A DNA stretch of 64,000 nucleotides from Neoechinorhynchus agilis (taxonomy: Eukaryota > Animalia > Acanthocephala), in assembly GCA_051530055.1 (NCBI GenBank), contig CM121341.1:15726784-15790783 (forward strand), written 5' to 3'. Within the stretch, counting starts at the first letter, position 1. Each line of letters opens with the position of its first letter. Made by a program: the position numbers and the translations under genes. The notes under the pieces were generated by a model that worked only from the letters and a program-made list of their open reading frames with translations, did no database searches and was not told where the DNA came from. This document shows, in pieces, positions 1 through 64,000 of this stretch.

Positions 1-598
1 CACCCATTCCAAGTGCTTCTTCGGCCAATTCTCTTGTAACAGCCGTGGAAACCTTTTCGCCAGAATCTACCATTCCTCCAGGAATGGCCCATTCGCCCGA
101 ATCCTTTCGTTTGATGGCTATAAACTCCAGGTCTCGATTTTCGGGATTAAAACGAGTTACAATTGCATCGGCGGCGTGATTGGGTCCCCACTTCCCAAGA
201 AGACCGCGACCACTTATGCCAGTTCGGCCCTCTGGATTTACAGGTCGATTTGTTTGAGGTTCGATTGTGTATTTGCCAATATGGCTCCTTCTGTCTACTT
301 TAGAAGTTCTCTTTTAGATCATCTTTTTTTACCACTACGCATATCAAGAGAACGCCTAATCCACGCTACCGTCGACGGTGTTAAACTGTAATGTGAGAGC
401 ATTTTCGGGATCAGCCCATGGGGGCAAACTTAGAACCGTCGAATGAGTGAATTCGAACGGTTTATAGTCTGCCCATTCTTCGGACCAGCAAACTTTGTCG
501 TCTGGAACTGGAAAACGCTCCACATTCTGTACTGAATTTGATCCATATGCAGAGTTTCTACACTTGGTGTGCATCAAAATATTTCTAAAAAATTTCAT
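1..598 (-). CDS. NUDT9: ADP-ribose pyrophosphatase NUDT9 (3' end runs off the window); interrupted at 301-368
   Basis: Translation gives [49 protein letters not shown] and the Nudix box [13 protein letters not shown]...RELAEEA. Confidence 0.93.
301..368 (-). other. TA-bounded hairpin intervening sequence in NUDT9 (66 nt removed)
   Basis: TA at 367-368 and 301-302; internal inverted repeat GTTCTCTT/AAGAGAAC; in-frame TAG inside; removal gives FNTVDGKVDRRSH. Confidence 0.6.
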
Positions 599-648
599 CG
601 CCGATACCAAACGGGACGGCGAGAATAAGGAACGCGGCATGCAGCATA

Positions 649-935
649 AAATACGTTCTAGAATCGATGTTCTCGTCAATAATGCAGTTAGGAAAATACG
701 AAAAAATCAATACTTTGAATATCAGAAAATTGTGAGTATTTACGCTTATTTATCGATATAAAAATTACAATAACATTTGTATGTAGAGAGAAAAGAGGAA
801 CGTGAACGAGGTTAGCAGCACAAAATATGTTCTAGAATCGATGTTCGCGTCAATATTGCATTTAGGAAAATACGAAACATGAAAATATTGTAAAGTATGA
901 GGAAGCGAATATTTCGACTTTTGGAAAATTGTAAA
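649..935. repeat. Degenerate direct repeat, ~173 bp period
   Basis: AAAATAYGTTCTAGAATCGATGTTC.CGTCAATA.TGCA.TTAGGAAAATACGAAA at ~649 and ~822. Confidence 0.8.
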
Positions 936-1074
936 CAACGCCTTTAAGTGATCTCCATTAAAAAATTTTCTAAAATTCGTGAGTGAAAACCAAAAGAAAT
1001 ATTTTTTAAATAGCTCTAACATTTTTTTCGTCAATCGAGAAAAGAGGATGATTAAAGGACAAAAATCGTCTTAT

Positions 1075-1284
1075 CAAAATGTCGGTATGTAAGCAAGTAC
1101 CGAACTATATGATTAGAATTATTGTTTAGAAGTCTTCACACGTGATATTTCGAACCTCGTCGAGTTCATCATCAGTTGAGTGTCTATTAAAAACTACGAA
1201 ACCGATGATGAACCCGACGAGGTTCGAAGCGTCTTTAGTCAAAAAAGTATTTACCTGGTGAAGACTTCTAAACAATAATTCTAA
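1075..1284. mobile_element. Penelope-type inverted pLTR fold-back, family F3, hammerhead-like core in both arms
   Basis: Arms 1113-~1185 and ~1200-1284 are inverted; C(T/C)GATGA-T-GAACY-CGACGA-GGTTC-GAA motif; one-sided ~38 nt tail shared with the copy at 42312. Confidence 0.7.
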
Positions 1285-2334
1285 AAATCGTTTTAGGATT
1301 AATATCGCCTTTGTTCAATATTGCATTATAAAAATAAGGGAAACCAGTACTTTAACCATTAGAAAATTCTACTTCGAACTCAAATTGCCTTAAAAAATCT
1401 AATAGTAGCTTTAAAAAACTATCCATGCTATATTAAAAAAATCGTGAATTCGAATGCCGATCAAAGTTTCAATTTCAAGAAGAAAATACCGCTAGACGTG
1501 TTTTATAGGTTCTTAAAATGCTTTTTAGAGTAAGAAATTATCGTTTCGTACAAATCGTATTTTTCAAAGTTTCCGATCATTTACGAAACCGATACTTTGA
1601 AATCCCATTAAAATTAATTCGGCAAAGATTTAAAAATGGTTGATCGCAACAACGATAAAAACCACAAAGGACATTCAAAAAGGGAATGCAAGATGCATCC
1701 TCGAGACAATGGAGATAAAGATATTCCTTCGTATCTTCTTTGAGACATTAGATGTCCATCTAAAATTAAAAATGCGCATATTTAGACCAATTTCGTTAAA
1801 CAAAAATTGCATGAAATCAAAAATCTTAAAACTTTGGAAAATCCATAGTTCATTTTATACCATCCGATCGAAATTCGGCCTTAGGAACCGTAAATCAAAT
1901 CGTAACCCCATGGAAATTAAATACTTTTGTGGAGCAATGTCAAATTGGTCGTAAGTATTAAATGCCACGGAAAGTGATTGTAAAACAAGAGTTCCAAAGT
2001 CCTAAATTAGAGTTTACAGAGTAGATTCGACTGCACGGCAAGTTTCTTTCAGACTTCTTTCGGATTACGCAATCGAACTTCACTAAAATTTAATTGAACG
2101 CGATTTCTACTTATAGTTCGTATTAAAAGTACTTAAAAAAGCATTAATATGAAACTCCCCATTACTGGGGACTATTTGGTCACCAAAGATAAGCCTACGT
2201 AAGACATTTGGTAAAACTTTGAATACTGAGAACTTGATTTTATGAACAGTTTTTAATTAAGATTTTATAAAGCTTATGGGTAATGATGACCCATCAGCCA
2301 CGTGATCTTTTCGCTCAATTTATTATTTTTAAAA

Positions 2335-2825
2335 TGCAAAATTATAGAAAAACAAAATGATTTCCTTCTAAGTTTTATACGAATCTAAAATTTATTTTAA
2401 AGGTTCCTCGTGTGAAAAAGCCTAAAACCTTTTTCGATGATATTCAAAATTATAGAAAAACAAAATCAGTTGCTCGTAAGTTTTAACTGAACATAATTTT
2501 TTTGTAAGGTCCCTTACTTGTGTGAAAAAGCCTTAAACTTCCTTCGAAAATAATCAAAACAAAATCAGCTGCTTGTAAGTTTTAGCCGTACCTAAAAAAT
2601 ATTTTTGAAATTTCCCTTGTGTGAAAAAGCCTGAAACTTCCTTCGAAAATAATCAAAGCAAAATAAGTTGCTTGTAAGTTTTAGCCGAACCAAAAAATTT
2701 TTTTTTGAAATTTACCTTACTTGTGTGAAAAAGCCTAAAACTTCTTACGATAAAAAAATCAAAACTATAGAAAAACAAAATCAGTTGCCTGTAAGTTTTA
2801 TTAGAGCCCAAAAAATATTTTTGAA
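2335..2825. repeat. Minisatellite, ~100-110 bp unit, ~4.5 copies
   Basis: GTGTGAAAAAGCCT at ~2410, 2520, 2619, 2722, each followed by AAAACAAAATCAGTTGC..GTAAGTTTT. Confidence 0.85.
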
Positions 2826-3499
2826 AGGTCTCTTACTGTTCTTATGCGGTTAACAAGCAAACTAATGAATGCTATTTCTCTTTTTATATACAGTTTTCTC
2901 AAACAGCAATTCTAGCTTTCGCCTGCACACAATAATATCTCGAGTGTTTTCCGTATGGCTCAAATAATATTGTGCTTTAGTACGATGGGAAAATTAGCAG
3001 TATTCGTTATCTTGCACAGCTAACGGAAACACTATGCATTACTTTAGGATTTCAAAGCAACAAAAAAGCGATTTGTGAAACTCATTTTAACTATACTCGG
3101 TCTCAAAAGTGATGAACGAACGGACATCTCAAACGAACGGACACATCCTCACCCGAACGAACCGTCCCCGACTGGGTAGTCCCATCCGAATAAACATCCC
3201 TCCGACCAGATATTACCTCCCGAACGGACATCCCTCGACTGCATATTCCCATATTAGCGGATGAGGACCCAAAGATACATGGGTCCTCCTAAACCTTAAT
3301 TCGAAAACAATTGGCGACACAATTAAATCTACATCGCCGCGCTCACCTTCATGGCTGGTAAAAAGGCCAGTAACCCAGCATCTACGAGGATCACCTGCTC
3401 GTGCCAAGGGTGCTCGATAACAACCCTCATCGCCCCCAACGCACATCCCAAAGCCTTGCCCGTTCTTTATCTGTGGGTTCTGCTTCGCCAAGCTGCTGA

Positions 3500-6400
3500 T
3501 CAAATTGGCACCAGACCGAATACCGTTTGGAATGCTTTTTGCAGTTGTTAACAGGGTACTTTCGACCGTGATAGACGCTAACCTTGAAACATCACTTTCT
3601 ACCATGCCTTTCGCCCAACAACGGCCCATCATCAGAATCATTCCACCACTCCGATCTCTTTCCTCCCGTTTCACCCGTCACAACACTTTCCACTCAACTG
3701 AGTGTATCCCAAAAACACAACCAAACTATTGCCAAGGATCCCTTACCAGCTCCCAGCACCCCCTTAATTTCACATCTAATTAATGACAAAGAGCGTGACC
3801 TGTTTCCGTAGGCCAACCAACTATCTTGTGACAACCCAAACATGCCATCCACACCTGGAAATGATAAATCGTCTCTGGACCCTCGACCTAACTCAATCCC
3901 GATTCTCAAACCTCCGGTTCTGACTCATATTACCTCCCTCACATCCACCCTCCGCGCAGCTCCTTCTTATCCCGCTCGTCGACTTCCGTCCTTTCAAGAC
4001 TACGCTCGCTTCTCAACAACGTCTACCTTCAGCCTCCCTCTCAGCAGATTTTACTGGAGATAACGCCTCCCTCACCAAAATCTTCTCGCGCACCACAAAA
4101 TCGTCCGCCTAACAAATCGAGGGTGTTTCCTAACACGGCCACCCTTCTCCCTGGCCACGCTAAACACAAACATAAGAAATATGATCCATCTCACGATCTC
4201 TTCATCTCCGGTATTCCTGAAGTTCCTGAATGTCCAATTTCTAGCCGTTTCAATGCGTTGAAACACAATCTGCTACATCTCAACGAAATTACCCGTACGC
4301 TCTTCCCTTATAACAACCTTCCGGCACCTGTATCTGTTGACTGCATCCCATCAAATAATCCAGCTGACTCTCGTCCACGCCTTCTAAAAGTTAGCTTTCA
4401 CCTTCGTGACATTGCCTCTGCCTACATCTCCAAACGCAATAAGTTATCGTCCGTTCAACACACACCTTCTCCTACCGTAAATTTTTGGATACCTCCAAAC
4501 GAACCCGCTGTTCCTTGGCAGAAATTAGACATACAACTGTTTTCTATCCCTTATCAGAAAATCGTCACACCTCAGACATACTAGTCACCACAGAAACCCC
4601 GCTTAGTGACTCAAACAAAGACACCACAGCCATAACTAACTTCACTATCTTTTACTCTGTCAGAGGCCCAACCCAAAAAATTTCGGTCGGCCTTGAACAA
4701 TCCACTTGCCCCCTAGGTGAACAGGCAACCACAACTTCACCCGACTTGACACCCATCTCGCCCCTCCAACCCATTTCCTTGCTGAGCATCCCACCTAAAC
4801 AGCCGTTCCCTACAATCATGTACACCAATATTCGTAGCATCCTACCAAAAATCGACGAGCTATCCATAGTCGCTACGGCCACCAAAGCCGACATTCTCGT
4901 CATTACAGAAACCTGGCTCTCCCAATTTAATAGGGACACTGCCATCATCCCCGGATTCTCCTCATTTCATCTCCCGATATGCACGCCCCATCGCTGTCGA
5001 TATGGGTCTTTGGTTGATGCTCTCGGGCGACACGGTCTCGTCTGCAGAAGGTCAGCAGGAAGATTCTCACGCCATTCTGAAATCAATAACGCAATTTCTC
5101 GGGCGTTGAGAACGGCGAACTTCCCGAACATCCTGGAACCCGCCCACCTCTGTAGACTAGACGGCCGTAGGCCCGATGGAATTTCGGTCTTCCCGTGGCG
5201 GGAGGGCAAATGCCTTCTCTGGAAAGCCACGTGTGTGGACAACCTCGCAGCCAGCAACATCCCCTACTCCCTCGAAATCGCCGGTGGTGCCGCCAGTGCA
5301 GCGGAAGGGAGGAAAATACGGAAATATCTTCACTTATCGAGGGCTCACTATTTTGTCCTCTTTGGGGTAGAGACGTATGGATCGCTCGGCCGCTCGGCAC
5401 TCTCTCTGCTCCAGGATCTCTCGAAGAAATTGAGAGAGGCAACCGGAGACTCAAGAGCAGGCGTATTCCTTCGACAAAATATCTCGCTAGCAGTACAACG
5501 GGGCAATGCTGCCAGCGTGATGGCGACGGTTGAGGAAGGACAAAAGCTGGAATTCGGCGGGAGGTGGTGAGTGTGTTAATTGTCGAGAAATAAAGATTGA
5601 TTACATTTATCGTTACTAGAGATGATCGTTCTGGAGAAGGCGACTCTATTTGCTTGAAGTCCTCCTTACCATACACCAACTCCACCCCTCACTATTTTAT
5701 ATCAGAACATCTCGAATGGGTTTACCTTCAACTCTCTCTTCGTAACGGCAGCCGTGAAATGACCGTCGCCGATGTTTATCCTCCCCCTGCCTCAACTCCC
5801 ACCGCAACATCTGAACAAATCGATACCTTAATTAATGACAAACTATCGTTAAATTCTCAACGCTTCATGATTTAGGAGACTTCAACCGTCTCCCTGCTCC
5901 ACCGTCACTCTCTGATCTCATACAACTAGTAAACTTCCCCTCGCGTGGTTCATCCAAACTAGATAAAATCTTTACCAATATAGCCAAATATTCCGCTCCC
6001 ATTAAACTCTCACCCGTAGCGACCTCGGATCACTGCAGCACCCTCCTCAGACCAATTGTTCCTCCGAAGCGACAGTCCTCCGACCCTTTCCCGGTCTGAG
6101 ATAAACGTGGCCATCACTCTCACATCTTCTTAAACAAGGTAAGTGATACCCTACCCGGAATCCGAAGTTCTATATTTAGCAACGACCCGTCTAAAGCCAT
6201 GGCGGCATTGCACAATACTTTAGTCCATTGCATGTGCATGTCTTTCCCTCGGAAAATGATTCGTATGTGGAATCGTGATCCACCATGGTTTTCACCTCTA
6301 TTAAAATCACTGCAAGACAATGTGAAAAATCCTTTCGCTCTCGACATCCCGACTACCCAGAATTCCACAAGAGATTCACTGAGCGCCTTCTTCACGCTCG

Positions 6401-7870
6401 CAAAACCTTTCTTTTTTCCAAACCACCGTCATCCCCTAATCGTTCCTGGTGGAGCGAGATCAAAAATGCCATAGGCCTTCACAGATCTCAGCCTTTCGCC
6501 AATCTGCATAAATGTCAGCTCGAAAGCTGCCATGTGCAATCCCAAATCTTCCACTGACACCAGCGTCGTACGCCCCTGCGACAATCGCAACCATATGACC
6601 TGGGTTACTTATTCACGCGTCTCCACTCTTGGGGTTTTCATACTCCTCAAAAAACTACCGCGTACATCATCCCCTAACGCTCCGATTTTCAACTGGGCCA
6701 TTCGCATCATCATTTCCTTGATCTTTGAGCATCTAGCTCATATCATCAATTCTGGCTTTGAAACGGGGATTTTTCCAGATTGCTTGAAGTCTGCTCGCGT
6801 CATTCCTATTCCTAAGGCGGGGAAACCTGTTTCTCTGACTTCCTTTCGCACTATATCTTTACTCTCACTGTTTTCTAAAATTTTTGAAAAATGTTTCAAA
6901 ACTCGCATCCTCCCCATCTTTTTACAAAACATTTTGTCTAACCAATTCGGCTTCCGACCAGGATTCTGTTGTACCGACGCCCTCTTGTGCATTTACGATT
7001 AGATTCTGCGCAATCTTGACTAGGAACCGTCTTTCGCTTGTCGCCTCATCCAGGTGGACTTTGCCAAGGTTTTTGACTCTGTAGATCACGATCTTCTCGT
7101 TAAGGCCTGCGAGAAATTTGGCTTCTTACCCTGGCAAATAAGCTGGCTCACTTCTTTCCTCGCAAACCGGTCGCAATATTTTCAATGCGGCAATACCTGC
7201 TTAACGAAGCTTCCCATACATTTCGGTGTGCCACAAGGAGCTGTACTATCGCCCTTACTTTTCGATATCTTCCTCAACGACCTTACACCCCTCTCAACGT
7301 CCGCTAAATATTTCCTTTATGCGGACGACCTAGTCATCATAACCCATGCTCCTCCATCACTCTTGCTCAGCCTCACGTCCGCAGAGATTGACAATCTTAA
7401 AAATTTTTGCACAACCCATCAACTCTCAATTAATTTCTCCAAATCATATGAACTTGTTCCGTCGCTTCGAAAACCTAGGACTGATATTCCACCGCTCCCT
7501 TTCGATATCCAACGCGTCACATCGCTTCGCATTCTGGGCCTAATCTTCCAACACAACCTCAAATGGGACATCCACATTAATGGCGTTGTAGCAAAAGCCA
7601 CTGCTAAATTGTATTTTATCAAGCGCTTGCGTTTCCTCGGAGTCAGCCCACGCGATTTAGCACATTTCTATTGGTCCGTCGTGGTCCCTGCAATCTCATA
7701 TGCATACCCAACCTTTTGCAATTTATCCACCCATCAACTGCGCTTGCTTTCCTCCCTAAATAAACGAGCCTGCAAAATTTGCTCCAAAAACCTCCCATTA
7801 ATCGAAGAACACCTTTCCAAATGCGACGACTTGCAGCTCATTACGAATTACAATCTCAATCAAACAACAC
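3500..7870 (+). mobile_element. CR1/L2-group LINE, decayed (ORF1 + APE + RT)
   Basis: ORF1 LFISGIPE...PRLLKVSF; APE YTNIRSI..K.DEL...ITETWL, GDFN, SDH; RT QFGFRPG, DFAKVFDSVDH, GVPQGAVLSPLLF, YADD; frameshifts and stops. Confidence 0.9.
4968..5608 (+). mobile_element. 5'-truncated CRE-type (RLE) non-LTR retrotransposon inserted in the LINE APE domain
   Basis: CRCxxxxDxxGRHGLVC, RHSEIN, RPDG...PW..GK.LLW, GVETYG, QRGNA; flanked by CATTT (4963-4967, 5604-5608); removal restores PGFSSFIVTRDDR. Confidence 0.88.
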
Positions 7871-7996
7871 GAATGCAAAGATATCAGGAGTTATAATCAA
7901 TTTGATCACAGATTACTTCTCCTTGTCTCAGGAGGAATGAGTGGATCGAACTCATCACATTGTGCACTTCTAAGAATGCCTTTTAATTTAATTCCA

Positions 7997-8225
7997 AATG
8001 GCGAATTGTAACACACTCGAGTTTTATTGACGATAACCTTGCGAATTTTCAAGGCCTTAACTTCCTTCTCAAGCATTGTTTGCAAGTTTTTTTATAAAAA
8101 ATGCTTGAAAAGGAGGCTGAGGCCTTGAAAATTCGCAAGATTGATCTCAATAAAACTCGAGTGTGTTACAATTCGCCATTGAGAATGCACATCCACCCGA
8201 AGGAACAATTGGATTGAATTTTAAT
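7997..8225. mobile_element. Inverted pLTR fold-back family F2 (variant hammerhead core) with ~45 nt one-sided tail
   Basis: AATGGCGAATTGTAACACACTCGAG... inverted 7997-8180; CTTGARAAGG..CCTTGAAAATT..AATAAA; tail identical in the inverted copy at 51936. Confidence 0.65.
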
Positions 8226-8560
8226 TTAATGGTGAAATCTATGATCAAATTGGCGGAGTGGCGATGGGGTCCCTCTTAAGACCCGCATTATTTGATTTCT
8301 ACATGTCTAGTGGAAGAATTAAGTGTACAGTGGGATTCATGGGCTAATAAAATGGTGGCGATATATCGACGACGTTTCCTGCGTGCTAAAATCTGATCCT
8401 AAATTCCTTCCACTCACGCATTTATTCAATAATAAAGACAGGGCCATTCAACGGTCCATCTCGTACGAAGACCAAAACAAAGTGACAACGTTCTTCGATG
8501 TTTGTGTGAAGGGAACAGGTCGTGGCGTAAACACTTTCATATACCGGAAACCTGATATCT
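8222..8560 (+). mobile_element. Penelope-like element RT fragment
   Basis: FNGEIYDQIGGVAMGS, WWRYIDD, FFDVCV, FIYRKP motifs. Confidence 0.8.
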
Positions 8561-8739
8561 GTTGGTAAAGCACATTGTGGAAAAACAACTCGCTTCAAGC
8601 TTTCGAAATAAAGGCAGCGCAGTCTTCATTCCGGAGAGCTACTCCATTACTATAACTCCCTTAGATTATCATCAACGACAACCAAAGCAGCCTCTATCTC
8701 ACTCATTTGCATCCCCTAGGTACCCAAATCCAAACTTCC

Positions 8740-9990
8740 CTTTGCTACCGTATTCTATTCTAATATTCGAAGCCTTCTCGCGAAACTAGATGAATTATCA
8801 CTCATTTCATCTACTTCAAAAGTTGACGTAATCATCTTAATTGAAATACAACTAACCCCCCCCCCCAACAGCAATTCCGACATCCCTCCTAGGGGCTCCA
8901 GACAAACTATCACTCCCACAACTGAAACTTCAGTCATCTCAAGAAATTAACTTCCATTTTAGTCCCCTCAATCCGGAATCCCAAACTGTGTTCTTCGATG
9001 CATCATCCCCGAACTCATAGATCCTCTTACCAACATTGTAAACTATAGCTTTTTATATGACATTTACTTCACACGCATGAAAGCTGTTAAAGTGATCCCT
9101 CTTCCGTAAAATGCACATCCAATTTCCACCGAATCATTCCGTTCAATATCTATTCTACTCGCTCTTTCAAAATTCATCGAAAAATGTTTTAAAGCTCGCC
9201 TTCTTCCACTTCTCGATGAAAAGTTATCGCCCCTACAATTTGGCTTCCGGCCCAGATTTTCCGCAATCGATGACTTACTTTGCAATTATGACACGCTTCT
9301 ACGTAACCTCGACAATAATCTCTCCCGCGTCACCCGCCTCATTCAATTTGATTTATCGAAAGCATTCGACTCCGCAGACCATTCACTCCTCAGGGCCTGC
9401 TCCGATTTTGGTCTCAACTTATGGCAGATCCGCTGGCTCGAATCTTATCTTCACAATCGCATACAATACATTCACTGCCGCTCTACCTCTTCTATCAGCC
9501 TATTCCGGTGCCGTGTTGTAATATTTTCCTGAACGACCTCAAACCTCTTGCCTCTCACGCTAAACTTTTCTTATATGCCGACGATCCCACCCTCATCACC
9601 CAATCACCACCCCACCTCTCCCTCTCCTTAAACTCTAAAGAAATCACATACATAAAAGACCTGCACCAATAACAAACTCCATCTCAATTTCTCTAAATGC
9701 TTCGAAATGATCACCTTGCTCTCCCGAAACCCCATATCATCTCCTGAGCTTCTAAATTACACTCTACGAGTAACCTCCCTGAGAATTCTGGGTCTCCAAT
9801 TTCAATCAAATTCGAAATGGGACTCGCACATCACTCTCTCCCTCAAGCACAACACTTTTAAAATTTATCTCCTCAAACGCCTCCAACATTTAGGGGTCCC
9901 TCCTCACCCGATCTCTACAAATTTTACTTCTGCTTTATTTTGCCCTCCCTTACGGTTGTCCTGTCTTCTGCAACCTTTCCGAATCTCAAA
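8740..9990 (+). mobile_element. Second decayed copy of the CR1/L2-group LINE (APE and RT remnants)
   Basis: LDELSLI, QFGFRP, LYADD, LRILGLQFQSNSKWD; multiple frameshifts. Confidence 0.8.
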
Positions 9991-10329
9991 AACGTTTCAC
10001 GGAGAAGAGCGTCTAAAATCTATAGCAAATGGAAGAAATTCGATTGAGTGCACGGTTTTCTTCCGCAAGTGACCATAGGTTGCCTCAGAGACTCTAGTCA
10101 GTGAAGGCTTTATATCTTCAGCGCAATCTGATTCGAGCGATCATCACAGGCGGACCGCGGGGATCGATCCATCGACCCCTTGTTTTGGACGCTGCAAAGA
10201 TCATGTTCTGCAACGAAGCCTAACACTCAGGTTCGATCTATATAATAAATGCCAAAATTATAGAACCCAAGACTATAATCCTGAAAAATAAAAATAATAA
10301 ACACGGCTCTCCAGCGAGGGAACTGCACT

Positions 10330-10530
10330 ATCATTAGGACGGCGAGCTGTGTTGTGATTGATGCTGCGATAAAGAAAACCGAATAAAATTATTATTTCGT
10401 TCCCTTTGGCGTCGGGACACTGGTTATTTGATAGCGCTGCGCAGGACCTGGTCAAAGGGCAGGAGCATTTCTCCGGCGAAACATAAGTCTGGCTGTGCAA
10501 CGGAGGAACGCTGCATCAGTCCATTCGACC
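10330..10530 (+). mobile_element. Degenerate CRE-type RLE fragment
   Basis: YYFVPFGVGT...AGAFLRRNISLAVQRRNAASV. Confidence 0.65.
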
Positions 10531-10899
10531 AAGCGATGGTGTGAATGCTGGTAGGATTTGGTCGAAAGTTTTCTCTGATTCGGAAAAAAATTAAATTGAC
10601 GAATCGTTTCATAAGTATTTCAGTTGCACCAAACTAACAGCATTTCGGTCTTGGGATTGTAGGTGGATGGCGCAGAATCCTTTAATTGCGCGCGGTTTTC
10701 CCGGAAGAATGCAATGTCAAAATAAACTGCGTTATTGAATTTGCATTCAACGTTGCAAAAAAAGCAAATACGCCCATTCGAAAATTAAAAAGGCTCATAT
10801 TCTAGAATTAAAATCTTTTGCTATTGAAAGAGAAATTTTTTTTCAAGAAATATTTTTAACAAGAGCATACATAATTTATAGTTTCTTCGACGCCCCTAT

Positions 10900-11900
10900 T
10901 CATCGGCGCAGGCCAAATTGCTAGCCGCATTGCCCCGCTGCACCGCAATGCTTATTTTTTGGGCTAGGAACGAAGTCGATCTTGGCTCTCCAGTCGCCGC
11001 GTTGATTCGTTTCCCCAATTCCTTCACGAGAACCAGTGCCGACCCTCCCAAGGCCCCATACGTTTCCACACCGAAGGGGACAAAATGGTAATTTCGGATT
11101 AGCTCCCTGTATTTTGAGCATTTCCGATCCTCTGCAGCCGTCGCCGCTCCTCCTGGACCTTTTTTCGAGTGGCTGATGTTCTAGTTTGCCAACGTGTCCA
11201 CACACGTTGCATCCCACAACAAACATTTTCCCTCCCGCCAAGGAAATACGGTCACGCCATCAGGGCGTCTTCCATCTAATCTACAAAGATTAGGGAAGGG
11301 AAAGCGTTTTTAGAGTCCTACTCAGAATGGCATTGATTTCAGCATGCCTTGGAAATCGTCCCGATGACGTCTTGCATATGAGACCGTGTCTCCCCGAAGC
11401 GTCCACTATAGTGCCGCAGCGGCTGCGATGCGGGATGCAAATCGGTAGACCTAATCTCAAGTATACTGCGATCCTGACGACTGATTCAGCAAGGAGAGTT
11501 CCAAGTTTCCCTACAGGGAGAGCATTCAACCACGCTCCCGACTCCTTCGTGGAACAGGCTACCAGCCGGACCTAAGACACCTCATCCAGAAAATCTTTGA
11601 AAGAGTTGTGAATCTTCTGAACGAGAGGAATGTCCTAAGACGACTGCTTGCACTCATTTGCGGGGAGCTGGTTGACGCCTGTCAATTGATGCCATTGATA
11701 TAATCCTGTTTCAAAGATCGCATCCTTCAGCGATTTGCCTAAAATGGCATCGACATAGACTTTACTTGCCCGGCAAGAGGAGAGGAAGGCAGGTAAAGCG
11801 ACGTCTGAAGTGGTGCGAACTCCCAAACCACCATAAGCCGTGGGAAAAGCAGCCTGTCGCCAACCTGTGTCAGAAAATTTGACATTCAATATGTCCCAGC
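10900..11900 (-). mobile_element. CRE-type non-LTR retrotransposon 3' part
   Basis: WRQAAFPTAYGGLG, GAWLNALP, GRHGLIC..RFPRHAEIN, RRPDG, AVQRGNA. Confidence 0.88.
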
Positions 11901-12129
11901 TGCTTAATTAAAATTGATTCTTTCGTTTTTTAGAAAGCATCGTTGTTTCCTCGTTTATTCGGCAACCCTTCTTGTTCGCTTGGGAATGTTGGCTTCTGCT
12001 TCATTGGATTTTTTTTCAGTCTTATTATAAACCCGTAAGAAAATCCATAGTATGATTCATGCCGTGGTGGTTAATGCGGGAATATTGATTGGATGTTTTG
12101 ATTCTACAGTTGATAGATTCAGTATATCC

Positions 12130-12400
12130 CACATTTTTAAGATAGCTTTCTAGATCTGAGAGCAATAAAGGTGTTTAATATATTTAATGTTTCTAAAAAA
12201 TTATCATTATGAGCATCGGTCTTTCCCTATGAGATTGTTTCGTGCAACAAAATTCAATAGAGAGACTTGAAGCAAATCCATCAATTCTAACCTTATCTTT
12301 AATCTCGCCACAAATGTCTAGAAGGTTTTTCTAACTGACGTTTTGAGGTATCTCACTAACCGGGAACTAAAAACCCAAGCAGAAATCGCAAATTAATTTG
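12130..12400 (-). mobile_element. Possible highly decayed LINE ORF1 remnant
   Basis: VSEIPQNVS*KNLLDICGEIK...RPMLIMI resembles CR1-type ORF1; has stops. Confidence 0.3.
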
Positions 12401-13199
12401 TGTTCCTTTAAAGCGGACTCGGGCAGATACCAGGATCAGGAATTGTGTGTTCGGAATCTGTTGAAATTTGCTCACTATTGTCGTTCCATTGATCCTCTAC
12501 CGAGAGTTGCTTGTTTACTCTGCACGTGGAGGCTATTGGTATCTATTTGAAAGAATTCTTAGACCAAATTGAACTGTTAGCGCGTTTCCTGAAAACAATA
12601 AGGAGATTTCTATCATGATTTTAAAAGAGGGCGATATTTTAGTATTTTATCAACGAAAACCTATTTGAAAGGAGTGATCACGTTTGTACGAGAAAGGTGG
12701 AAAGCAAATGAGATTCGAGAATAAGCACTAAGGTACTTACGGCCTCAGTTTGGTACCAAGAAGTTTTGTGCTAAAATACTAATTTTTAAACATAAAACAA
12801 CGCCTTAAAGGCGAGTACTCAGAATCGGAAAACGATATTAGAAGTGAATATCCACATGAACTATTTTGCGGCTTGCTTCACACGAAACCCAAATAAGCTG
12901 GCAGGGAAAGTATATTCTGCTTTTCGGATTATTGTTTTCTTTGCAAAAATTACAGGTTGGATGAAGATTACGTGGAGGCCGTTAATCTTTGGTGTGAAAA
13001 TTCCGGTAGCGAGAACAATCAGTTTGGGACTTATCCCTAGATGCTAGAATTCATAACTCTTTAATTTTAATATTATGGAAAGCCTCATTTCCCAACACCC
13101 TCATGTTTATTCCAGATTTATTATCGAACGGAAAATAGGTGCTTTATTTGTTTATTGCTTCAAATTTTCGACGCCTTGCGTCTTCGTCAGGAAGCTTTT

Positions 13200-13640
13200 C
13201 TTCGGTTGTCTGAAAAGGAATCAGAGGAGGGCAGTTCTCGTGACCTGGTGAACCCAACTCGATTGGCGGCAGTCTCTACAAGAGAATCGGGTGCTTGTCT
13301 CAACGCTATCCTATGACTTGAAGTACCGATGTGCACATCAAATCGCTGCCTTTGCGAAGTGAATGCGCCCAACATCCTAGAGCCTAGCAATATTTGCCGA
13401 CTCGATGGCCGTAGACCGGACGGTGTCACGGTATTCCCGTGGCGACAAGGAAAATGCCTTCTCTGGGACCTCACGTTCGTGGACACGATCGCAGCCAGCA
13501 ACATAAAATTCGCCGCCGTTAAACCAGGGAAACAGCAAATGCCGTTGAGGAACGCAAAAAGACCAAATACAGGGACTACTGCAAAAACCTGTGCCTGGCT
13601 CTGCAACAAGGGGATGCTCCATCCGTCGGCAGCCGAATGA
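13200..13640 (+). mobile_element. CRE-type RLE fragment
   Basis: [33 protein letters not shown]. Confidence 0.85.
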
Positions 13641-13683
13641 TCCAGAGTGATGCCGTGTTTGTTTGTAAGGTATAACAAAGCAA

Positions 13684-14126
<443 letters not shown>

Positions 14127-15026
14127 TCACGCCTCATACACAAAGCAATAAATTTCTACATTACAAATATTGAATCAGAAGAATTTTAATTCAAATCGCC
14201 AAATACCTTAGCAATATTATCAAAAATTCATCTTATGACCTTCAACGCGTAGACTTTTGCCTTTAGCAAAATAATTTTTGTAGAAACAACGGATCTGAAC
14301 TCATTCTCACATGCAAACAAATAAAGAAGGGCGAGATGGCGGGAGCGAATAACAAAATGTCTAAACATTATTAAAATCTCCGGTGAATCAATCACTTTTA
14401 AAGAAGCGCGATAGAAAACTTTCACAGGACGGCCAGTTCATCGCTTATATCGAACGCCATAAAAGTGATAAATCGATTTTTTACGATACGCATGAAACAT
14501 TGAGGCTTATCTTCATGAACGAAATCTCGGAAAATTTGTCCATTTTCTTGCCTGAGAAGACCACGCACATAAAGTAATATTAAAGTTCTTTAACTACATA
14601 TTCTAAATAATTCCATTAATCTGGTTTATTAAAGAAAATTCAGCAGAAATCAAATTATTAAATGAATATATTTTACAATAGTCAGCTTTTACCATACATT
14701 ATGTGCGATTATTACCGTTGAGCTCTACGATGAAGAAACGAGATGAACATGAAAGCAAAGATGTGGTTTACAGATTTCTTTGCAGCGACCAAACAAACAA
14801 TTTGGAAAAGGTACCGATGCCAGTTTCGCAATACTCAATGATTTTGCACAACGAGACCAATTAACAACGCCACCATTTTGGCGCGAAGTGAATCGAGATG
14901 GGATCGCGTTATAATTGAAGCCAGATTTATTCGCCACGTTGAAACAGTTGACTGGAGAATAAAGGGGACTTCTAACTGAATCTAAATACAGTGTGAATGT
15001 AACCATCCCTTATGTGCGTTTTTAGA

Positions 15027-15095
15027 CCTTCATAAAGGTACACGATTGTGCCGAAATATTAGTATCAATAAATTCTTTTAATTTTTCTCCAAAAA
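15027..15095 (+). mobile_element. Solo pLTR arm, family F4
   Basis: CCTTCATAAAGGTACACGATTGTGCCGAAATAT..AATAAATTCTTTTAA matches the right arm at 39900-39990. Confidence 0.6.
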
Positions 15096-15389
15096 CAAGC
15101 AAAATTCGTTTTCAGATATTCACAATTACTCATTTAAATTTATTAGCGCAAGTCAAAGACTAATCCAAGGTTCGGCTAAATACCATTTTTATATTCTTTC
15201 AAAGAAAATAGTCGTATTTGTAGAAGCACCTACGCCATAGAAAGAATTTAAGGAGGAAAAATATATTATCCACCGATCCATTACATTAATTACGTAGCAA
15301 AATAAAGAGATAGAATGTCGAACATTCTCCAGGTAACGCATATTTGACTTATCATCGAACGAAAATACTTCCGGATAGTAGGATTGGAG

Positions 15390-15445
15390 ACGTGATGATC
15401 ATAATCCTCCGGATAAAACATATTTTATTGAGATATTTCGCGATG
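15390..15445 (-). mobile_element. Solo pLTR arm, family F5
   Basis: Matches the 49066-49110 arm (ATC.TCCGGATAAAA...TTTTATTGAGATATTTC). Confidence 0.55.
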
Positions 15446-15827
15446 AAACATTATAAGTGATCTGAAAGATTTTAGTTGTATTGTATGGATCTGGTACGCG
15501 GGATTGCTCACGAAATATTTCAATGAATTTTATCATAGGATTGTGATCACCATAACTCCAATATTTGACCAATGTTCGAGTAAATCACTCGTTCTTTATT
15601 ATACGCTCATGCCTTTAATGACTTTCGGAAACTCGTTAATGCCATTCTATGAAATGAGCGATTTGGATTTACTCTTCGATGCGCATTGCTCACTCCTACA
15701 CATTTCTATACCTTTTCTGATACTAACAAACCCTAAACCCTACAAAAATGTTAGCTTAATTTATATATTTGATCTTTCCGAGAACCAATTCCGACAAAGT
15801 TTATTCTCCATAACGAATACTCACTTT

Positions 15828-16519
15828 TTATACGAGCTTCTTAGCTTGGAAAAATCCCCTTAGATGCTTCATTTGCCAAAACCCGATAATGAGTAGAACA
15901 CAGAGTTGAGCGATTGACCATCGAAACACTCGTCCGTTGATGGTTTGACTCAATTGTCTAAAGTGCTCTTCACGAGTCTACATTAGAAAATGCTATAATG
16001 TTCAATAGTACTTCGTGCGGTTTACATACTAACCCGCTGATAATTTTGCTCTTTTGCAATCTGCGCTGCTTGATCAATCAGCTGACGCAGTCGTAACTGG
16101 AGCTCAGACAACTTTTCAGCTACGCCGACTTTCTCGTAATCGATAGTATGTTCCCCGATCGCAATGTCAAGATGAACGCGGACAGTCGATCCACCAAACC
16201 AAGCCGAAGAGTTTGTTTTTAAACAAATCACATGTTCGCCAGCAGTGTGAGACGTGAACGTGAATTGCCCAGAAGATGTGTAAAGTTTATTCATCATTTC
16301 CTTGTTGTCCGGGTCACGAACCTGTACGAAAATCCCGAACTTTGTGTCGCCATCTACAAACGTCCTCGACTGAGGATCCGCCATTTGCAAACGGTACTTC
16401 CCTACCACTTGAGTATCTTCGGGAATTTCTTCAATAAAGCATTTCTCGTCTGTCTCACGGATGTCGAAGAAAAGACCGTTGACTAATATTGGAAGGAGCA
16501 GAAGATATGCCGTAAACAT
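15828..16519 (-). CDS. TMED9: p24 alpha family protein (TMED9/TMED4-like), 2 exons
   Basis: Signal peptide, [12 protein letters not shown] domain, [15 protein letters not shown], coiled coil, [10 protein letters not shown]; canonical ~56 nt GT-AG intron. Confidence 0.92.
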
Positions 16520-16933
16520 CTAAAACGAAAGTAGTCAATAAGGTCGAATTTTAATAATTAAATCTTTCGGTGAAATAAACTTAAGCGCTTGAACAACATC
16601 AAGGTTCTTTTAAATTTGGAGCGATGAGACCTATGTAGAAGTTGTGCTTGCCGATCATTTCTGGTAACCGCCGGTCCGTGCTCCACAAACGAAGCCAATC
16701 GAACCTGGGCATTGTAGGCGATACACCAAGAAGGGTGCAATTACCTAAAAAAAATTAAAGGCGAAACAAGCAGGATCCAAATCCTATTGTTGCTGGCTAA
16801 AACGATTGCCAAAAATGATCAGATGAATTATAGGATTTCGAGATTGTCTAACGACGACGACACGATATTTAAAAACAATCCAACCATAAGCTTTATAATA
16901 GACATCATTCGTACAGATATTAAAACGCAGAAA

Positions 16934-17876
16934 CTAACTTCTAGAGCGATTTACTATATCGATAAGTTCACTAAGATCTCGGACATCATTCTCCGATCGT
17001 TTTTCGTTAAAGTGCGTGATCAGTCGATCGGGTCGACAGAGCCAGATAAGACGAAGACACATTGGGCCAAAGAACCGAGTTGAATGCAGTAGATCGTACG
17101 CACCAATGTCGTCTACTCCATTGATCACGCCGAGAATGCGTGACCTATGGTCAAGATATGTGAGAATACACACGGTCGCATACCTATAAAGAATGAGATG
17201 ACGCACAAAATTGATTTGGCATCAAAGAATCTACCCGTACGAATTCCGGATCGTATGGTTCGTATTGGTGACAAGCTGCTTCCAAAATGAACTCGTGTTT
17301 ATTGGCGTTCAATGCATCTTCCAAGAATGGATCGTGGAACATTTCTGGGGGCTGAATCGATCGGTATGGTCGATCAAAGAACAGTTGAATCCATCGCTGG
17401 CGTTGTTCACTAGACGCATGTTCCAAATTTCCGTTCGGTTGCCGGACGACCACAACTCTGTCCTGTAGTAAATTTAAAAAAGGATTGTGTTTAAGCGCTT
17501 TAATTTATAGCGCTAACCCGATCATCAACGTCACTGATATCCACAAATCCATAAGGAATGTCAGAATGGTTCTCCAGTTCGGGATCGGTTTCGATAATTC
17601 CACTAGGACATTTAATTGGATCGAGAACTGGCGGCATTTGAAGAACGGTCTTCCTCACAGTTTCCATGGAAGTTTGAATTGCCTGCTCATTTAAAAAGTA
17701 AGCTAAATATAAAGATCTTTGCGTACCTTTTGATATTGGTCTTGTGTTAGTAAACAGACTTTAGATTTATCAAGACCAGGGCATCGCTGAAACACCCGTT
17801 TAATGTCAAATCCTGTAATTCTGTAGAGGAGCCGCTGTACCGTTGGCATTATGAAAACCTTCTCTATACTTGTCAT
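16934..17876 (-). CDS. MRPS22: Mitochondrial ribosomal protein S22 (3' end unresolved)
   Basis: LQMPPVL, DRVVVVRQPNGNLEHAS..QR.RWIQLFF, CHQYEP.DP.F, YDLLHSTRFFG; three GT-AG introns plus one TA-bounded insert. Confidence 0.85.
17114..17158 (-). other. TA-bounded hairpin intervening sequence in MRPS22 (43 nt removed)
   Basis: Stem CCATAGGTCACGC/GCGTGATCAATGG; removal fixes a stop and frameshift, giving RVYSHIDDIGAYDLL. Confidence 0.8.
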
Positions 17877-17935
17877 CTATGTTTAAAAAAAGGGAAATGC
17901 GATTTTTCCTCGTATCAAAAATTGAAGACTCATAT

Positions 17936-20349
17936 TTATTCCTTTTTCTCATGTTCAGCATTTATTTGCCCTTGTGCCTCAACGTCCTCGATTCGGCGAT
18001 CTCCAACAAGTCCAAACTCATTAACCCGCGTGAAGTCAACTTTATAGATCCACATTTGGTAAAGATAAATAAAAAAGACAATATCGTCCCTGAAGCAACT
18101 AATCCGGTAAAGGATTGGTGTTTTGACAACAAAAGCAAAGATATCATCGACAAAAGTATTCAGTGCTTTATAGGTCATCATTCTCCATGGTAAATGAGCC
18201 ACGGATTTTAGTTTGTAGTTTATGAACAGTTGTGGGGTCATCATGATGAACCCGAACGTTAAAAGAAATCCGTAGATCATTGATAGAAGCCAACTGTACC
18301 ATCCTCGGTGTTCGTTGTATATCAAAGAGTAGATGGCATAGCTGCACACTAAAGGGAATAGTACCACTGACAGGTATTTGAACGCCGTCTGAAATTGAAG
18401 AGTGGAAAATTGGAGATTATAAGTAGACAAAGGAGTCTAACCTTGTCGTATTCACTTGTGGACGAATCAACGTAAGACGATGTGAAACTCACTTTAACGG
18501 AATACGGAAACAACCCCTGTCTTCGATCAACCTAAAAGAAAAAACCTCAATATGCAGAAACGACAATGCTGTAAAAATTAAAGTAGTTCTATTGAATCCG
18601 ATTGTTTTCGGACGCACAGTATTGTGCGCATTCTTTACCCAAATGTTGTTTGTAAGTTAACAATCGGATTCAATGAAACTACTTTAATTTTTAATCTCCA
18701 AACATAAACAGTGGCACACCTTCTTTTTACGCATGGGATTACGGAAGAAGCTAATTTTTGTCAAATTTAACGTTTACCTTCACGTTCAAGCACTTTGGCA
18801 CTTTCCAAATTTCCAAAAGGAATCCAAGAAACGCACTGATTCTAATCCCGAAATTGCTTTGATTATCGAAAACGTACAGCATCACAATAAGACTCGAGAA
18901 TATATTGAAGAGCATAGATCGTACGGAGAGTCCTTGAAGGTCGGTTTTGTTTCGCCAGAATTGGATATCATTTTTGAATGCAAGGAATTCGAAGAAGGTA
19001 TGTGCTATGGACACAATTACAGTGAGGACCAAAATGTAGATATTAGTTTCAAGAAGACTTTGCTTAATGAGATCTTGTCCGTCTAAGTCGACATCTTCAC
19101 CACCGGCGGATAATACTGAAGACCACATGGGTTTCACTTCCTGACTTAAGTAAAGTTGAAGTTTCCATAGGCGTAATGGAGCGAAGATGAGGTTCAGATC
19201 GACTTCCTTTACGGTTTCGTTAAGCTCAAAATACTCGGAGTTCAGGTTCCAGTAATCGTTTAGGTCATGCGCAGATAATCTATGGTCTCTAAACAAAGAA
19301 GTTGATTCGGAATTTAAGGGACTATTTACCAGCAGAGCACGTTTATCTACGAACCCAACCTTTAAGAAGGTATAAAACTAAAAATTGTTTGTTTTCTGCG
19401 CTTAAAAATAGTCTGCTGATTTTGTCAAATAAAAACGGATGCTTTTGCATGTTCTGTTGATTTTGTTAAACTAACAAGCAGGAAATTAGAAAGTGACTAC
19501 TGTCGGTTTGTGTCGTTTACAGAATCTTCTAATATCTACCTTGTCCCACATAAGTCCGCGGCGATTCTAGACTTGGGTGGAAGGCACCAGGAACTAATTA
19601 ATCTTTCTCGAATCTACAAAAACGTCCATTGAAATTATCCACACATGACATAGATAAACCATGGGAAAATAGGTTGTTTTCGACGCTAGTTTAACGTATC
19701 TATCGAATGGAGGAGCTAGTTTTGAAGCGGACCATTGTGTTTGATCGTCAATTATGTTGATGGTCATGTTTGGATGAAAAAACGAGAGTATCTCAACAAC
19801 TTGTAGTTCGGCTTTACGTTGGTATTCTTGATCATGATCGGTTTGTCCAGTTAAAAGGTTCTTTGTTTGATGATAGGACCTGCGTCGATATTTGTTTAGC
19901 TGTTTCGTCTGACAGAAGGCACTTTGTCGATCAAACGGGTTTCCGGATTCAGTGAAACAAGCGTGAACGTAAAAAGATCCATTGTTTTGAACATGTTCAC
20001 TGAGTTTGACTTTTCCGGATTTCTTAAAAGAGCCGTCTTTCCCCTGTGAATAATCAGCGTACCTGATTTGCCTTTGTATCCAAAAAGGCTCGATCCCCGG
20101 CGCTAGTGTTTCTTCGTCACTTACAAATACAAACATATCGAATACTGTGCGTCGAGGAACGTATAAATTCTGAAGAAGATTGCTTCCCGCGTCGGACGGT
20201 TGAACAATTCGGTCCGGTTGGGGCCTGAACATCCTCATCACAAGATACGTTATGGCCAACTGAATGGCAATACGACGTATCTTGTCGAAAAGAGAATCTC
20301 TGGACTCGGCTCGTTGCGGCGCGCCATTCGTCGTGGGTGGCTCACTCAT
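17936..20349 (-). CDS. CLPTM1: Cleft lip and palate transmembrane protein 1 (lipid scramblase family)
   Basis: HPNMTINIIDD, NDYWNL, FEFLAFKNDIQFW, FIMMTPQLFINYKLKSVAHLPWR, YQMWIYKVD. Confidence 0.95.
19261..19652 (-). other. TA-bounded intervening sequence with 16-bp terminal stem in CLPTM1 (390 nt removed)
   Basis: TA-T-GTCATGTGTGGATAAT ... ATTATCTGCGCATGAC-C-TA; removal gives YFPMVYLNDYWNL. Confidence 0.85.
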
Positions 20350-21611
20350 GTCTTTTTTTTGTTCGTTCGTAAAAGTCTAAAATGTCTCCCTTAGGTAATT
20401 AGGCCTTCTTCCGTGTCTTCACGGTGCGAGAAATGTTGCCATATTGTGGGACGTTGAAACATGAAACGATCGGCTGATTTAACTGAAGAACAAAAGTCGA
20501 AGTTACTACGTTCAGAAGATGGATTTTATCGTGATATTGCGGATTTAGTCGAACATATTCTTGTCACGATCGAGACAATGAAGCGATCACGTCATCTGGG
20601 ATGACGTTGTCAAATTTCGATTTTTATGTCTTGAATACTGATAATCCAGACATTATTTCGAAGAATTATCGTTCTACGACCTTCTTTTTTATCGAACCTA
20701 TTCGTACATGGGTCCTAGTCTTTGTTAATTACCAAATAATGACAATGCTTGCCACTATTTCCCTATTATCCAACGTGAAATATCCGAAATAAATTTAGTG
20801 TCAATTCAAATCTGAGCGTTGTTCTACCAATATAAAATTTCTGTTTAGTGAGAACCTAACCGTTTAACTTTGACAGCAAAAGATGCTGCTCGAGAATTTA
20901 AATCCCTTGGGTTATTGTGTTTGTGATGGGAAAAGAAACTTTCATTTGGTAGTTATACCTCGGATTTAAATTGACTAATTTATTTCTGACGTGAAATATC
21001 CGAAATAAATTTAGTGTCAATTCAAACCCGAGGAGTGGTATTACTACCAAAAGAAAGAATTTTAATGTTATCTCCTTGTTTGTTTTGCAATGCAAATAGA
21101 ACCTTTGACTTTATTACACTTGGGGCATTGGCTAATGGTTATTTTAAAAAATTCACTATTGGGCATTAAATAGTGTCTCTCTCATATTTCCGAGGTCGAA
21201 TAATTTCAGTATACAGCACGAACTTTGAATTAGGAATTTCGATAAGGCTTACTCGTTTTTATTGTCGTTTCTTGAAAATATCAGTGGTCGCAAATCGCAA
21301 CAAAAATGGGTTTATTCCGGATTATATGGGCTACAAGCCTTTATTTTTATCGTGTTGCAAACCAAATTCGTGAATTTTCGACTTTTTCAAAAAAGGGCAA
21401 ACTTCCAAGTTTGTTTTCTTTTATTACTTTTTAAAAATGGATTAATGAATATGACTGAGAATTGTGATTTTTTATCGTCATTTCCCTTCTTTGATCTTTT
21501 TCTTGTTTTTGAACACCTCAAGACTAGATTTACGCACATTAGTAAATTTCCTCTTCTACTAGGCTGAAGACGTCATCCCGGGATAGAGCAATTAAGCGTG
21601 AACAATATGCG

Positions 21612-22265
21612 ATGACACGGCACCCGAAATCAAGAGAAAAAAAGACCAAAAAGCGGAATCGGCCAAAAGCGGGATCGACTAAACCAACAGCGTGCAATAC
21701 AATGGCGCAATCCGAATGCCAACTTCGCATGGTTCTCGATTGTCAGTTTCAGCATTTGATGACCTATAAAGATCTTTTAGGATGCGCTCATCAGATCCGA
21801 TATGTGTTTGCATGCAACCGGCGTCTACAGAATCCCACTCAGCTTTTCCTAACCAATCTAGAACTCTCAATCGAGAGCATACTCGCACGTAGTAATGTTT
21901 ACAATTGGGATATTCATTTAAAAAAGGAAAATCTCTTGACTGTATTCGATGTGCCGAGATCTTCAATAGTCTATTTGACTCCCGATTCACCTAATGTTCT
22001 GGATCAACTGGACAAAGATAAGGTTTACGTGATTGGATGTATCGTAGATCGTAATCTTTTTAAGAAAGTGTCCCTCAGATATGCCGAAGAACACGGACTC
22101 AGTCATGCCCGATTACCAATTCAAGAAAATGTTCCGAAACTTAAGAAATACGTTCTGACGATCGATCAAGTGTTCGGTATGTTAGCTACTTTTATTGAAA
22201 CTGACCAGTGGTCCGAAGCCGTACGGAGACACGTGCCGATGCGGCTCGTTAACCATAGAAACTGA
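21612..22265 (+). CDS. TRMT10: tRNA m1G9 methyltransferase (Trm10/SPOUT family); N-terminus may extend upstream
   Basis: VLDCQF..LM, IVYLTPDSPNVL, VYVIGCIVDRN, ARLPI, VLTIDQVF. Confidence 0.9.
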   Translation: MTRHPKSREKKTKKRNRPKAGSTKPTACNTMAQSECQLRMVLDCQFQHLMTYKDLLGCAHQIRYVFACNRRLQNPTQLFLTNLELSIESILARSNVYNWDIHLKKENLLTVFDVPRSSIVYLTPDSPNVLDQLDKDKVYVIGCIVDRNLFKKVSLRYAEEHGLSHARLPIQENVPKLKKYVLTIDQVFGMLATFIETDQWSEAVRRHVPMRLVNHRN

Positions 22266-22379
22266 TTTAGTTCTGATTTTTTAAATAACAGGATATCGTA
22301 GTGATCATTGCAGTTTCGAAGTGCACGATGGCAAGAACTTTTTTGTTGCCGGTTATATTGATTAATTGTTTTTTAAACC

Positions 22380-22520
22380 TTCCTTCCTCGGTTTTTTAGT
22401 TTTACTTCTTGGCATGATACCATACCAATATCTTACATCAGAAAGGTGATTGAATCACTTAGACTCATATGTGTGTGGTAATGAGTTTGTACATCCCTCC
22501 GGATTCTCAGATACCTCTCT
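22380..22520 (-). mobile_element. 3' fragment of the tRNA-derived SINE family
   Basis: Near-identical to 37480-37610. Confidence 0.7.
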
Positions 22521-23120
22521 TGCTGGGCTTTCGAGCTAACGTCCGTGGCTTGGTGTGAACGGGAGCTGGGAATTTCTAGCAAAACAGTCGCGGATTGGAA
22601 TACGTACCTGCGTGAAGTGTGCGTATTTTCTGTAAAACAACAAAAACTGTGGAAAAATCGGAGGAGTGGGCAAAGTAGTTGAAGTAGACGAAACCTTGTT
22701 CTCCAAAAGGAAGAATAACTCAAGAAGGATGTTGCCTCAACAGTGGGTGTTTGGAGGGTTGTGTAGGGATACCGGTTCAAACTGAACTGCAAAAACCCTA
22801 CTCTTCCAACAAATACGGCTTAACGTTGAGCCAGAGTCAACAATTATTTCCGATTGTTGAAGGGCTACAGCACAGCTGAGCTGCAGAAAGCTCGCTTCAC
22901 TCACATGACTGTCAATCACAGTTATAATTTTGTGGACCAACAAACCGGAACGTGCACCCAGCAAGTCGAAAGAATGTGGGATTCCGCAAAATAGAGGAAC
23001 AAACGGCACAGAGGAACAGCCCGTCATCATTTAAAATCGTCGGCGGCAGTGCTGGCGGGAGGTCGAGCTCCCTTCGACATGATTCTTCAAGACATCTATG
23101 CGTTCCGGACTGTTGCTTTG
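22510..23120 (+). mobile_element. Merlin / IS1595 (ISXO2-like) DDE transposase pseudogene
   Basis: VVEVDETLFSKRKNN..R..PQQWVFGG, STIISDCW, VNHSYNFVD..TG.CTQ.VE..W. Confidence 0.85.
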
Positions 23121-23222
23121 CACGATTAGCTTATGTTATTATTATAATTTTGTTGCTAAACAATAATATTTTCACTATATTTTGGTATATTTATTTATTA
23201 ATAACCTAACGTCACTTTTTAC

Positions 23223-23816
23223 GTGTGGTCAGCCGTCGCTCTACGTTTAGGACTTCCAACCTGTGCCCCACACCAGTGCCGATGTGGAATAAAAGTTGAC
23301 GTGCTCGGGAGACATGGACTCTACTGCAAGAGATCGAGCGGTCGTTTCCCAAGGCACGCAGAGCTCAACGCGATCATTAGCAGAGCTCTGAACTCGATCC
23401 ACGTTCCAACCATCCTGGAGCCCAATCACCTCTGTCGCTCGGATGGTAAGCGTCCCGACGGTATAACCGTTTTCCCTTGGAAAGAAGGGAAGAGTCTAAT
23501 TTGGGACGCAACATGCGTGGACTCACTCGCCATGTCCAACCGGCAAGATGCTTTAGCGGAGACGGGAGGAGCAGCGAGTGCCGCCGAAAGGAGGAAAGCG
23601 GAGAAATACAATGAGCTGAAACAAAATTACATTTTCCTTCCTTTCGGCGTGGAGACACAAGGGGCGCTGGGATCTTCGGCACGAAGCTTTTGTGCCGAAC
23701 TCGGAAGACGACTTGCAGCAGAAACAGGGGAGCGACGCGAGAGGATTTTCCTGATCCAAAGAATAAGCCTCGCAATCCAACGAGGAAATGCGGTCAGCGT
23801 CCGGGGGACGATTTAA
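23223..23816 (+). mobile_element. CRE-type RLE fragment (open 197-aa frame)
   Basis: LRLGLPTCAPHQCRCG..VDVLGRHGLYC, RPDG, WDATCVD, GVETQG, QRISLAIQRGNA. Confidence 0.9.
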
Positions 23817-24039
23817 TCATTTTAAAATAAATTGTAGAACATGAAAAAAAATACATAAGTACCAAGCGCCTATTTGCTAGTCAATTTATAGACAAAATCT
23901 TTAGCAATTAAAATAACTTAGCCAATTTTAATTAATGTTGATCTGACCAATACAGACGGGAAAACTTTAATTATGTCTCAAAATAATCTCTTTAACTTGG
24001 GGTGCGACGCAATGGAGAAATGCAGAAGAGACAACTGAC

Positions 24040-24600
24040 TCATTTTTTTCAATACAACTTGATGCTAAAGGCAAGATCTTATCATTATGAACTTTCTTTA
24101 ATCGCAAAATGGAGCCGTTTCACCCAACATTGCCCGGGAAAGCTTAATTAATAATCCTTCTAACGAGCTTGAATTTCGTTCTCCACTAATCAAATAATCT
24201 TTTTAAATTTGAATCAATTAACAACTGATAAGTCAAATGATTTGGACAATATTTTCCGATAAAGACGTTTTTCGACAGTTAATAACCCGGGTAGAGAAAA
24301 AAGTAACTCTCTTTATCGATATTGCTGTTCTGTTGATCTTCATTACAGATATATTTTATTGAGTAATTGGTTTGAGGATCGCGTCAATAACCAAAGCAGA
24401 CTTTTAAATTCCAAACAAAGCAAATGGTCATCAGAAATCTTAATCCAAGATTCCCAAGGGTCGAAACCTGTACTTTATCCTAAGAAACAATATTTGACTA
24501 TTTATATGGTAAAAGTATACGTCATGTTGCTTATGACCCGTAACGTCACATGCCCACTAACTTTGAAGATATCATACGCCTTAAAAGCGCCCATTCATCT
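24040..24600 (+). mobile_element. Possible highly decayed hAT (Buster-like) transposase remnant
   Basis: FFSIQLD and TQHCxxxLN-like segments only. Confidence 0.25.
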
Positions 24601-24664
24601 CCTTGGAGTTTAAAAAATTGACCGATTCCCTGTGAGTTAAACTTCTTATTTTTTATCGCAATTA

Positions 24665-24762
24665 AGCTGGAATTGTTCATGCTTTTTATATGACGGAAAT
24701 TATTTTAGTAATTTTTTGAATTCAATGTTTCGGCACACAATCCTGTGCCTTTATCAGAGTTG
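24665..24762 (-). mobile_element. Solo pLTR arm plus tail, family F4
   Basis: Minus strand CTGATAAAGGCAC..GTGCCGAAAC followed by tail CATATAAAAAGCATGAACAATTC. Confidence 0.65.
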
Positions 24763-24889
24763 TTAAAATGTTTTGTCCGCACTGAGCCAAATTATCAGAT
24801 TCATTAAATTACTCCAATTTTTTCCGCAATATAAAAACACTTTCTAAAATCCTATATTCTGGTTGCGGTAATCTTTGCGGGTTTAAAAC

Positions 24890-25560
24890 TTTTTCTCTCC
24901 TTAACCTCTAACGAAATCATCCACATCAAAGATTTCTGCATCAATCACAAACTATACCCGAATTTCTCTAAATGCTTCGAGTTGATTTCCTCACTCTACC
25001 ACAATCCAATATCCTACCCCAATCTTCCTAATGACATCAAACGAGTTATCTCCCTTAGAATTCTGGGTCTCCAATTTCAATCAATTCTGAAATGGGATTC
25101 CTACATTACATCTTCCTTCGAACGCAATACTTTTAAAATTTACCACTTCAAACGCTTCCGTCATTTCAGACTCTATTAGCCCGATCTCTCAAATGTTTCT
25201 TCGGATTTATTTTACCCTCCCTGGGCTACGGCTTGCAACCTTTGCCAATCACAAATTCTTCGCCTTGAATCGTTTCACAAAGAAGAGCGTCTAAAATTTT
25301 CACAGCTGATTTTCCCCAGCTCACCGAATGCTTGCATAAAACACCGCCCCTTTTTCCATACTCCCCAATCTTCTTGGATATAATCTCTCCTGTCATCAAT
25401 AAACGGCAATATCCACTGGAACTTGCATCCCCCAACCGGATCTTCCCACCAGACCGAACCAGTAATATGCTAAATAATTAACAACCGCATTCATTGAACA
25501 ACTCTGAACTTGAGTGTTCATGAGGACCCAAAGGTACATGGGTCATCGTTAATTAACAAA
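24890..25560 (+). mobile_element. CR1/L2-group LINE 3' fragment with terminal hairpin
   Basis: KRVISLRILGLQFQS.LKWD; ATGAGGACCCAAAGGTACATGGGTC at ~25520. Confidence 0.75.
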
Positions 25561-25621
25561 TAAACGTGTTATTATAGTGGAACTATGTGGTCGCTTAGGC
25601 TATTAGTTTTGGCTTTTCTAG

Positions 25622-26872
25622 ATGAGTGAAACGAAAAACGTCGACAAAAACTATATTGATCGTCAAAGGCGTATTGATGCCCTTTACAAGATGAGGTAAG
25701 AGCTTTTTCTCATTTCTGAACAAAATCGTGTCCTTATATTTAAGTATGGAGATGATGGCTCACACAAATACATACACCGCAACAATGCCAAAGCTAACTA
25801 ATGAACCTAAATGGATTCCGCGAAAGTTTGACCCGAAAAAGTTTGCAATTTTCTTAAAAAAACTTCTAGTTTCCAATTTTTTTCACTTAGATTTGGTGAC
25901 AAACCAAGGCTTAGTAGGTCGCAACCAACCAAGAAATATAATTTTCAACCATCTAAACCATTGAACATCGGCTTGGATTTGGTTACAATGAAACCATTTG
26001 ATGAACCAAGTAAAAAAGTTTACGAGGACTGTAGATCTGGACTACGAGATAGTACTTTAATTGATGACATTGACATTGAATTGTATTTTGAGGAAGAAGA
26101 CCTTATTCAACGGCAGAATGCCAAGAATACAAATGCTGCTGAAGCGGAAAAGCAGCGACTAGAGGATGAGACTGAAGAAGTAAGAGCTTTGGAAGAGATC
26201 GCTGCCCAAAAATTGGAAGTTGAATCAAAGAATAACTATCCAGATTATAGATTTAGAGATTATCGCCTCAAAGTAGCCAAAGAAAGTTTTGAGAAAGCAG
26301 ACAAAGTAATACTCGAACATCCGGAAACTCGATTTAAGCTCAAGGATGTAACACCACTTTTGCCCGATATGCGAATGTGCAAATACAAATTCGATCATTT
26401 GATTTTTCAATCTGAACTAAAATCAGTTCCAGATATTAAAGTTGCTTCCGTTAATGATCTGATGGTATTTAAAGGGATTGTTGAAACCAAGAAACGTGGA
26501 GCTGTTCAATGCTTTATCCCCGTGGATTCGATTACAAATGCAGATATACCCGTTGAAGTAGAGGCCGGTACCTGTCTCCAGTACGAACATCCACAAATGT
26601 ATCAGTATCAATTGCTTAATCAACCTGAGGATAAAGCAGAAAAGAATTATCTCATAGTAAAACGCGACGACGCTCACTGTTTCATTCCAATCGATACGAA
26701 GTAAGCCGTTTTTGAAACTAAAACGAACACTCGTTCTATGTGCAGGATTTGTATTCAAAAATTACCAATTATAGAATCTGTCACTAATCAACGATCTGTA
26801 GTGCTGGAGTTTGTTGAAGAAAGCGACGCAGAAAAGGCTTTGCAGGAGGCAAGATTGAACAAGATCGCCTAG
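25622..26872 (+). CDS. PAF1: RNA polymerase II-associated factor 1 homologue (divergent), 4 exons
   Basis: MP...EPKWIP..FDPKKF, LNIGLDL, ESFEKA....HP......PLLPD, NYLIVK, ALQEARL; three GT-AG introns. Confidence 0.72.
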
Positions 26873-27074
26873 GATGGTATAACTGCAACTTTTTGTTTTC
26901 TTCTTAAAATATTGCGTTGCCCTTATTGGTATGAATTTTCGACTATACAGAATCACCTCATTCGAAGCTAACTGCTACAACATAACCTCGTCTTCCGTTG
27001 TTATAAACTATTAGATTTTTCGATGATTTGCAATATCCAGTTGATTTTTTCCATTCGTATTTTAAAGAACATTT

Positions 27075-27790
27075 GGAACGGAACTATTTTTCACGTGATC
27101 GGTCGGGTAAGAATGCTGGTAAATTAGAGTGCTGAAGTGGATTGTTCGGCACACAAGTGAGCCAAAGGCTGAGATCGCCATTACGGTCGCGCTCAGAACA
27201 CCAAAATCTCCCAAAGTGAACGGGGAGTGAAGCTTGACGAGTTGAAAAGTTCAAGATTCCGGTCATTATGTGGCGGATCCCTGAGTTGAAAGTGGCGAGG
27301 ATATCGGTTTAGAAGCGCAGCGAAGAAGGATATTCACTTTCGGTAGGGCAAAACAGTGTCGAAGGATGATAAAGTAGGCGCAGTGCTTCGCCAATTTTAG
27401 CAGCTTCTCCGCTACTTCACTGAGTTGATTTACCGCCGATCTTACTAAATTATCGAGGTTGGATTTGCCGCAGAGGGAGGTGCACAGAGTAGATTTACCG
27501 AGATCAAATCGCATATTTTCGTTTTTTGGGACAACATTTCGAGGATCTAGCGCATTGTTTAACCGTTTTTTGTGAAGATCTCGCATTTTTGATTGGCAAG
27601 GCTCGCCTATGCAGAAGTCGTCAAGATACCAAATAATCAGCGGCGATGAAAGGCTGTGGCTTAGCTCATCAATATAAAGTGCGAACAGAAGGCCGAGTGG
27701 ATCGTGTGTTGAACACCCTGTCGAGAGGCCGCCAAATATCAAAAATCTGTCATAACACATCGCGAAGAAAGGAAACAAAACTTTAGCTTA
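27075..27790 (-). mobile_element. CRE-type RT fragment, internally deleted near-copy of 34440-35170
   Basis: HDPLG..LFALYI...WYLDD; very similar to 34640-35170 in inverted orientation. Confidence 0.8.
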
Positions 27791-28169
27791 AAACTATGAC
27801 AAACGCAACGCAGGGATCGGGCATACTGTGGCTACTCTTAAAACTGAGATCTAGAGAAATTCCATTTGTTATCTTCTCATCTAAAATCAGAATTGCGGGT
27901 TTTGAATTTCGATTTAGCTAAGCTATTTTAAGACCCTTATTGTGATTTTTCCAACAGATTTGGTTTATCAGCACGAATCATTTTAGTTGGTGTTATGGGC
28001 AAATTTACTCTTAAAGTCATAAATTGAGCACCTTAACTTGTAAGCAGTGAGTTGGTTGAAATTGTGTCATTTTTATTTTATGAATCCAAAGCAATTGTCG
28101 CGTATCGGCGAACATTTTTAATATTGCTTAAATCGATGGAGTAGGGGAAGCATCGTCATTTCTCTTTTA

Positions 28170-30430
28170 AAAGCAACGTCGATCACATGGGCGCGTTCGA
28201 CAAAGTTAAAAGTCTAGGGATACGAGCGTATCCATGGTGGACACAGTGTGTGATCAAGAAACGCCGGGGTTTACGTATTTCGAATACTTACTTTCAAAAA
28301 GATCCAAGACACCTGCGCACATACTCGAGCGGTGGAAGGTCAAGTAAAATCGATTTTATTTTGTATCCCATAGCGAAGTGGGGCGAAGTCTGGAATGTCA
28401 AGACCATATTAGGCGAAGAGTGTGCGATGCAACATAGAGTACTCGTGGCCGACCTCAGGATTAGATTCAAAGGCAAGCGGCAGACACCGAGCATCTCACG
28501 AAAAATCAAGTGATGGAAGCTAAAAGATCCTATCCTCAAAGAAAAGATGAGGATTGTACTCACCCAGAAACTAAGCGAGAACGTGGGCGAAGTAGAAACC
28601 TGGTGGGATGAGACGGCCGAAGTTATCATCCGGGAAGCCAAAATCGTCTTGGGAAGGACGTCGGGGTAACCTCCACCTCCGAACAAAGAGGCATTTTGGT
28701 GGAATCAAACGGTCAAGGACGCCATCAGTCAAAAAAGAGCAGCGAAGAAATATTAGATTTCGATTCTTCAACTAATAATAAAGATGCGTACAAAGACGCA
28801 AAAAGGAAGGCTGCCCGAGAATGCGCCAAAGCAAAGAGGGAAGCCGATCAAGAACTATATGACCAGCTGGAGAGAGATAATGGGAGGAATATTATCTTCA
28901 AGTTGGCCAAAATCCGGGACAAAAGGTCAAGGGACATCGTACGACACAAAATGATCAACGACAGTGTGGGTAGGATGCTCGATCAAAACAACGATATTTT
29001 GAACAGATGGAAGTACTTCGGATCCCTCCTGAACACAGAGAGTAAAAAATTGCCTATTGAATAAATACAGCCGAATATCAATATGGCTAAACCGTATTCA
29101 TACGATGACGTCGCATCGCAGATCAGAAAGATGAAGATTGGTAAGAGTGCCGGTCCAGATAATATCCCGATTAGGTTATGGAAATGTTTGGACGCATTCG
29201 GAGTCAAACTGCTTACTAAACTTTTTCGAAAGATAGATGCAAAGCAAACGATTCCGTCAGCATGGCAAAGAAGCATAATTGTGCCGATTTTTAAGGGTAA
29301 AGGAAATATTCTGCAGTGTAGCAATTATCGTGGCATCAAGCTGATGTCCCACACAATGAATTTGTGGGAGTGAATGGTTGACAATAGGATTAGGGAGGAG
29401 ATCCAAATCAGTGAATACCAACGCGGCTTTATGCCAGGTAGAAGCACAATCGACGCGATCGAAAAATTTAATGAGAAGCATCGCCCGTTGCATAGTGTCT
29501 TCATCGACCTGGAGAAAGCATATGACACCGTGCCCCGAGACCTGATTTGGGCCTGTTTGAGGAAGAGAAACTGTCCAGAGCATTTTGTGATCACAATCAA
29601 AACGATGTATGAAAAGTGTTACACCAGCGTGGAATGTCAAATAGGAAGGACAGATTATTTCCAGGTGTCCATTGGTCTACATCAAGGTTCAGTGCTTAGC
29701 CCATTCTTGTTCGCGACAGTCATCGATGCCCTAGGAAATGCAGAGATGAACGCGCCCTGGACGATATTATTTGCAGATGATCTGCTGCTCACGGCGAAGG
29801 ACTCGGTGACACTCGAGAAAATGTTGGAGAGTTGGCGACAGTGCTTAGAAAGCAACGGCCTGAAAATTAGCAGGAGCAAAACGATATGGGACCAGGCGAA
29901 GTAGGCATGCAGGAAGTTAACGCAGAAAAGAGGAACAACTTCAAATATCTGGGTAGCCTGCTAAGCATGTCCTGTGAACATGCACCAGAGATGGGACAAA
30001 GGGTTCAATACGAGTGGAATAACTGGAAAAGAGTTACGGACATCCTGTGCGATAAACGTCTCCTGAATAAGCTCAAAGGGCGAGTGTACAAAGCAGTGGT
30101 AAGACCTGCAATGGTATACGCAGCGGAGACTTGGGCTACAAAAAAGGAGGACGTACAGAGATTGATTGTGAATGAAATGAGGATGCTGAGATGGTTAGTT
30201 GGAACAGCACGCAGGGATAGTGCAGGAAATGATAGCCAAAAGAAGAATGCGATGGTTCCATCATGCCGAACAACGAGCGGAAGACGATTGGATAAAGAGC
30301 GCCGACGAGGAAGGTCGAAAAAAAGATGGATAGATAGTGTGATGGAGGACCTAAGACGATCGGATGAAGTTTGATTTTTGAGGACAAGCTGGTAAAGCGA
30401 CCTCTCTAGTGTGAGAGAAAGCTATAAGAA
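28170..30430 (+). mobile_element. RTE-clade LINE (APE-RT), decayed
   Basis: NTYFQK, IDFIL, QHRVLVAD, NYRGIKLMSH, FIDLEKAYD, GLHQGSVLSPFLF, LFADD, RGRSKKRWID. Confidence 0.92.
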
Positions 30431-30434
30431 GCGT

Positions 30435-30645
30435 GTGTTCATCATTTACTTTTTTATAGCGAATTATAATAATTGATTTATTTTTATTTGATAATTTTCG
30501 GTCTTCGCGCAAGTCTTCTCCAGTCTATTGTTTGCAAGTGCTTACGACGTCAGATCGTGGCAAACAATAGACTGAAGATGGCTTGCGCGAAGGCCGAAAA
30601 TTATCAAATAAAAATAAATCAACTATTATAATTCGCTATAAAAAG
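30435..30645. mobile_element. Inverted pLTR fold-back family F1 with hammerhead-like core
   Basis: ATAGCGAATTATAATAATTG... inverted; CTGAAGA-N-GGC(C)T..AGGCC-GAAA-ATT..AATAAA. Confidence 0.7.
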
Positions 30646-31254
30646 ATATGAATGTGTGGAACGTTTCTGGAATGTAACAAACGTCACAAAAATGCGAAGA
30701 AATTAAATGACAAAGGTTATTCTTATCATAATTTCAAACTGAGCGGTCCTGGAGAAAAGCTTCCTAGAAATAAGACGACGGCCACGTTGAAAGAATTTAA
30801 AACAACACCTGCTTGTTGTTTGCAATCCGCTGCGATCTGTTAAGCATGAAAAATACACAAAATCGTTCCTGGGTGCTTGGTAATGAGATCATTAAGCGGA
30901 ATTCCGAAAATGTAGATTGGAGGGAGGTTCATGGGAGAACTTTCATTCGTCGCCGGTTTTGAGCAGAATCATTCTTTTAGAGAAAATAAAAACACCGCAT
31001 GTGAGCGATTGCGGTTAAAAAACCTCTTGAAAATTTGATGGTACAACGCTCAATTTTAAAGAGGGATACGTGTTAACATTGACTGTACTAACTGTTCTTA
31101 AAAATATCAATTGAATATTTCACTTGTTAATTTTGCATTTAGAATGGCGTCCTTGTATTTTTGAACAAGCAAATAACACATTTAGCCCTTTCACATTTCA
31201 GAAAAATGGTTTCATTTATCTTAAGGACTAGTCAGAGGTACATTCATCATGTCA

Positions 31255-31486
31255 AAGTTCGTCTACCTACGATGGAAGATTACGAAAGGGCAGTGAGTAA
31301 AGAAATCACGAATAGATGGTAAGTGTCCGTTTTTTATGTGTCCAATGAAGATTTTTTGATCAGGAAAAATGCAAGAGCGGCATATACTCCAAATTTGATT
31401 TCCCCAGCGATTAATGAAAGGGAAAAAGCATTCTGTACGTGGAACACCAAGGAACACATCAGAATCCTGTATCAAAACGACCCAGG
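31255..31486 (+). CDS. Exons of an unidentified spliced gene
   Basis: MEDYERAVSKEITNRW | KNARAAYTP...ILYQNDP joined by a GTAAG..CAG intron; no family recognised. Confidence 0.3.
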
Positions 31487-33323
31487 TAATCTTGGTGGAA
31501 TTTTTGTAAATCTGAGAAACCGCATGAAAAAAAATCGATCTTTAACCGTAAACTTCAATAACCGCGCTTTGTGCAAATTATACCCTTTAGATTTATAGAA
31601 TTCATTTTTTTACATTATATTTTTCTCTTCAAACTGGAAAAATATCACAGACTTTATAACAATGCATGTAATCTGAAATCATGAGGAAACTGGTTTTCGA
31701 ATTCTTCGCAAAGGAAAGCTCCTTAATCTATAAATTTATTTGATCGATTTTAATGAGCATTTCTGCTTGCTTAAATTTGAACTCGATTGTAGAATCAAAG
31801 AATTTTTTGAAGAAATGCTTCAGAATAACCAATTTTGGTAAGTTTGCGTAGGCCAAAATTAATTTATGAGTCTCAGTTTTCAATTATCTCAAAGTAGCAT
31901 TTTGCTTTAATTGGTATTTTAATATTTCTTCACTTTTCCATGTGAAATCACACCGAAGTTGGTTTCGTCTTCTTCACCAAAAAGGAAATGCATTCGTAGA
32001 TATCAATGAACATTTTCATGCTTTAGAAAACTCGATCGCTCTATTTTATAAAATAGAAAGGCGTGTTTAAAATTTTAGTACTCGAATTTCGCAAAATTCC
32101 AATGTCGTGAGTTTTGATGGTTCAAAAAATAAAGTAGCGATTTCTGCTGACTTTGTGGTCGGTTGATTTTTAGACCAATGGACTATCGATGCGCTTTCGG
32201 ATTCATTTCATTTAAGTAAAGGTAAACGATCATTATTCACCTGATTGCGAAGAAACTCTTATTAGGAAAGATAAAACGAATTCTAACGAGCAAATGGCGT
32301 CCACAGTCTTTAGCCGATTTAACGGAGCATGACCTTGAGGCAGGAACTGGAAACTTTACGTGGCAATGCACTCCAAAGGTTTCAGAGACCGATAGATCTC
32401 ATCCGAATTATCTCTCAACCAAGAGACAATTGCTAGTTAGCTTGAAATTAATCCGAAAATAAAAAGACCTATGATTTTGTCGGCAACGCGAACTGAAACG
32501 CCGGACACTAAAAATCAACCGACATTGTCTTCATTCGATTCTTCAATGGATTTTTTTCTGTGGATGATTTTGAACACTAATTTTTAAGGAAGAAGAAAAA
32601 GTATACCACTAAGTCAAACGACTTTTTCCAACTCCTGGTCCCATCCATGCAAAAAAAGTGTAAAAAATATTGAATCAGAGTTCGAATCAATAAACTCGAG
32701 AATTCCACTTCCGATGTTTCTTTCGAGAAGCGTTACTTAACACAAATAACGTTCGAGTTCTTTCATGTATTTAACGAATGACGTAGGCATTGGTCGAACT
32801 GAGGAATTCTTTCGCGTTTCCGAACGTAACGGTCGATGTAATTCAACTGCCGGGTATTTTTGCATTTATTTTTTAAAAGGTTTCTCCTTGTTTGATATTT
32901 TTAGCTTGGATGGTTTCATCGGTATTCCATTGTATTTTACGCAAATTGGTTATGGGAGCATTCATTAGCAATCAACCATGTCGATGACGTTTTAGAGGTC
33001 TCGAAACCTTTTATATGTTCAAATGCATATTGTTCATTTGTGATAGCATCTGAAGTGTACGCGGGCTTTTTTGAAAGGGAATTTTGTCAAATTGGATTGA
33101 AGTAACAGCGAATCATTTCTTGAGAATTCGCCGCTTTTCTTTGCGCAATCAAAATTGAATGATGAGTCATTATTTCAAATCTATCTTTTCCTAGAATGTC
33201 TTGCCTTTTCAATGGTCGTTTCTTTTTTCTGTGAACTAACCATATTAAAATCGGTTCTTTCTAAAAAAATGTAATTCAAAGGTACTGCTTTCTCGAGCAC
33301 TATTAAAAAAATTTTCAGAATCA

Positions 33324-34040
33324 ATGAACAGTGAACAGGACTCTGATACGTCTTCTACTCTTATTGATGTTGCACTAAAGAAGTGCTTTGAAAAAGTTTC
33401 TGATACTCTAAAAGATTCATTAATCGAAGCGATGATCACAGTCAAAGATGTCTTAACGGAGGCTATTCAGCGAGAAAAGGAAGCTCTAAAAAGTGAAAAA
33501 TTGGTCGAAACCAAGAAACGTAAAGAGAATAAATCTGACGGTTCAAAGAGGCAGACGACGCTTTCAAAAGGAGAATCAAAGAAGCTGCGTAAAATTTTAC
33601 AGAAATCTGGTAGTGAAACGGCCACAAAAGAGAATGCGGTTTTGGTAGAGGCAAACAAAATGTCAAATTCAAATGAACATTTACTGGAAACGAGTGTTGT
33701 TCAAAAGACTTCGAATTCTTCGACGATTATTAGAGACCTGGTGCCACCTTCAGAGGATATTGAATCTGGAGTACTTAATGATTTTAAAATTATTGTAGAG
33801 GAGTATGACATTAAGACGTTGATTAAAGGTAGCGACAGGAAAAGCGAAAGCGATGCACCTCCAGAAGCTACTACGAAAACTAAAGTTAAGCAAATGGTAT
33901 CAGAAACGTAAGAACGAGTTTTTCTATCGCAAATTCCTAAAATATATTAATTTAGATCTGAACGAGCAGGAAGAAGAGCGAAAGGGGGAGCAAAGAACTA
34001 TAAGGAAATGAGCATAAGCAAGAAAATGCGACGTCAATGA
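33324..34040 (+). CDS. Shugoshin-like protein (C-terminal basic motif)
   Basis: 195-aa ORF spliced (AC|GTAAG..TTTAG|A) to RRAKGGAKNYKEMSISKKMRRQ*, which resembles the SGO C-box YKEPSLxxKMRR. Confidence 0.55.
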
Positions 34041-34439
34041 ACGTAGTTTTTATGTTCTAGTTACGTTCACTAACATTGAGTTGTGTTCGAGTCGATAAAG
34101 ACGTTTTTAAGGTGAAAGATCAACATGGTTTCATTTCGGTACCGTATTTATCCATTGTGAGTTTAGGGTATTTCTCAATTTTTCAATAAGATCAACTCGT
34201 TTTTATCGAGTGTACATATCTAAAATTCTCTTATTATTGACAATTTGGTGATCATATTACCCCGCATAAAAAATATTTTGGAAATTTAGCGGGGAATCCT
34301 CATCTGTCATCTAGAAGATTTTAGTTGTATTGTATGGCTCATGTTCATCGGATCGCCCGAGGTTCGCGGATATAGCAAGCCACCGTATGTCCAATCCCTG
34401 CGTTGCGTTTCTCGTTAATTCTTAAGATGTCGATGGCCG

Positions 34440-35720
34440 ATAGTTTTAAGCTAAAGTTTTGTTTTCTTCCATTGTGCAGGACACAGCGATATGTAAGGCC
34501 TCAAGTAGAAGGCGTTTTCTAAGTGCTGTAAGGTTTTTTGCTGAACTTGGTCCTGAGGGTCGTTCCGCCATAGTGAACCTAGACTTCGCGAATGCCCTCA
34601 ATTCTATCAACCGCCATTCAGTTATCAGTTGCATTGAAAAGGTGTTCTCGAGTTTATTACCATTCTTCGCGATGTGTTATGACGGATTTTTGATATTTGG
34701 CGGCCTCTCGACAGGGTGTTCAACACAATTATTCTACTTGGCCTTCTTCGGTTCGCACTTTATATCGATGAGCTAAGCTGACGACTTCTGCATAGGCGAG
34801 CCTTGCCAACGAAAAATGCGAGATCTTCACAAAAGACGTTTAAACAATGCCCATGCTAAAATTGGCGAAGCACTGCGCCTACTTTATCATCTTCGACACT
34901 GTTTTGCCCTACCGAAAGTGAATATCCTTCTTCGCTGCGCTTCCAAACCGAAATCCTCGCCACTTTCAACTCAGGGATCCGTCACATAATGACCGGAATC
35001 TTGAACTTTTCGACTCGTCAAGCTTCACTCCCTGTTCACTTTGAGAGATTTTGGTGTTGTGAGCGCGACCGTAATGGCGATCTCGGCCTTTGGCTCACTT
35101 GTGTGCCGAACAATCCACTTCAGCGCTCTAATTTACTAGCATTCTTACCCGACCGATCAGGAAATAACGACTAATCTTACCGAATCACACTAGAAAATTG
35201 GAGTAAGGAACCCGAACTGCCTATCCCAATGAATACATCAATACAAAAACGTTGGTCAGACTTTTTGTTTGAGAAGGAATTCCGAAACCTCCTTGGTTCT
35301 AGGGCCGATCCCAAAGAACAAGCACATCTGCTCGCGATCGCAACCAAATAGTCCGGTGGTTTTCTTAACGCCGTACCAATGCCGTCGTTTGGTACTGAAA
35401 TGGACGACCGTTCCTTTGGCTTCAGCAGACGGACAAGACATTAAACCACGGGATCGATGGCCCCAAAACGATGACCGGGTACAATCGCCACAGGATCGCA
35501 AATGCTCTAATACTGGCAACCTCAGTTTTTGGCCGAGATGACGGGAAAAGATTTTACGGACCATCAACATTTCCGTTGGAAAGAAGCTTTTTCCTTGGGA
35601 CACGAAGGGCTACTTGTCCCTTGAAGTTTCAGGAGCCGGTGGAGTGGCGAAAACGTACAGAAAAAGGGACAAATACAAATGCATCGATCCTCCGCATAAC
35701 ATTTTCAAACCTCTCTCGTA
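34440..35720 (+). mobile_element. CRE-type non-LTR retrotransposon remnant (RT to RLE)
   Basis: VNLDFANALNSINR, RQASLPV.F, VPMPSFGT, RPSTFPLERSFFLG. Confidence 0.8.
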
Positions 35721-36254
35721 AATGAGAATATTAGTGCCGTCGGACCAAGCACCGCAACAACAAAGAAGCCGTTGCAGCCAACTTTTTTATCAGAAAATCA
35801 GTTGTGTGTCTATCCTCGATGCGATTTATGATAAAGATGTTTCTCCCTTCCCATCGGTTGGAGCAATCTAGCGGTTATGCTATTAATTTTTATAACTTGA
35901 TGTTTTTGGTCCCAGCTTCGATTGCATGAAATTTAGCAAATAGCGCTTTTTAAAAGTAGTATTGGCGTCTTAGGTAGATTCCTATTTTTGTTCTTTAAAT
36001 TCACAAAACTCAAGTAGTTAGATATTTGCCTTTCGCTCATGACATAATGGCATCAAAAATTAGAGTCTAATATACAATTTGAAGTTTGTTTTCTACTTAA
36101 CATTTCTTACATTTTACTCTCAATGTCGCTTATTTTCTTTCCATATTTCACAACATACAGCAGCACGCGAAAAAAACACTTGAAAGTGAGAAATCGTATC
36201 ATTTTTATAAAAGACCGTTCCGAATTCGAATTGCTATTGTCTTATTTTTAGAGT

Positions 36255-36837
36255 ATGTCAAGCTTCATTAACGACAAAATTCGTAGTCCCAATAAAACAG
36301 ATAAGCTATATCTCGATCAATCCTACAGACAATGCCCAGACGTTTTTCTCCCCAATTTCTATAGAGAACTTGGCAAGGCAATCTCATCTGCGGTTCGATC
36401 ATCACTTCAAGAAGTATTTTCATCGTTATCGAAAGACGATCAGGTCAAAGTGAAGAACCTTGTACATAAACCGGAATTTCGATCTATTCGTTATGGCACA
36501 TTTAAGATCATTATTCCCGTTGATAATGAACGGAGACCCGAGTGCAATTGAGGAGCCGGGAAACCTGGGAAAAGAGAATATAACAATGTTAGAGGATTTC
36601 AATGTCCTTAAGACAGTAAAGAGTACTCTTGGTTATCTGGACGATATTGTCCTTAACGATTATGTGAGTTGCACTGAAAACGTTGCGGGTGAAGTAAATG
36701 ATTTGGACGAGAGGAAATTGGACGATATAGTACACGAGTTTGTCAGCCAGCAAAAAGAAATTCAATATTTGATACACGATAACAAATGTAGGCGATTGGA
36801 ATTAACCAATTTGCGAAATCTGAATGGAAGGGTTTAA
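36255..36837 (+). CDS. Orphan gene; two overlapping ORFs joined if a 61-nt TA-bounded hairpin is removed
   Basis: 98-aa and 125-aa ORFs offset by 1 nt; hairpin between TA 36463-4 and TA 36524-5. Confidence 0.45.
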
Positions 36838-37233
36838 TCATAGGTTTATGTGAATTGAAAGTTAAATTTAGGACTTTAAAGAATGCGTCTCCGTTGTGGA
36901 TTAAATGCATACTATGAAATTAACGAAAAATAATACTTTTTCCCCTATATTTATTTTCGTTCTCGACTGATATCAAGGAAAATTCAAAAAGGCCACACAT
37001 ATAATTTCTACAATCTCATTGAAAGAAATAAAGAATAAAGCCTTGGCAAAGGGTTTATTAAATTTTTTAGCATTTGAGCTTTTCAGATAAAATGCAATAG
37101 TAACTGGAAATTTGGAATCGTCATTTTTTGAAGAAATAATTTTGGTTCGCTAGAGCGAATCCTAAAGATTTGATGAAACCAAATAGACAGTTTTAATTTG
37201 TCCGCAATGGAAAACATTTGAATAATAATAATT

Positions 37234-37391
37234 TAAATCGATGCGTGGCCTATTATGACACGGCTGTTACTTTTTGGGCACACAGCCCACCGACCTGGTT
37301 CTGAGTAGTAATTCAATTACTCTGAACCAGGTCGGTGGGCTGTGTGCCCAAAAAGTAACAGCCGTGTCATAATAGGCCACACATCGATATA
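37234..37391. mobile_element. TA-flanked MITE-like fold-back (family F6), ~70-bp near-perfect arms
   Basis: TA-A-ATCGATG.GTGGCCTATTATGACACGG... / ...CCGTGTCATAATAGGCCAC.CATCGAT-A-TA. Confidence 0.8.
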
Positions 37392-37454
37392 AATTACCGG
37401 CTGGCCAATCTTCACAAAATAATTTAAATGTTTTTTCTGGCAAGCCGCTTCTAT

Positions 37455-37950
37455 TGATTCAGATTTAGGACATCCCTTCCTCGGTTTTTTAGTTTTACTT
37501 CTTGGCATGATACCATACCAATATCTTACATCAGAAAGGTGATTGAATCACTTAGACTCATATGTATGTGGTAATGAGTTTGTACATCCCTCCGGATTCT
37601 CTGATACCTCTCGAGGAGTCGGAACTCATCAGCGAGTTTCCTCTCTTCAGCGGTATTTCGTTTCCTTTGATTATACGGCATCGGCGATCGTGGATTTGAA
37701 CCCATCCACCCTGAAACAAGGATTCAGGGCTCAAGTCCACTTGGCCTTCTCAGCGGGAGGAAACTCACTGATGATTCCCGCCTCCTAGAGGAATCTGACG
37801 ATCCGGTGGGACGTACAAACTCTTTACCGTATACATCAGAGTCTAAGGGATTCAATCATTTCCCTGATGTAAGATATCGGCGTGGCTTCATGCCAAGAAG
37901 GATAACTAGAAAAGCCGAGAAAGGGATGCCCGAATTCTGTATAATAATAA
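37455..37950. mobile_element. Two divergently oriented copies of the tRNA-derived SINE around one head
   Basis: Minus-strand A box (GGCCAAGTGG) and B box (GGTTCAAATCC); shared body GAGGAAACTCRCTGATGA..GTACAAACTC; (AAT)n-like tail at ~37941. Confidence 0.75.
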
Positions 37951-38129
37951 CACTTTTTATTGTCCAAAGTAGTAGACAATGTATCTTTGATGCATCGTGA
38001 ACACTCGAACCAAATGATCGATCAAATGAATGTGGCTGTTGATTTTTGAATGGATTGCGGGTCCGCTCGGGTGTAAAAGTTTGTTGATAATGGTGTAGGA
38101 TACTTTGCTAGGCTAAATTTTTCCTCCGG

Positions 38130-38345
38130 TATTGTTCAAAGTATAGGAATGTAAGTTGACGTTGTTTTCCGTTCTCTCCTCCGAATCAATTCGCATTTGG
38201 GGGATTGAGCAGTGGGGAAGAAAGATCGAAAGTAGAGATTTGTGCGAGGAATTGAAGGATGGAAAATGTTGGGGCGATGAATGCTGTAAGTGTGAGTAAA
38301 GGAGAAATATGGTAGGGAGGAAACCAAAATCATTTATTATACCGA
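38130..38345 (-). mobile_element. CR1/L2-group LINE extreme 3' fragment
   Basis: PSIPRTNLYFRSFFPTAQSPKCELIRRR, homologous to 63300-63385. Confidence 0.75.
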
Positions 38346-38873
38346 AATCTAAAGAGAAAGCACCATCGAACGACAATAGTTGAAGTGACGTCTTTGCAGA
38401 GACACTAGAAATCTCGATTTAAAACATAGAAATTATAACAGATGGTAGTATCGAGTCGGCGTGTAGAAAAGTATTGAGCGATTGAGACGTTTAATTTTTT
38501 ACCGTTTTAATATGTTGTAATCACTAGGAAGTTTGAGTTGGACGAATCGGTGATTGCTTGTTATGGCTTGCACAAAAGCTGAATATTGGCGTAATGAGAC
38601 TTTTAAATATGAAAACACAACGTCCCGTGTCCGGTGATTATTATTGCATTTTTTAATGATAGATAAAGCATTTGTACAATCACAAATTCTTACCTTTTTT
38701 GTACTGGTTTTAAAAACCACATATATATTTAAAATTCAAAACATACCATGCAAAGACAATCTGGAGATTGATCTCAATTGGTGTATATAGAAAACCCTTT
38801 CGAAATACGGGTTTGCTTGATGTGTAGAATTCCCGCTTTCCCTGAACGCTGCGAAACAAAATAGTCATCATAT

Positions 38874-40749
38874 TCACCTCAAAGTTTTCATGTCGACGAC
38901 ATAGGTGTTCGTATCTGATCCGTCGATCAAGCCGCTCATTGCGTCTTTAATCTGCTTATGAGAAATGGTTTTGAACGGAAATCTGATGAAGTGCTTGTTT
39001 AAGTACTCAAATACTCTACTTGTAAGTGCGGATGAAGATACGCTCGGTACCATAAGGGTTCGCTGTCCTTTGTTTAGATTCCATAGATCAATATTGATTT
39101 CCGCTTTACTTCTGCTAGTTATGATCTTCGCGTATGTGCCGTTCAATTTTAGCAACTCAAAATATTTAGATGGTACATGTTCATTCGTAGGACATGGATC
39201 GATCACTATATCGAACGAATTAGGAGTAAGGTCGTCCAATTTTACAAATTTTATTTTCGCATTATCCTCAGATACTATCTCCGAAAGTAGCATCTTTTTC
39301 GTCTTAAAAATGGCGACCGTTTAAAGAAACGATCGCTCAAACGGCCGCCAAAGGTATTTGAGATTATAAATATTGAAATCGGCAGCTTGCTTAAAAATAC
39401 GGCTAATACACGCACGAGTTCAAATGGATCGGCACCAATCAGTGCAATTTTCTGGTTTTGTTTACTAGATAAACATCTGTCGATTATATTTAGTGCTATT
39501 GCTCCGTTATGAAGTACCGTACTTGCCGCATCTGGTTCAATATTATCCGGAATTATGGTCACGAATGCTTGATTTACGACCATGTGGGTGCTGAACCCAC
39601 CACAAGTTACGGCCCCGTCGTCTTTCTTAAAAAGATAATTGTAACATTGAACCGACCCTTCCTCACAATGACCGTTGAATCCCTGCCGGCAGTTTTCACA
39701 TTGTCCACATGAGTCCACTAGGGGACCGAGGGCAAGTTTTCTCTGTGGTTTAGATCGATAAATTTGGGAAGGGATTTTTGTTTAATCGAATAAGGGCAAT
39801 TTTTAATTGTTTTTATATGGCGGAAAAATTAATAGAATTTATTGATTCCGATATTTCAGCACAATATTGTGCCTTTATCAAGGTTTCTTGCACATTTTGA
39901 AATATGTGAGCTACAAACAACCTTGATAAATGCACAAGATTGTGCCGAAATATCGGAATCAATAAATTCTTTTAAATTTTCCGCCATATAATAACATGAA
40001 TAGTTCAATCTTCAAACAATTTTTAATTATTTTTTGTGATAAAGTATAGATGGAAAATGGGGCTTAGTGATTGTTTTTGGAGCCGCTTAGAACTACAAAG
40101 GTATAATCGATTTTTTCCTTTAATGGAATTAATGCACTTTTTGACTGTTTTTTATGGTTGAGAGCATTTAAAGGAGAAGCGCTTGGACCGAGTTTAGTTT
40201 TCTAAACCATTTAGATCGAAAAGTAATGGAATGGGACTAACGCGTTTTCTGAACTATTTTTAGTCCCGAAAAACTTTTAGGTGAACCATGACCGAGTACC
40301 AGTTTTATCAGTCCTTTCAGCGGTTTAGATATAGTGGAAGTGATGCATTTTTAGATTCCGAGGATTTGAACGAACCCAATTGAAGATTCCACGTGGAGAA
40401 ATCTTGCTTTATGGCAACATAATCCCCTTGTTGAAGTTCAGTGACCGTTTCACCGACCTGATACACAACCCCAGTTACCTGGTGACCTGGCACTACAGGT
40501 AATTTCATTTCTGACGAGGTACAGTCAACAAACACTTGCTGATCACATTGGCAAATGCAGCAGTATAGAACTTCTACAAGCACATCATCTTTAAGTAGGG
40601 GTCTTCGACGAATGTTGAATTGTTCAATTCGACCATTACGAGACTTTATCCCGCAAGCTTTGACTGTCATACCAGTAGAAGGCCTTATTAGGTACAAATA
40701 AGTGTTAGAAAGAAGGTTGATGCACTTACCCTGCGATCGGTTCGTACAT
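38874..40749 (-). CDS. Zn-dependent medium-chain alcohol dehydrogenase, CAD/YahK-like, with degenerate active site
   Basis: DVLVEVLYC, PVVPGHQVTGVV.QVG, VDSCGQCENCRQG..GHC, T.GGFS..MVV; one GT-AG intron and two non-canonical inserts. Confidence 0.85.
39305..39356 (-). other. TA-bounded hairpin intervening sequence CAD-2 (50 nt removed)
   Basis: TA-CCTT-TGGCGGCCGTTT..AAACGGTCGCCA-TTTT-TA; removal fixes the frameshift, giving IFIISNKTKKMLL. Confidence 0.8.
39728..40411 (-). other. TA...TC-bounded intervening sequence CAD-1 (682 nt removed)
   Basis: TA-AA-GCAAGATTTCTC..GTGG / CCAC..GAGAAAACTTGC-CC-TC; removal gives GDYVAIGPLVDSC. Confidence 0.75.
39814..40019. mobile_element. Inverted pLTR fold-back family F4, nested in the CAD-1 insert
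   Basis: ~70-bp arms; CTTGATAAA-(G)GCACAA..TTGTGCC-GAAA-TATC..AATAAA; tail shared with solo arms. Confidence 0.7.
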
Positions 40750-41217
40750 TCGACTCAAGATACTCTGTAGATCTATCAACACTTTGCTTATAAACCTGAC
40801 AGCAGCCGCATTTTCTCAATATTATGCTGCATCCTCAGAGGGTGCTCATGGATTACCCGGTTGTGCCATACACACAAGAATATCCATCTGACGCTGTGAT
40901 TCGGTGAATAATGACTTTCATGATCTTCCCTTGTTAGGACACCTGATACGCCGGTGCAACTTTCGAATAGTTTCTTAGTTTTAGACAACTTTCCACTTGA
41001 TAAATTCTAACCATGGTCTCTCGTAGACGTTTTAAATCGAAAATCGATTTGACGGCTTAGATCCTATTCATGAACGCATTTGTGTAGACTTAATCAATAA
41101 TAGGCGAAAAATCAGATAAGTGTCATTGAGTGACGGTTATTATCTGCACGATAAACTGTTTTGTGGAGTATTTTCTTTATTACGAAAAACAGATTATTTC
41201 GATCATATTGATTAAAA

Positions 41218-41400
41218 ATAGCGAATTATAATAATTGATTTTTTTTGTTTGATAATTTTCGGCCTTCGCGTAGACTTTAGTCTATTGCTTGCAAGTTGTT
41301 TCAAACAATAGGCTAAAGAAGGTACACGCGAAGGCCGAAAATTATCAAATAAAAATAAATCAATTATTATAATTCGCTATAAAAAGTAAATGATGAACAT
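41218..41400. mobile_element. Family F1 fold-back copy
   Basis: Same arms as 30435; tail AAAAAGTAAATGATGAAC on the right. Confidence 0.75.
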
Positions 41401-42311
41401 CTTTAAAATTGATTAAAAATGTTTTGCCTTTTTTCGAAATATGAACGAAGACAAGGCGAAAAACCCTTCAATATTTTTTAAATTATTTTGAAATATTTTC
41501 ACCAGAAATAATCATTGAAAATTTATTAGAAGTATTATTTAGGTCTTCATCCAGTAAATAATACCTCTAATCATATACCCGGTACCTCACACAGCTACAT
41601 CGAATTTATGAAACGAGGATTTAATTTCTCCACGCAACTATTAGTCGAAAAAATCAAACCGTAGAAATTTAAAGTGAGTGTATTTTGTGGTTGAATAGTA
41701 CACATTATCATTATGTTTACTCAAAGAAGCGACCAAAAGATGTTCCCGATTGTGTGTATGGTATTTCACAATGTGGCGATTAAGTGGGATTCTGATCTGC
41801 TCGATTGTGGCTTGATCAATCTCCACGTGGAACACATTGGATCCATGTGTACGCTTTTAGCAACTTTATATATCGTAAAAACTATTATATTGATTGGAAT
41901 TTAGGGATAACTATCAAAATAGTGAAAGGTAGATGAAAACTCAAGAGTTGCGGTCGAGCTATTTGCAATGTTCAATATCAGAAGCTTAATTTTCATCACT
42001 AAGGGGATGTATAACGCATTGTAGCTATAGTTGATGATTATCTAGCAAGTTCACCTTAATGATAAATTGATTACTGAAAAATGAAACTTCAATTCCCGAC
42101 TTAACGTGATGTAAACGAGTATAAACTTTGTTTGCTTTAAAGTTAGATAATTGATCGCGTCTTCAAATTCTCAGATATATTTGTCGCTTATTTGTTTTGC
42201 ATGAAATTTGGGCCCACGTTTAATTTATCCCTAACATTAGATTCCGTCCTAAATTTCTGCATGCTTTACTCGATGATTATTCTAGTTTGATGAGCACATT
42301 GAACTAATACC

Positions 42312-42537
42312 AAAAATGTCGATATGTGAGGTACCGGGGTATATGATTAGGATTATTGTTTAAGTTATCACCCGGTAAATAATTTTGTATCACAGAGGTT
42401 TCAACCCTCGTCGAGTTCCTCATCACCTTGTTAGTCTTCTATTATTAACTAACAAACTGATGATGAACCCGACGAGGTTCGAAACCTCTGTGATACAAAA
42501 TTATTTTACCGGGTGTAGACCCAAACAATAATCCTAA
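42312..42537. mobile_element. Family F3 fold-back copy (a fragment also lies at ~41530-41607)
   Basis: CTGATGATGAACCCGACGAGGTTCGAAAC at ~42457-42485 and an inverted copy at ~42398-42430. Confidence 0.75.
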
Positions 42538-43349
42538 AACCGAAAAGTTCGAACAGTCAAAGTTTACCAGAAAAAGCCTATAAGTTTGACATAAGGAAAT
42601 ATATTCAGCACATTTGTTTGTTACAACTTCCGGCATTCTCCAGGATTTTATGAAACAGATATTTCAGATCAATTTTTCACCGTTAGTGTTTGAAATCTGT
42701 CAATTTGCAGTCTAATTTAAGATGTTATACTGTTTCCGTTCAAAGAGTCTTGTGAACCGATAATATTTTAATATCTTTATACTGCCCCAAAACCTCATTT
42801 CTGACTGCTTTGGCTAAAATTAAACGCAAAAAAGTTAGTTTCGAATCTCAGTTTATGAACTTCGTGGAAACTTGGCGAGACCGCCTGAATGTCTTTTGTC
42901 AAACCTGAGATTTTCTTAGAATAAACATCGCAGTCGTGCTGCTCAGTTGTAGAATTTTCGTATCGAACCTCTTGCTCGTGCACTTGTTGAGAACGCACGT
43001 ATTCGTCAGCGAATTGATTGTAAGAGACGCGTGCTCTGTGTGCGAAATGTTGGGTTCGGAACATGAAAATCCACCCTTCCACATAAAGTGACCATTTCAA
43101 AAATTTCGGAATGGTTCTGTTAAAAATCACACATAAATCGTGCTACTTTCAAAGACAATGAACTTTTCCAAGGCGGTTTAGTTTCTAATCGTTTTCAGTG
43201 CGCAAAATGAGCGGTTTTGTACAACTACTACACGTCGAAATTTGTATTGAAAGTATTGAGTTTTCTCGCACACACTCATTGGATTCGGGTGTTTCTTCAG
43301 AATAATCTAATTGCTTGTTTATGGCGTAAAAATTCAAGGAAGTTATTAA

Positions 43350-43453
43350 ACCCGATATTCGGGAGGCACAAAAATTGTGTAAAAATATCGGATTTAATAA
43401 ATTCCTTTAATTTTTACGCCACAAACAAGCATGAGTAGTTCAATCTTCAAACA
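43350..43453 (+). mobile_element. Degenerate solo F4 arm plus tail (others at ~43975-44055 and ~52645-52695)
   Basis: AATATCGGA..AATAAATTC..TAATTTT..GCCA...CATGA..AGTTCAATCTTCAAACAA. Confidence 0.6.
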
Positions 43454-44164
43454 ACAATATCACTCCAACAACATTGACGCGATTTTCTCTCTAAAGGGAA
43501 CTCTTTAGTGTTTGTACAACGACCCAACATCCTACTGTGTCCCTAAAGACCTCGACTAAATTCAACCAAGTCTCTTGGCAAAACGATCACACTTGTTTGT
43601 ACATGTCGCTACCTCTTTGGGTCGCTGTGCTTCTACGACTTCAACTCATTTGATAATTCACGGTTCTTGAAAAAAGAACTTAGCTAAAAGGAGCCATCGC
43701 TGTCGTTTTAAATGGAAAACACGCGCTGCATCTCGAAATCCGTGGAATGCATGTGAATTACGAGTATACTACTAGTATTTCGAAGAAATGGACCTTTCGT
43801 CTACGCTTTGGCCGCATTTTCCCTTCTTTTATGAAACAAGAATCTTGTAAAACGGTTCCTAATCGCTAAATCACTCCATATATCTCCTTCCTGAAGAACC
43901 AAAAAATTGTGCAGGATCTTTGATCTACCTTTTACAAAATGGCAGTTCACATTAAGATGCATTTTTTTATTTTGTGTGTCCTCGGAAATATCGGAATGAA
44001 TAAATTCTTTTAATTTTCCACCATATAAAAGCATGAACAATTCAATCTTCAAGCATCTATGGTTTGTGGATAAAAATAAACCTTATTTCATTTTCACGCG
44101 TTAAAAGCATTTAAGAAGTCCTTAGATATTTGCAACTTCAGATTGTTGAGATTATCTTGTGAAA

Positions 44165-45985
44165 ATGGAGAATGATTCGAATTCGTTATGCAGCACCGAA
44201 TCTACCATTTCAGTGTTGCCTATATCCGGATCACAATCGCCATCTCTATTTGCAAGAGGACCTCTGATGCGTGGCCTAACCGATCATCCACCAATCAATC
44301 ACCACGATTCCCACTTGCGGTGGTTCGCTCTAATTCTAATGTGCACCGCGGCACTTGGTTCTTCTTACTGTTTCGATAGTCCTGCTGCTCTGCAGGAGTA
44401 CATGCTCAGAGATTTACACATCTCGTCTACAATATTTACTCTGTTCTACAGCCTGTACAGTTGGCCGAATGTAATGTGAGTTAAGTTTCGTCCCCATAAA
44501 ATGATGAACCACTGATCTAGTCTTTGCTTGTTCGGTGGAATGTTTGTTGATAAATTGGGCCGTCAAATCAGCGTCGTTGCATTTTGTGCAATGATCTTAC
44601 TTGGACAGGTTTAATATGTTCTTTTAAAGTCGATATTAATCTCGAAAAAGATGCTATTCGCGACAGGTGCGTATTTCCGCAGAATATGGCTCATGTTCGC
44701 CGGCAGAGTCATTTTCGGAATGGGTGCTGAATCCCAAGGCACGGCAATGAGTACATATCTAACCCATTTCTTCCTCGATAAAGAACTCAATCTTGCGTTT
44801 GGTGTACAATTGTCTTTTGGTCGTGCAGTAAGTTCACATTTTTTTCACTTCAAATACTATTCTTCTTCTTAGGGTAGCAGCATTAACATGTATGCGACTA
44901 AACCTCTTTATGATCAAGTGAACCGCTGGTTTCCTTACTTGGACAATGGTGCAAAATCACTCGGAATCACGCTTTATTTGAGTAAGTGCTGCTTTTCCTC
45001 TTGCCGCATGTCAAACCCGCCAATAAAAACAGTTGGATTGCTTTGCGCAGTGTCATTGATTGCAGTAATAATCCTTGCTCTCGTCGATTACAAATCCAAT
45101 CGATCTTTAAACAGCGTCCCTGAAGTCCAACAAATGCAATCCCCCTCATTCAGAGAAATGCTGAGTCTACCGCTTGAACTTTGGCTTCTAGCTTTTGTTT
45201 GCCTCTTCTACTATATATCGATTTTTCCTTTCATCTCAGTGGGAATCAAGTTCTTTAGAAATCGATTTAAAGTAAGCAATCGAATGGCGAGTGCTTTAGT
45301 GAGGTACGTTTATTTTAAAAACAATCCTTCATGTCTTCTATCAGCTTTGTAATGTTATTCTCCGCCGTATTGGCTCCTTTCTTGGGCGTCATGAACGACC
45401 GAATCGGACGCAATCTTTGCTTCATAATGTTTTCAATCATTGGAACCTTAATTTCACACTGCTTTCTAGCGTTTACGTTTATATCACCGGTCTTCACAAT
45501 GGTACGTCAAATGTGACTCATTTGCTTTAATCTTAATTATCAGAAATAAGCAGATTTTATTCAGTGTTAGCTACTCAGTAATGACAGCTTTTCTGTGGCC
45601 CCTAATCGTAGTCATTGCCAGTGAAAAGCAAACCGGAACGGCTTTTGGAATGTAAGTCTTTTTTTCAAGCACGAAAACTTATCTTGATCATCGAAAAGGA
45701 CTCTAAGCATACAGAACAGCGGGCTTGCAATCATGAATATGGTGTCCGGATACATTCTCGACAATTATGGATATCTCGATTTACAAATTATCATGATTGC
45801 TAATCTCCTTTGTGAGTCACTTAATTTATATAACTAATTTTCATTTTTTGCATTTAGTCTGTTTCGCATTCAGTCTCGCTTTATATCACGTGGATGAAAC
45901 TCGAGGTATTTTCTTAAATTTGTCATCAAAGCAAAGAAACGAAGTGCGAAGTTTCAGACAAAGCCTTGACCCAAATCTAAGTTAA
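44165..45985 (+). CDS. MFSD1: Lysosomal MFS transporter MFSD1, 9 exons
   Basis: GSSYCFDSPAALQ, FYSLYSWPNV, GRVIFGMGAES, ELNLAFGVQLSFGR, GTAFG..LSIQN.GL; all GT-AG introns. Confidence 0.93.
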
Positions 45986-46061
45986 ACTTTCTCGAAATAA
46001 AAAATGTGTTTAATAGAATACTTTTTTAAAAAACATATCGTTTATTTCACTATTTCGTTTT

Positions 46062-47060
46062 TCATTTCTGTGAACTTCTTGACGTTGCCAGTATACTGGC
46101 AGCGTTCCCTCGCTGTATCGCAATTGCGATTCGTTGAGCGAGAAAATTTCTCGAGCGCGGTTCCCCCGTCATCCTTTTCGTCCTTCGTCCCAAATCGTCG
46201 AGGAGAGGGAGCGCTGATGGTCCCAAGGCTCCATACGTTTCCACGGCAAAACGGACGAAATGGTAATTCCTTAATAGCTCTCTATATTTTGAACGCTTTC
46301 GTTCCTCAGCTACGACCGCTGAACCTCCAGGGCTCTTTTTTGAAAAGGGAAAATTACTAGGGGCAAGCGTGTCCACACAAGTCGCTTCCCATAAAAGCGG
46401 TTTTCCCTTTCTGCTGTCTAGGCGGCATAAATTACTCGGCTCTAGAATATTAGGCATGTGAACGGAATCTAGGGCTCTACTCAAAATTGAGTTCAACTTT
46501 GCGTGTCTTGGAAACCTCCCTCTGGACATTTTACAACAGAGGCCGTGTCTGCCATTAGCGTCAACTATAGAGCGACAGCGATGCGGGATATAAATACCCT
46601 GGCCCAATCTTAAAGAAACTCGACCCTTAACGTAGAATCCTCTAGAAGAGTTACGATTGTCGGGGCGGAGAGCGCATTTAGCCAGGCTCCCCATTCCTAT
46701 GTAGAGCACGCCGCAAGACGAACTTTGGAAGCCTCGTCGAGATCTTTAAAGGATTCGTGAATCTTCTTTATTAGGGGAAGGTCCCAGGCCGACTGCTTGT
46801 GGTCATTTTCCGGAAGGTGCGGGATGTCTGTCCGGGATTTCCAGATCGATAAACCGTCCAAATAATGCTGCGAGTTTTGTCCCATGTTGGAAAGGGCTTC
46901 CGCGTACGTTTTGCTGGCTCGGTAAGAGGTGAGAAACGCTGGAAGGGCTAAATCAGACACTGCGCGGATGCCGAGGCCGCCAAAAGAGGTTGGGAACGCA
47001 GCCTGCCGCCAGCCCGTATCCGTAATGTTTATATTTAAAATTTTCTTTAAAAAAGAGCGT
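46062..47060 (-). mobile_element. CRE-type non-LTR retrotransposon 3' part
   Basis: WRQAAFPTSFGGLG, GRHGLCC, LWEATCVD, AVETYG, QRIAIAIQRGNA. Confidence 0.88.
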
Positions 47061-47621
47061 AAAACCGGCGCGAATTTCAACCGAGCTTATTCCTTTTTCA
47101 ATCAAAAGTTGTGCCAGAATTGCTGCGAATGTTCATGAAAAATGGTCCGTAAATTGTACATTAGTAAATATGAGAAATCAGATTGTAAATTTGGCAAGGT
47201 TTCATGGCACTGATTATCGATCCACCAAAGACAGGAAATTAGACACTGAAGTGCAAAATGCAATTACGTTAAGATCTGAACTAAATTATCAGTTCATTGG
47301 TTTTAATTTCGATCATTGATATGCGTAAAACTTGGGCTGTTTGATGTCATCTCCTCTCAACGTTCTGTTAAAATGCCGAAACAAATGATGAAAAATGTAT
47401 GAAGCTTGAGAATGAACCATAATCTCGTTTTACGACTGCCATTGGAATAAAACGGATTGAATAAAAGCAACTAGAATCCATTAAAATCATCAAGTTTCAA
47501 AACGAAAAGTATAAACGGTTGAATGTATAAGATTGATGACTTATATCCGTTTGATTTTAAACAAGACGATTAATTTTGATAATGAACAATAGCATTCAAT
47601 GTAAAATACTAATCGAACTAT

Positions 47622-47795
47622 TTTTTATAGCGAATTATAATAATTGATGGATTTATTTGATAATTTTCGGCCTTCGCGTAGGCCTTCTTCAATCTAACAT
47701 ACAATAGACTGAAGAAGGCTTACTCGGAGGCCGAAAATTATCAAATAAAAATAAATCAATTATTATAATTCGCTATAAAAAAGTAAGTGATGAAA
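47622..47795. mobile_element. Family F1 fold-back copy
   Basis: CTGAAGAAGGCTTACTCGGAGGCCGAAAATT; arms match the other F1 copies. Confidence 0.75.
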
Positions 47796-47986
47796 ATCTT
47801 TACACTAATTGAACTGTTTTTAAGCTAAAATGAATAAACTCAAAGAACACTGAGCGGCGGTAGAAATGACCACCGTTGTTATGCGTGCTTTACGGATATT
47901 CTAACGATCAATAGATTTTTTGGAAAGACGCCAAATGCGCACATTCCAACAGCCCGTTTAAGTTTCTAATTTAAGAAATTCGAAAT

Positions 47987-48610
47987 CTATTTTCCAACGC
48001 TCACGACGAATCTCGCACAACCGAGAGTCCTGTTTGTTTGTTTGTAAGTGTGATCTTCCTTTTCTTGAACCAAATAGGCCTCGACTTTAAAATCTCCATA
48101 GAGAACAGGAGCCATAGCAATGGATATTTCTTTGAAGAACGTAGGGACGTTATAGTCGCCGATTGGGATTGGACAATGACAAGGGACGTGTGCCTCTTCG
48201 AATCCTGTTGGACACGGCGCCGGTGCTAGTCTGCATATGTCTTTATAGGTACATGATCCGTATTGATTTTCAATGCATGGTATGTAAGGTCCATTTAGCA
48301 ACGATAAAAAAGAAACTATCATTGCCCTCCGAAATTGCTGAATGTTCCATTAGATCGGTAACGCTCCCACTAGTCGATATACCGTTGTCTCTATATTCAT
48401 CTTTCCATTAAGTTCCCGGCTCACATGTACAGTGCCGTTCAAATACACTCCGCCGGGCACTGGAACCGGTATAGGCGATAACTGGACGTTTTCAAAGTGA
48501 ACGGCGGCGTTTTCGTCACCACAATCCGAAATATCAAACGTAGGTTCAGCGAGTACAATCGAAGTGAATATACTGAACGATACAGCAATAAGCTCCAAAT
48601 AAATCATCAC
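47987..48610 (-). CDS. GM2A: GM2 ganglioside activator / ML-domain lipid-binding protein
   Basis: Signal peptide, SDCG, LSPIPVPVPG, IPC....GSCTY.DIC, PCHCPI..GDY, YGDFKV, LGCA. Confidence 0.85.
48285..48352 (-). other. TA-bounded hairpin intervening sequence in GM2A (66 nt removed)
   Basis: CATTCAGCAAT/GTTGCTAAATG stem; in-frame TAA at the boundary; removal gives VGALPIYIPC. Confidence 0.8.
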
Positions 48611-49065
48611 ACCGGAAAATCTCTCTAAAGTAGTAAGACTGCTAAATGCAAATATATAATGTTTTCTAAAGCGTTAGACGGGTGTTGGTGAGTCAAAATG
48701 TGAGGATAACGCAACCATCTCCGCACGATTCTCACGCGTGGATTCACGATTTGGAAAACGTGAGTTGTATATAGCACGTCGATGTTTGCGCGAAGATTTG
48801 GGTTTTTCCAGCGAAAAATGTCAATGAAAAGGGTTATCCTCGTCGATGTAACCGTTCATTCGGATAAGGATCTCACAGTTGCGATCAAGTTCATTATTGG
48901 AACAAGACTGACTTTTAAGCGCTTTGTTACTGACTCAATAGCGCGGGAAATTCTAAGTTCGAAGAATGGCCACTATCCGATATGAGATTTTAGGAGGAGG
49001 AGGAGAAAATAGTGGAAAATCATCACGAGAAAATCCTTCGCGATAATAGAGTTTAAAATGTGGTT

Positions 49066-49223
49066 ATCACAATCATCCGGATAAAAACAAATTTTATTGA
49101 GATATTTCAAAAGGAGGAAGCTTCATCAGTCATTGTTTGTAAATAGTAAAAATTTACAATGACTGGTAAGGCTTTCCTTTCGAAATATCTAAATAAAATT
49201 TGTTTCATCCGGGGGGATTATGA
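49066..49223. mobile_element. Inverted pLTR fold-back family F5
   Basis: Arms with CTGATGA-AG...GAAA-TATC-TCAATAAA on the minus strand and a degenerate copy on the plus strand. Confidence 0.6.
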
Positions 49224-49495
49224 GCGTAAGTCTTTAAAGTGCCGTTTCGATGTTGTTCATTTGCTCCAAAAAACAAGAATTTAAGGGAAATGCGCAATTT
49301 CACTGCGAATCGCCTTTTTGAAATCCGAAAATTTGGAACAAGAATGAAGGGATCGATGCCCTTATTTCAAAGAAGAGAGACTGCTGGTTGTGTCATCTCG
49401 TTTAAAGGCATGAATTTTTACTTTTGTCATCAGAAACCGGTTATGTTACTTCAGTACGTGGTTCAGACATTGTTTATTCAGGCGAAAATAGTTAG

Positions 49496-51328
49496 GAATC
49501 TTATAAGGATAGTGGCCAATATAAAGGGAATCAGGATGAATTGAGCAAAATAATTGGGAGGGCGGCCATATTTTCGTACGACCGATTGGACGCCAATACT
49601 GTTCTGGATCTTCTTATTTCCAACGAAATCGACGACTCAGTCACTTTGGTTATAGGGCAACAATCTCCACAATTTCTGCAGGAACTTACTGGTGGGAGAA
49701 TTGATAGGACAATCAAAACCGAAGAATCAGTTCCTTTCATTTTGGATTTCACCAATGAACTCAAATTAATTCGATGGATTTATCTGGCTGACGAACAAAA
49801 GGTTTGTTTAGTGTTCAAATATTCGCTTACGCTGTTCGATCCGTGAACTATAAAGCAAATTTCACTTCTCAAATACCGAGATGTGGTTAGTGAAATAGAA
49901 ATTAAAAATGAGACTTGCGACGTCCTTGGAATTATCGGGAACGGTTTTAGTGCCTACGTTTACTCAATTATGGGACGTTCAAGTGGACGTGTATGTATAC
50001 GCTTAAAGAAAGATCGAATAATCTTTTAAATCCAGTTCTATGCGTTAAAAGTAGGAACGGCTTTCACTGCGAAGAGAGAAATACAAAATGAGGTTTCGAT
50101 TTATAAAAAATTAAATGGAAAGATATATCCGAATTTGTAGTAAGTAGTTCTAGGTTTTGGAAATTGTGCATGATCATCTGCTCGTGAATAGCTGGAATGG
50201 CGATGTAGCATCGTATCCTTCGCTTGTAACCGATTTACTCGGCGGCAGTTGTCAACAACTGTTTGAACTCAACAAGTATCGATTTCCTTCAATGCAATCA
50301 GTGATTGGTTTGGCAATACAGGTTATTGCATACTTTTGTTCGCTTTTCCCCTGGGTATAAATGTAGATGTTGCACTGCATTTGGGATTTCCACAAGTTAG
50401 GATTTATCCATTGTAGCATTAAACCAAGCAACTTTGTATTCGGTCTCGAACAACAATCTAGTAAGGTTAGAAAACAATGACAATGACGAGTTTATTTCAT
50501 GGATTTTTCCGAACATCAAGCTTTATTTGATCGATTTCGGAAAATCTATAATGATCGCGATTCATTGCACTTTCTTTAAATGAGCCACGATCTTTTACCT
50601 GCGCAACTGAAACCTCGCAAGATTAATGCAAAAATGACAAGCTTTGCTTCCTTGAATTGTCTGCATGGATTTATTGACAGGTCAGAAAATTTGAATATAT
50701 TCAGTCGACTGATTTTATGTAAGCCTAGAAAATTAAAAATTTATGTGAAATGTTTAGAACAATTTTTTATACCGCCACCGAATTTTTGTAGAAATTAAAC
50801 GTCCTCCTACACTTTGGAATTTAAAAAATAGCGAGGAAATAATCTTGGTTTCTATGTAGGCAATCTCGATAATTATAAATTATTATATAGGTTTACATGA
50901 ACATTACTATGTTGACTGCGTTGAAATCTTCATGCAAAATATGCTTTTTGGATTCTTCATACAAATTTAATATTAAAATTTTTATAACACTTTTCAGTCG
51001 CCGCGACGATGTCGAGTCGCTTCTGTACAGTCTTCTATATTTTTTAAATGGAGGATATTTCCCCTGGTCACCGTATTCCTCGGATATGGGTGAGCCTGAT
51101 GAGCAACTTCTACTTCAGACGAAAACCAACGAGATTATTTTCTCCTTATGTACGGTAAGTAACTTTAAATATACGAACTCGCAGTCAACTTACGACTAGC
51201 ATTTTCCGAAATGTTTAATCGACTGCATCACGTACTGTCAAAACCTGAAGTTTGAGCAGGAACCTGATTACGGGCTCATTGAAGAAATGTTGAAGGAATG
51301 TTTGAATAATAAATCACGAGATCATTAA
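49496..51328 (+). CDS. CK1/TTBK/VRK-family kinase-like protein (HRD to HCS), with unknown N-terminal extension (further exons upstream to ~48782 likely)
   Basis: IIGNG, YALKV, LVTDLLGGS, IHCSIKPSN, LYLIDFG, SRRDD.ESL.Y, FEQEPDY; seven GT-AG introns plus one TA-bounded insert. Confidence 0.82.
50549..50597 (+). other. TA-bounded hairpin intervening sequence in the kinase (47 nt removed)
   Basis: GATCGCGATTCATT/AATGAGCCACGATC stem; removal fixes a stop and frameshift after DFG. Confidence 0.72.
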
Positions 51329-51935
51329 ATGGAAGGAATCCAATCGGGGAAGTCGATTGTTAAAGAGTTTAAATATGGAAGGTAGAAAGTAAAATATTGT
51401 AATGAAACCTAACATGATCACAAGAGCGTTAATAATGAAATTATCAGTCTCGTCTTTTTTGGGATTGAACATGAAGCTTCCACGCCTGTAGGATTTATCG
51501 CAGTCTTTATGGAGACCTCATCATTTTAATGAAAGCACGATTGCTCTATTAAAATAGGTTTATGAAAATTCGACCGAAGTGGTACATTTTATATTTGTAT
51601 CGCCAGTAACAGACCAACAATAGTCGAGCAAAAGATCTTTTCGTATAATTCAAATGCTTGATGTTCAGTGTTAACGGGACCCAATTGCTTAATACCTTTC
51701 ATTTGCATTTATCTAAATTTTATTAGACATAAAAGTGAAAAAACTTAGTAACATGAGTTATGCCGCAATTGATTAATTGTTTTTAAATTTATATTATACA
51801 GGATTCAATTGTCATCGATAATTTAATTTTTCAGGCTTTAATAACAGAAATCGTACAATTTTATTCATTCGTTTTACTGTTTAATCACCTTTCGTAGTCT
51901 AAGGCCGTCGAACGGTCATGCTCGTTCTTCTAATG

Positions 51936-52175
51936 ATTGAAATTCTATCCAATTGTTCCTTCGAGTGGATGTGCATTCTCAATGGCGAATTGTAACACAC
52001 TCGAGATTTATTGAACTCTTCATTGCAAATTTTCAAGGCCTTAGTCTCCTTCTCAAGCGTACCAACTTAGGTACCCCCACCACATCCATTTGTAGATGCT
52101 TGAGAAGGAGGCTGAGGCCTTGAAAATTCCCAATGAAGCGTTCAATAAATCTCGAGTGTGTTACAATTCGCCATT
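51936..52175. mobile_element. Family F2 fold-back copy, opposite orientation to 7997
   Basis: Same arms and tail. Confidence 0.7.
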
Positions 52176-52238
52176 TATGATGATTGAAATGCTTATTTCT
52201 TATAATTTAAAATATCATCATTAAATTTTTGTTTATAC

Positions 52239-52503
52239 CTTCTTGTCCGGCTTATTTCTAGTCATAAAGCCAAACCAATTACATCAGAGAAGTGATATAA
52301 CCACATAGTCTCTAATGCACGGTTAAGAGTTTGTACATTCCTCCGGATCCTCAGATACCTCCGGGAGGCGAGACTCATCAGTGAGTTTCCTCCCTTCAGC
52401 GGTATTTCGTCCCCTTTGGCTGTGCGTCATTGGTGGTAACGGATTCGAACCACTTGACCCCTAATCGGGATCACGGGCATTAGTCCACTTGACCACCTCG
52501 ACA
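52239..52503 (-). mobile_element. tRNA-derived SINE, most complete copy
   Basis: A box TGGTCAAGTGG, B box GGTTCGAATCC; body homologous to 37455-37950 and 22380-22520. Confidence 0.8.
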
Positions 52504-53389
52504 CAACTACGAAATGTCAAACTCAGCTAGTTTTTCGATTCAGGTTGAGCGCTGTGTTCTATTTTAAGTTTTTTACTGGTAAGCCGGTATTGTTTTTATC
52601 ATCATTAAATTTTAGTTTATCCCTTCTTGTCCGGCTTATTTTTAGGCAAATTTTTTCCGCCATATAGAAACATTAATAATTCAATCTTTAAAAAATTCAC
52701 GAATATGAGAAATGATTACAATTTGATTTTTAAAATGCTAAGAATTTTTTCAAAGATGTAATTAAAAATCAAGCATTTCGATCTCTATCGCTTAATGTTT
52801 TTAGATATATGCATATTTTATTATTATAGCAGCTCATTCTCATTGCATTGGGCTTGATGTAATCCAAAAATTCCTAATTTATGTTTTCAATTAAACATTT
52901 TGTCCTGTCATTTAAATTTATGTATAAACTTGAACATTCCTTAATAACATAAAAACATTAAGACTATTAATGCTGAACTTAGCCGACAGTTTTTCGACCT
53001 TTACAAATGAGAAAAATCTAGCATTCTAAATAGACATTTTTCGAAAAAATTCGCCGATATAACAACAGGATTTATTCATTATGTTAAACAAGTAGATGTA
53101 AGCTTAACGAAATTATGAAATCTAACGTTCAATACGGGAAGCACAAAAACCCTTCAACTCTCCGGCCCATGGAAACGGCGCGACCTCTCGAGAAAAATAC
53201 TAGGCCGGGGACACCCCACGTTTTCCAGATAGCTTGAGCTTACGATGGATTCAAGACTAACTTCAACGTTCGTTTAACAATTTGGTTGCCTAATTTAAAA
53301 AGTTTTTCATCCTATTAATATCAGTTTTGGGGGAAAGATTAACTGTATACGTGTACCCTAGAACTTCTTTGAACTTTTCTCGCACTTGA

Positions 53390-53715
53390 GAGGTCGATCT
53401 TTTGAGCATTGTCGGTTTTCGTCTTTGTTCTTCTCCTTTCCCAACGTCTTGAGATCTCCGCTCACACTGTCCTTCCACCTCTTTTTGGGCCTTCCCCTTC
53501 TCCCGTCGTTGATCCGGTAATCCTGAATAATTTTTCACAAACCCAGGGCGCCGGGTTCGCGCGTCGCATGAAGGGAACGCCCCAGCCTGATCGATCGGAG
53601 GTATTATACTTGACATTGCTGATGTGTCTTTGGCTCAAGGTTTTACGGCCGGATGCCCTTCCTGACGCCAACCCTCTCCATTTGTCCGAGCTTGGGACCG
53701 GCACCGACTCGTCCC
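53390..53715 (-). mobile_element. Bipartite non-autonomous RTE derivative (5' UTR joined to RT 3' end)
   Basis: RTE-type 5' motif GTCCCAAGC.CGGA.AAA..GAGGGTT.GCGTCAGGAAGGGCATCCGGC.GTAAAA followed by RRGRPKKRWKDSV.GDL coding remnant. Confidence 0.75.
53637..53713 (-). ncRNA. Putative HDV-like self-cleaving ribozyme (RTE 5' UTR type)
   Basis: P1 GACG/CGTC, P3 CCG/CGG with loop GTCCCAAGC, GG for P1.1, J4/2 CGTAA, P2 GGT/ACC. Confidence 0.55.
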
Positions 53716-53719
53716 GATG

Positions 53720-54780
53720 AAACGTGTGCTCTAGAATACGTAAACTAAGAGGCGTGTCGACGTTATCCGCTCTTGTATCCTTGGATAGATTGAGGGACAA
53801 ATTTATACGTGGTAAAATTGCGTTGAGGTAGTCGATGCATTGCCTGATTAGACATTTGAGTTTGGCAGCTATGTGGGCAGGAGCCCATGACCAATACTTC
53901 TTGAATTCAGAGCATCCTTTGTAGAAAACGGAATGTTTACCGTTGCAGTTAGCGCAGCGCTTGATTGATTTGTTCAGGCAGCTCTGGGATGAATGTTCTG
54001 TTTCCGCGTGAGAACGACATTTTGGAGTAGGCGAGTTAGGGCATTGTTGAGTCGCAATGTGGAAAAATATAGTCATCTTGATGACATCCCGATTTTTGTG
54101 TGAAACGTATTTCGAAACAATTGAATGCACAGTACGTCCTCTCACATAGATCATTTCTTACTTGTCTGGAACCTTCCACCATGGCTATTGAAATCGGGCT
54201 GCCTGTTTTGCGTGAATTGAGAAAAACTTAATCGAGCTAAATTCGGTTAAAGTCCGTTTGCTAAGAATTGCACTTTTTGAGTGACAGATTTGACCGAATA
54301 TACTTCACTCGGAAGATTGGCGCTACCGAATTCCTATAGACTGGATAACCAATCATGGTTAATCAAGTAAACTCTTGAGATTTCTCTATAGTAGGTAAAA
54401 TGATCGATTCGTTTGACACGGTCGTTTTTGAATAAGCGCGCCCATGGAGCAACGTTATGATTGTAAATCACGTCTTTAGGCATTAACGGGCTCGATTTAA
54501 TAGTGAGGATGTGAGGCAATCTTTTGATTGGATAAACCAAGTATCCATGCTGAGATCCGATTGAAGATGTCGACTATTGAGTAATTCTTTGTTTTTTATA
54601 ACCCTCCAAGAGGAGCTGAGAGCTTGGGGTTTTTCTTGAGTCAGAGAGCAGTTGCTCTCAGAGCTCTGGGGATAAAGAAACCCTAAGAGCATTGGGTGAC
54701 CGTACGCCATCCTCCACCGCAACATCTTGTTGCGCACACAAAAAACTGATATATTCGAAGAAGGCAGGCGAATAATTTGT
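53720..54780 (-). mobile_element. I/Jockey-group LINE ORF1 (gag-like) remnant
   Basis: CANCNGKHSVFYKGCSEFKKY zinc knuckle; related to 55821-56465. Confidence 0.7.
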
Positions 54781-54879
54781 ATGAGACAGTCATTGTCGTG
54801 TTAGTCACCTACCTACACGTCCAACCATTTTAACATTTTTGATGCGGACCAGGAGAGGTGCTGACCGAAGGGGTAGGGA

Positions 54880-56990
54880 AGCTTATGTAGAGCGATGAGA
54901 AATGTCGCTTAGTGACGAATGATAATAATTGCATAGTAAAAAGAATTTAGTTTTTTTTGCATTAAAAATACGGATATTAAGAGCTGAAAGTTTAAATCTC
55001 TTGTTTAGAAGAACATTGCTTTCGAAATCCCAAAAAATCAAATCATGCCCGCAAGTTCGGAAAAGAGCGAATTGGGAAGTAACTGTCGGTTTAATCGTAC
55101 ACGACTTATTCCAGCAGCAAAAGTCCAAGTAGGAAGAGGTAGAATTGGCGGTGAAAGTAGAGTGAGGTCGCAAAATAATTGAATGCGATGCGGTAGCTCG
55201 GGTGATGGCTTTGGTCCATTTATGCGAAGGGTCGTTGAAATCTCCGAAAAGCATATCTACCCCAGATTCCAGGATATTTCTTAAGATAAAGTTGTTATGT
55301 GCCAGGTATATTTTCCTTGGGCGTACGTAGACGTTACCGATTAAAAATTTCCTACCGTCAACGAAAATAGAAAAAATAATATATGAGAGGTCAGTTGTTG
55401 CGTGTTCGGAAATTCGTACGGGATGAAGGGAGTGCCTGATCATCTATAGAAGTCCTTGCGAGTGGTTAGGAAGAGGCATTGTGATGAAAAACGAGAATTC
55501 TCCTGCTATATCCTTGAAATTGCTGGGAAGGTGTCCAGCGTTTGATATAGACTTCGTCTCTTGGATTAAGATAATGTCGCTCCTCGCCAGTTCATGGTAT
55601 AGTCTGGGAAGGCCTATTCGCCCGCCTGAATTCCACTGCACCAATCTCATGCCTTTTGCTTACCTTTCCTGATGTTGATTGTTCGGCTATTATGGCTCTG
55701 ACGTACTCTTCGTTGTCGTCAATCTCGATATCGGTTGCCGAGGAATTGAAGTCCGAAGTTGTCCGAAGTGGCCTCCGCACTCGCTTTTGAGGCACATGTG
55801 AACCGGTGGCCATGGTCTTGTCAAATTGATGTCATTAACGAATCAAAATGTTTAATAAGCCGCTGCTCAAGATGCTGCATGGCGGTGTTAATTCTCAGAT
55901 CCACTATCTTCAATATCCTGGCACCGAATTGCTCGAGTTTGTTATCCAGATCATTGGGGGAAATTTCCGTAACGTCTTCAAACGACAACAACCCCACCGG
56001 TGCTTCTTTCCTAGGCAACGAAGGTACTTTTGAATGACTCGATGATGTGTGATTGTTCCACGCAGTCCCCTGATTGACAATATCCATTTCCTTCCGTTGA
56101 GCCCATAACACGTACTTTTTGAATTCGGAGCAGGATTTAGCAAAAGCACGGTGGCCCGTTTGACCGCAGTTGGCGCATCCACGAATTGTTTTGGGACAGT
56201 TTTCATTGCAATGTTCCTCTGCACAGAAGGGGCAAATATTTCGCTTCATAGGGCATTTCTGCGCCCAGTGACCCAATTTCTGGCAGCGATTGCACCTTGG
56301 ATAGTGATAATCATCATAGTTAGAAATGTCATTGGCGATGAACTTAATTTCCGTAGCTTGGAAGAAGCACCGTCTTGATGTTAGTTGATCCCTAACGTCC
56401 ACTGCCGCTTTAGCGACAGAACGCGGGATAAGTGCTCCTGATTTTCTTGATTTTAGTAAGAACAAAATCCTACATCCATATTTTCGCTCGAAATCCTTTC
56501 GATCTTCGGAATCAATGTGGTGATAGACCCGACACTAGGAAGGTGGATTCGTAAGTGCCCACGGTGACAGATATTCCACTTTTATCGCAGTGTTTGTCAA
56601 CGAAATCCGCGAACTGTTTTACGTAGTTGTTACCGACGAAATGAATTTTGATTTTGCCGGCGAAATATGAGATGGACTTTATTCGTTCTCGGTCGTCTTT
56701 AATCGTTCTGAGCCAAGGAGTTATGAGTCTTTGATGCATTATTTCTCTGGACAAGATTGGGTTTGATATTAGAATGACCGTGTGAGGCCATCTTTTTGTG
56801 GGTCGATCTATATATTTGGGGTTGTCTTGATCGTTTGAGAGAGTTTTCGTTCCCTCAGTCGAAGATAAGTCATGAGTATTGGGTGGCCATATGTCACCCT
56901 CCTCCGCAACAACAGGTTGCGAAAACATTGATGGTTGTTGCGTACACATGTCAACGCTGAAAATCGACCTCTGATATAATTTTTGATATT
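54880..56990 (-). mobile_element. I/Jockey-group LINE: ORF1 with three zinc knuckles plus APE, truncated
   Basis: RCNRCQKLGHWAQKC, CPFCAEEH, CANCGQTGH; APE LVQWN, ILIQET, GNVYV, GDFN, YLDF. Confidence 0.85.
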
Positions 56991-57184
56991 ATCGCTATGG
57001 CATAAATCAGCAATCGATGTACACTTGAATATTTATGTGATGTGTGTGTGTTTTGAGTGCGCGTTAATAAAACTAATAAACCAATTATCCTCTATATATA
57101 AATGTCCGATACCGAATGTTGTGTTAGATAAAGACAATACAATCGTAAAAATGAAAAGTAATTAAGTTCACCAGCACTTCGAAT

Positions 57185-58876
57185 TTATTGCAAATTAAAA
57201 CGTTGAACCATTTTTCGAACAAAATTCCCTCTTTTTCGTCCTTCTCTACATTTCCTTGTCCAAATTTCGTTTTGTTGATGTTCAAATAATTTCTTCATAT
57301 GAAATACGTGCCCATTTGAACTTTTGTTGGTTAAATTTTCACGTTTTATTTCTTCGTCATTCATCGTCACCTCCTTAAAAACTTTCGAGAATTCGAACAT
57401 ATACTTAAGCTCAGCAACTGTACGGTGTTCAAAATCGATCTCATTGACATCTCCGTCATATACATCATCAGATGACCAACTACTCCGTCCTCGTCCAGAG
57501 TCACTTTCAATCTCAACAGCATGATTTTTACTCTGTAGCTTGTCTAATTGCTGATCGACTTTAATAGGTTCAGCTAAATCTAGGTCTCTTGTACTCCCAA
57601 TCTGCTCCGGTTCAATAAGTTGCACATTGTTTACATCGCAGCAATCTATTCTGAAGGACTCTTCGCTGATTTCTGTACTACTGATTGTATATGTTGAACC
57701 TGTATTAATTTCTTTATCGTCGTTAGCTTTCACTGTAATCGCTTCTATTTCGTTTTTGTCTTCGAGCGATGAGAGATCATCTGATGAGATTTCCTGATTT
57801 TCCGCACATTCGTCACTATCGGAAACGTTTTTTAGACACTCGCTCACTGAATTAGTTAAAACATTAAGAGTGTTTGAATAAGCGTTTGTTCTTTTAAATT
57901 GATCACTCTTACAACTAAAAACCATTCTGTATATTCGTAGCTCATTGTCTGGCTTGGTGATCAAAAAGTGGGTATCCTTTGACGTTAGGCAAACCAATTC
58001 GCTATTCAGCGAAATATCATTAAACGTATCGCATCCTCTTCTACACAAATGGGTTTCGTAAGACGTTAATTGATGTTTTAGTGTAGACACCTTCAATTTT
58101 TCGGTTGAAATACTAAAAACCGTATCTGAGGGATCTACTTTTATACTCATAAAAGGCATTCTGGTAGCCCTTGAGGACATCCTAGCGATCACTATACCGG
58201 ACACATTTTGTCTGATGGTATATATCCAGCGCTCAAAGAATATTTGAACTTGAAGGAAATGCTCACCATTTTCGGTTCTAATCTTCTTGATTCGAACGCT
58301 TTTCATTAATCGCTTCTGGGTGGCTAGATCATCTTTGTTGGCTGTTTCGAGAAATGCCCTTAAAGCTTTATCAAATCGCCAAAGCGAAGCAGACGTTTTA
58401 CTGTGCCAAGTCTTATTTTCTCCAATGAGGTTTTCAATTAAAACAGTTTTCGATGCCCAATTCAGATTGACGCTGTTTTCTAGTGATTGATCTCCGTTCA
58501 CTTTTTGTTCATTGCACGTCTCAATTGTAAAAATGCCTGTGTTCGACGTCGAAAGTGCGAGTTTAACGGCATCGGTTGAAGCAAATATGTTTATGCATTT
58601 TGATTTTAAAGAATAAGAATGCGGATCGGTTTGGGAGGGTCTGTATGCAACTAAGATACTGTTGTTTAGTGACTTTATCCGAATACACCCATCCAATGAA
58701 ATTCCTACACTTATTCCGTTTGTCAGATTTAAGCAGGCATGTCCAAGTTTCGTGTCTGTTACTTTGATCCACTGAAAGCTTTTTCTGTGCCATTGCTCAT
58801 CGATTGATTTATTCATATTGGTTAGGTGTATCAATGAGCTATTAGTTTTTAGAGTGATTACATCAAAGGGGTTCAC
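57185..58876 (-). CDS. Intronless 563-aa orphan protein (beta-rich N-terminal ~330 aa, acidic low-complexity C-terminal part)
   Basis: Long uninterrupted ORF in AT-rich DNA; no family recognised. Confidence 0.7.
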   Translation of the reverse strand: MNPFDVITLKTNSSLIHLTNMNKSIDEQWHRKSFQWIKVTDTKLGHACLNLTNGISVGISLDGCIRIKSLNNSILVAYRPSQTDPHSYSLKSKCINIFASTDAVKLALSTSNTGIFTIETCNEQKVNGDQSLENSVNLNWASKTVLIENLIGENKTWHSKTSASLWRFDKALRAFLETANKDDLATQKRLMKSVRIKKIRTENGEHFLQVQIFFERWIYTIRQNVSGIVIARMSSRATRMPFMSIKVDPSDTVFSISTEKLKVSTLKHQLTSYETHLCRRGCDTFNDISLNSELVCLTSKDTHFLITKPDNELRIYRMVFSCKSDQFKRTNAYSNTLNVLTNSVSECLKNVSDSDECAENQEISSDDLSSLEDKNEIEAITVKANDDKEINTGSTYTISSTEISEESFRIDCCDVNNVQLIEPEQIGSTRDLDLAEPIKVDQQLDKLQSKNHAVEIESDSGRGRSSWSSDDVYDGDVNEIDFEHRTVAELKYMFEFSKVFKEVTMNDEEIKRENLTNKSSNGHVFHMKKLFEHQQNEIWTRKCREGRKRGNFVRKMVQRFNLQ

Positions 58877-59521
58877 CGTTTGGTTACGACTAAAACTCGC
58901 AATTAGCTCAAAACATGAAAATTGGCATGTTACTCATAATATCCATGAGTTGTTATAATGAACAATAAAACAAATACTGCAACTGAGTCCCACGAGCATG
59001 CTTAATGGCCGTGACGAATACATAAAAGCGTTGAATCGTTTTTCAAAGTTTTATGAACATTGAAATTTTACTTGCATTTTAACCGGGGTTCCGTGATCGA
59101 TGAAATTTCGATAAAATCGAAAAATGTTGAATATTTTTGCCTTTTTCAAAAATTTGCAAGTGTGATTTTTGAAGTGTCGATATCCAAGTTAGGAATGGTT
59201 GAAACGTTAGATCCTGAAAATGCCATTAAAAACCAAGCTTGAATATTCGCTGGCGATGATCTACTCCTGGAGACATTAAAGTGTGATTTACCACTATGAA
59301 ATTTCCATTTCAAAACGTATTTCCTAAATTTTGATTTTTGGTTTAAAACAATTCATCGCCGCCGTTCACCAAATATAGAATTGCGCGTTTCAAGACTTCT
59401 ATAATGGATTCTGAACGTTATTGATTTATGACTGTTTGGGTTCGAGAAACACCCTTGTCCAAAAATCAATCACATAGAAGACAGTGTATTCTTCAAGCAC
59501 TCGCATCCTAAACTCAAGATC

Positions 59522-61813
59522 TTAATCCGGCTTTTCCCTTTCGACTTTTGGTTCACATTCCACATCGCATCTCATTCTCTTAGACATTTTACGATATCCG
59601 CTAACTTTTGATTTGGTTAAATGAACATGATCCGAATAATCCGAATCGGAATCCGCTACACTGTCTTCTTGTGGTAACTGATCGTTCGATTCCGAGAGAA
59701 AATGCGATATATCGGCACAAGGACTCACTGAACCGGTCTTTCCAAGTTGTGTTGCGTACTCATGGAATAAAGGAGGCAGAATTGAGTGCAATCGCTCGAT
59801 CTGTTCATCACTTGCATTCCCTTCCCGGAAAGCGTTTCCATGTCCCATTTTGGACATCAATTCAGATTCTCCAAATATTTCGGCTTTGTTGGTCGAGTAG
59901 AAAGTATAGTGGAAGATAGTATTGTTTGCAATGTAGTTGACTTGGGATCCACTAGGAAAAAATATACAAGTGACGGGGAGAGTCGTTCCGTCAACTTCGG
60001 TCACTTCTGTGTATTTAGAAGCGTTATTTTCACGAAGTTCACTCCTTGATGCCACCGAAATCAATATGTTTTTTATAAAGTTCCGTTTAGTTTCGATCAT
60101 GGCGTTTATGACAGAAGGACGGCGAAGAAGAGCCACGAGGTGGGTAAGAGGCGATTCGAAGGATTTCCGAGTAATATCCTGAACGTTGCTCCAAACGCAC
60201 TACTTTTTCGAGTAGCGCTCGTTTAAACTTGGCGAATCTTTTTCTCGCCATATATACATTGAAAAAGAATTATAAAAAAGAAAACTTTGTAGATATTGGC
60301 TATATGTTTTTTATCTTTCCTCGCAATAAACACTAATACTTTAGAATTGAACAATTTATTTACTTAAGATGAAAGAGTGTTTCCATGTACTTCGATCCGC
60401 ATTCAAAATATCTTGGAACCTACCAATATTTGCGAATCGGACAACATTCCCTAGGCCCGAGGAAAATGCCTTTCATGGAACGCGAGCTACGAGGAAAGGT
60501 CCAGGATCAATGGCGACAGCACCGGAGCAGAAGAAATTTCTGAAATACCGAGAGCTGCAGTTTTCAACTTTGCCCCCTTTGAACCGGAGACTAACGATGC
60601 TGGAGAGCGTAATGGGATTATCGCAAAGGGCCTCTTGTGGCAGCTTTCTTCAGCCACCTATATTAAAAATCAGGCGAGCTAATGCCACCGACGTAAGGGA
60701 ATGACAGCGGCGTTGATTTGATTTTTTATTCAATAAAATTTTCACATCGACGCAAAAAACTGGTGATTCTTCTTCCTGCACTTATTCCGACTCGATCTGG
60801 AAAATGAACATGTCAACTTAAAACATATAGGATAATTATCTTCGACGGGAAAAAGAGACCTTTTTTTGGTTTTGTCGGACAATTCCGATATTTCGCAAGT
60901 TTGTTGCTTCAGGACGAAATATCGGTTCTTAAATTAGTGACTTGAATCCCCGAAGTGACAAAACTAAGAAAGTTAACGAAATATTTGTTGTGATTATAAA
61001 ACAATCTACATGGAGGCAAATGGATTTCTACGGCAATTAACCACCCATTTGGCGTTCCGTCTGTCTTAGTTTTTCTAACTGAGACGAAATTTTCTTGCAC
61101 TCTTCGGCGGCATTGGAAGGATACCCATTCCACCGGATAACTTTGTGCTCCTTAGCGATCATTTGCATCGCTAACAACACATTGATGGCATCGTAAACTC
61201 GACGCCGGATGTTTTTATGGTCATAAAAGAGTTCATCAGCAGAGAGATTCGGTTGATTCCGCCTGGATCCATGATAACAAGCGGAAGCATGAGAAGCCGT
61301 GACAGCAGCAGCCGCGGCGATTTCCGCGCAATACTCTTGGACGATCTCGTCAGCTACTTCATTGTAGGTCGTAACGACTTTCTCTTTTACTTTTTGGCAA
61401 ACCTTCATGCTGAAATGACGAAGACCGCGGGTTTTATCTCGGTTTTGAGTCTGACTACCTTGTGTGCTGTATTGGTTGTAGACCGCAGAAGCCTGAAGAC
61501 CGGCTAACCGAGAATATGCACTCGAAGTTGGTTTAATTTGATTGGATGAAACGAGTCCGGATTCGCGGACTTCCAAGCCCGTCTGTTGCTCCTCGGCAAG
61601 CAATCTTCTACTACGAAATCGGGCATTTCCAGGAGGTTGTCCTAGACTTGCAGTACTGATTCGGTCACCCGATGGCGTACAAATATGCACAATCTTAGGT
61701 TTTATCGGATTCGGACGAGGACGTAAAGTAGGTAACACAATCCTGGGAACGTCCGGACTGTCGAAATTTGTTGAATGCCGGTTCGAAGGATTTCGACTGC
61801 TCCGCATGTTCAA
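59522..61813 (-). CDS. TFDP1: Transcription factor DP (E2F dimerisation partner), split by a 960-nt non-canonical insert
   Basis: GLRHFSMKVCQKVKEK..TTYNEVADE, KNIRRRVYDAINVLLAM, then the DP C-terminal domain (LP...; E....MG.G...REG....I.....ILP) in 59522-60106. Confidence 0.9.
60107..61068 (-). other. TA-bounded intervening sequence in TFDP (960 nt removed)
   Basis: TA-A-GACAG-ACGG ... CCGT-CCTT-CTGTC-A-TA; removal gives ECKKISSQLEKLNAMIETK. Confidence 0.8.
60380..60700 (+). mobile_element. Decayed CRE-type RLE fragment nested in the TFDP insert
   Basis: NILEPTNIC..., RGKCLSW, EQKKFLKYREL, NFAPFEPET. Confidence 0.6.
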
Positions 61814-61973
61814 CTTTTTAAAAAAGGCCGGAAGAAGAGCGTACTGAAAACACGTAGTTCGATTCTTCCGTGTTACTCAGTCTGTATAAATTAAAAACCA
61901 GCCTTTTTTACATTATGTAAAATGTCGGATTTTGGTACGGAGCTTTTTGTTCGCTCTGCCAATAAGCTAATGA

Positions 61974-62189
61974 TTAACTTGACGCGGTTTCAAACTTCTT
62001 TAATAAATCGTTTGGGAAGTTTGGGCAATCAATCGAAGGTGATAATTGAATGCTGGTCGTTTCTTCTAAACTGAGAGCTGATCGTCCGTGTAGATGATGT
62101 TTTAATCTTTTTAAGTGACCTTCTATAACAGCGTTATTACACCGTCTCGTATTAAGACGTATCTTTCGATCGATGTTTTGAACTTTCAC
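61974..62189 (-). mobile_element. Possible DDE transposase remnant
   Basis: NNAVIEGHLKRLK resembles N..IE..H..LK motifs; nothing else supports it. Confidence 0.25.
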
Positions 62190-62769
62190 TTGAAAAAAGC
62201 TTTTGCCTCCTATGATCTAATCTCATTTCTATCAATTCAAGAATCTTACAAGAGTAAAAGTTGCACTAATCGAACATAACCGTGAGGTTTGAATCTTTGT
62301 GGACGAACGAACATTCAAATCTCGAAATTATTTGACCTTGATTGCGTTAAATCTCTCGGACTAAAATTGCATTCAAAATCAATTTCACTCAATGGCGACG
62401 GGTGTGCCACAAAGGCTCAAAATTCTTTGTCCAAAAATTAAAATGTCCATATCCTTTTATAGGAAGCTCACTAAATTTTATTCGTTCATCGCGCACTCGA
62501 GCTCAAAACCTGAATAAGAAAAACATATTATTTTTTAGAGGACTGATGAGGTGAGGTCACCTCGCGAAATATTTCTAATAAATCAAACTCAAATGTGTTA
62601 TTACCGGGATTGTTATCACCAAAATAATATTATTTGATAGTTTATTTGTTTAAAAATTGTTACAAAATTTCAATATTTTATTTATTTATCTTAAATCGCA
62701 TACATTCAGGGCTTCACGGCAAGTCTTTGGGAGCCTTTCGGCTAACTCACACACTTCGGAGGCGCTCAG

Positions 62770-63565
62770 TCGCACTCGAAGGGACAGTGCCAACCCTCTC
62801 CTGGGGTCGATGGGCGATCTCAAACCCTACCCCACCCTTCCAGCAGCCTCGCAACACCCGTGCCACTTCTTCCTCTTCCTATCAATCGTGTCTCCTCTGT
62901 TCGTATATTTGGTCTTCATTTTCAGAAAAATCTAAAGTGGGACAAGCACACATCAATCTTGTTGCACAAAGGGTCCATTAAATTATATCTTCCTAAAAGT
63001 CTCCGATTCCTTGGAATGCCGCACAGAGATCTTATGCATTTTTATATTTCAACATCCTACCAATGCTCACCTATGCATACGCAACTCTTTGCAATTTTTC
63101 TTTTTATATATTCCAAAAACTCAATACCTTTCACAAGAGATGGCTCTAATCTTTTGCACCGAACTCCTGCCCTTAGAAGAACACCTTTCTCTAATCTTTC
63201 ATAAGCACTCAAAGCGCCTTCATTCTCTTCCGATTCAATTTCTACCACACATTTCTCCCTTTACTCACATTTACAACACTCGTCGCCCCTACATTTTGCA
63301 TCTTTCAATTCCTCGCACAAATCTGTACCTCCGCTTTTTCTTCCTAACCGCTCAATCCTCCAAATGCGAATTGATTCGGAGGAAATAAAGGAAAACAACA
63401 AGTAACAATTAACCAACCAAAATCAAGATCAACTAACGGACCAAACACAATTTTATCAGCCAGTTAACTTACCTAAAAAATTCATTAAATCTCTAAAGAA
63501 ATACCGAAATCAATCTCCTGCAAATTCGAGCGTCCATGAGGACCCAAAGATACATGGGTCCTTTT
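62770..63565 (+). mobile_element. CR1/L2-group LINE 3' fragment with terminal hairpin
   Basis: RVSSVRIFGLHFQKNLKWD...IPRTNLYLRFF; ATGAGGACCCAAAGATACATGGGTCC at ~63536. Confidence 0.8.
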
Positions 63566-63924
63566 CTTTGTTAGTTAACAAATATTAATCAATTAGACTA
63601 CAAGTAACAGTAAAATAAAAGTTTTTCTTCGTTGTATCTATTTACCAAAACATGGTTAATTCCTTACTCTCAAGAATGAATGTGTATTTTCAAAATGATG
63701 TACCGTTTATCTGTAAAAATGATACTTCTCTTTATATCTTAACTAACCACTTAAAACGCTTTGAATTATAAAACCTTGTAAAGAATAACCAGCGTACATG
63801 TTTAACTAAAAAAAAGGTTTAAAAACTTCTCATAGTGAATCGCGTTCACAACAATGAGAAACGTGATATAGCACATATTGACGTATTCTTGATATGTTCA
63901 AATCAAGAGAACGTGTAAATAAAC

Positions 63925-64000
63925 AATAATCAATGTGCGTCCTTTTTCCACGACTGATAATTTTCCTTAGGCACACAGCTAACCGATCTGGTTCAGGGAC
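63925..64000. mobile_element. Diverged left arm of a second F6 MITE-like copy (runs off the window)
   Basis: GGCACACAGCTAACCGATCTGGTTC matches the F6 arm GGCACACAGCCCACCGACCTGGTTC. Confidence 0.6.

Follow-up and report, generated by a model that had tools for sequence, protein, structure and literature searches.

Hairpin-ended, non-GT-AG inserts in conserved genes of the acanthocephalan Neoechinorhynchus agilis: a candidate second class of intervening sequence

The IESs of Paramecium and Blepharisma are thought to derive from Tc1/mariner elements; a domesticated piggyBac transposase cuts them out of the DNA, in hosts with separate germline and somatic nuclei. We know of no precise intragenic DNA excision in animal soma, V(D)J recombination excepted, and of no report of it in acanthocephalans; a literature search for precise DNA excision in acanthocephalans or in animal soma found nothing. 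Nor do we know of an earlier description of inserts such as those presented here in acanthocephalans. The sequence-only reading of this DNA had seen no animal precedent for TA-bounded, IES-like excision inside genes. At the RNA level, however, precedents exist, in SOS splicing (PMC12779559) and in the MITE introns of Fritillaria borealis (PMC11282704).

SOS splicing, discovered in 2025, strips exonic DNA transposons from mRNA in C. elegans and in human cells, and is conserved between worms and humans (PMC12779559). It is triggered by the pairing of inverted repeats of any sequence, uses sites near the repeat termini independently of GU-AG, and involves the RTCB ligase (PMC12779559). The process as described lacks precision, and C. 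elegans seldom carries fixed insertions in its exons; the natural targets of the pathway and its part in evolution are stated to be open questions (PMC12779559).

Six inserts in five conserved genes

The window, a 64-kb stretch of DNA, comes from the acanthocephalan (thorny-headed worm) Neoechinorhynchus agilis. Six hairpin-ended inserts break the coding sequence of five of its approximately 14 genes, all five conserved: NUDT9 (66 nt), CLPTM1 (390 nt), a CAD-like Zn-ADH (682 and 50 nt), GM2A (66 nt) and TFDP (960 nt). When precisely these lengths are taken out, all six sites align without gaps to orthologues or solved structures, and the reading frames outside the inserts are intact across 184-574 codons. 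A U2-type GT (or GC)..AG pair is absent from the homology-required junction in all six, and present in a 55-nt MRPS22 intron and 11 other introns. Four genes have their junction within a Pfam domain, and there the profile score exceeds that of the best GT-AG alternative by 7.6 to 32 bits, both CAD sites (CAD-682 and CAD-50) being compared jointly. GT-AG introns accompany the elements in their genes, a coexistence already recognized by the sequence-only reading; these introns look wholly ordinary, and the non-GT-AG elements are the minority. Exact look-ups of the predicted proteins returned no match. The six elements partly support a second class of intervening sequence, which would be non-GT-AG, have ends that pair and in most cases TA flanks, and require exact removal.

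Originally, eight TA-bounded segments in seven genes had been proposed, with homologue spacing said to fit the junction products at MRPS22, CLPTM1, GM2A, TFDP, NUDT9 and the first CAD site. Six segments in five genes hold up, with ungapped or continuous alignments in CLPTM1, GM2A, TFDP, NUDT9 and CAD, but MRPS22 has an ordinary intron and a kinase candidate is weak. The accompanying claim that the nearest GT-AG alternatives damage conserved motifs was borne out for VYL in CLPTM1 and GSV in NUDT9.

The 390-nt CLPTM1 element (19652-19263, minus strand) contains an in-frame stop and has a TA/TA flank. It reads TA, TGTCATGTGTGGATAAT...ATTATCTGCGCATGAC, C, TA, with a terminal stem of 18 bp including four G.U pairs (duplex -23.5 kcal/mol, P=0.0007). 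The predicted join after removal is ...CATGGTTTATC/TAAACGATTACTGG, and its product, ...YFPMVYL/NDYWNL, has the spacing of the Pomphorhynchus, Brachionus and Adineta orthologues. The NCBI model P0001 forces GT-AG sites, a path picked by BRAKER, adds 31 aa and makes intronic the 9 nt preceding the element, which encode the conserved VYL. It scores 368.7 bits against Pfam CLPTM1, versus 400.6 after element removal. The position is lineage-specific: the Pomphorhynchus orthologue lacks the element, and P. laevis has no intron at this codon. The database holds one N. agilis CLPTM1 protein and no second copy.

In TFDP, the 960-nt element (61068-60109, minus strand) likewise has an in-frame stop and a TA/TA flank, with an interrupted terminal stem (GACAGA.GGA/TCC.TCTGTC; duplex P=0.027), and holds an antisense fragment of a repeated, retroelement-like ORF. 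Across its junction the alignment to DP1 (2AZE) is continuous (27.1 bits), versus a partial one for the best GT-AG alternative (22.1 bits), and the Pfam DP score is 27.9 bits, above the cut-off, versus 19.6, below it.

The CAD-like gene carries two elements on the minus strand, each causing a frameshift. CAD-682 (40409-39728, or 40411-39730 with TA...TC flanks) has the terminal stem GCAAGATTTCTC/GAGAAAACTTGC (duplex -19.3 kcal/mol, P=0.002), and its product GDYVAI/GPLVDSCGQC aligns ungapped with GDRVGVGCMVDSCGEC. Nested within it is a MITE (39798..40028) with 83-nt arms, 90% complementary, of which partial copies occur elsewhere in the window. CAD-50 (39356-39307, TA/TA flank) is a near-perfect 17-bp hairpin, TTTGGCGGCCGTTT...AAACGGTCGCCA, with a minimum free energy of -24.3 kcal/mol (z=-3.8; none of 200 shuffles equally stable). 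Its product is ungapped across IISN/KTKK, and every GT-AG alternative deletes at least 16 aa. Both junctions are ungapped versus five homologues, and ADH_N scores 73.1 bits with the two elements removed versus 63.2 for a model with both GT-AG alternatives. The nearest relatives found are intronless bacterial genes. The cofactor motifs of this gene are degenerate.

The NUDT9 element (66 nt, minus strand) can be placed at 361-296 or in equivalent registers down to 358-293 (span 293..361). It contains five in-frame stops and a 13-bp stem, TTAGGCGTTCTCTT/AAGAGAACTTCTAA, and is flanked by a GA/GA microhomology and not by TA/TA; its duplex (-14.6 kcal/mol, P=0.044) was counted as not significant alone. 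The product DGSVD/RRSH is ungapped versus human NUDT9 (1Q33; DGHVERKS), and GT-AG alternatives delete GSV; the junction lies outside the Pfam domain. The GM2A element (66 nt; 48352-48287, minus strand; TA/TA flank) opens with an in-frame TAA, and its product GALPI/YIPC is ungapped versus mouse GM2A. The ML domain reaches 33.3 bits with the element out versus 25.7 for the GT-AG alternative. Terminal pairing is weak here (duplex P=0.09), and the internal hairpin is strong (whole-element z=-2.3).

For MRPS22, the 43-nt TA element that had been claimed does not exist, as no TA..TA solution of this length is available. The break is an ordinary GT-AG intron of 55 nt (17517-17463, minus strand; GTTAGC...CTACAG), outside the class, with a terminal duplex of -4.6 kcal/mol and a splice product, DDR/DRVVVVR, that fits the invariant R.R..VVR motif of nine orthologues. 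At a second break (17141..17240, minus strand) 94 nt must go, and the GT..AG pairs available remove 90 or 96; neither a terminal stem nor TA/TA was found at this site. It has the look of a GT donor combined with an end other than AG, and a 1-nt sequence error is also possible. The gene is annotated as two fragments of 110 and 89 aa, and no other N. agilis MRPS22 was found in protein collections. The 47-nt candidate element in a CK1-like kinase (50549-50595, plus strand; TA/TA flank) restores the frame where no GT-AG solution exists, but its stem is weak (P=0.088), its removal leaves the activation loop 9 aa shorter than that of CK1, and removal of 20 nt or a 1-nt indel fixes the break equally well.

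End pairing, flanks and sequence signals

The pairing and flank statistics cover seven elements, the six confirmed ones and the weak kinase candidate. Their terminal duplex energies range from -12.3 to -24.4 kcal/mol, versus a mean of -7.4 +/- 3.6 kcal/mol for random segments of the same length. Twelve GT-AG introns of the same genes range from -2.5 to -10.8 kcal/mol, with zero overlap with the elements (Mann-Whitney P=2e-4; Fisher combined P=3e-8 for end pairing). The base pairing of the ends is genuine and sets the elements apart from GT-AG introns; individually, four of the seven stems are strong (P<=0.003 or z=-3.8), but those of GM2A, NUDT9 and the kinase are not significant. The stems are 11-18 bp long, and the distance between the stem base and the junctions predicted from homology is 0-9 nt; no junction is GT..AG.

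A TA/TA direct repeat flanks five of the seven elements, and four of the six strong ones, at a chance of 0.5-5% per site (P below 1e-5). The description of the whole set as TA-bounded fails for NUDT9 (GA/GA) and CAD-682 (TA/TC). Moreover, being TA-bounded is on its own a cheap criterion, because the DNA is AT-rich and each site offers 30-41 frame-restoring TA..TA options.

Signals of described systems were searched for at the element borders. The ends (TAGGCG, TATGTC, TAAAGC, TACCTT, TAATGG, TAATGA and TAAGAC) do not follow the degenerate TAYAGYNR consensus of Paramecium IESs, none of the seven has the CAG/CTG signature of euglenid introns (+4..+6 and -8..-6), and neither AG-AC/AG-AT ends nor a preceding exonic TAC occur at any border. 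The 3' ends have neither a polypyrimidine tract nor AG. G.U pairs favour the sense strand in three elements and the antisense strand in four, with no overall sense-strand bias.

Origin and removal of the elements

As previously stated for these segments, comparison among the elements found no common sequence. No further copies of any element were found within the 64-kb window, so they do not form a young family. TA-flanked MITEs do occur in the window, one nested inside CAD-682, and the hallmarks of Tc1/mariner-derived MITEs, TA target-site duplication and terminal inverted repeats, are seen in the elements. Judged from these features, and from the missing P. laevis intron at the CLPTM1 site and the intronless bacterial relatives of the ADH gene, the elements are most likely old, now unique insertions of small, MITE-like DNA transposons with a TA target, fixed in coding exons.

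Removal at the RNA level, whether SOS-like or by a permissive spliceosome, is probable. In the first of these routes, which we favour tentatively, TA-target transposons with terminal inverted repeats and a duplicated TA would have landed in coding exons and become fixed, and the gene would be transcribed together with the insert. The insert ends would pair in the pre-mRNA and bring both junctions together at the stem base, where the RNA would be cut a few nt from the stem, mostly between N and UA on either side, and the exon ends rejoined. Loss of the insert and one TA would give back the original reading frame. The machinery may be a spliceosome-independent, SOS-type pathway (AKAP17A/CAAP1/RTCB), which selection would have sharpened to a single precise junction in each element. 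Against this route, the sites fall within conserved motifs, where precision is required, whereas SOS splicing is imprecise; the stems are far shorter than the 54-nt Tc1 repeats; those of NUDT9, GM2A and the kinase are weak alone; the G.U pairs carry no strand signal; and two elements lack TA/TA. The excision system put forward by the sequence-only reading appears sound in its core, for six elements in five genes, but overreached with MRPS22 and the kinase.

Alternatively, the major spliceosome of this lineage might take non-GT-AG ends brought together by a terminal hairpin, as proposed for Fritillaria borealis, which we regard as possible though doubtful. The architecture there is the same, as far as the account in PMC11282704 goes, with terminal inverted repeats and borders marked by a target-site duplication; normal GT-AG introns occupy the same genes as the elements; and hybrid SOS/spliceosome events are known, the second MRPS22 break looking like a GT donor with a non-AG end. 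However, TA is the sole dinucleotide common to the predicted ends, the AG-AC/AG-AT ends and TAC given for Fritillaria in that account are missing, as are a polypyrimidine tract and AG at the 3' ends, and the elements are a minority among fully ordinary GT-AG introns. Ordinary splicing through nearby GT-AG sites or mini-exons, with proteins that merely carry insertions or deletions, is unlikely. Frame-keeping paths are available for CLPTM1 (P0001, +31 aa, the BRAKER choice), NUDT9 (-2 or -3), TFDP (+23), CAD-682 (+2) and GM2A (+11 aa), yet homology scores fall on all of them except NUDT9, where the junction is outside the Pfam domain. Such paths break VYL in CLPTM1, whose codons become intronic in the NCBI model, and GSV in NUDT9, offer CAD-50 nothing that deletes fewer than 16 aa, and leave the terminal stems, TA repeats and exact-length fit unaccounted for.

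IES-like programmed DNA excision, in which the inserts would be germline-only and cut precisely at TA in somatic nuclei, so that the assembly represents germline DNA and the soma is rearranged, is less likely than RNA-level removal and in itself improbable. The loss of insert and one TA at five of seven elements is the exact IES outcome, the elements have no sequence in common and are between 47 and 960 nt long, their stems show no sense-strand bias, and the assembly DNA came from pooled whole worms, in which germline tissue is abundant (PMC12690905). Yet the well-supported NUDT9 (GA/GA) and CAD-682 (TA/TC) lack TA/TA, a TAYAGYNR-like end consensus is missing, and long terminal stems are foreign to IESs. 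That the copies are dead or artefactual, through recent or polymorphic transposon hits or assembly errors, with working copies elsewhere, is very unlikely: inserts of 50-960 nt that are unique and carry in-frame stops are not indel errors, the frames are otherwise intact (184-574 codons), no second CLPTM1 or MRPS22 was found in N. agilis protein collections, a young family is not seen in the window, and six elements in five conserved genes per 64 kb are too frequent for rare null alleles. What speaks for it is the hybrid ONT and Illumina assembly of pooled worms, the breaks in the kinase and at the second MRPS22 site, each explicable by a 1-nt error, and the degenerate motifs of the CAD-like gene. 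Translational bypass is known from phage T4 gene 60 and the yeast mitochondrial 'byps' elements. A ribosome hopping the hairpins of the short inserts (47-66 nt) would suit NUDT9, where a TAG stop and a hairpin come immediately after GAT, the take-off codon, with a matching Asp codon (GAC) 66 nt downstream, and a stop directly follows the exon end in GM2A too. Nevertheless, GM2A has no matching landing codon where homology demands one, CAD-50 and the kinase insert could be passed only with a change of frame, the inserts of 390-960 nt are too long for a hop, and a single mechanism for all elements is more economical; we consider bypass hardly credible.

Implications and comparison with known systems

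If RNA-level removal is confirmed, an animal whose genome is small (46 Mb) and poor in introns would need non-GT-AG, structure-defined excision for its housekeeping genes, and the conversion of a DNA transposon into an intron-like element without a gain of splice signals would become a testable idea. The elements would then be natural, fixed and precise SOS substrates or, otherwise, would show for a second time in animals, independently of Fritillaria, that transposons give rise to non-canonical introns. Under the IES-like reading, the soma would have a genome rearranged by precise TA excision, which would be the first such case among animals. The gene models published for these loci are faulty or missing, with 31 additional aa in CLPTM1, MRPS22 split in two and the ADH gene unannotated. 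Acanthocephalan 'gene loss' deduced from low BUSCO values may partly be an annotation artefact. Circumstantial support for RNA-level removal comes from the published BUSCO completeness of N. agilis, which is higher in the transcriptome (71.0% eukaryota, 54.9% metazoa) than in the genome (58.4%, 47.1%) (PMC12690905).

With Stowaway-like, Tc1/mariner-derived MITEs, the elements share the TA target-site duplication, terminal inverted repeats, small size and non-coding nature. Those MITEs, however, form multi-copy families with shared termini, whereas the N. agilis elements are unique in the window, and the function of their genes needs their removal. Like the IESs of Paramecium and Blepharisma, they are intragenic, mostly TA-bounded, unique and of many sizes, and would in those cases leave one TA behind; unlike them, they lack the otherwise obligatory TA in two of six good cases and have long stems, where IESs have a weak end consensus and no such stems. 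The nonconventional introns of euglenids resemble them in variable borders, the lack of a polypyrimidine tract, a stem that joins the ends, junction repeats reminiscent of target-site duplications, lengths from tens to thousands of nt, and the coexistence with conventional introns. They differ in their protist host and in the CAG/CTG signature (+4..+6, -8..-6), which is absent in N. agilis.

The MITE introns of Fritillaria borealis (Henriet et al. 2019, via PMC11282704), to the extent covered by that secondary account, are likewise found in an animal, species-specific and non-GT-AG, with terminal inverted repeats and target-site duplications, beside conserved GT-AG introns. According to the same account, their ends are mostly AG-AC/AG-AT with a preceding TAC, and non-canonical introns are the majority (PMC11282704). 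In N. agilis, TA is the only border feature that the elements have in common, they are a minority class, and no recognisable repeat family was found within the window. SOS splicing (Zhao et al. 2025, PMC12779559) also concerns exonic inserts in animals, with pairable inverted repeats of any sequence and non-GU-AG junctions near the repeat termini, and its natural substrates are of Tc1/mariner type, with a TA target (PMC12779559). SOS alleles are recent or engineered, imprecisely spliced and purged (PMC12779559), whereas the N. agilis inserts are fixed and unique, with short stems of 11-18 bp, and sit in conserved motifs, where each would need one exact junction.

Reading frames restored by removal of paired-end inserts

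The reading frames of NUDT9, CLPTM1, GM2A, TFDP and a CAD-like Zn-ADH gene are interrupted by non-GT-AG inserts whose ends can pair, at a density in the window of approximately one gene in three. At each site, we enumerated all frame-opening GT/GC-AG pairs and all frame-opening TA..TA pairs, and chose as the junction the removal which matches the spacing of the homologues (solved structures, orthologues, Pfam profiles). The junctions were fixed by homology because TA..TA pairs alone are cheap in the AT-rich DNA of the window. For example, 30 of them restore the frame at GM2A and 41 at CAD-50, the 50-nt element of the CAD-like gene.

The CLPTM1 element (19652-19263, minus strand) is 390 nt long, has TA on both flanks, and its ends form an 18-bp helix, including four G.U pairs. 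Its removal joins ...TTT TAT C to TA AAC GAT... (predicted join CCCATGGTTTATC to TAAACGATTACTGG). The product, YFPMVYLNDYWNLNSEY, aligns ungapped with the orthologues from Pomphorhynchus (YFPILYLNNYWNL), Brachionus (YYPIIFLNDYWNL) and Adineta (YYPVLYLNDYWNL). In the NCBI model, the element is instead crossed by means of a mini-exon and two GT-AG introns, at the cost of VYL and with a gain of 34 residues. Against the Pfam profile, the element-excised product scores 400.6 bits in one piece, versus 368.7 bits in two pieces for the NCBI model. By eye, no open GT-AG path leading from the CLPTM1 exon with VYL still encoded was found. The closest match of the window's CLPTM1 model is the N. agilis hypothetical protein ACOME3_003735 (95% identity, full length), followed by Pomphorhynchus laevis (54%). 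ACOME3_003735 is encoded on a 19.4-Mb contig of GCA_051530055.1, and the matches place the window in the Acanthocephala (Syndermata). In P. laevis, the codon position of the element lies in the interior of an exon.

Similar comparisons carry the TFDP element (61068-60109, minus strand), which is 960 nt long and flanked by TA/TA. Without it (predicted join CAGTTAGAAAAAC to TAAACGCCATGATC), the product has an unbroken alignment with DP1 over the junction (27.1 bits) and a Pfam DP domain above the cut-off (27.9 bits). With the best GT-AG alternative, the product is 23 residues longer, aligns only partially with DP1 (22.1 bits) and has a DP domain below the cut-off (19.6 bits).

The two 66-nt elements, both on the minus strand, carry in-frame stops, five in NUDT9 (361-296) and a TAA at the start of the element in GM2A (48352-48287, TA/TA flanks). 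Removal from NUDT9 (predicted join GGTAGCGTGGA(T/C)AGAAGGAGCC) gives a product ungapped against human NUDT9, FNEKDGHVERKSKNGLY, whereas the GT-AG options delete GSV. The GM2A product, GALPIYIPCIENQYGSC (predicted join GCGTTACCGATC to TACATACCATGC), is ungapped against mouse AGFWVKIPCVEQLGSC, and its Pfam ML domain scores 33.3 bits, compared with 25.7 for the best GT-AG alternative. The terminal pairing of the GM2A element is weak (P=0.09), its main fold being an internal hairpin.

In the CAD-like Zn-ADH gene (38874-40670, minus strand), the product has no gap at either join against five homologues. CAD-682 (40409-39728, minus) is 682 nt long, with a 12-bp terminal repeat, and its removal (predicted join GATTATGTTGCCAT(A/C)GGTCCCCTAGTG) connects GDYVAI to GPLVDSCGQCENC, aligned to GDRVGVGCMVDSCGECENC. 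CAD-50 (39356-39307, minus; predicted join ATAATCTCAAA to TAAGACGAAAAAG) folds into an almost perfect hairpin (z=-3.8; none of 200 shuffles as stable), and its removal leaves IISN joined to KTKK, aligned to SQTLNKK. The predicted mature TFDP, GM2A, CLPTM1 and CAD proteins had no exact match in the protein collection, and the database holds no annotated N. agilis protein for the CAD-like gene.

Shared features of the elements and the sites that differ

The sequence-only reading had claimed eight TA-bounded segments. Six of these are real, so that the observation largely stands; the MRPS22 case gave way to an ordinary intron, and the one in a CK1-like kinase, kept as a seventh candidate, is weak. 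The seven candidates have terminal duplex energies of -12.3 to -24.4 kcal/mol, with no overlap with the values of 12 GT-AG introns from the same genes (-2.5 to -10.8 kcal/mol; Mann-Whitney P=2e-4, Fisher combined P=3e-8). Random segments of the same lengths average -7.4 +/- 3.6 kcal/mol. A TA/TA direct repeat is present at five of the seven junctions. The exceptions are CAD-682, with TA...TC, and NUDT9, in which the flanking repeat is GA/GA and a TA-flanked 13-bp stem lies within the removed stretch. By chance, TA/TA is expected at 0.5% per site without slack and at 5% with a slack of +/-6 nt, giving P below 1e-5 for five of seven. When every element is set to begin with TA, the sequence N|UA stands at 12 of the 14 cut sites.

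As previously stated from the sequence, the segments have no sequence in common. Nor do they share any with the rest of the window. A search of the 64-kb window for further copies returned some only for the MITE nested in CAD-682 (39798-40028; 83-nt arms, 90% complementary), whose family has partial copies at 43308-43454, 43985-44055, 15026-15087, 24664-24842 and 52652-52697. A gapless search for DNA inverted repeats did not report the terminal stems of CLPTM1 and TFDP, because these are built of short blocks with G.U pairs or mismatches. An Rfam scan of the window gave no match, and inspection of the element borders by eye showed neither bulge-helix-bulge (tRNA-type) or IRE1-type loop motifs nor a U12 consensus or TTAA (piggyBac) targets.

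For MRPS22, no 43-nt TA..TA solution exists. The first break is a 55-nt GT-AG intron (17517-17463, minus), and the product, DDR joined to DRVVVVRQPNG, matches R.R..VVR, invariant in nine orthologues. At the second break (~17240-17141, minus), 94 nt must go, whereas the available GT..AG pairs take out 90 or 96 nt; no stem, TA/TA or GT-AG solution was found there. The published annotation splits MRPS22 into two fragments of 110 and 89 aa, with the middle exon unannotated. In the kinase (49802-51325, plus strand), the frame is restored by removing the 47-nt TA/TA segment, but the activation loop is then nine residues short, and removing 20 nt or assuming one extra A fits equally well. Its remaining introns are canonical. 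Where the catalytic motif is HRDIKPDN, the kinase reads HCSIKPSN, and it is therefore probably a pseudokinase. In MFSD1 (44150-45982, plus), also checked for elements, the two junctions worked out are both canonical, one from a junction scan (44982-45032, plus, GTAAGT...ACAG) and one upstream, near 44850 (plus), by eye.

Origin of the elements and their surroundings

Non-autonomous elements of the Tc1/mariner type are recognised by a TA duplication together with terminal inverted repeats, and the inserts are most likely insertions of this type. TA-flanked MITEs occur in the window, and one of them (18572-18693; terminal inverted repeats of ~34 nt, TAAAAATTAAAGTAGTT...) lies within GT-AG intron 1 of CLPTM1. 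Insertion, rather than an inherited intron, is indicated by the fact that Pomphorhynchus lacks the CLPTM1 element, and that the ADH gene with two elements has bacterial (Bacillales) ADHs as the closest relatives found (~29% identity). The inserts have no copies in the window, their repeats are decayed and transposable elements are nested in some of them, all of which suggests that the insertions are old. An antisense ORF in the TFDP element (60351-60701, plus) is a nested transposable element fragment, resembling the '...AAE.K..KYREL...' region of retroelement-like ORFs repeated at 5161-5567, 10899-11180, 23205-23813 and 46065-46745.

The CAD-like protein has GHQ instead of GHE and a degenerate NAD-binding GxGxxG (IGADPFE). 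It may have been acquired horizontally, be a former enzyme, or simply be fast-evolving. CLPTM1 has two GT-AG introns in N. agilis (17936-20349) and 13, all GT-AG, in P. laevis (L001 10001-20530), a difference suggesting that N. agilis has undergone massive intron loss. CLPTM1, MRPS22 and a TMED/p24 gene follow one another head to tail (15828-20349, minus) with gaps of only ~60-80 nt, and the TMED ATG (16519) immediately follows ...ttcgttttag. Such close packing is reminiscent of an operon or of trans-splicing. The window also contains many fragments of non-LTR retrotransposons and related elements (3200-12000, 23200-30400, 34400-35700, 46000-47100, 53300-56600) and an (AAT)n microsatellite of ~500 nt (13650-14170).

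Probable route of removal and known systems

The proposal that an excision system acts on these elements, at either the DNA or the RNA level, is partly right, its mechanism being hypothetical. An IES-like excision from the DNA agrees with the TA rule and with how diverse the elements are, yet this route is weakened by the two elements which are not TA/TA, by ends that show no consensus and, to our knowledge, by the lack of a precedent in animal soma. Comparing sense with antisense strands (G.U pairs, stem stability) does not separate the RNA and DNA options, as three elements favour sense and four antisense. We favour removal at the RNA level, on the ground that a pathway of just such properties has been described in animals. 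In SOS splicing, exonic DNA transposons are cut from the mRNA in C. elegans and human cells, triggered by the pairing of inverted repeats of any sequence, with non-GU-AG cuts near the repeat termini and ligation by RTCB (PMC12779559). An SOS-type splicing could likewise remove the N. agilis elements from the transcript, with the pairing of their ends as trigger and cuts near the repeat termini. A second RNA-level option is a permissive spliceosome, the mechanism put forward for MITE-derived introns in Fritillaria (PMC11282704). The N. agilis elements do not show the Fritillaria border pattern.

The N. agilis genome paper, which describes 46.2 Mb, DNA from pooled whole males and females, and BRAKER gene models, mentions neither introns nor splice sites (PMC12690905). 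By BUSCO, the transcriptome is more complete than the genome (71.0% vs 58.4% for eukaryota, 54.9% vs 47.1% for metazoa; PMC12690905), a circumstantial observation, expected if transcripts are intact where genomic frames are interrupted. In the genome paper, orthologues that are missing are interpreted as lost genes (PMC12690905); interrupted reading frames could explain part of them.

Our literature searches for non-canonical introns in acanthocephalans found nothing. SOS splicing lacks precision and works on long repeats, and exonic insertions are noted by its authors to be purged in C. elegans (PMC12779559), whereas the N. agilis elements need exact junctions and have short stems. Transposon-derived, non-GT-AG inserts bounded by inverted repeats, whose removal restores genes, are of an already known kind. 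New here are TA-flanked, fixed and unique inserts within conserved coding motifs, in a new phylum.

Follow-up and report, generated by a model that had tools for sequence, protein, structure and literature searches.

The window analysed here is a 64,000-nt (64-kb) stretch of chromosome CM121341.1 in assembly GCA_051530055.1 of Neoechinorhynchus agilis (Acanthocephala, thorny-headed worm). Near 15.74 Mb it carries a minus-strand gene for the mitoribosomal protein mS22 (MRPS22), the only such gene detectable in the species. It has five exons, the last of them probable, and is intact except for 43 extra bases within its fourth exon (Table 1). A previous sequence-only reading of this DNA had named the gene MRPS22, and family searches bear the name out: Pfam PF10245 is matched with E = 1e-63, the 283-aa product repaired by excision of the insert covers positions 2-241 of the 243 in that family at 215.8 bits (cut-off 25), and the mouse, pig, and human mS22 chains are recovered at E ~1e-32 to 1e-35. 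Among the best 150 of 459 family matches, the closest mS22 relative of the model is 41% identical and comes from Daphnia. All four introns of the gene are GT-AG, with lengths of 44, 55, 51, and 48 nt. The unedited frame ends in ...VYSHIS-TGA, and the gene contains no further stop or frameshift.

Conservation does not fall away beyond the interruption. Of the conserved family columns, N. agilis keeps 65% before the insert and 67% after it, while other mS22 orthologues keep on average 79% and 77% of the same columns (minimum 64% and 53%). On the evidence of these columns, N. agilis mS22 is fast-evolving but undecayed, with no added erosion past the frameshift. The GenBank annotation, produced by BRAKER with RNA-seq hints, splits the gene and enters the locus as two "hypothetical proteins": KAL7677496.1 (110 aa), which runs past the intron-2 donor into a stop, and KAL7677495.1 (89 aa), which takes the Met of FFGPMCLRL as its start. 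Neither exon 3 nor the first part of exon 4 is annotated, and exon 5 is skipped.

Table 1. Positions of the MRPS22 exons, the insert and its parts, and the flanking genes, numbered from the first base of the window
Feature	Position	Strand	Remarks
MRPS22 exon 1	17727..17876	-	ATG at 17876 directly after AAACATAG; same annotated start
MRPS22 exon 2	17518..17682	-	intron 1 = 17726..17683, 44 nt, GT-AG
MRPS22 exon 3	17235..17462	-	intron 2 = 17517..17463, 55 nt; donor GTAGAT at 17234 gives family spacing
MRPS22 exon 4, part a (VCDRVYSHI)	17157..17183	-	intron 3 = 17234..17184, 51 nt
43-nt insert TCTTGACC...GGAGTA	17114..17156	-	within MRPS22 exon 4; frameshift to ...VYSHIS-TGA
Direct repeat (TA...TA), upstream TA	17157..17158	-	resembles target-site duplication or microhomology; direct sequence reading
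Hairpin 5' arm CCATAGGTCACGC	17138..17150	-	
Hairpin 7-nt loop ATTCTCG	17131..17137	-	
Hairpin 3' arm GCGTGATCAATGG	17118..17130	-	
Downstream TA of the direct repeat	17114..17115	-	last two positions of the insert in this numbering
Cryptic GT-AG interval GTGTGT...GGAG, 58 nt	17116..17173	-	in frame, -5 residues
MRPS22 exon 4, part b (DDIGAYDLLHSTRFFGPMCLRL...NRSR)	16939..17113	-	
MRPS22 exon 5, probable (..NPIIHLIIFGNRFSQQQ)	16784..16890	-	stop TAG 16786..16784; intron 4 = 16938..16891, 48 nt
CLPTM1, upstream neighbour, 605 aa annotated	17936..20349	-	ends 59 nt before the MRPS22 ATG
TMED/p24, downstream neighbour, 211 aa, two exons	15828..16519	-	100% identical to N. agilis ACOME3_003732

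With the TA that precedes it, the insert reads TA-TCTTGA-CCATAGGTCACGC-ATTCTCG-GCGTGATCAATGG-AG-TA on the minus strand (17158..17114, 45 bases). The hairpin described in the sequence-only reading is reproduced at 17118-17150: its stem spans 13 bp, including a single A·A mismatch and a single G·U pair, and is closed by a 7-nt loop; the two arms are unlike at 2/13 positions. The folding energy of the 43-nt insert alone is -17.2 kcal/mol (z = -3.86), a value equalled by 0/200 shuffles; together with its exon flanks (66 nt) the z-score is -2.09. A stem of at least 13 bp with no more than two mismatches would seldom arise by chance: it occurred in only 23 of 20,000 shuffles of the insert and in 62 of 20,000 random 45-mers from the window. 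Fold scores and shuffle counts together indicate that the palindrome is real and not a chance pairing. A detail that can be added to the earlier description is that the boundaries read CA[TA]TCTT...GGAG[TA]GAC, and owing to this direct repeat a description of the insert as 41 nt with a TA duplication is equally valid. Such a 2-nt boundary match has a chance of 1 in 16, and microhomology in repair would leave the same pattern. In the 41-bp description the inverted repeat is subterminal, with 6 and 2 unmatched bases outside it.

The surroundings suggest a one-off interruption rather than a habit of the genome. The products of CLPTM1, TMED, and TRM10 (217 aa for the last, a single-exon ORF found on one contig only in contig collections) are normal in length, and none of the eight genes called within ~10 kb on each side is split as MRPS22 is. 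GT-AG ends are shared by the eight further introns that could be defined in the window, of which four belong to MRPS22, three to a Paf1-like gene, and one to TMED. The idea that N. agilis introns generally form hairpins was rejected, since 6/8 of these introns have no significant fold; the two with z <= -2 are MRPS22 introns 2 (z = -2.0) and 3 (z = -3.0). A second copy of the insert was not found in the 64-kb window, where only chance-level 9-11-mers are shared with it. Near-perfect palindromes of 120-210 bp, MITE-like and belonging to several families, abound in the window, but all of these are non-coding and their ends share nothing with the insert. The other hairpins of the window are the cores of these long palindromes, likewise non-coding and unrelated to the insert. 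Hairpin inserts thus show no sign of being a regular feature, and with about a dozen genes in the window, a frequency of one per 10-20 genes is compatible with the data. Scanning the whole window for frame-hopping gaps that lack GT-AG ends gave 151 clusters, too noisy a result to use.

Possible removal of the insert and the spacing of mS22

Excision of 17156..17114 (43 nt) turns the interrupted exon into ...VCDRVYSHI/DDIGAYDLLHSTRFFG, and given the TA repeat, the identical product is obtained by excising 17158..17116 or 17157..17115. At the nucleotide level, exact removal joins ...TCTCACATA/GACGACATT...; the empty site is TCTCACATAGACGACATT, its junction peptide ...VYSHIDDIGAYDLL..., and the ancestral site, recoverable exactly, was ...TCT CAC ATA GAC GAC....

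The earlier reading had claimed that exact removal restores the spacing of the protein, and had proposed an alignment of MRPS22 orthologues as a check. An exhaustive HMMER search yielded 459 family matches, of which the best 150 were used, and the N. agilis model was aligned with 44 full-length members. From ILEAAC to STRFFGP, all 44 homologues align with zero gaps. The N. agilis segment ILEAACHQYEPYDPEFVRVCDRVYSHIDDIGAYDLLHSTRFFGP, with 43 nt excised and the donor GTAGAT at 17234, aligns gaplessly with the 44, and the repaired model is gapless against the mouse mS22 chain 7pnt_R as well. The fit requires both elements, exactly 43 nt out and intron 3 beginning at GTAGAT, and the excision junction rebuilds a conserved H-I-D motif (EHID, DHID, NHVD, and similar forms in the family). 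Only exact 43-nt removal restores the family spacing, and the Pfam scores agree: on PF10245 the exact excision ranks highest among the models compared, at 215.8 bits, followed by exact excision with the donor GTACGG (without VR; 205.5 bits), the AT-AC model lacking two residues (204.1 bits), the model with six added residues (197.9 bits), and the model lacking five (195.5 bits).

All in-frame GT/GC-AG and AT-AC intervals at the insert site were enumerated, and none with GT-AG, GC-AG, or AT-AC ends gives exact excision. GT-AG pairs leave the protein five residues short (58 nt), six short (61 nt), or six too long (25-nt intron); the first and last of these recover the alternatives listed in the sequence-only reading, and the 61-nt interval was found in addition. 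GC-AG options cost seven or eight residues, and AT-AC options change the length by -2, -3, or +5. The three equivalent exact excisions have ends TC..TA, AT..GT, and TA..AG, and U2-type ends are absent. The special removal of the insert that the earlier reading had implied is not borne out at this level, as no splice-site pair fits exact excision. The length of the insert itself is in keeping with the size range of host introns (44-55 nt in the same gene, 45-56 nt in neighbouring genes).

Two further candidates were tried and rejected. A U12-type AT-AC intron would have a 5' end, ATATCTTG, that matches 6/8 of the ATATCCTT box, but the TCCTTAAC branch site is absent 10-15 nt from the 3' end (the nearest sequence being GATCAAT), and the product is two residues short in a gapless family, at 204.1 against 215.8 bits. 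Reading through the insert into the downstream frame (..SRILGVINGV..) finds no GT donor in the right phase to join exon 3, and the result is unlike the family.

It is possible, if unlikely, that the insert has given rise to a nascent GT-AG intron (17173..17116, 58 nt), in which an AG supplied by the insert (GGAG/TA) would be paired with a cryptic GT lying 17 nt upstream in the exon (ACC/GTGTGT). The product would be an in-frame mS22 minus five residues (RVYSHI replaced by L), which would make the allele tolerable. This is the sole in-frame GT-AG option with a length like that of the 44-55-nt introns of the gene; pyrimidine-poor acceptors are used elsewhere in MRPS22, for example AAATGAGCAG, and the product retains a PF10245 score of 195.5 bits. 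Yet the Pfam score is 20 bits lower than that of exact excision, and 0/44 homologues are gapped in this segment. The donor GTGTGT is unlike the local donors GTACGC, GTTAGC, GTAGAT, and GTTAGT, a tight hairpin lies directly upstream of the acceptor, and the interval was passed over by BRAKER, a predictor of GT-AG introns.

Bypass of the 43 nt in translation, of the kind found in phage T4 gene 60, would leave the transcript as it is. The arrangement of a stop two codons past the take-off site followed by a stable hairpin recalls that system, but take-off (AUA) and landing (GUA) codons do not match, and the gene is a nuclear animal gene translated in the cytosol, a setting for which we know of no precedent. 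Its probability appears vanishingly small.

Copy number, assembly, and database searches

The default exon chainer of BUSCO should need no splice signals, so a "Complete" call fits an interrupted locus. In sheet BUSCO_Syndermatan of supplementary file 1 to PMC12256650, a published tabulation of BUSCO results, 363634at33208, "28S ribosomal protein S22, mitochondrial," is Complete and not Duplicated in the genomes of both N. agilis and the acanthocephalan P. laevis, which argues against a second complete mS22 copy in N. agilis and upholds the single-copy status assumed in the sequence-only reading. The same reading had argued against simple pseudogenisation. The interpretation holds in part: the ORF is free of other decay and the gene is single-copy, but the removal of the insert by a special route, which the reading implied, is without support.

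The locus would be a fresh pseudogene if an intact mS22 lay unassembled or unannotated elsewhere, or if mS22 were being lost in a gene-poor parasite. About 45% of metazoan BUSCO genes are missing in N. agilis, and GenBank treats the locus as two fragments. The single copy recorded by BUSCO, the retention of mS22 in P. laevis, an ORF without further decay, and the absence of any N. agilis-like mS22 among the best 150 of 459 family matches all point the other way, and we consider pseudogenisation highly doubtful.

The nature of the reference bears on how any such allele is to be read. The N. agilis genome (46.2 Mb) was assembled with MaSuRCA and purge_dups, as a MaSuRCA/Flye hybrid that drew on both ONT R9.4 and Illumina data and was then gap-closed and polished; the reads came from a pool of ~50 worms and from single females. 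A pooled-worm reference of this kind could admit a young or minority null allele into its consensus. It could also harbor an artefact, the 43 nt being absent from worm DNA at this position or present only in a chimeric read, and the complexity of the build lends this some plausibility. However, the sequence on either side is clean and stays in frame, the insert forms a tidy palindrome with TA ends rather than homopolymer noise, and its central 24 nt have no match in bacterial and archaeal genome collections or in JGI metagenomes. The insert resembles no adaptor known to us. An assembly error is therefore a decidedly improbable source.

Searches for products of the locus gave no sign of the repaired protein. 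Repaired mS22, compared with a collection of 5.8 billion proteins, returned one distant homologue and no transcript product from the same species, and exact look-up of eight candidate products (exact excision with two C-termini, insert retained, the form lacking five residues, AT-AC, and versions with and without VR) found 0/8 on record. None of the tested forms is recorded as a transcript-derived protein, and the GenBank models, for which BRAKER had RNA-seq hints, are separate products of 110 aa and 89 aa; neither result supports the special removal implied by the earlier reading. RNA-seq from 74 N. agilis worms has been published along with a Trinity assembly (PMC12690905), and genomic DNA reads of the project are public as well. 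Rfam recorded nothing in the window at the gathering threshold and nothing near the insert at E <= 1. The accessible portion of the supplement to the N. agilis assembly paper does not mention mS22. A literature search on peculiarities of acanthocephalan introns produced nothing relevant, introns of the hairpin type being unreported for Syndermata, and one on exon-interrupting sequences eliminated in metazoans led to ciliate systems only.

Origin of the insert

The reading we favor, at about even chances, is that the insert is a young, TA-flanked, mini-palindromic insertion allele captured in a pooled-worm reference, an ordinary disruptive event that is not programmed. A DNA-level event that targeted or used a TA would have produced it. 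The source may have been a MITE-like element of very small size, a TA-inserting cut-and-paste transposon reduced by heavy deletion to a remnant, or palindromic filler from the repair of a break at TA microhomology. The insert would then be evolutionarily young, segregating or recently risen as an allele, and written into a consensus that is a mosaic of ~50 pooled wild worms and single females. The insertion allele would be null or hypomorphic, with mS22 supplied by intact alleles or by leaky rescue.

Several observations are consistent with this young insertion. The palindrome is non-random and has a TA at both ends. The gene is otherwise intact and is conserved equally downstream and upstream, which suggests that the insertion was recent, and a genome full of palindromic MITE-like elements suggests that palindrome-generating DNA transposition is active in the lineage. 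Also in its favor are the gapless fit and highest Pfam score obtained on exact excision, the failure of every GT-AG, GC-AG, and AT-AC pair to achieve it, the normal neighbouring genes, the pooled origin of the assembly, and the split GenBank models. Other observations fit less well. Because mS22 is single-copy by BUSCO and retained in P. laevis, a null allele should be rare and unlikely to enter a consensus. Two of the 13 arm positions are unlike; supposing that the palindrome was perfect at first, the insert would not be very young, and an aged insert in an ORF without other lesions would imply continued selection and so point to its removal. Its 43-nt length also adjoins the intron sizes of this gene. 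Given that the 64-kb window contains no further copy and that the repeat is subterminal, membership in a MITE family is only a candidate assignment. We allow a modest chance, taking the RNA-level rivals jointly, that the insert is removed as a newly born or non-canonical intron.

Comparison with known systems and implications

As a young insertion, the insert is best compared with MITEs or internally deleted Tc1/mariner elements. It resembles them in having TA on both sides and an internal inverted repeat, in being non-coding, in knocking out a frame, and in residing in a genome rich in palindromic MITEs. It differs in being only 41 bp long with a subterminal repeat, in having no other copy in the window, and in ends that are unlike those of the MITE families there.

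The TA boundaries also recall Paramecium internal eliminated sequences (IESs), and it could be supposed that the insert is cut as DNA from somatic or expressed nuclei, leaving one TA. IESs share with it TA ends, a length of a few tens of bases, and the interruption of a coding exon, and the TA/TA boundaries would permit exact restoration upon excision. The size of the insert falls within the range of short Paramecium IESs, and the somatic tissues of acanthocephalans contain large nuclei in a constant set. But the host is not a ciliate, the insert ends TATCTTGA and TACTCCAT mismatch the IES/Tc1 end consensus TAYAGYNR, and the 64 kb contain one such case only. Ciliate systems were all that the literature search produced, and programmed elimination is, to our knowledge, not described in Syndermata. 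Excision of this kind is very improbable here.

Introns that are removed without GT-AG signals provide another point of reference. Taken broadly, as a TA-bounded, hairpin-type non-canonical intron removed exactly from either transcript or DNA, this interpretation of the insert is distinctly unlikely; in the narrower, introner-like form, in which a stem pairing the TA-bounded ends allows exact removal from pre-mRNA, it is quite improbable. There are, however, several resemblances. Amoebophrya introner elements have direct repeats of 3-5 nt, inverted repeats of 8-20 nt, and no fixed splice dinucleotides (PMC7789003), and the insert broadly resembles them in combining direct repeat, inverted repeat, and size. 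Like these introners, and like the non-conventional introns of Euglena and the non-canonical introns of Fritillaria, it has a direct repeat at its boundaries (of 2 nt, against 3-5 nt in Amoebophrya), a hairpin from an inverted repeat in the 8-20-nt range, and no GT-AG, and a correct protein needs its exact removal. Exact removal is also the sole solution that fits the family, the essential single-copy gene is otherwise intact, and an annotator confined to canonical introns would split the gene just as is seen. The differences are nonetheless considerable. Amoebophrya, Euglena, and Fritillaria introns number in the thousands and are proven by RNA-seq, whereas the insert is one copy read from DNA alone, with no second element in 64 kb. 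The other introns of N. agilis are canonical (8/8 in the window), annotated neighbours have products of normal length, and the animal lineage concerned has no record of such introns, none having been reported for Syndermata in the literature searched. Further, within the 43-nt insert the stem leaves 6 and 4 unpaired end bases, and so falls short of the junctions rather than abutting them.

The origin of introns from short insertions, as in Daphnia-type intron gain and transposon-derived introns (PMC11282704), offers a further parallel. There, too, a short insertion of host-intron size is bounded by a short direct repeat, and the present insert supplies a usable AG. In contrast to such gains, the sole canonical pair at this locus costs five conserved residues, and the exonic codons for those residues are still intact.

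If the ordinary reading of a young disruptive insertion holds, the N. agilis reference carries a broken allele of a mitoribosome gene that is essential and single-copy, and cases of this kind ought not to be scored as losses when gene loss is surveyed across acanthocephalans. If the insert is instead removed exactly, an animal outside the tunicates processes hairpin inserts that lack GT-AG, and MRPS22 would be a testable example of a palindromic insertion turning into an intron. A true hairpin-type non-canonical intron would be the first in Syndermata and among very few in animals. It may, in that case, be one of many that split canonical-only gene annotation across this 46-Mb parasite genome.

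Structured introns and a possible source of the insert

The 3' arm of the 43-nt hairpin-forming insert in exon 4 of MRPS22 (17116-17130) matches the reverse complement of a segment about 90 nt downstream in the same exon (17014-17028, minus strand), with 9 nt exact (GCGTGATCA) and 12/15 overall, a match expected by chance with a probability of about 0.08. This could hint that the insert originated by templated, fold-back repair synthesis. Hairpins also occur in MRPS22 intron 2 (17463-17517, minus; z = -2.0), whose 5' splice site lies within its own stem (GUUAGCGCU/AGCGCUUAAAC), and in intron 3 (17184-17234, minus; z = -3.0). Six other introns in the window lack such structure.

MITE-like elements, retroelement fragments, and the DP gene

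Near-perfect palindromic, MITE-like elements of 120-210 bp represent at least five families in the window, with termini such as TATAGCGAATTATAATAATTGAT, AATGGCGAATTGTAACACACTCGAG, and TTAGRATTATTGTTTA; one lies in a CLPTM1 intron, and their density is high for a 46-Mb genome. Three ORFs are retroelement fragments, two of them for an RVT_1 reverse transcriptase and one with a zinc knuckle; the 64-kb window therefore holds at least two retrotransposon remnants. Compared with human DP-2 (1cf7_B), the DP transcription-factor gene encodes ~25 extra, Ala-rich residues (AEIAAAAAVTASHASACYHGSRRNQPN) in the loop of the winged-helix DNA-binding domain; this insertion is in frame and without a splice-site pair.

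Repeat elements, and the DP gene segment, in window coordinates; palindromes on one line are listed as one group
Feature	Coordinates	Strand
Palindromic MITE-like	30451-30644, 41218-41380, 47621-47782	
Palindromic MITE-like	7991-8186, 51974-52182	
Palindromic MITE-like	39808-39996, 43312-43431	
Palindromic MITE-like	1113-1284, 42347-42537	
Palindromic MITE-like (single)	37229-37396	
Palindromic MITE-like (single)	18572-18693	
Retroelement fragments	7054-7896, 29374-29904	+
Retroelement fragment	55821-56465	-
DP gene	61229-61348	-

The mS22 gene model and its neighbors

GenBank divides the mS22 locus (16599-17876, minus) between ACOME3_003734 (110 aa) and ACOME3_003733 (89 aa), each a "hypothetical protein" annotated as unrelated to the other. 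The latter model, through a 193-nt intron (16938..16746), skips probable exon 5 (16890-16784), which encodes NPIIHLIIF, a fit to the family motif [ND]PxxxLxx[FY], and extends into the spacer 5' of the TMED gene. Our mS22 model starts (17849-17876, minus) about 40-70 residues later than its homologs and has no obvious mitochondrial presequence; because the CLPTM1 stop codon is only 59 nt upstream, an additional 5' exon would not fit. CLPTM1, MRPS22, and TMED share a strand in head-to-tail order, separated by spacers of 59 and 264 nt, and the start codons of MRPS22 (TTTTTTTAAACATAG|ATG; 17877-17891, minus) and TMED (TTTCGTTTTAG|ATG; 16520-16530, minus) each directly follow an acceptor-like sequence. 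This layout suggests that the three genes may form an operon with spliced-leader trans-splicing.
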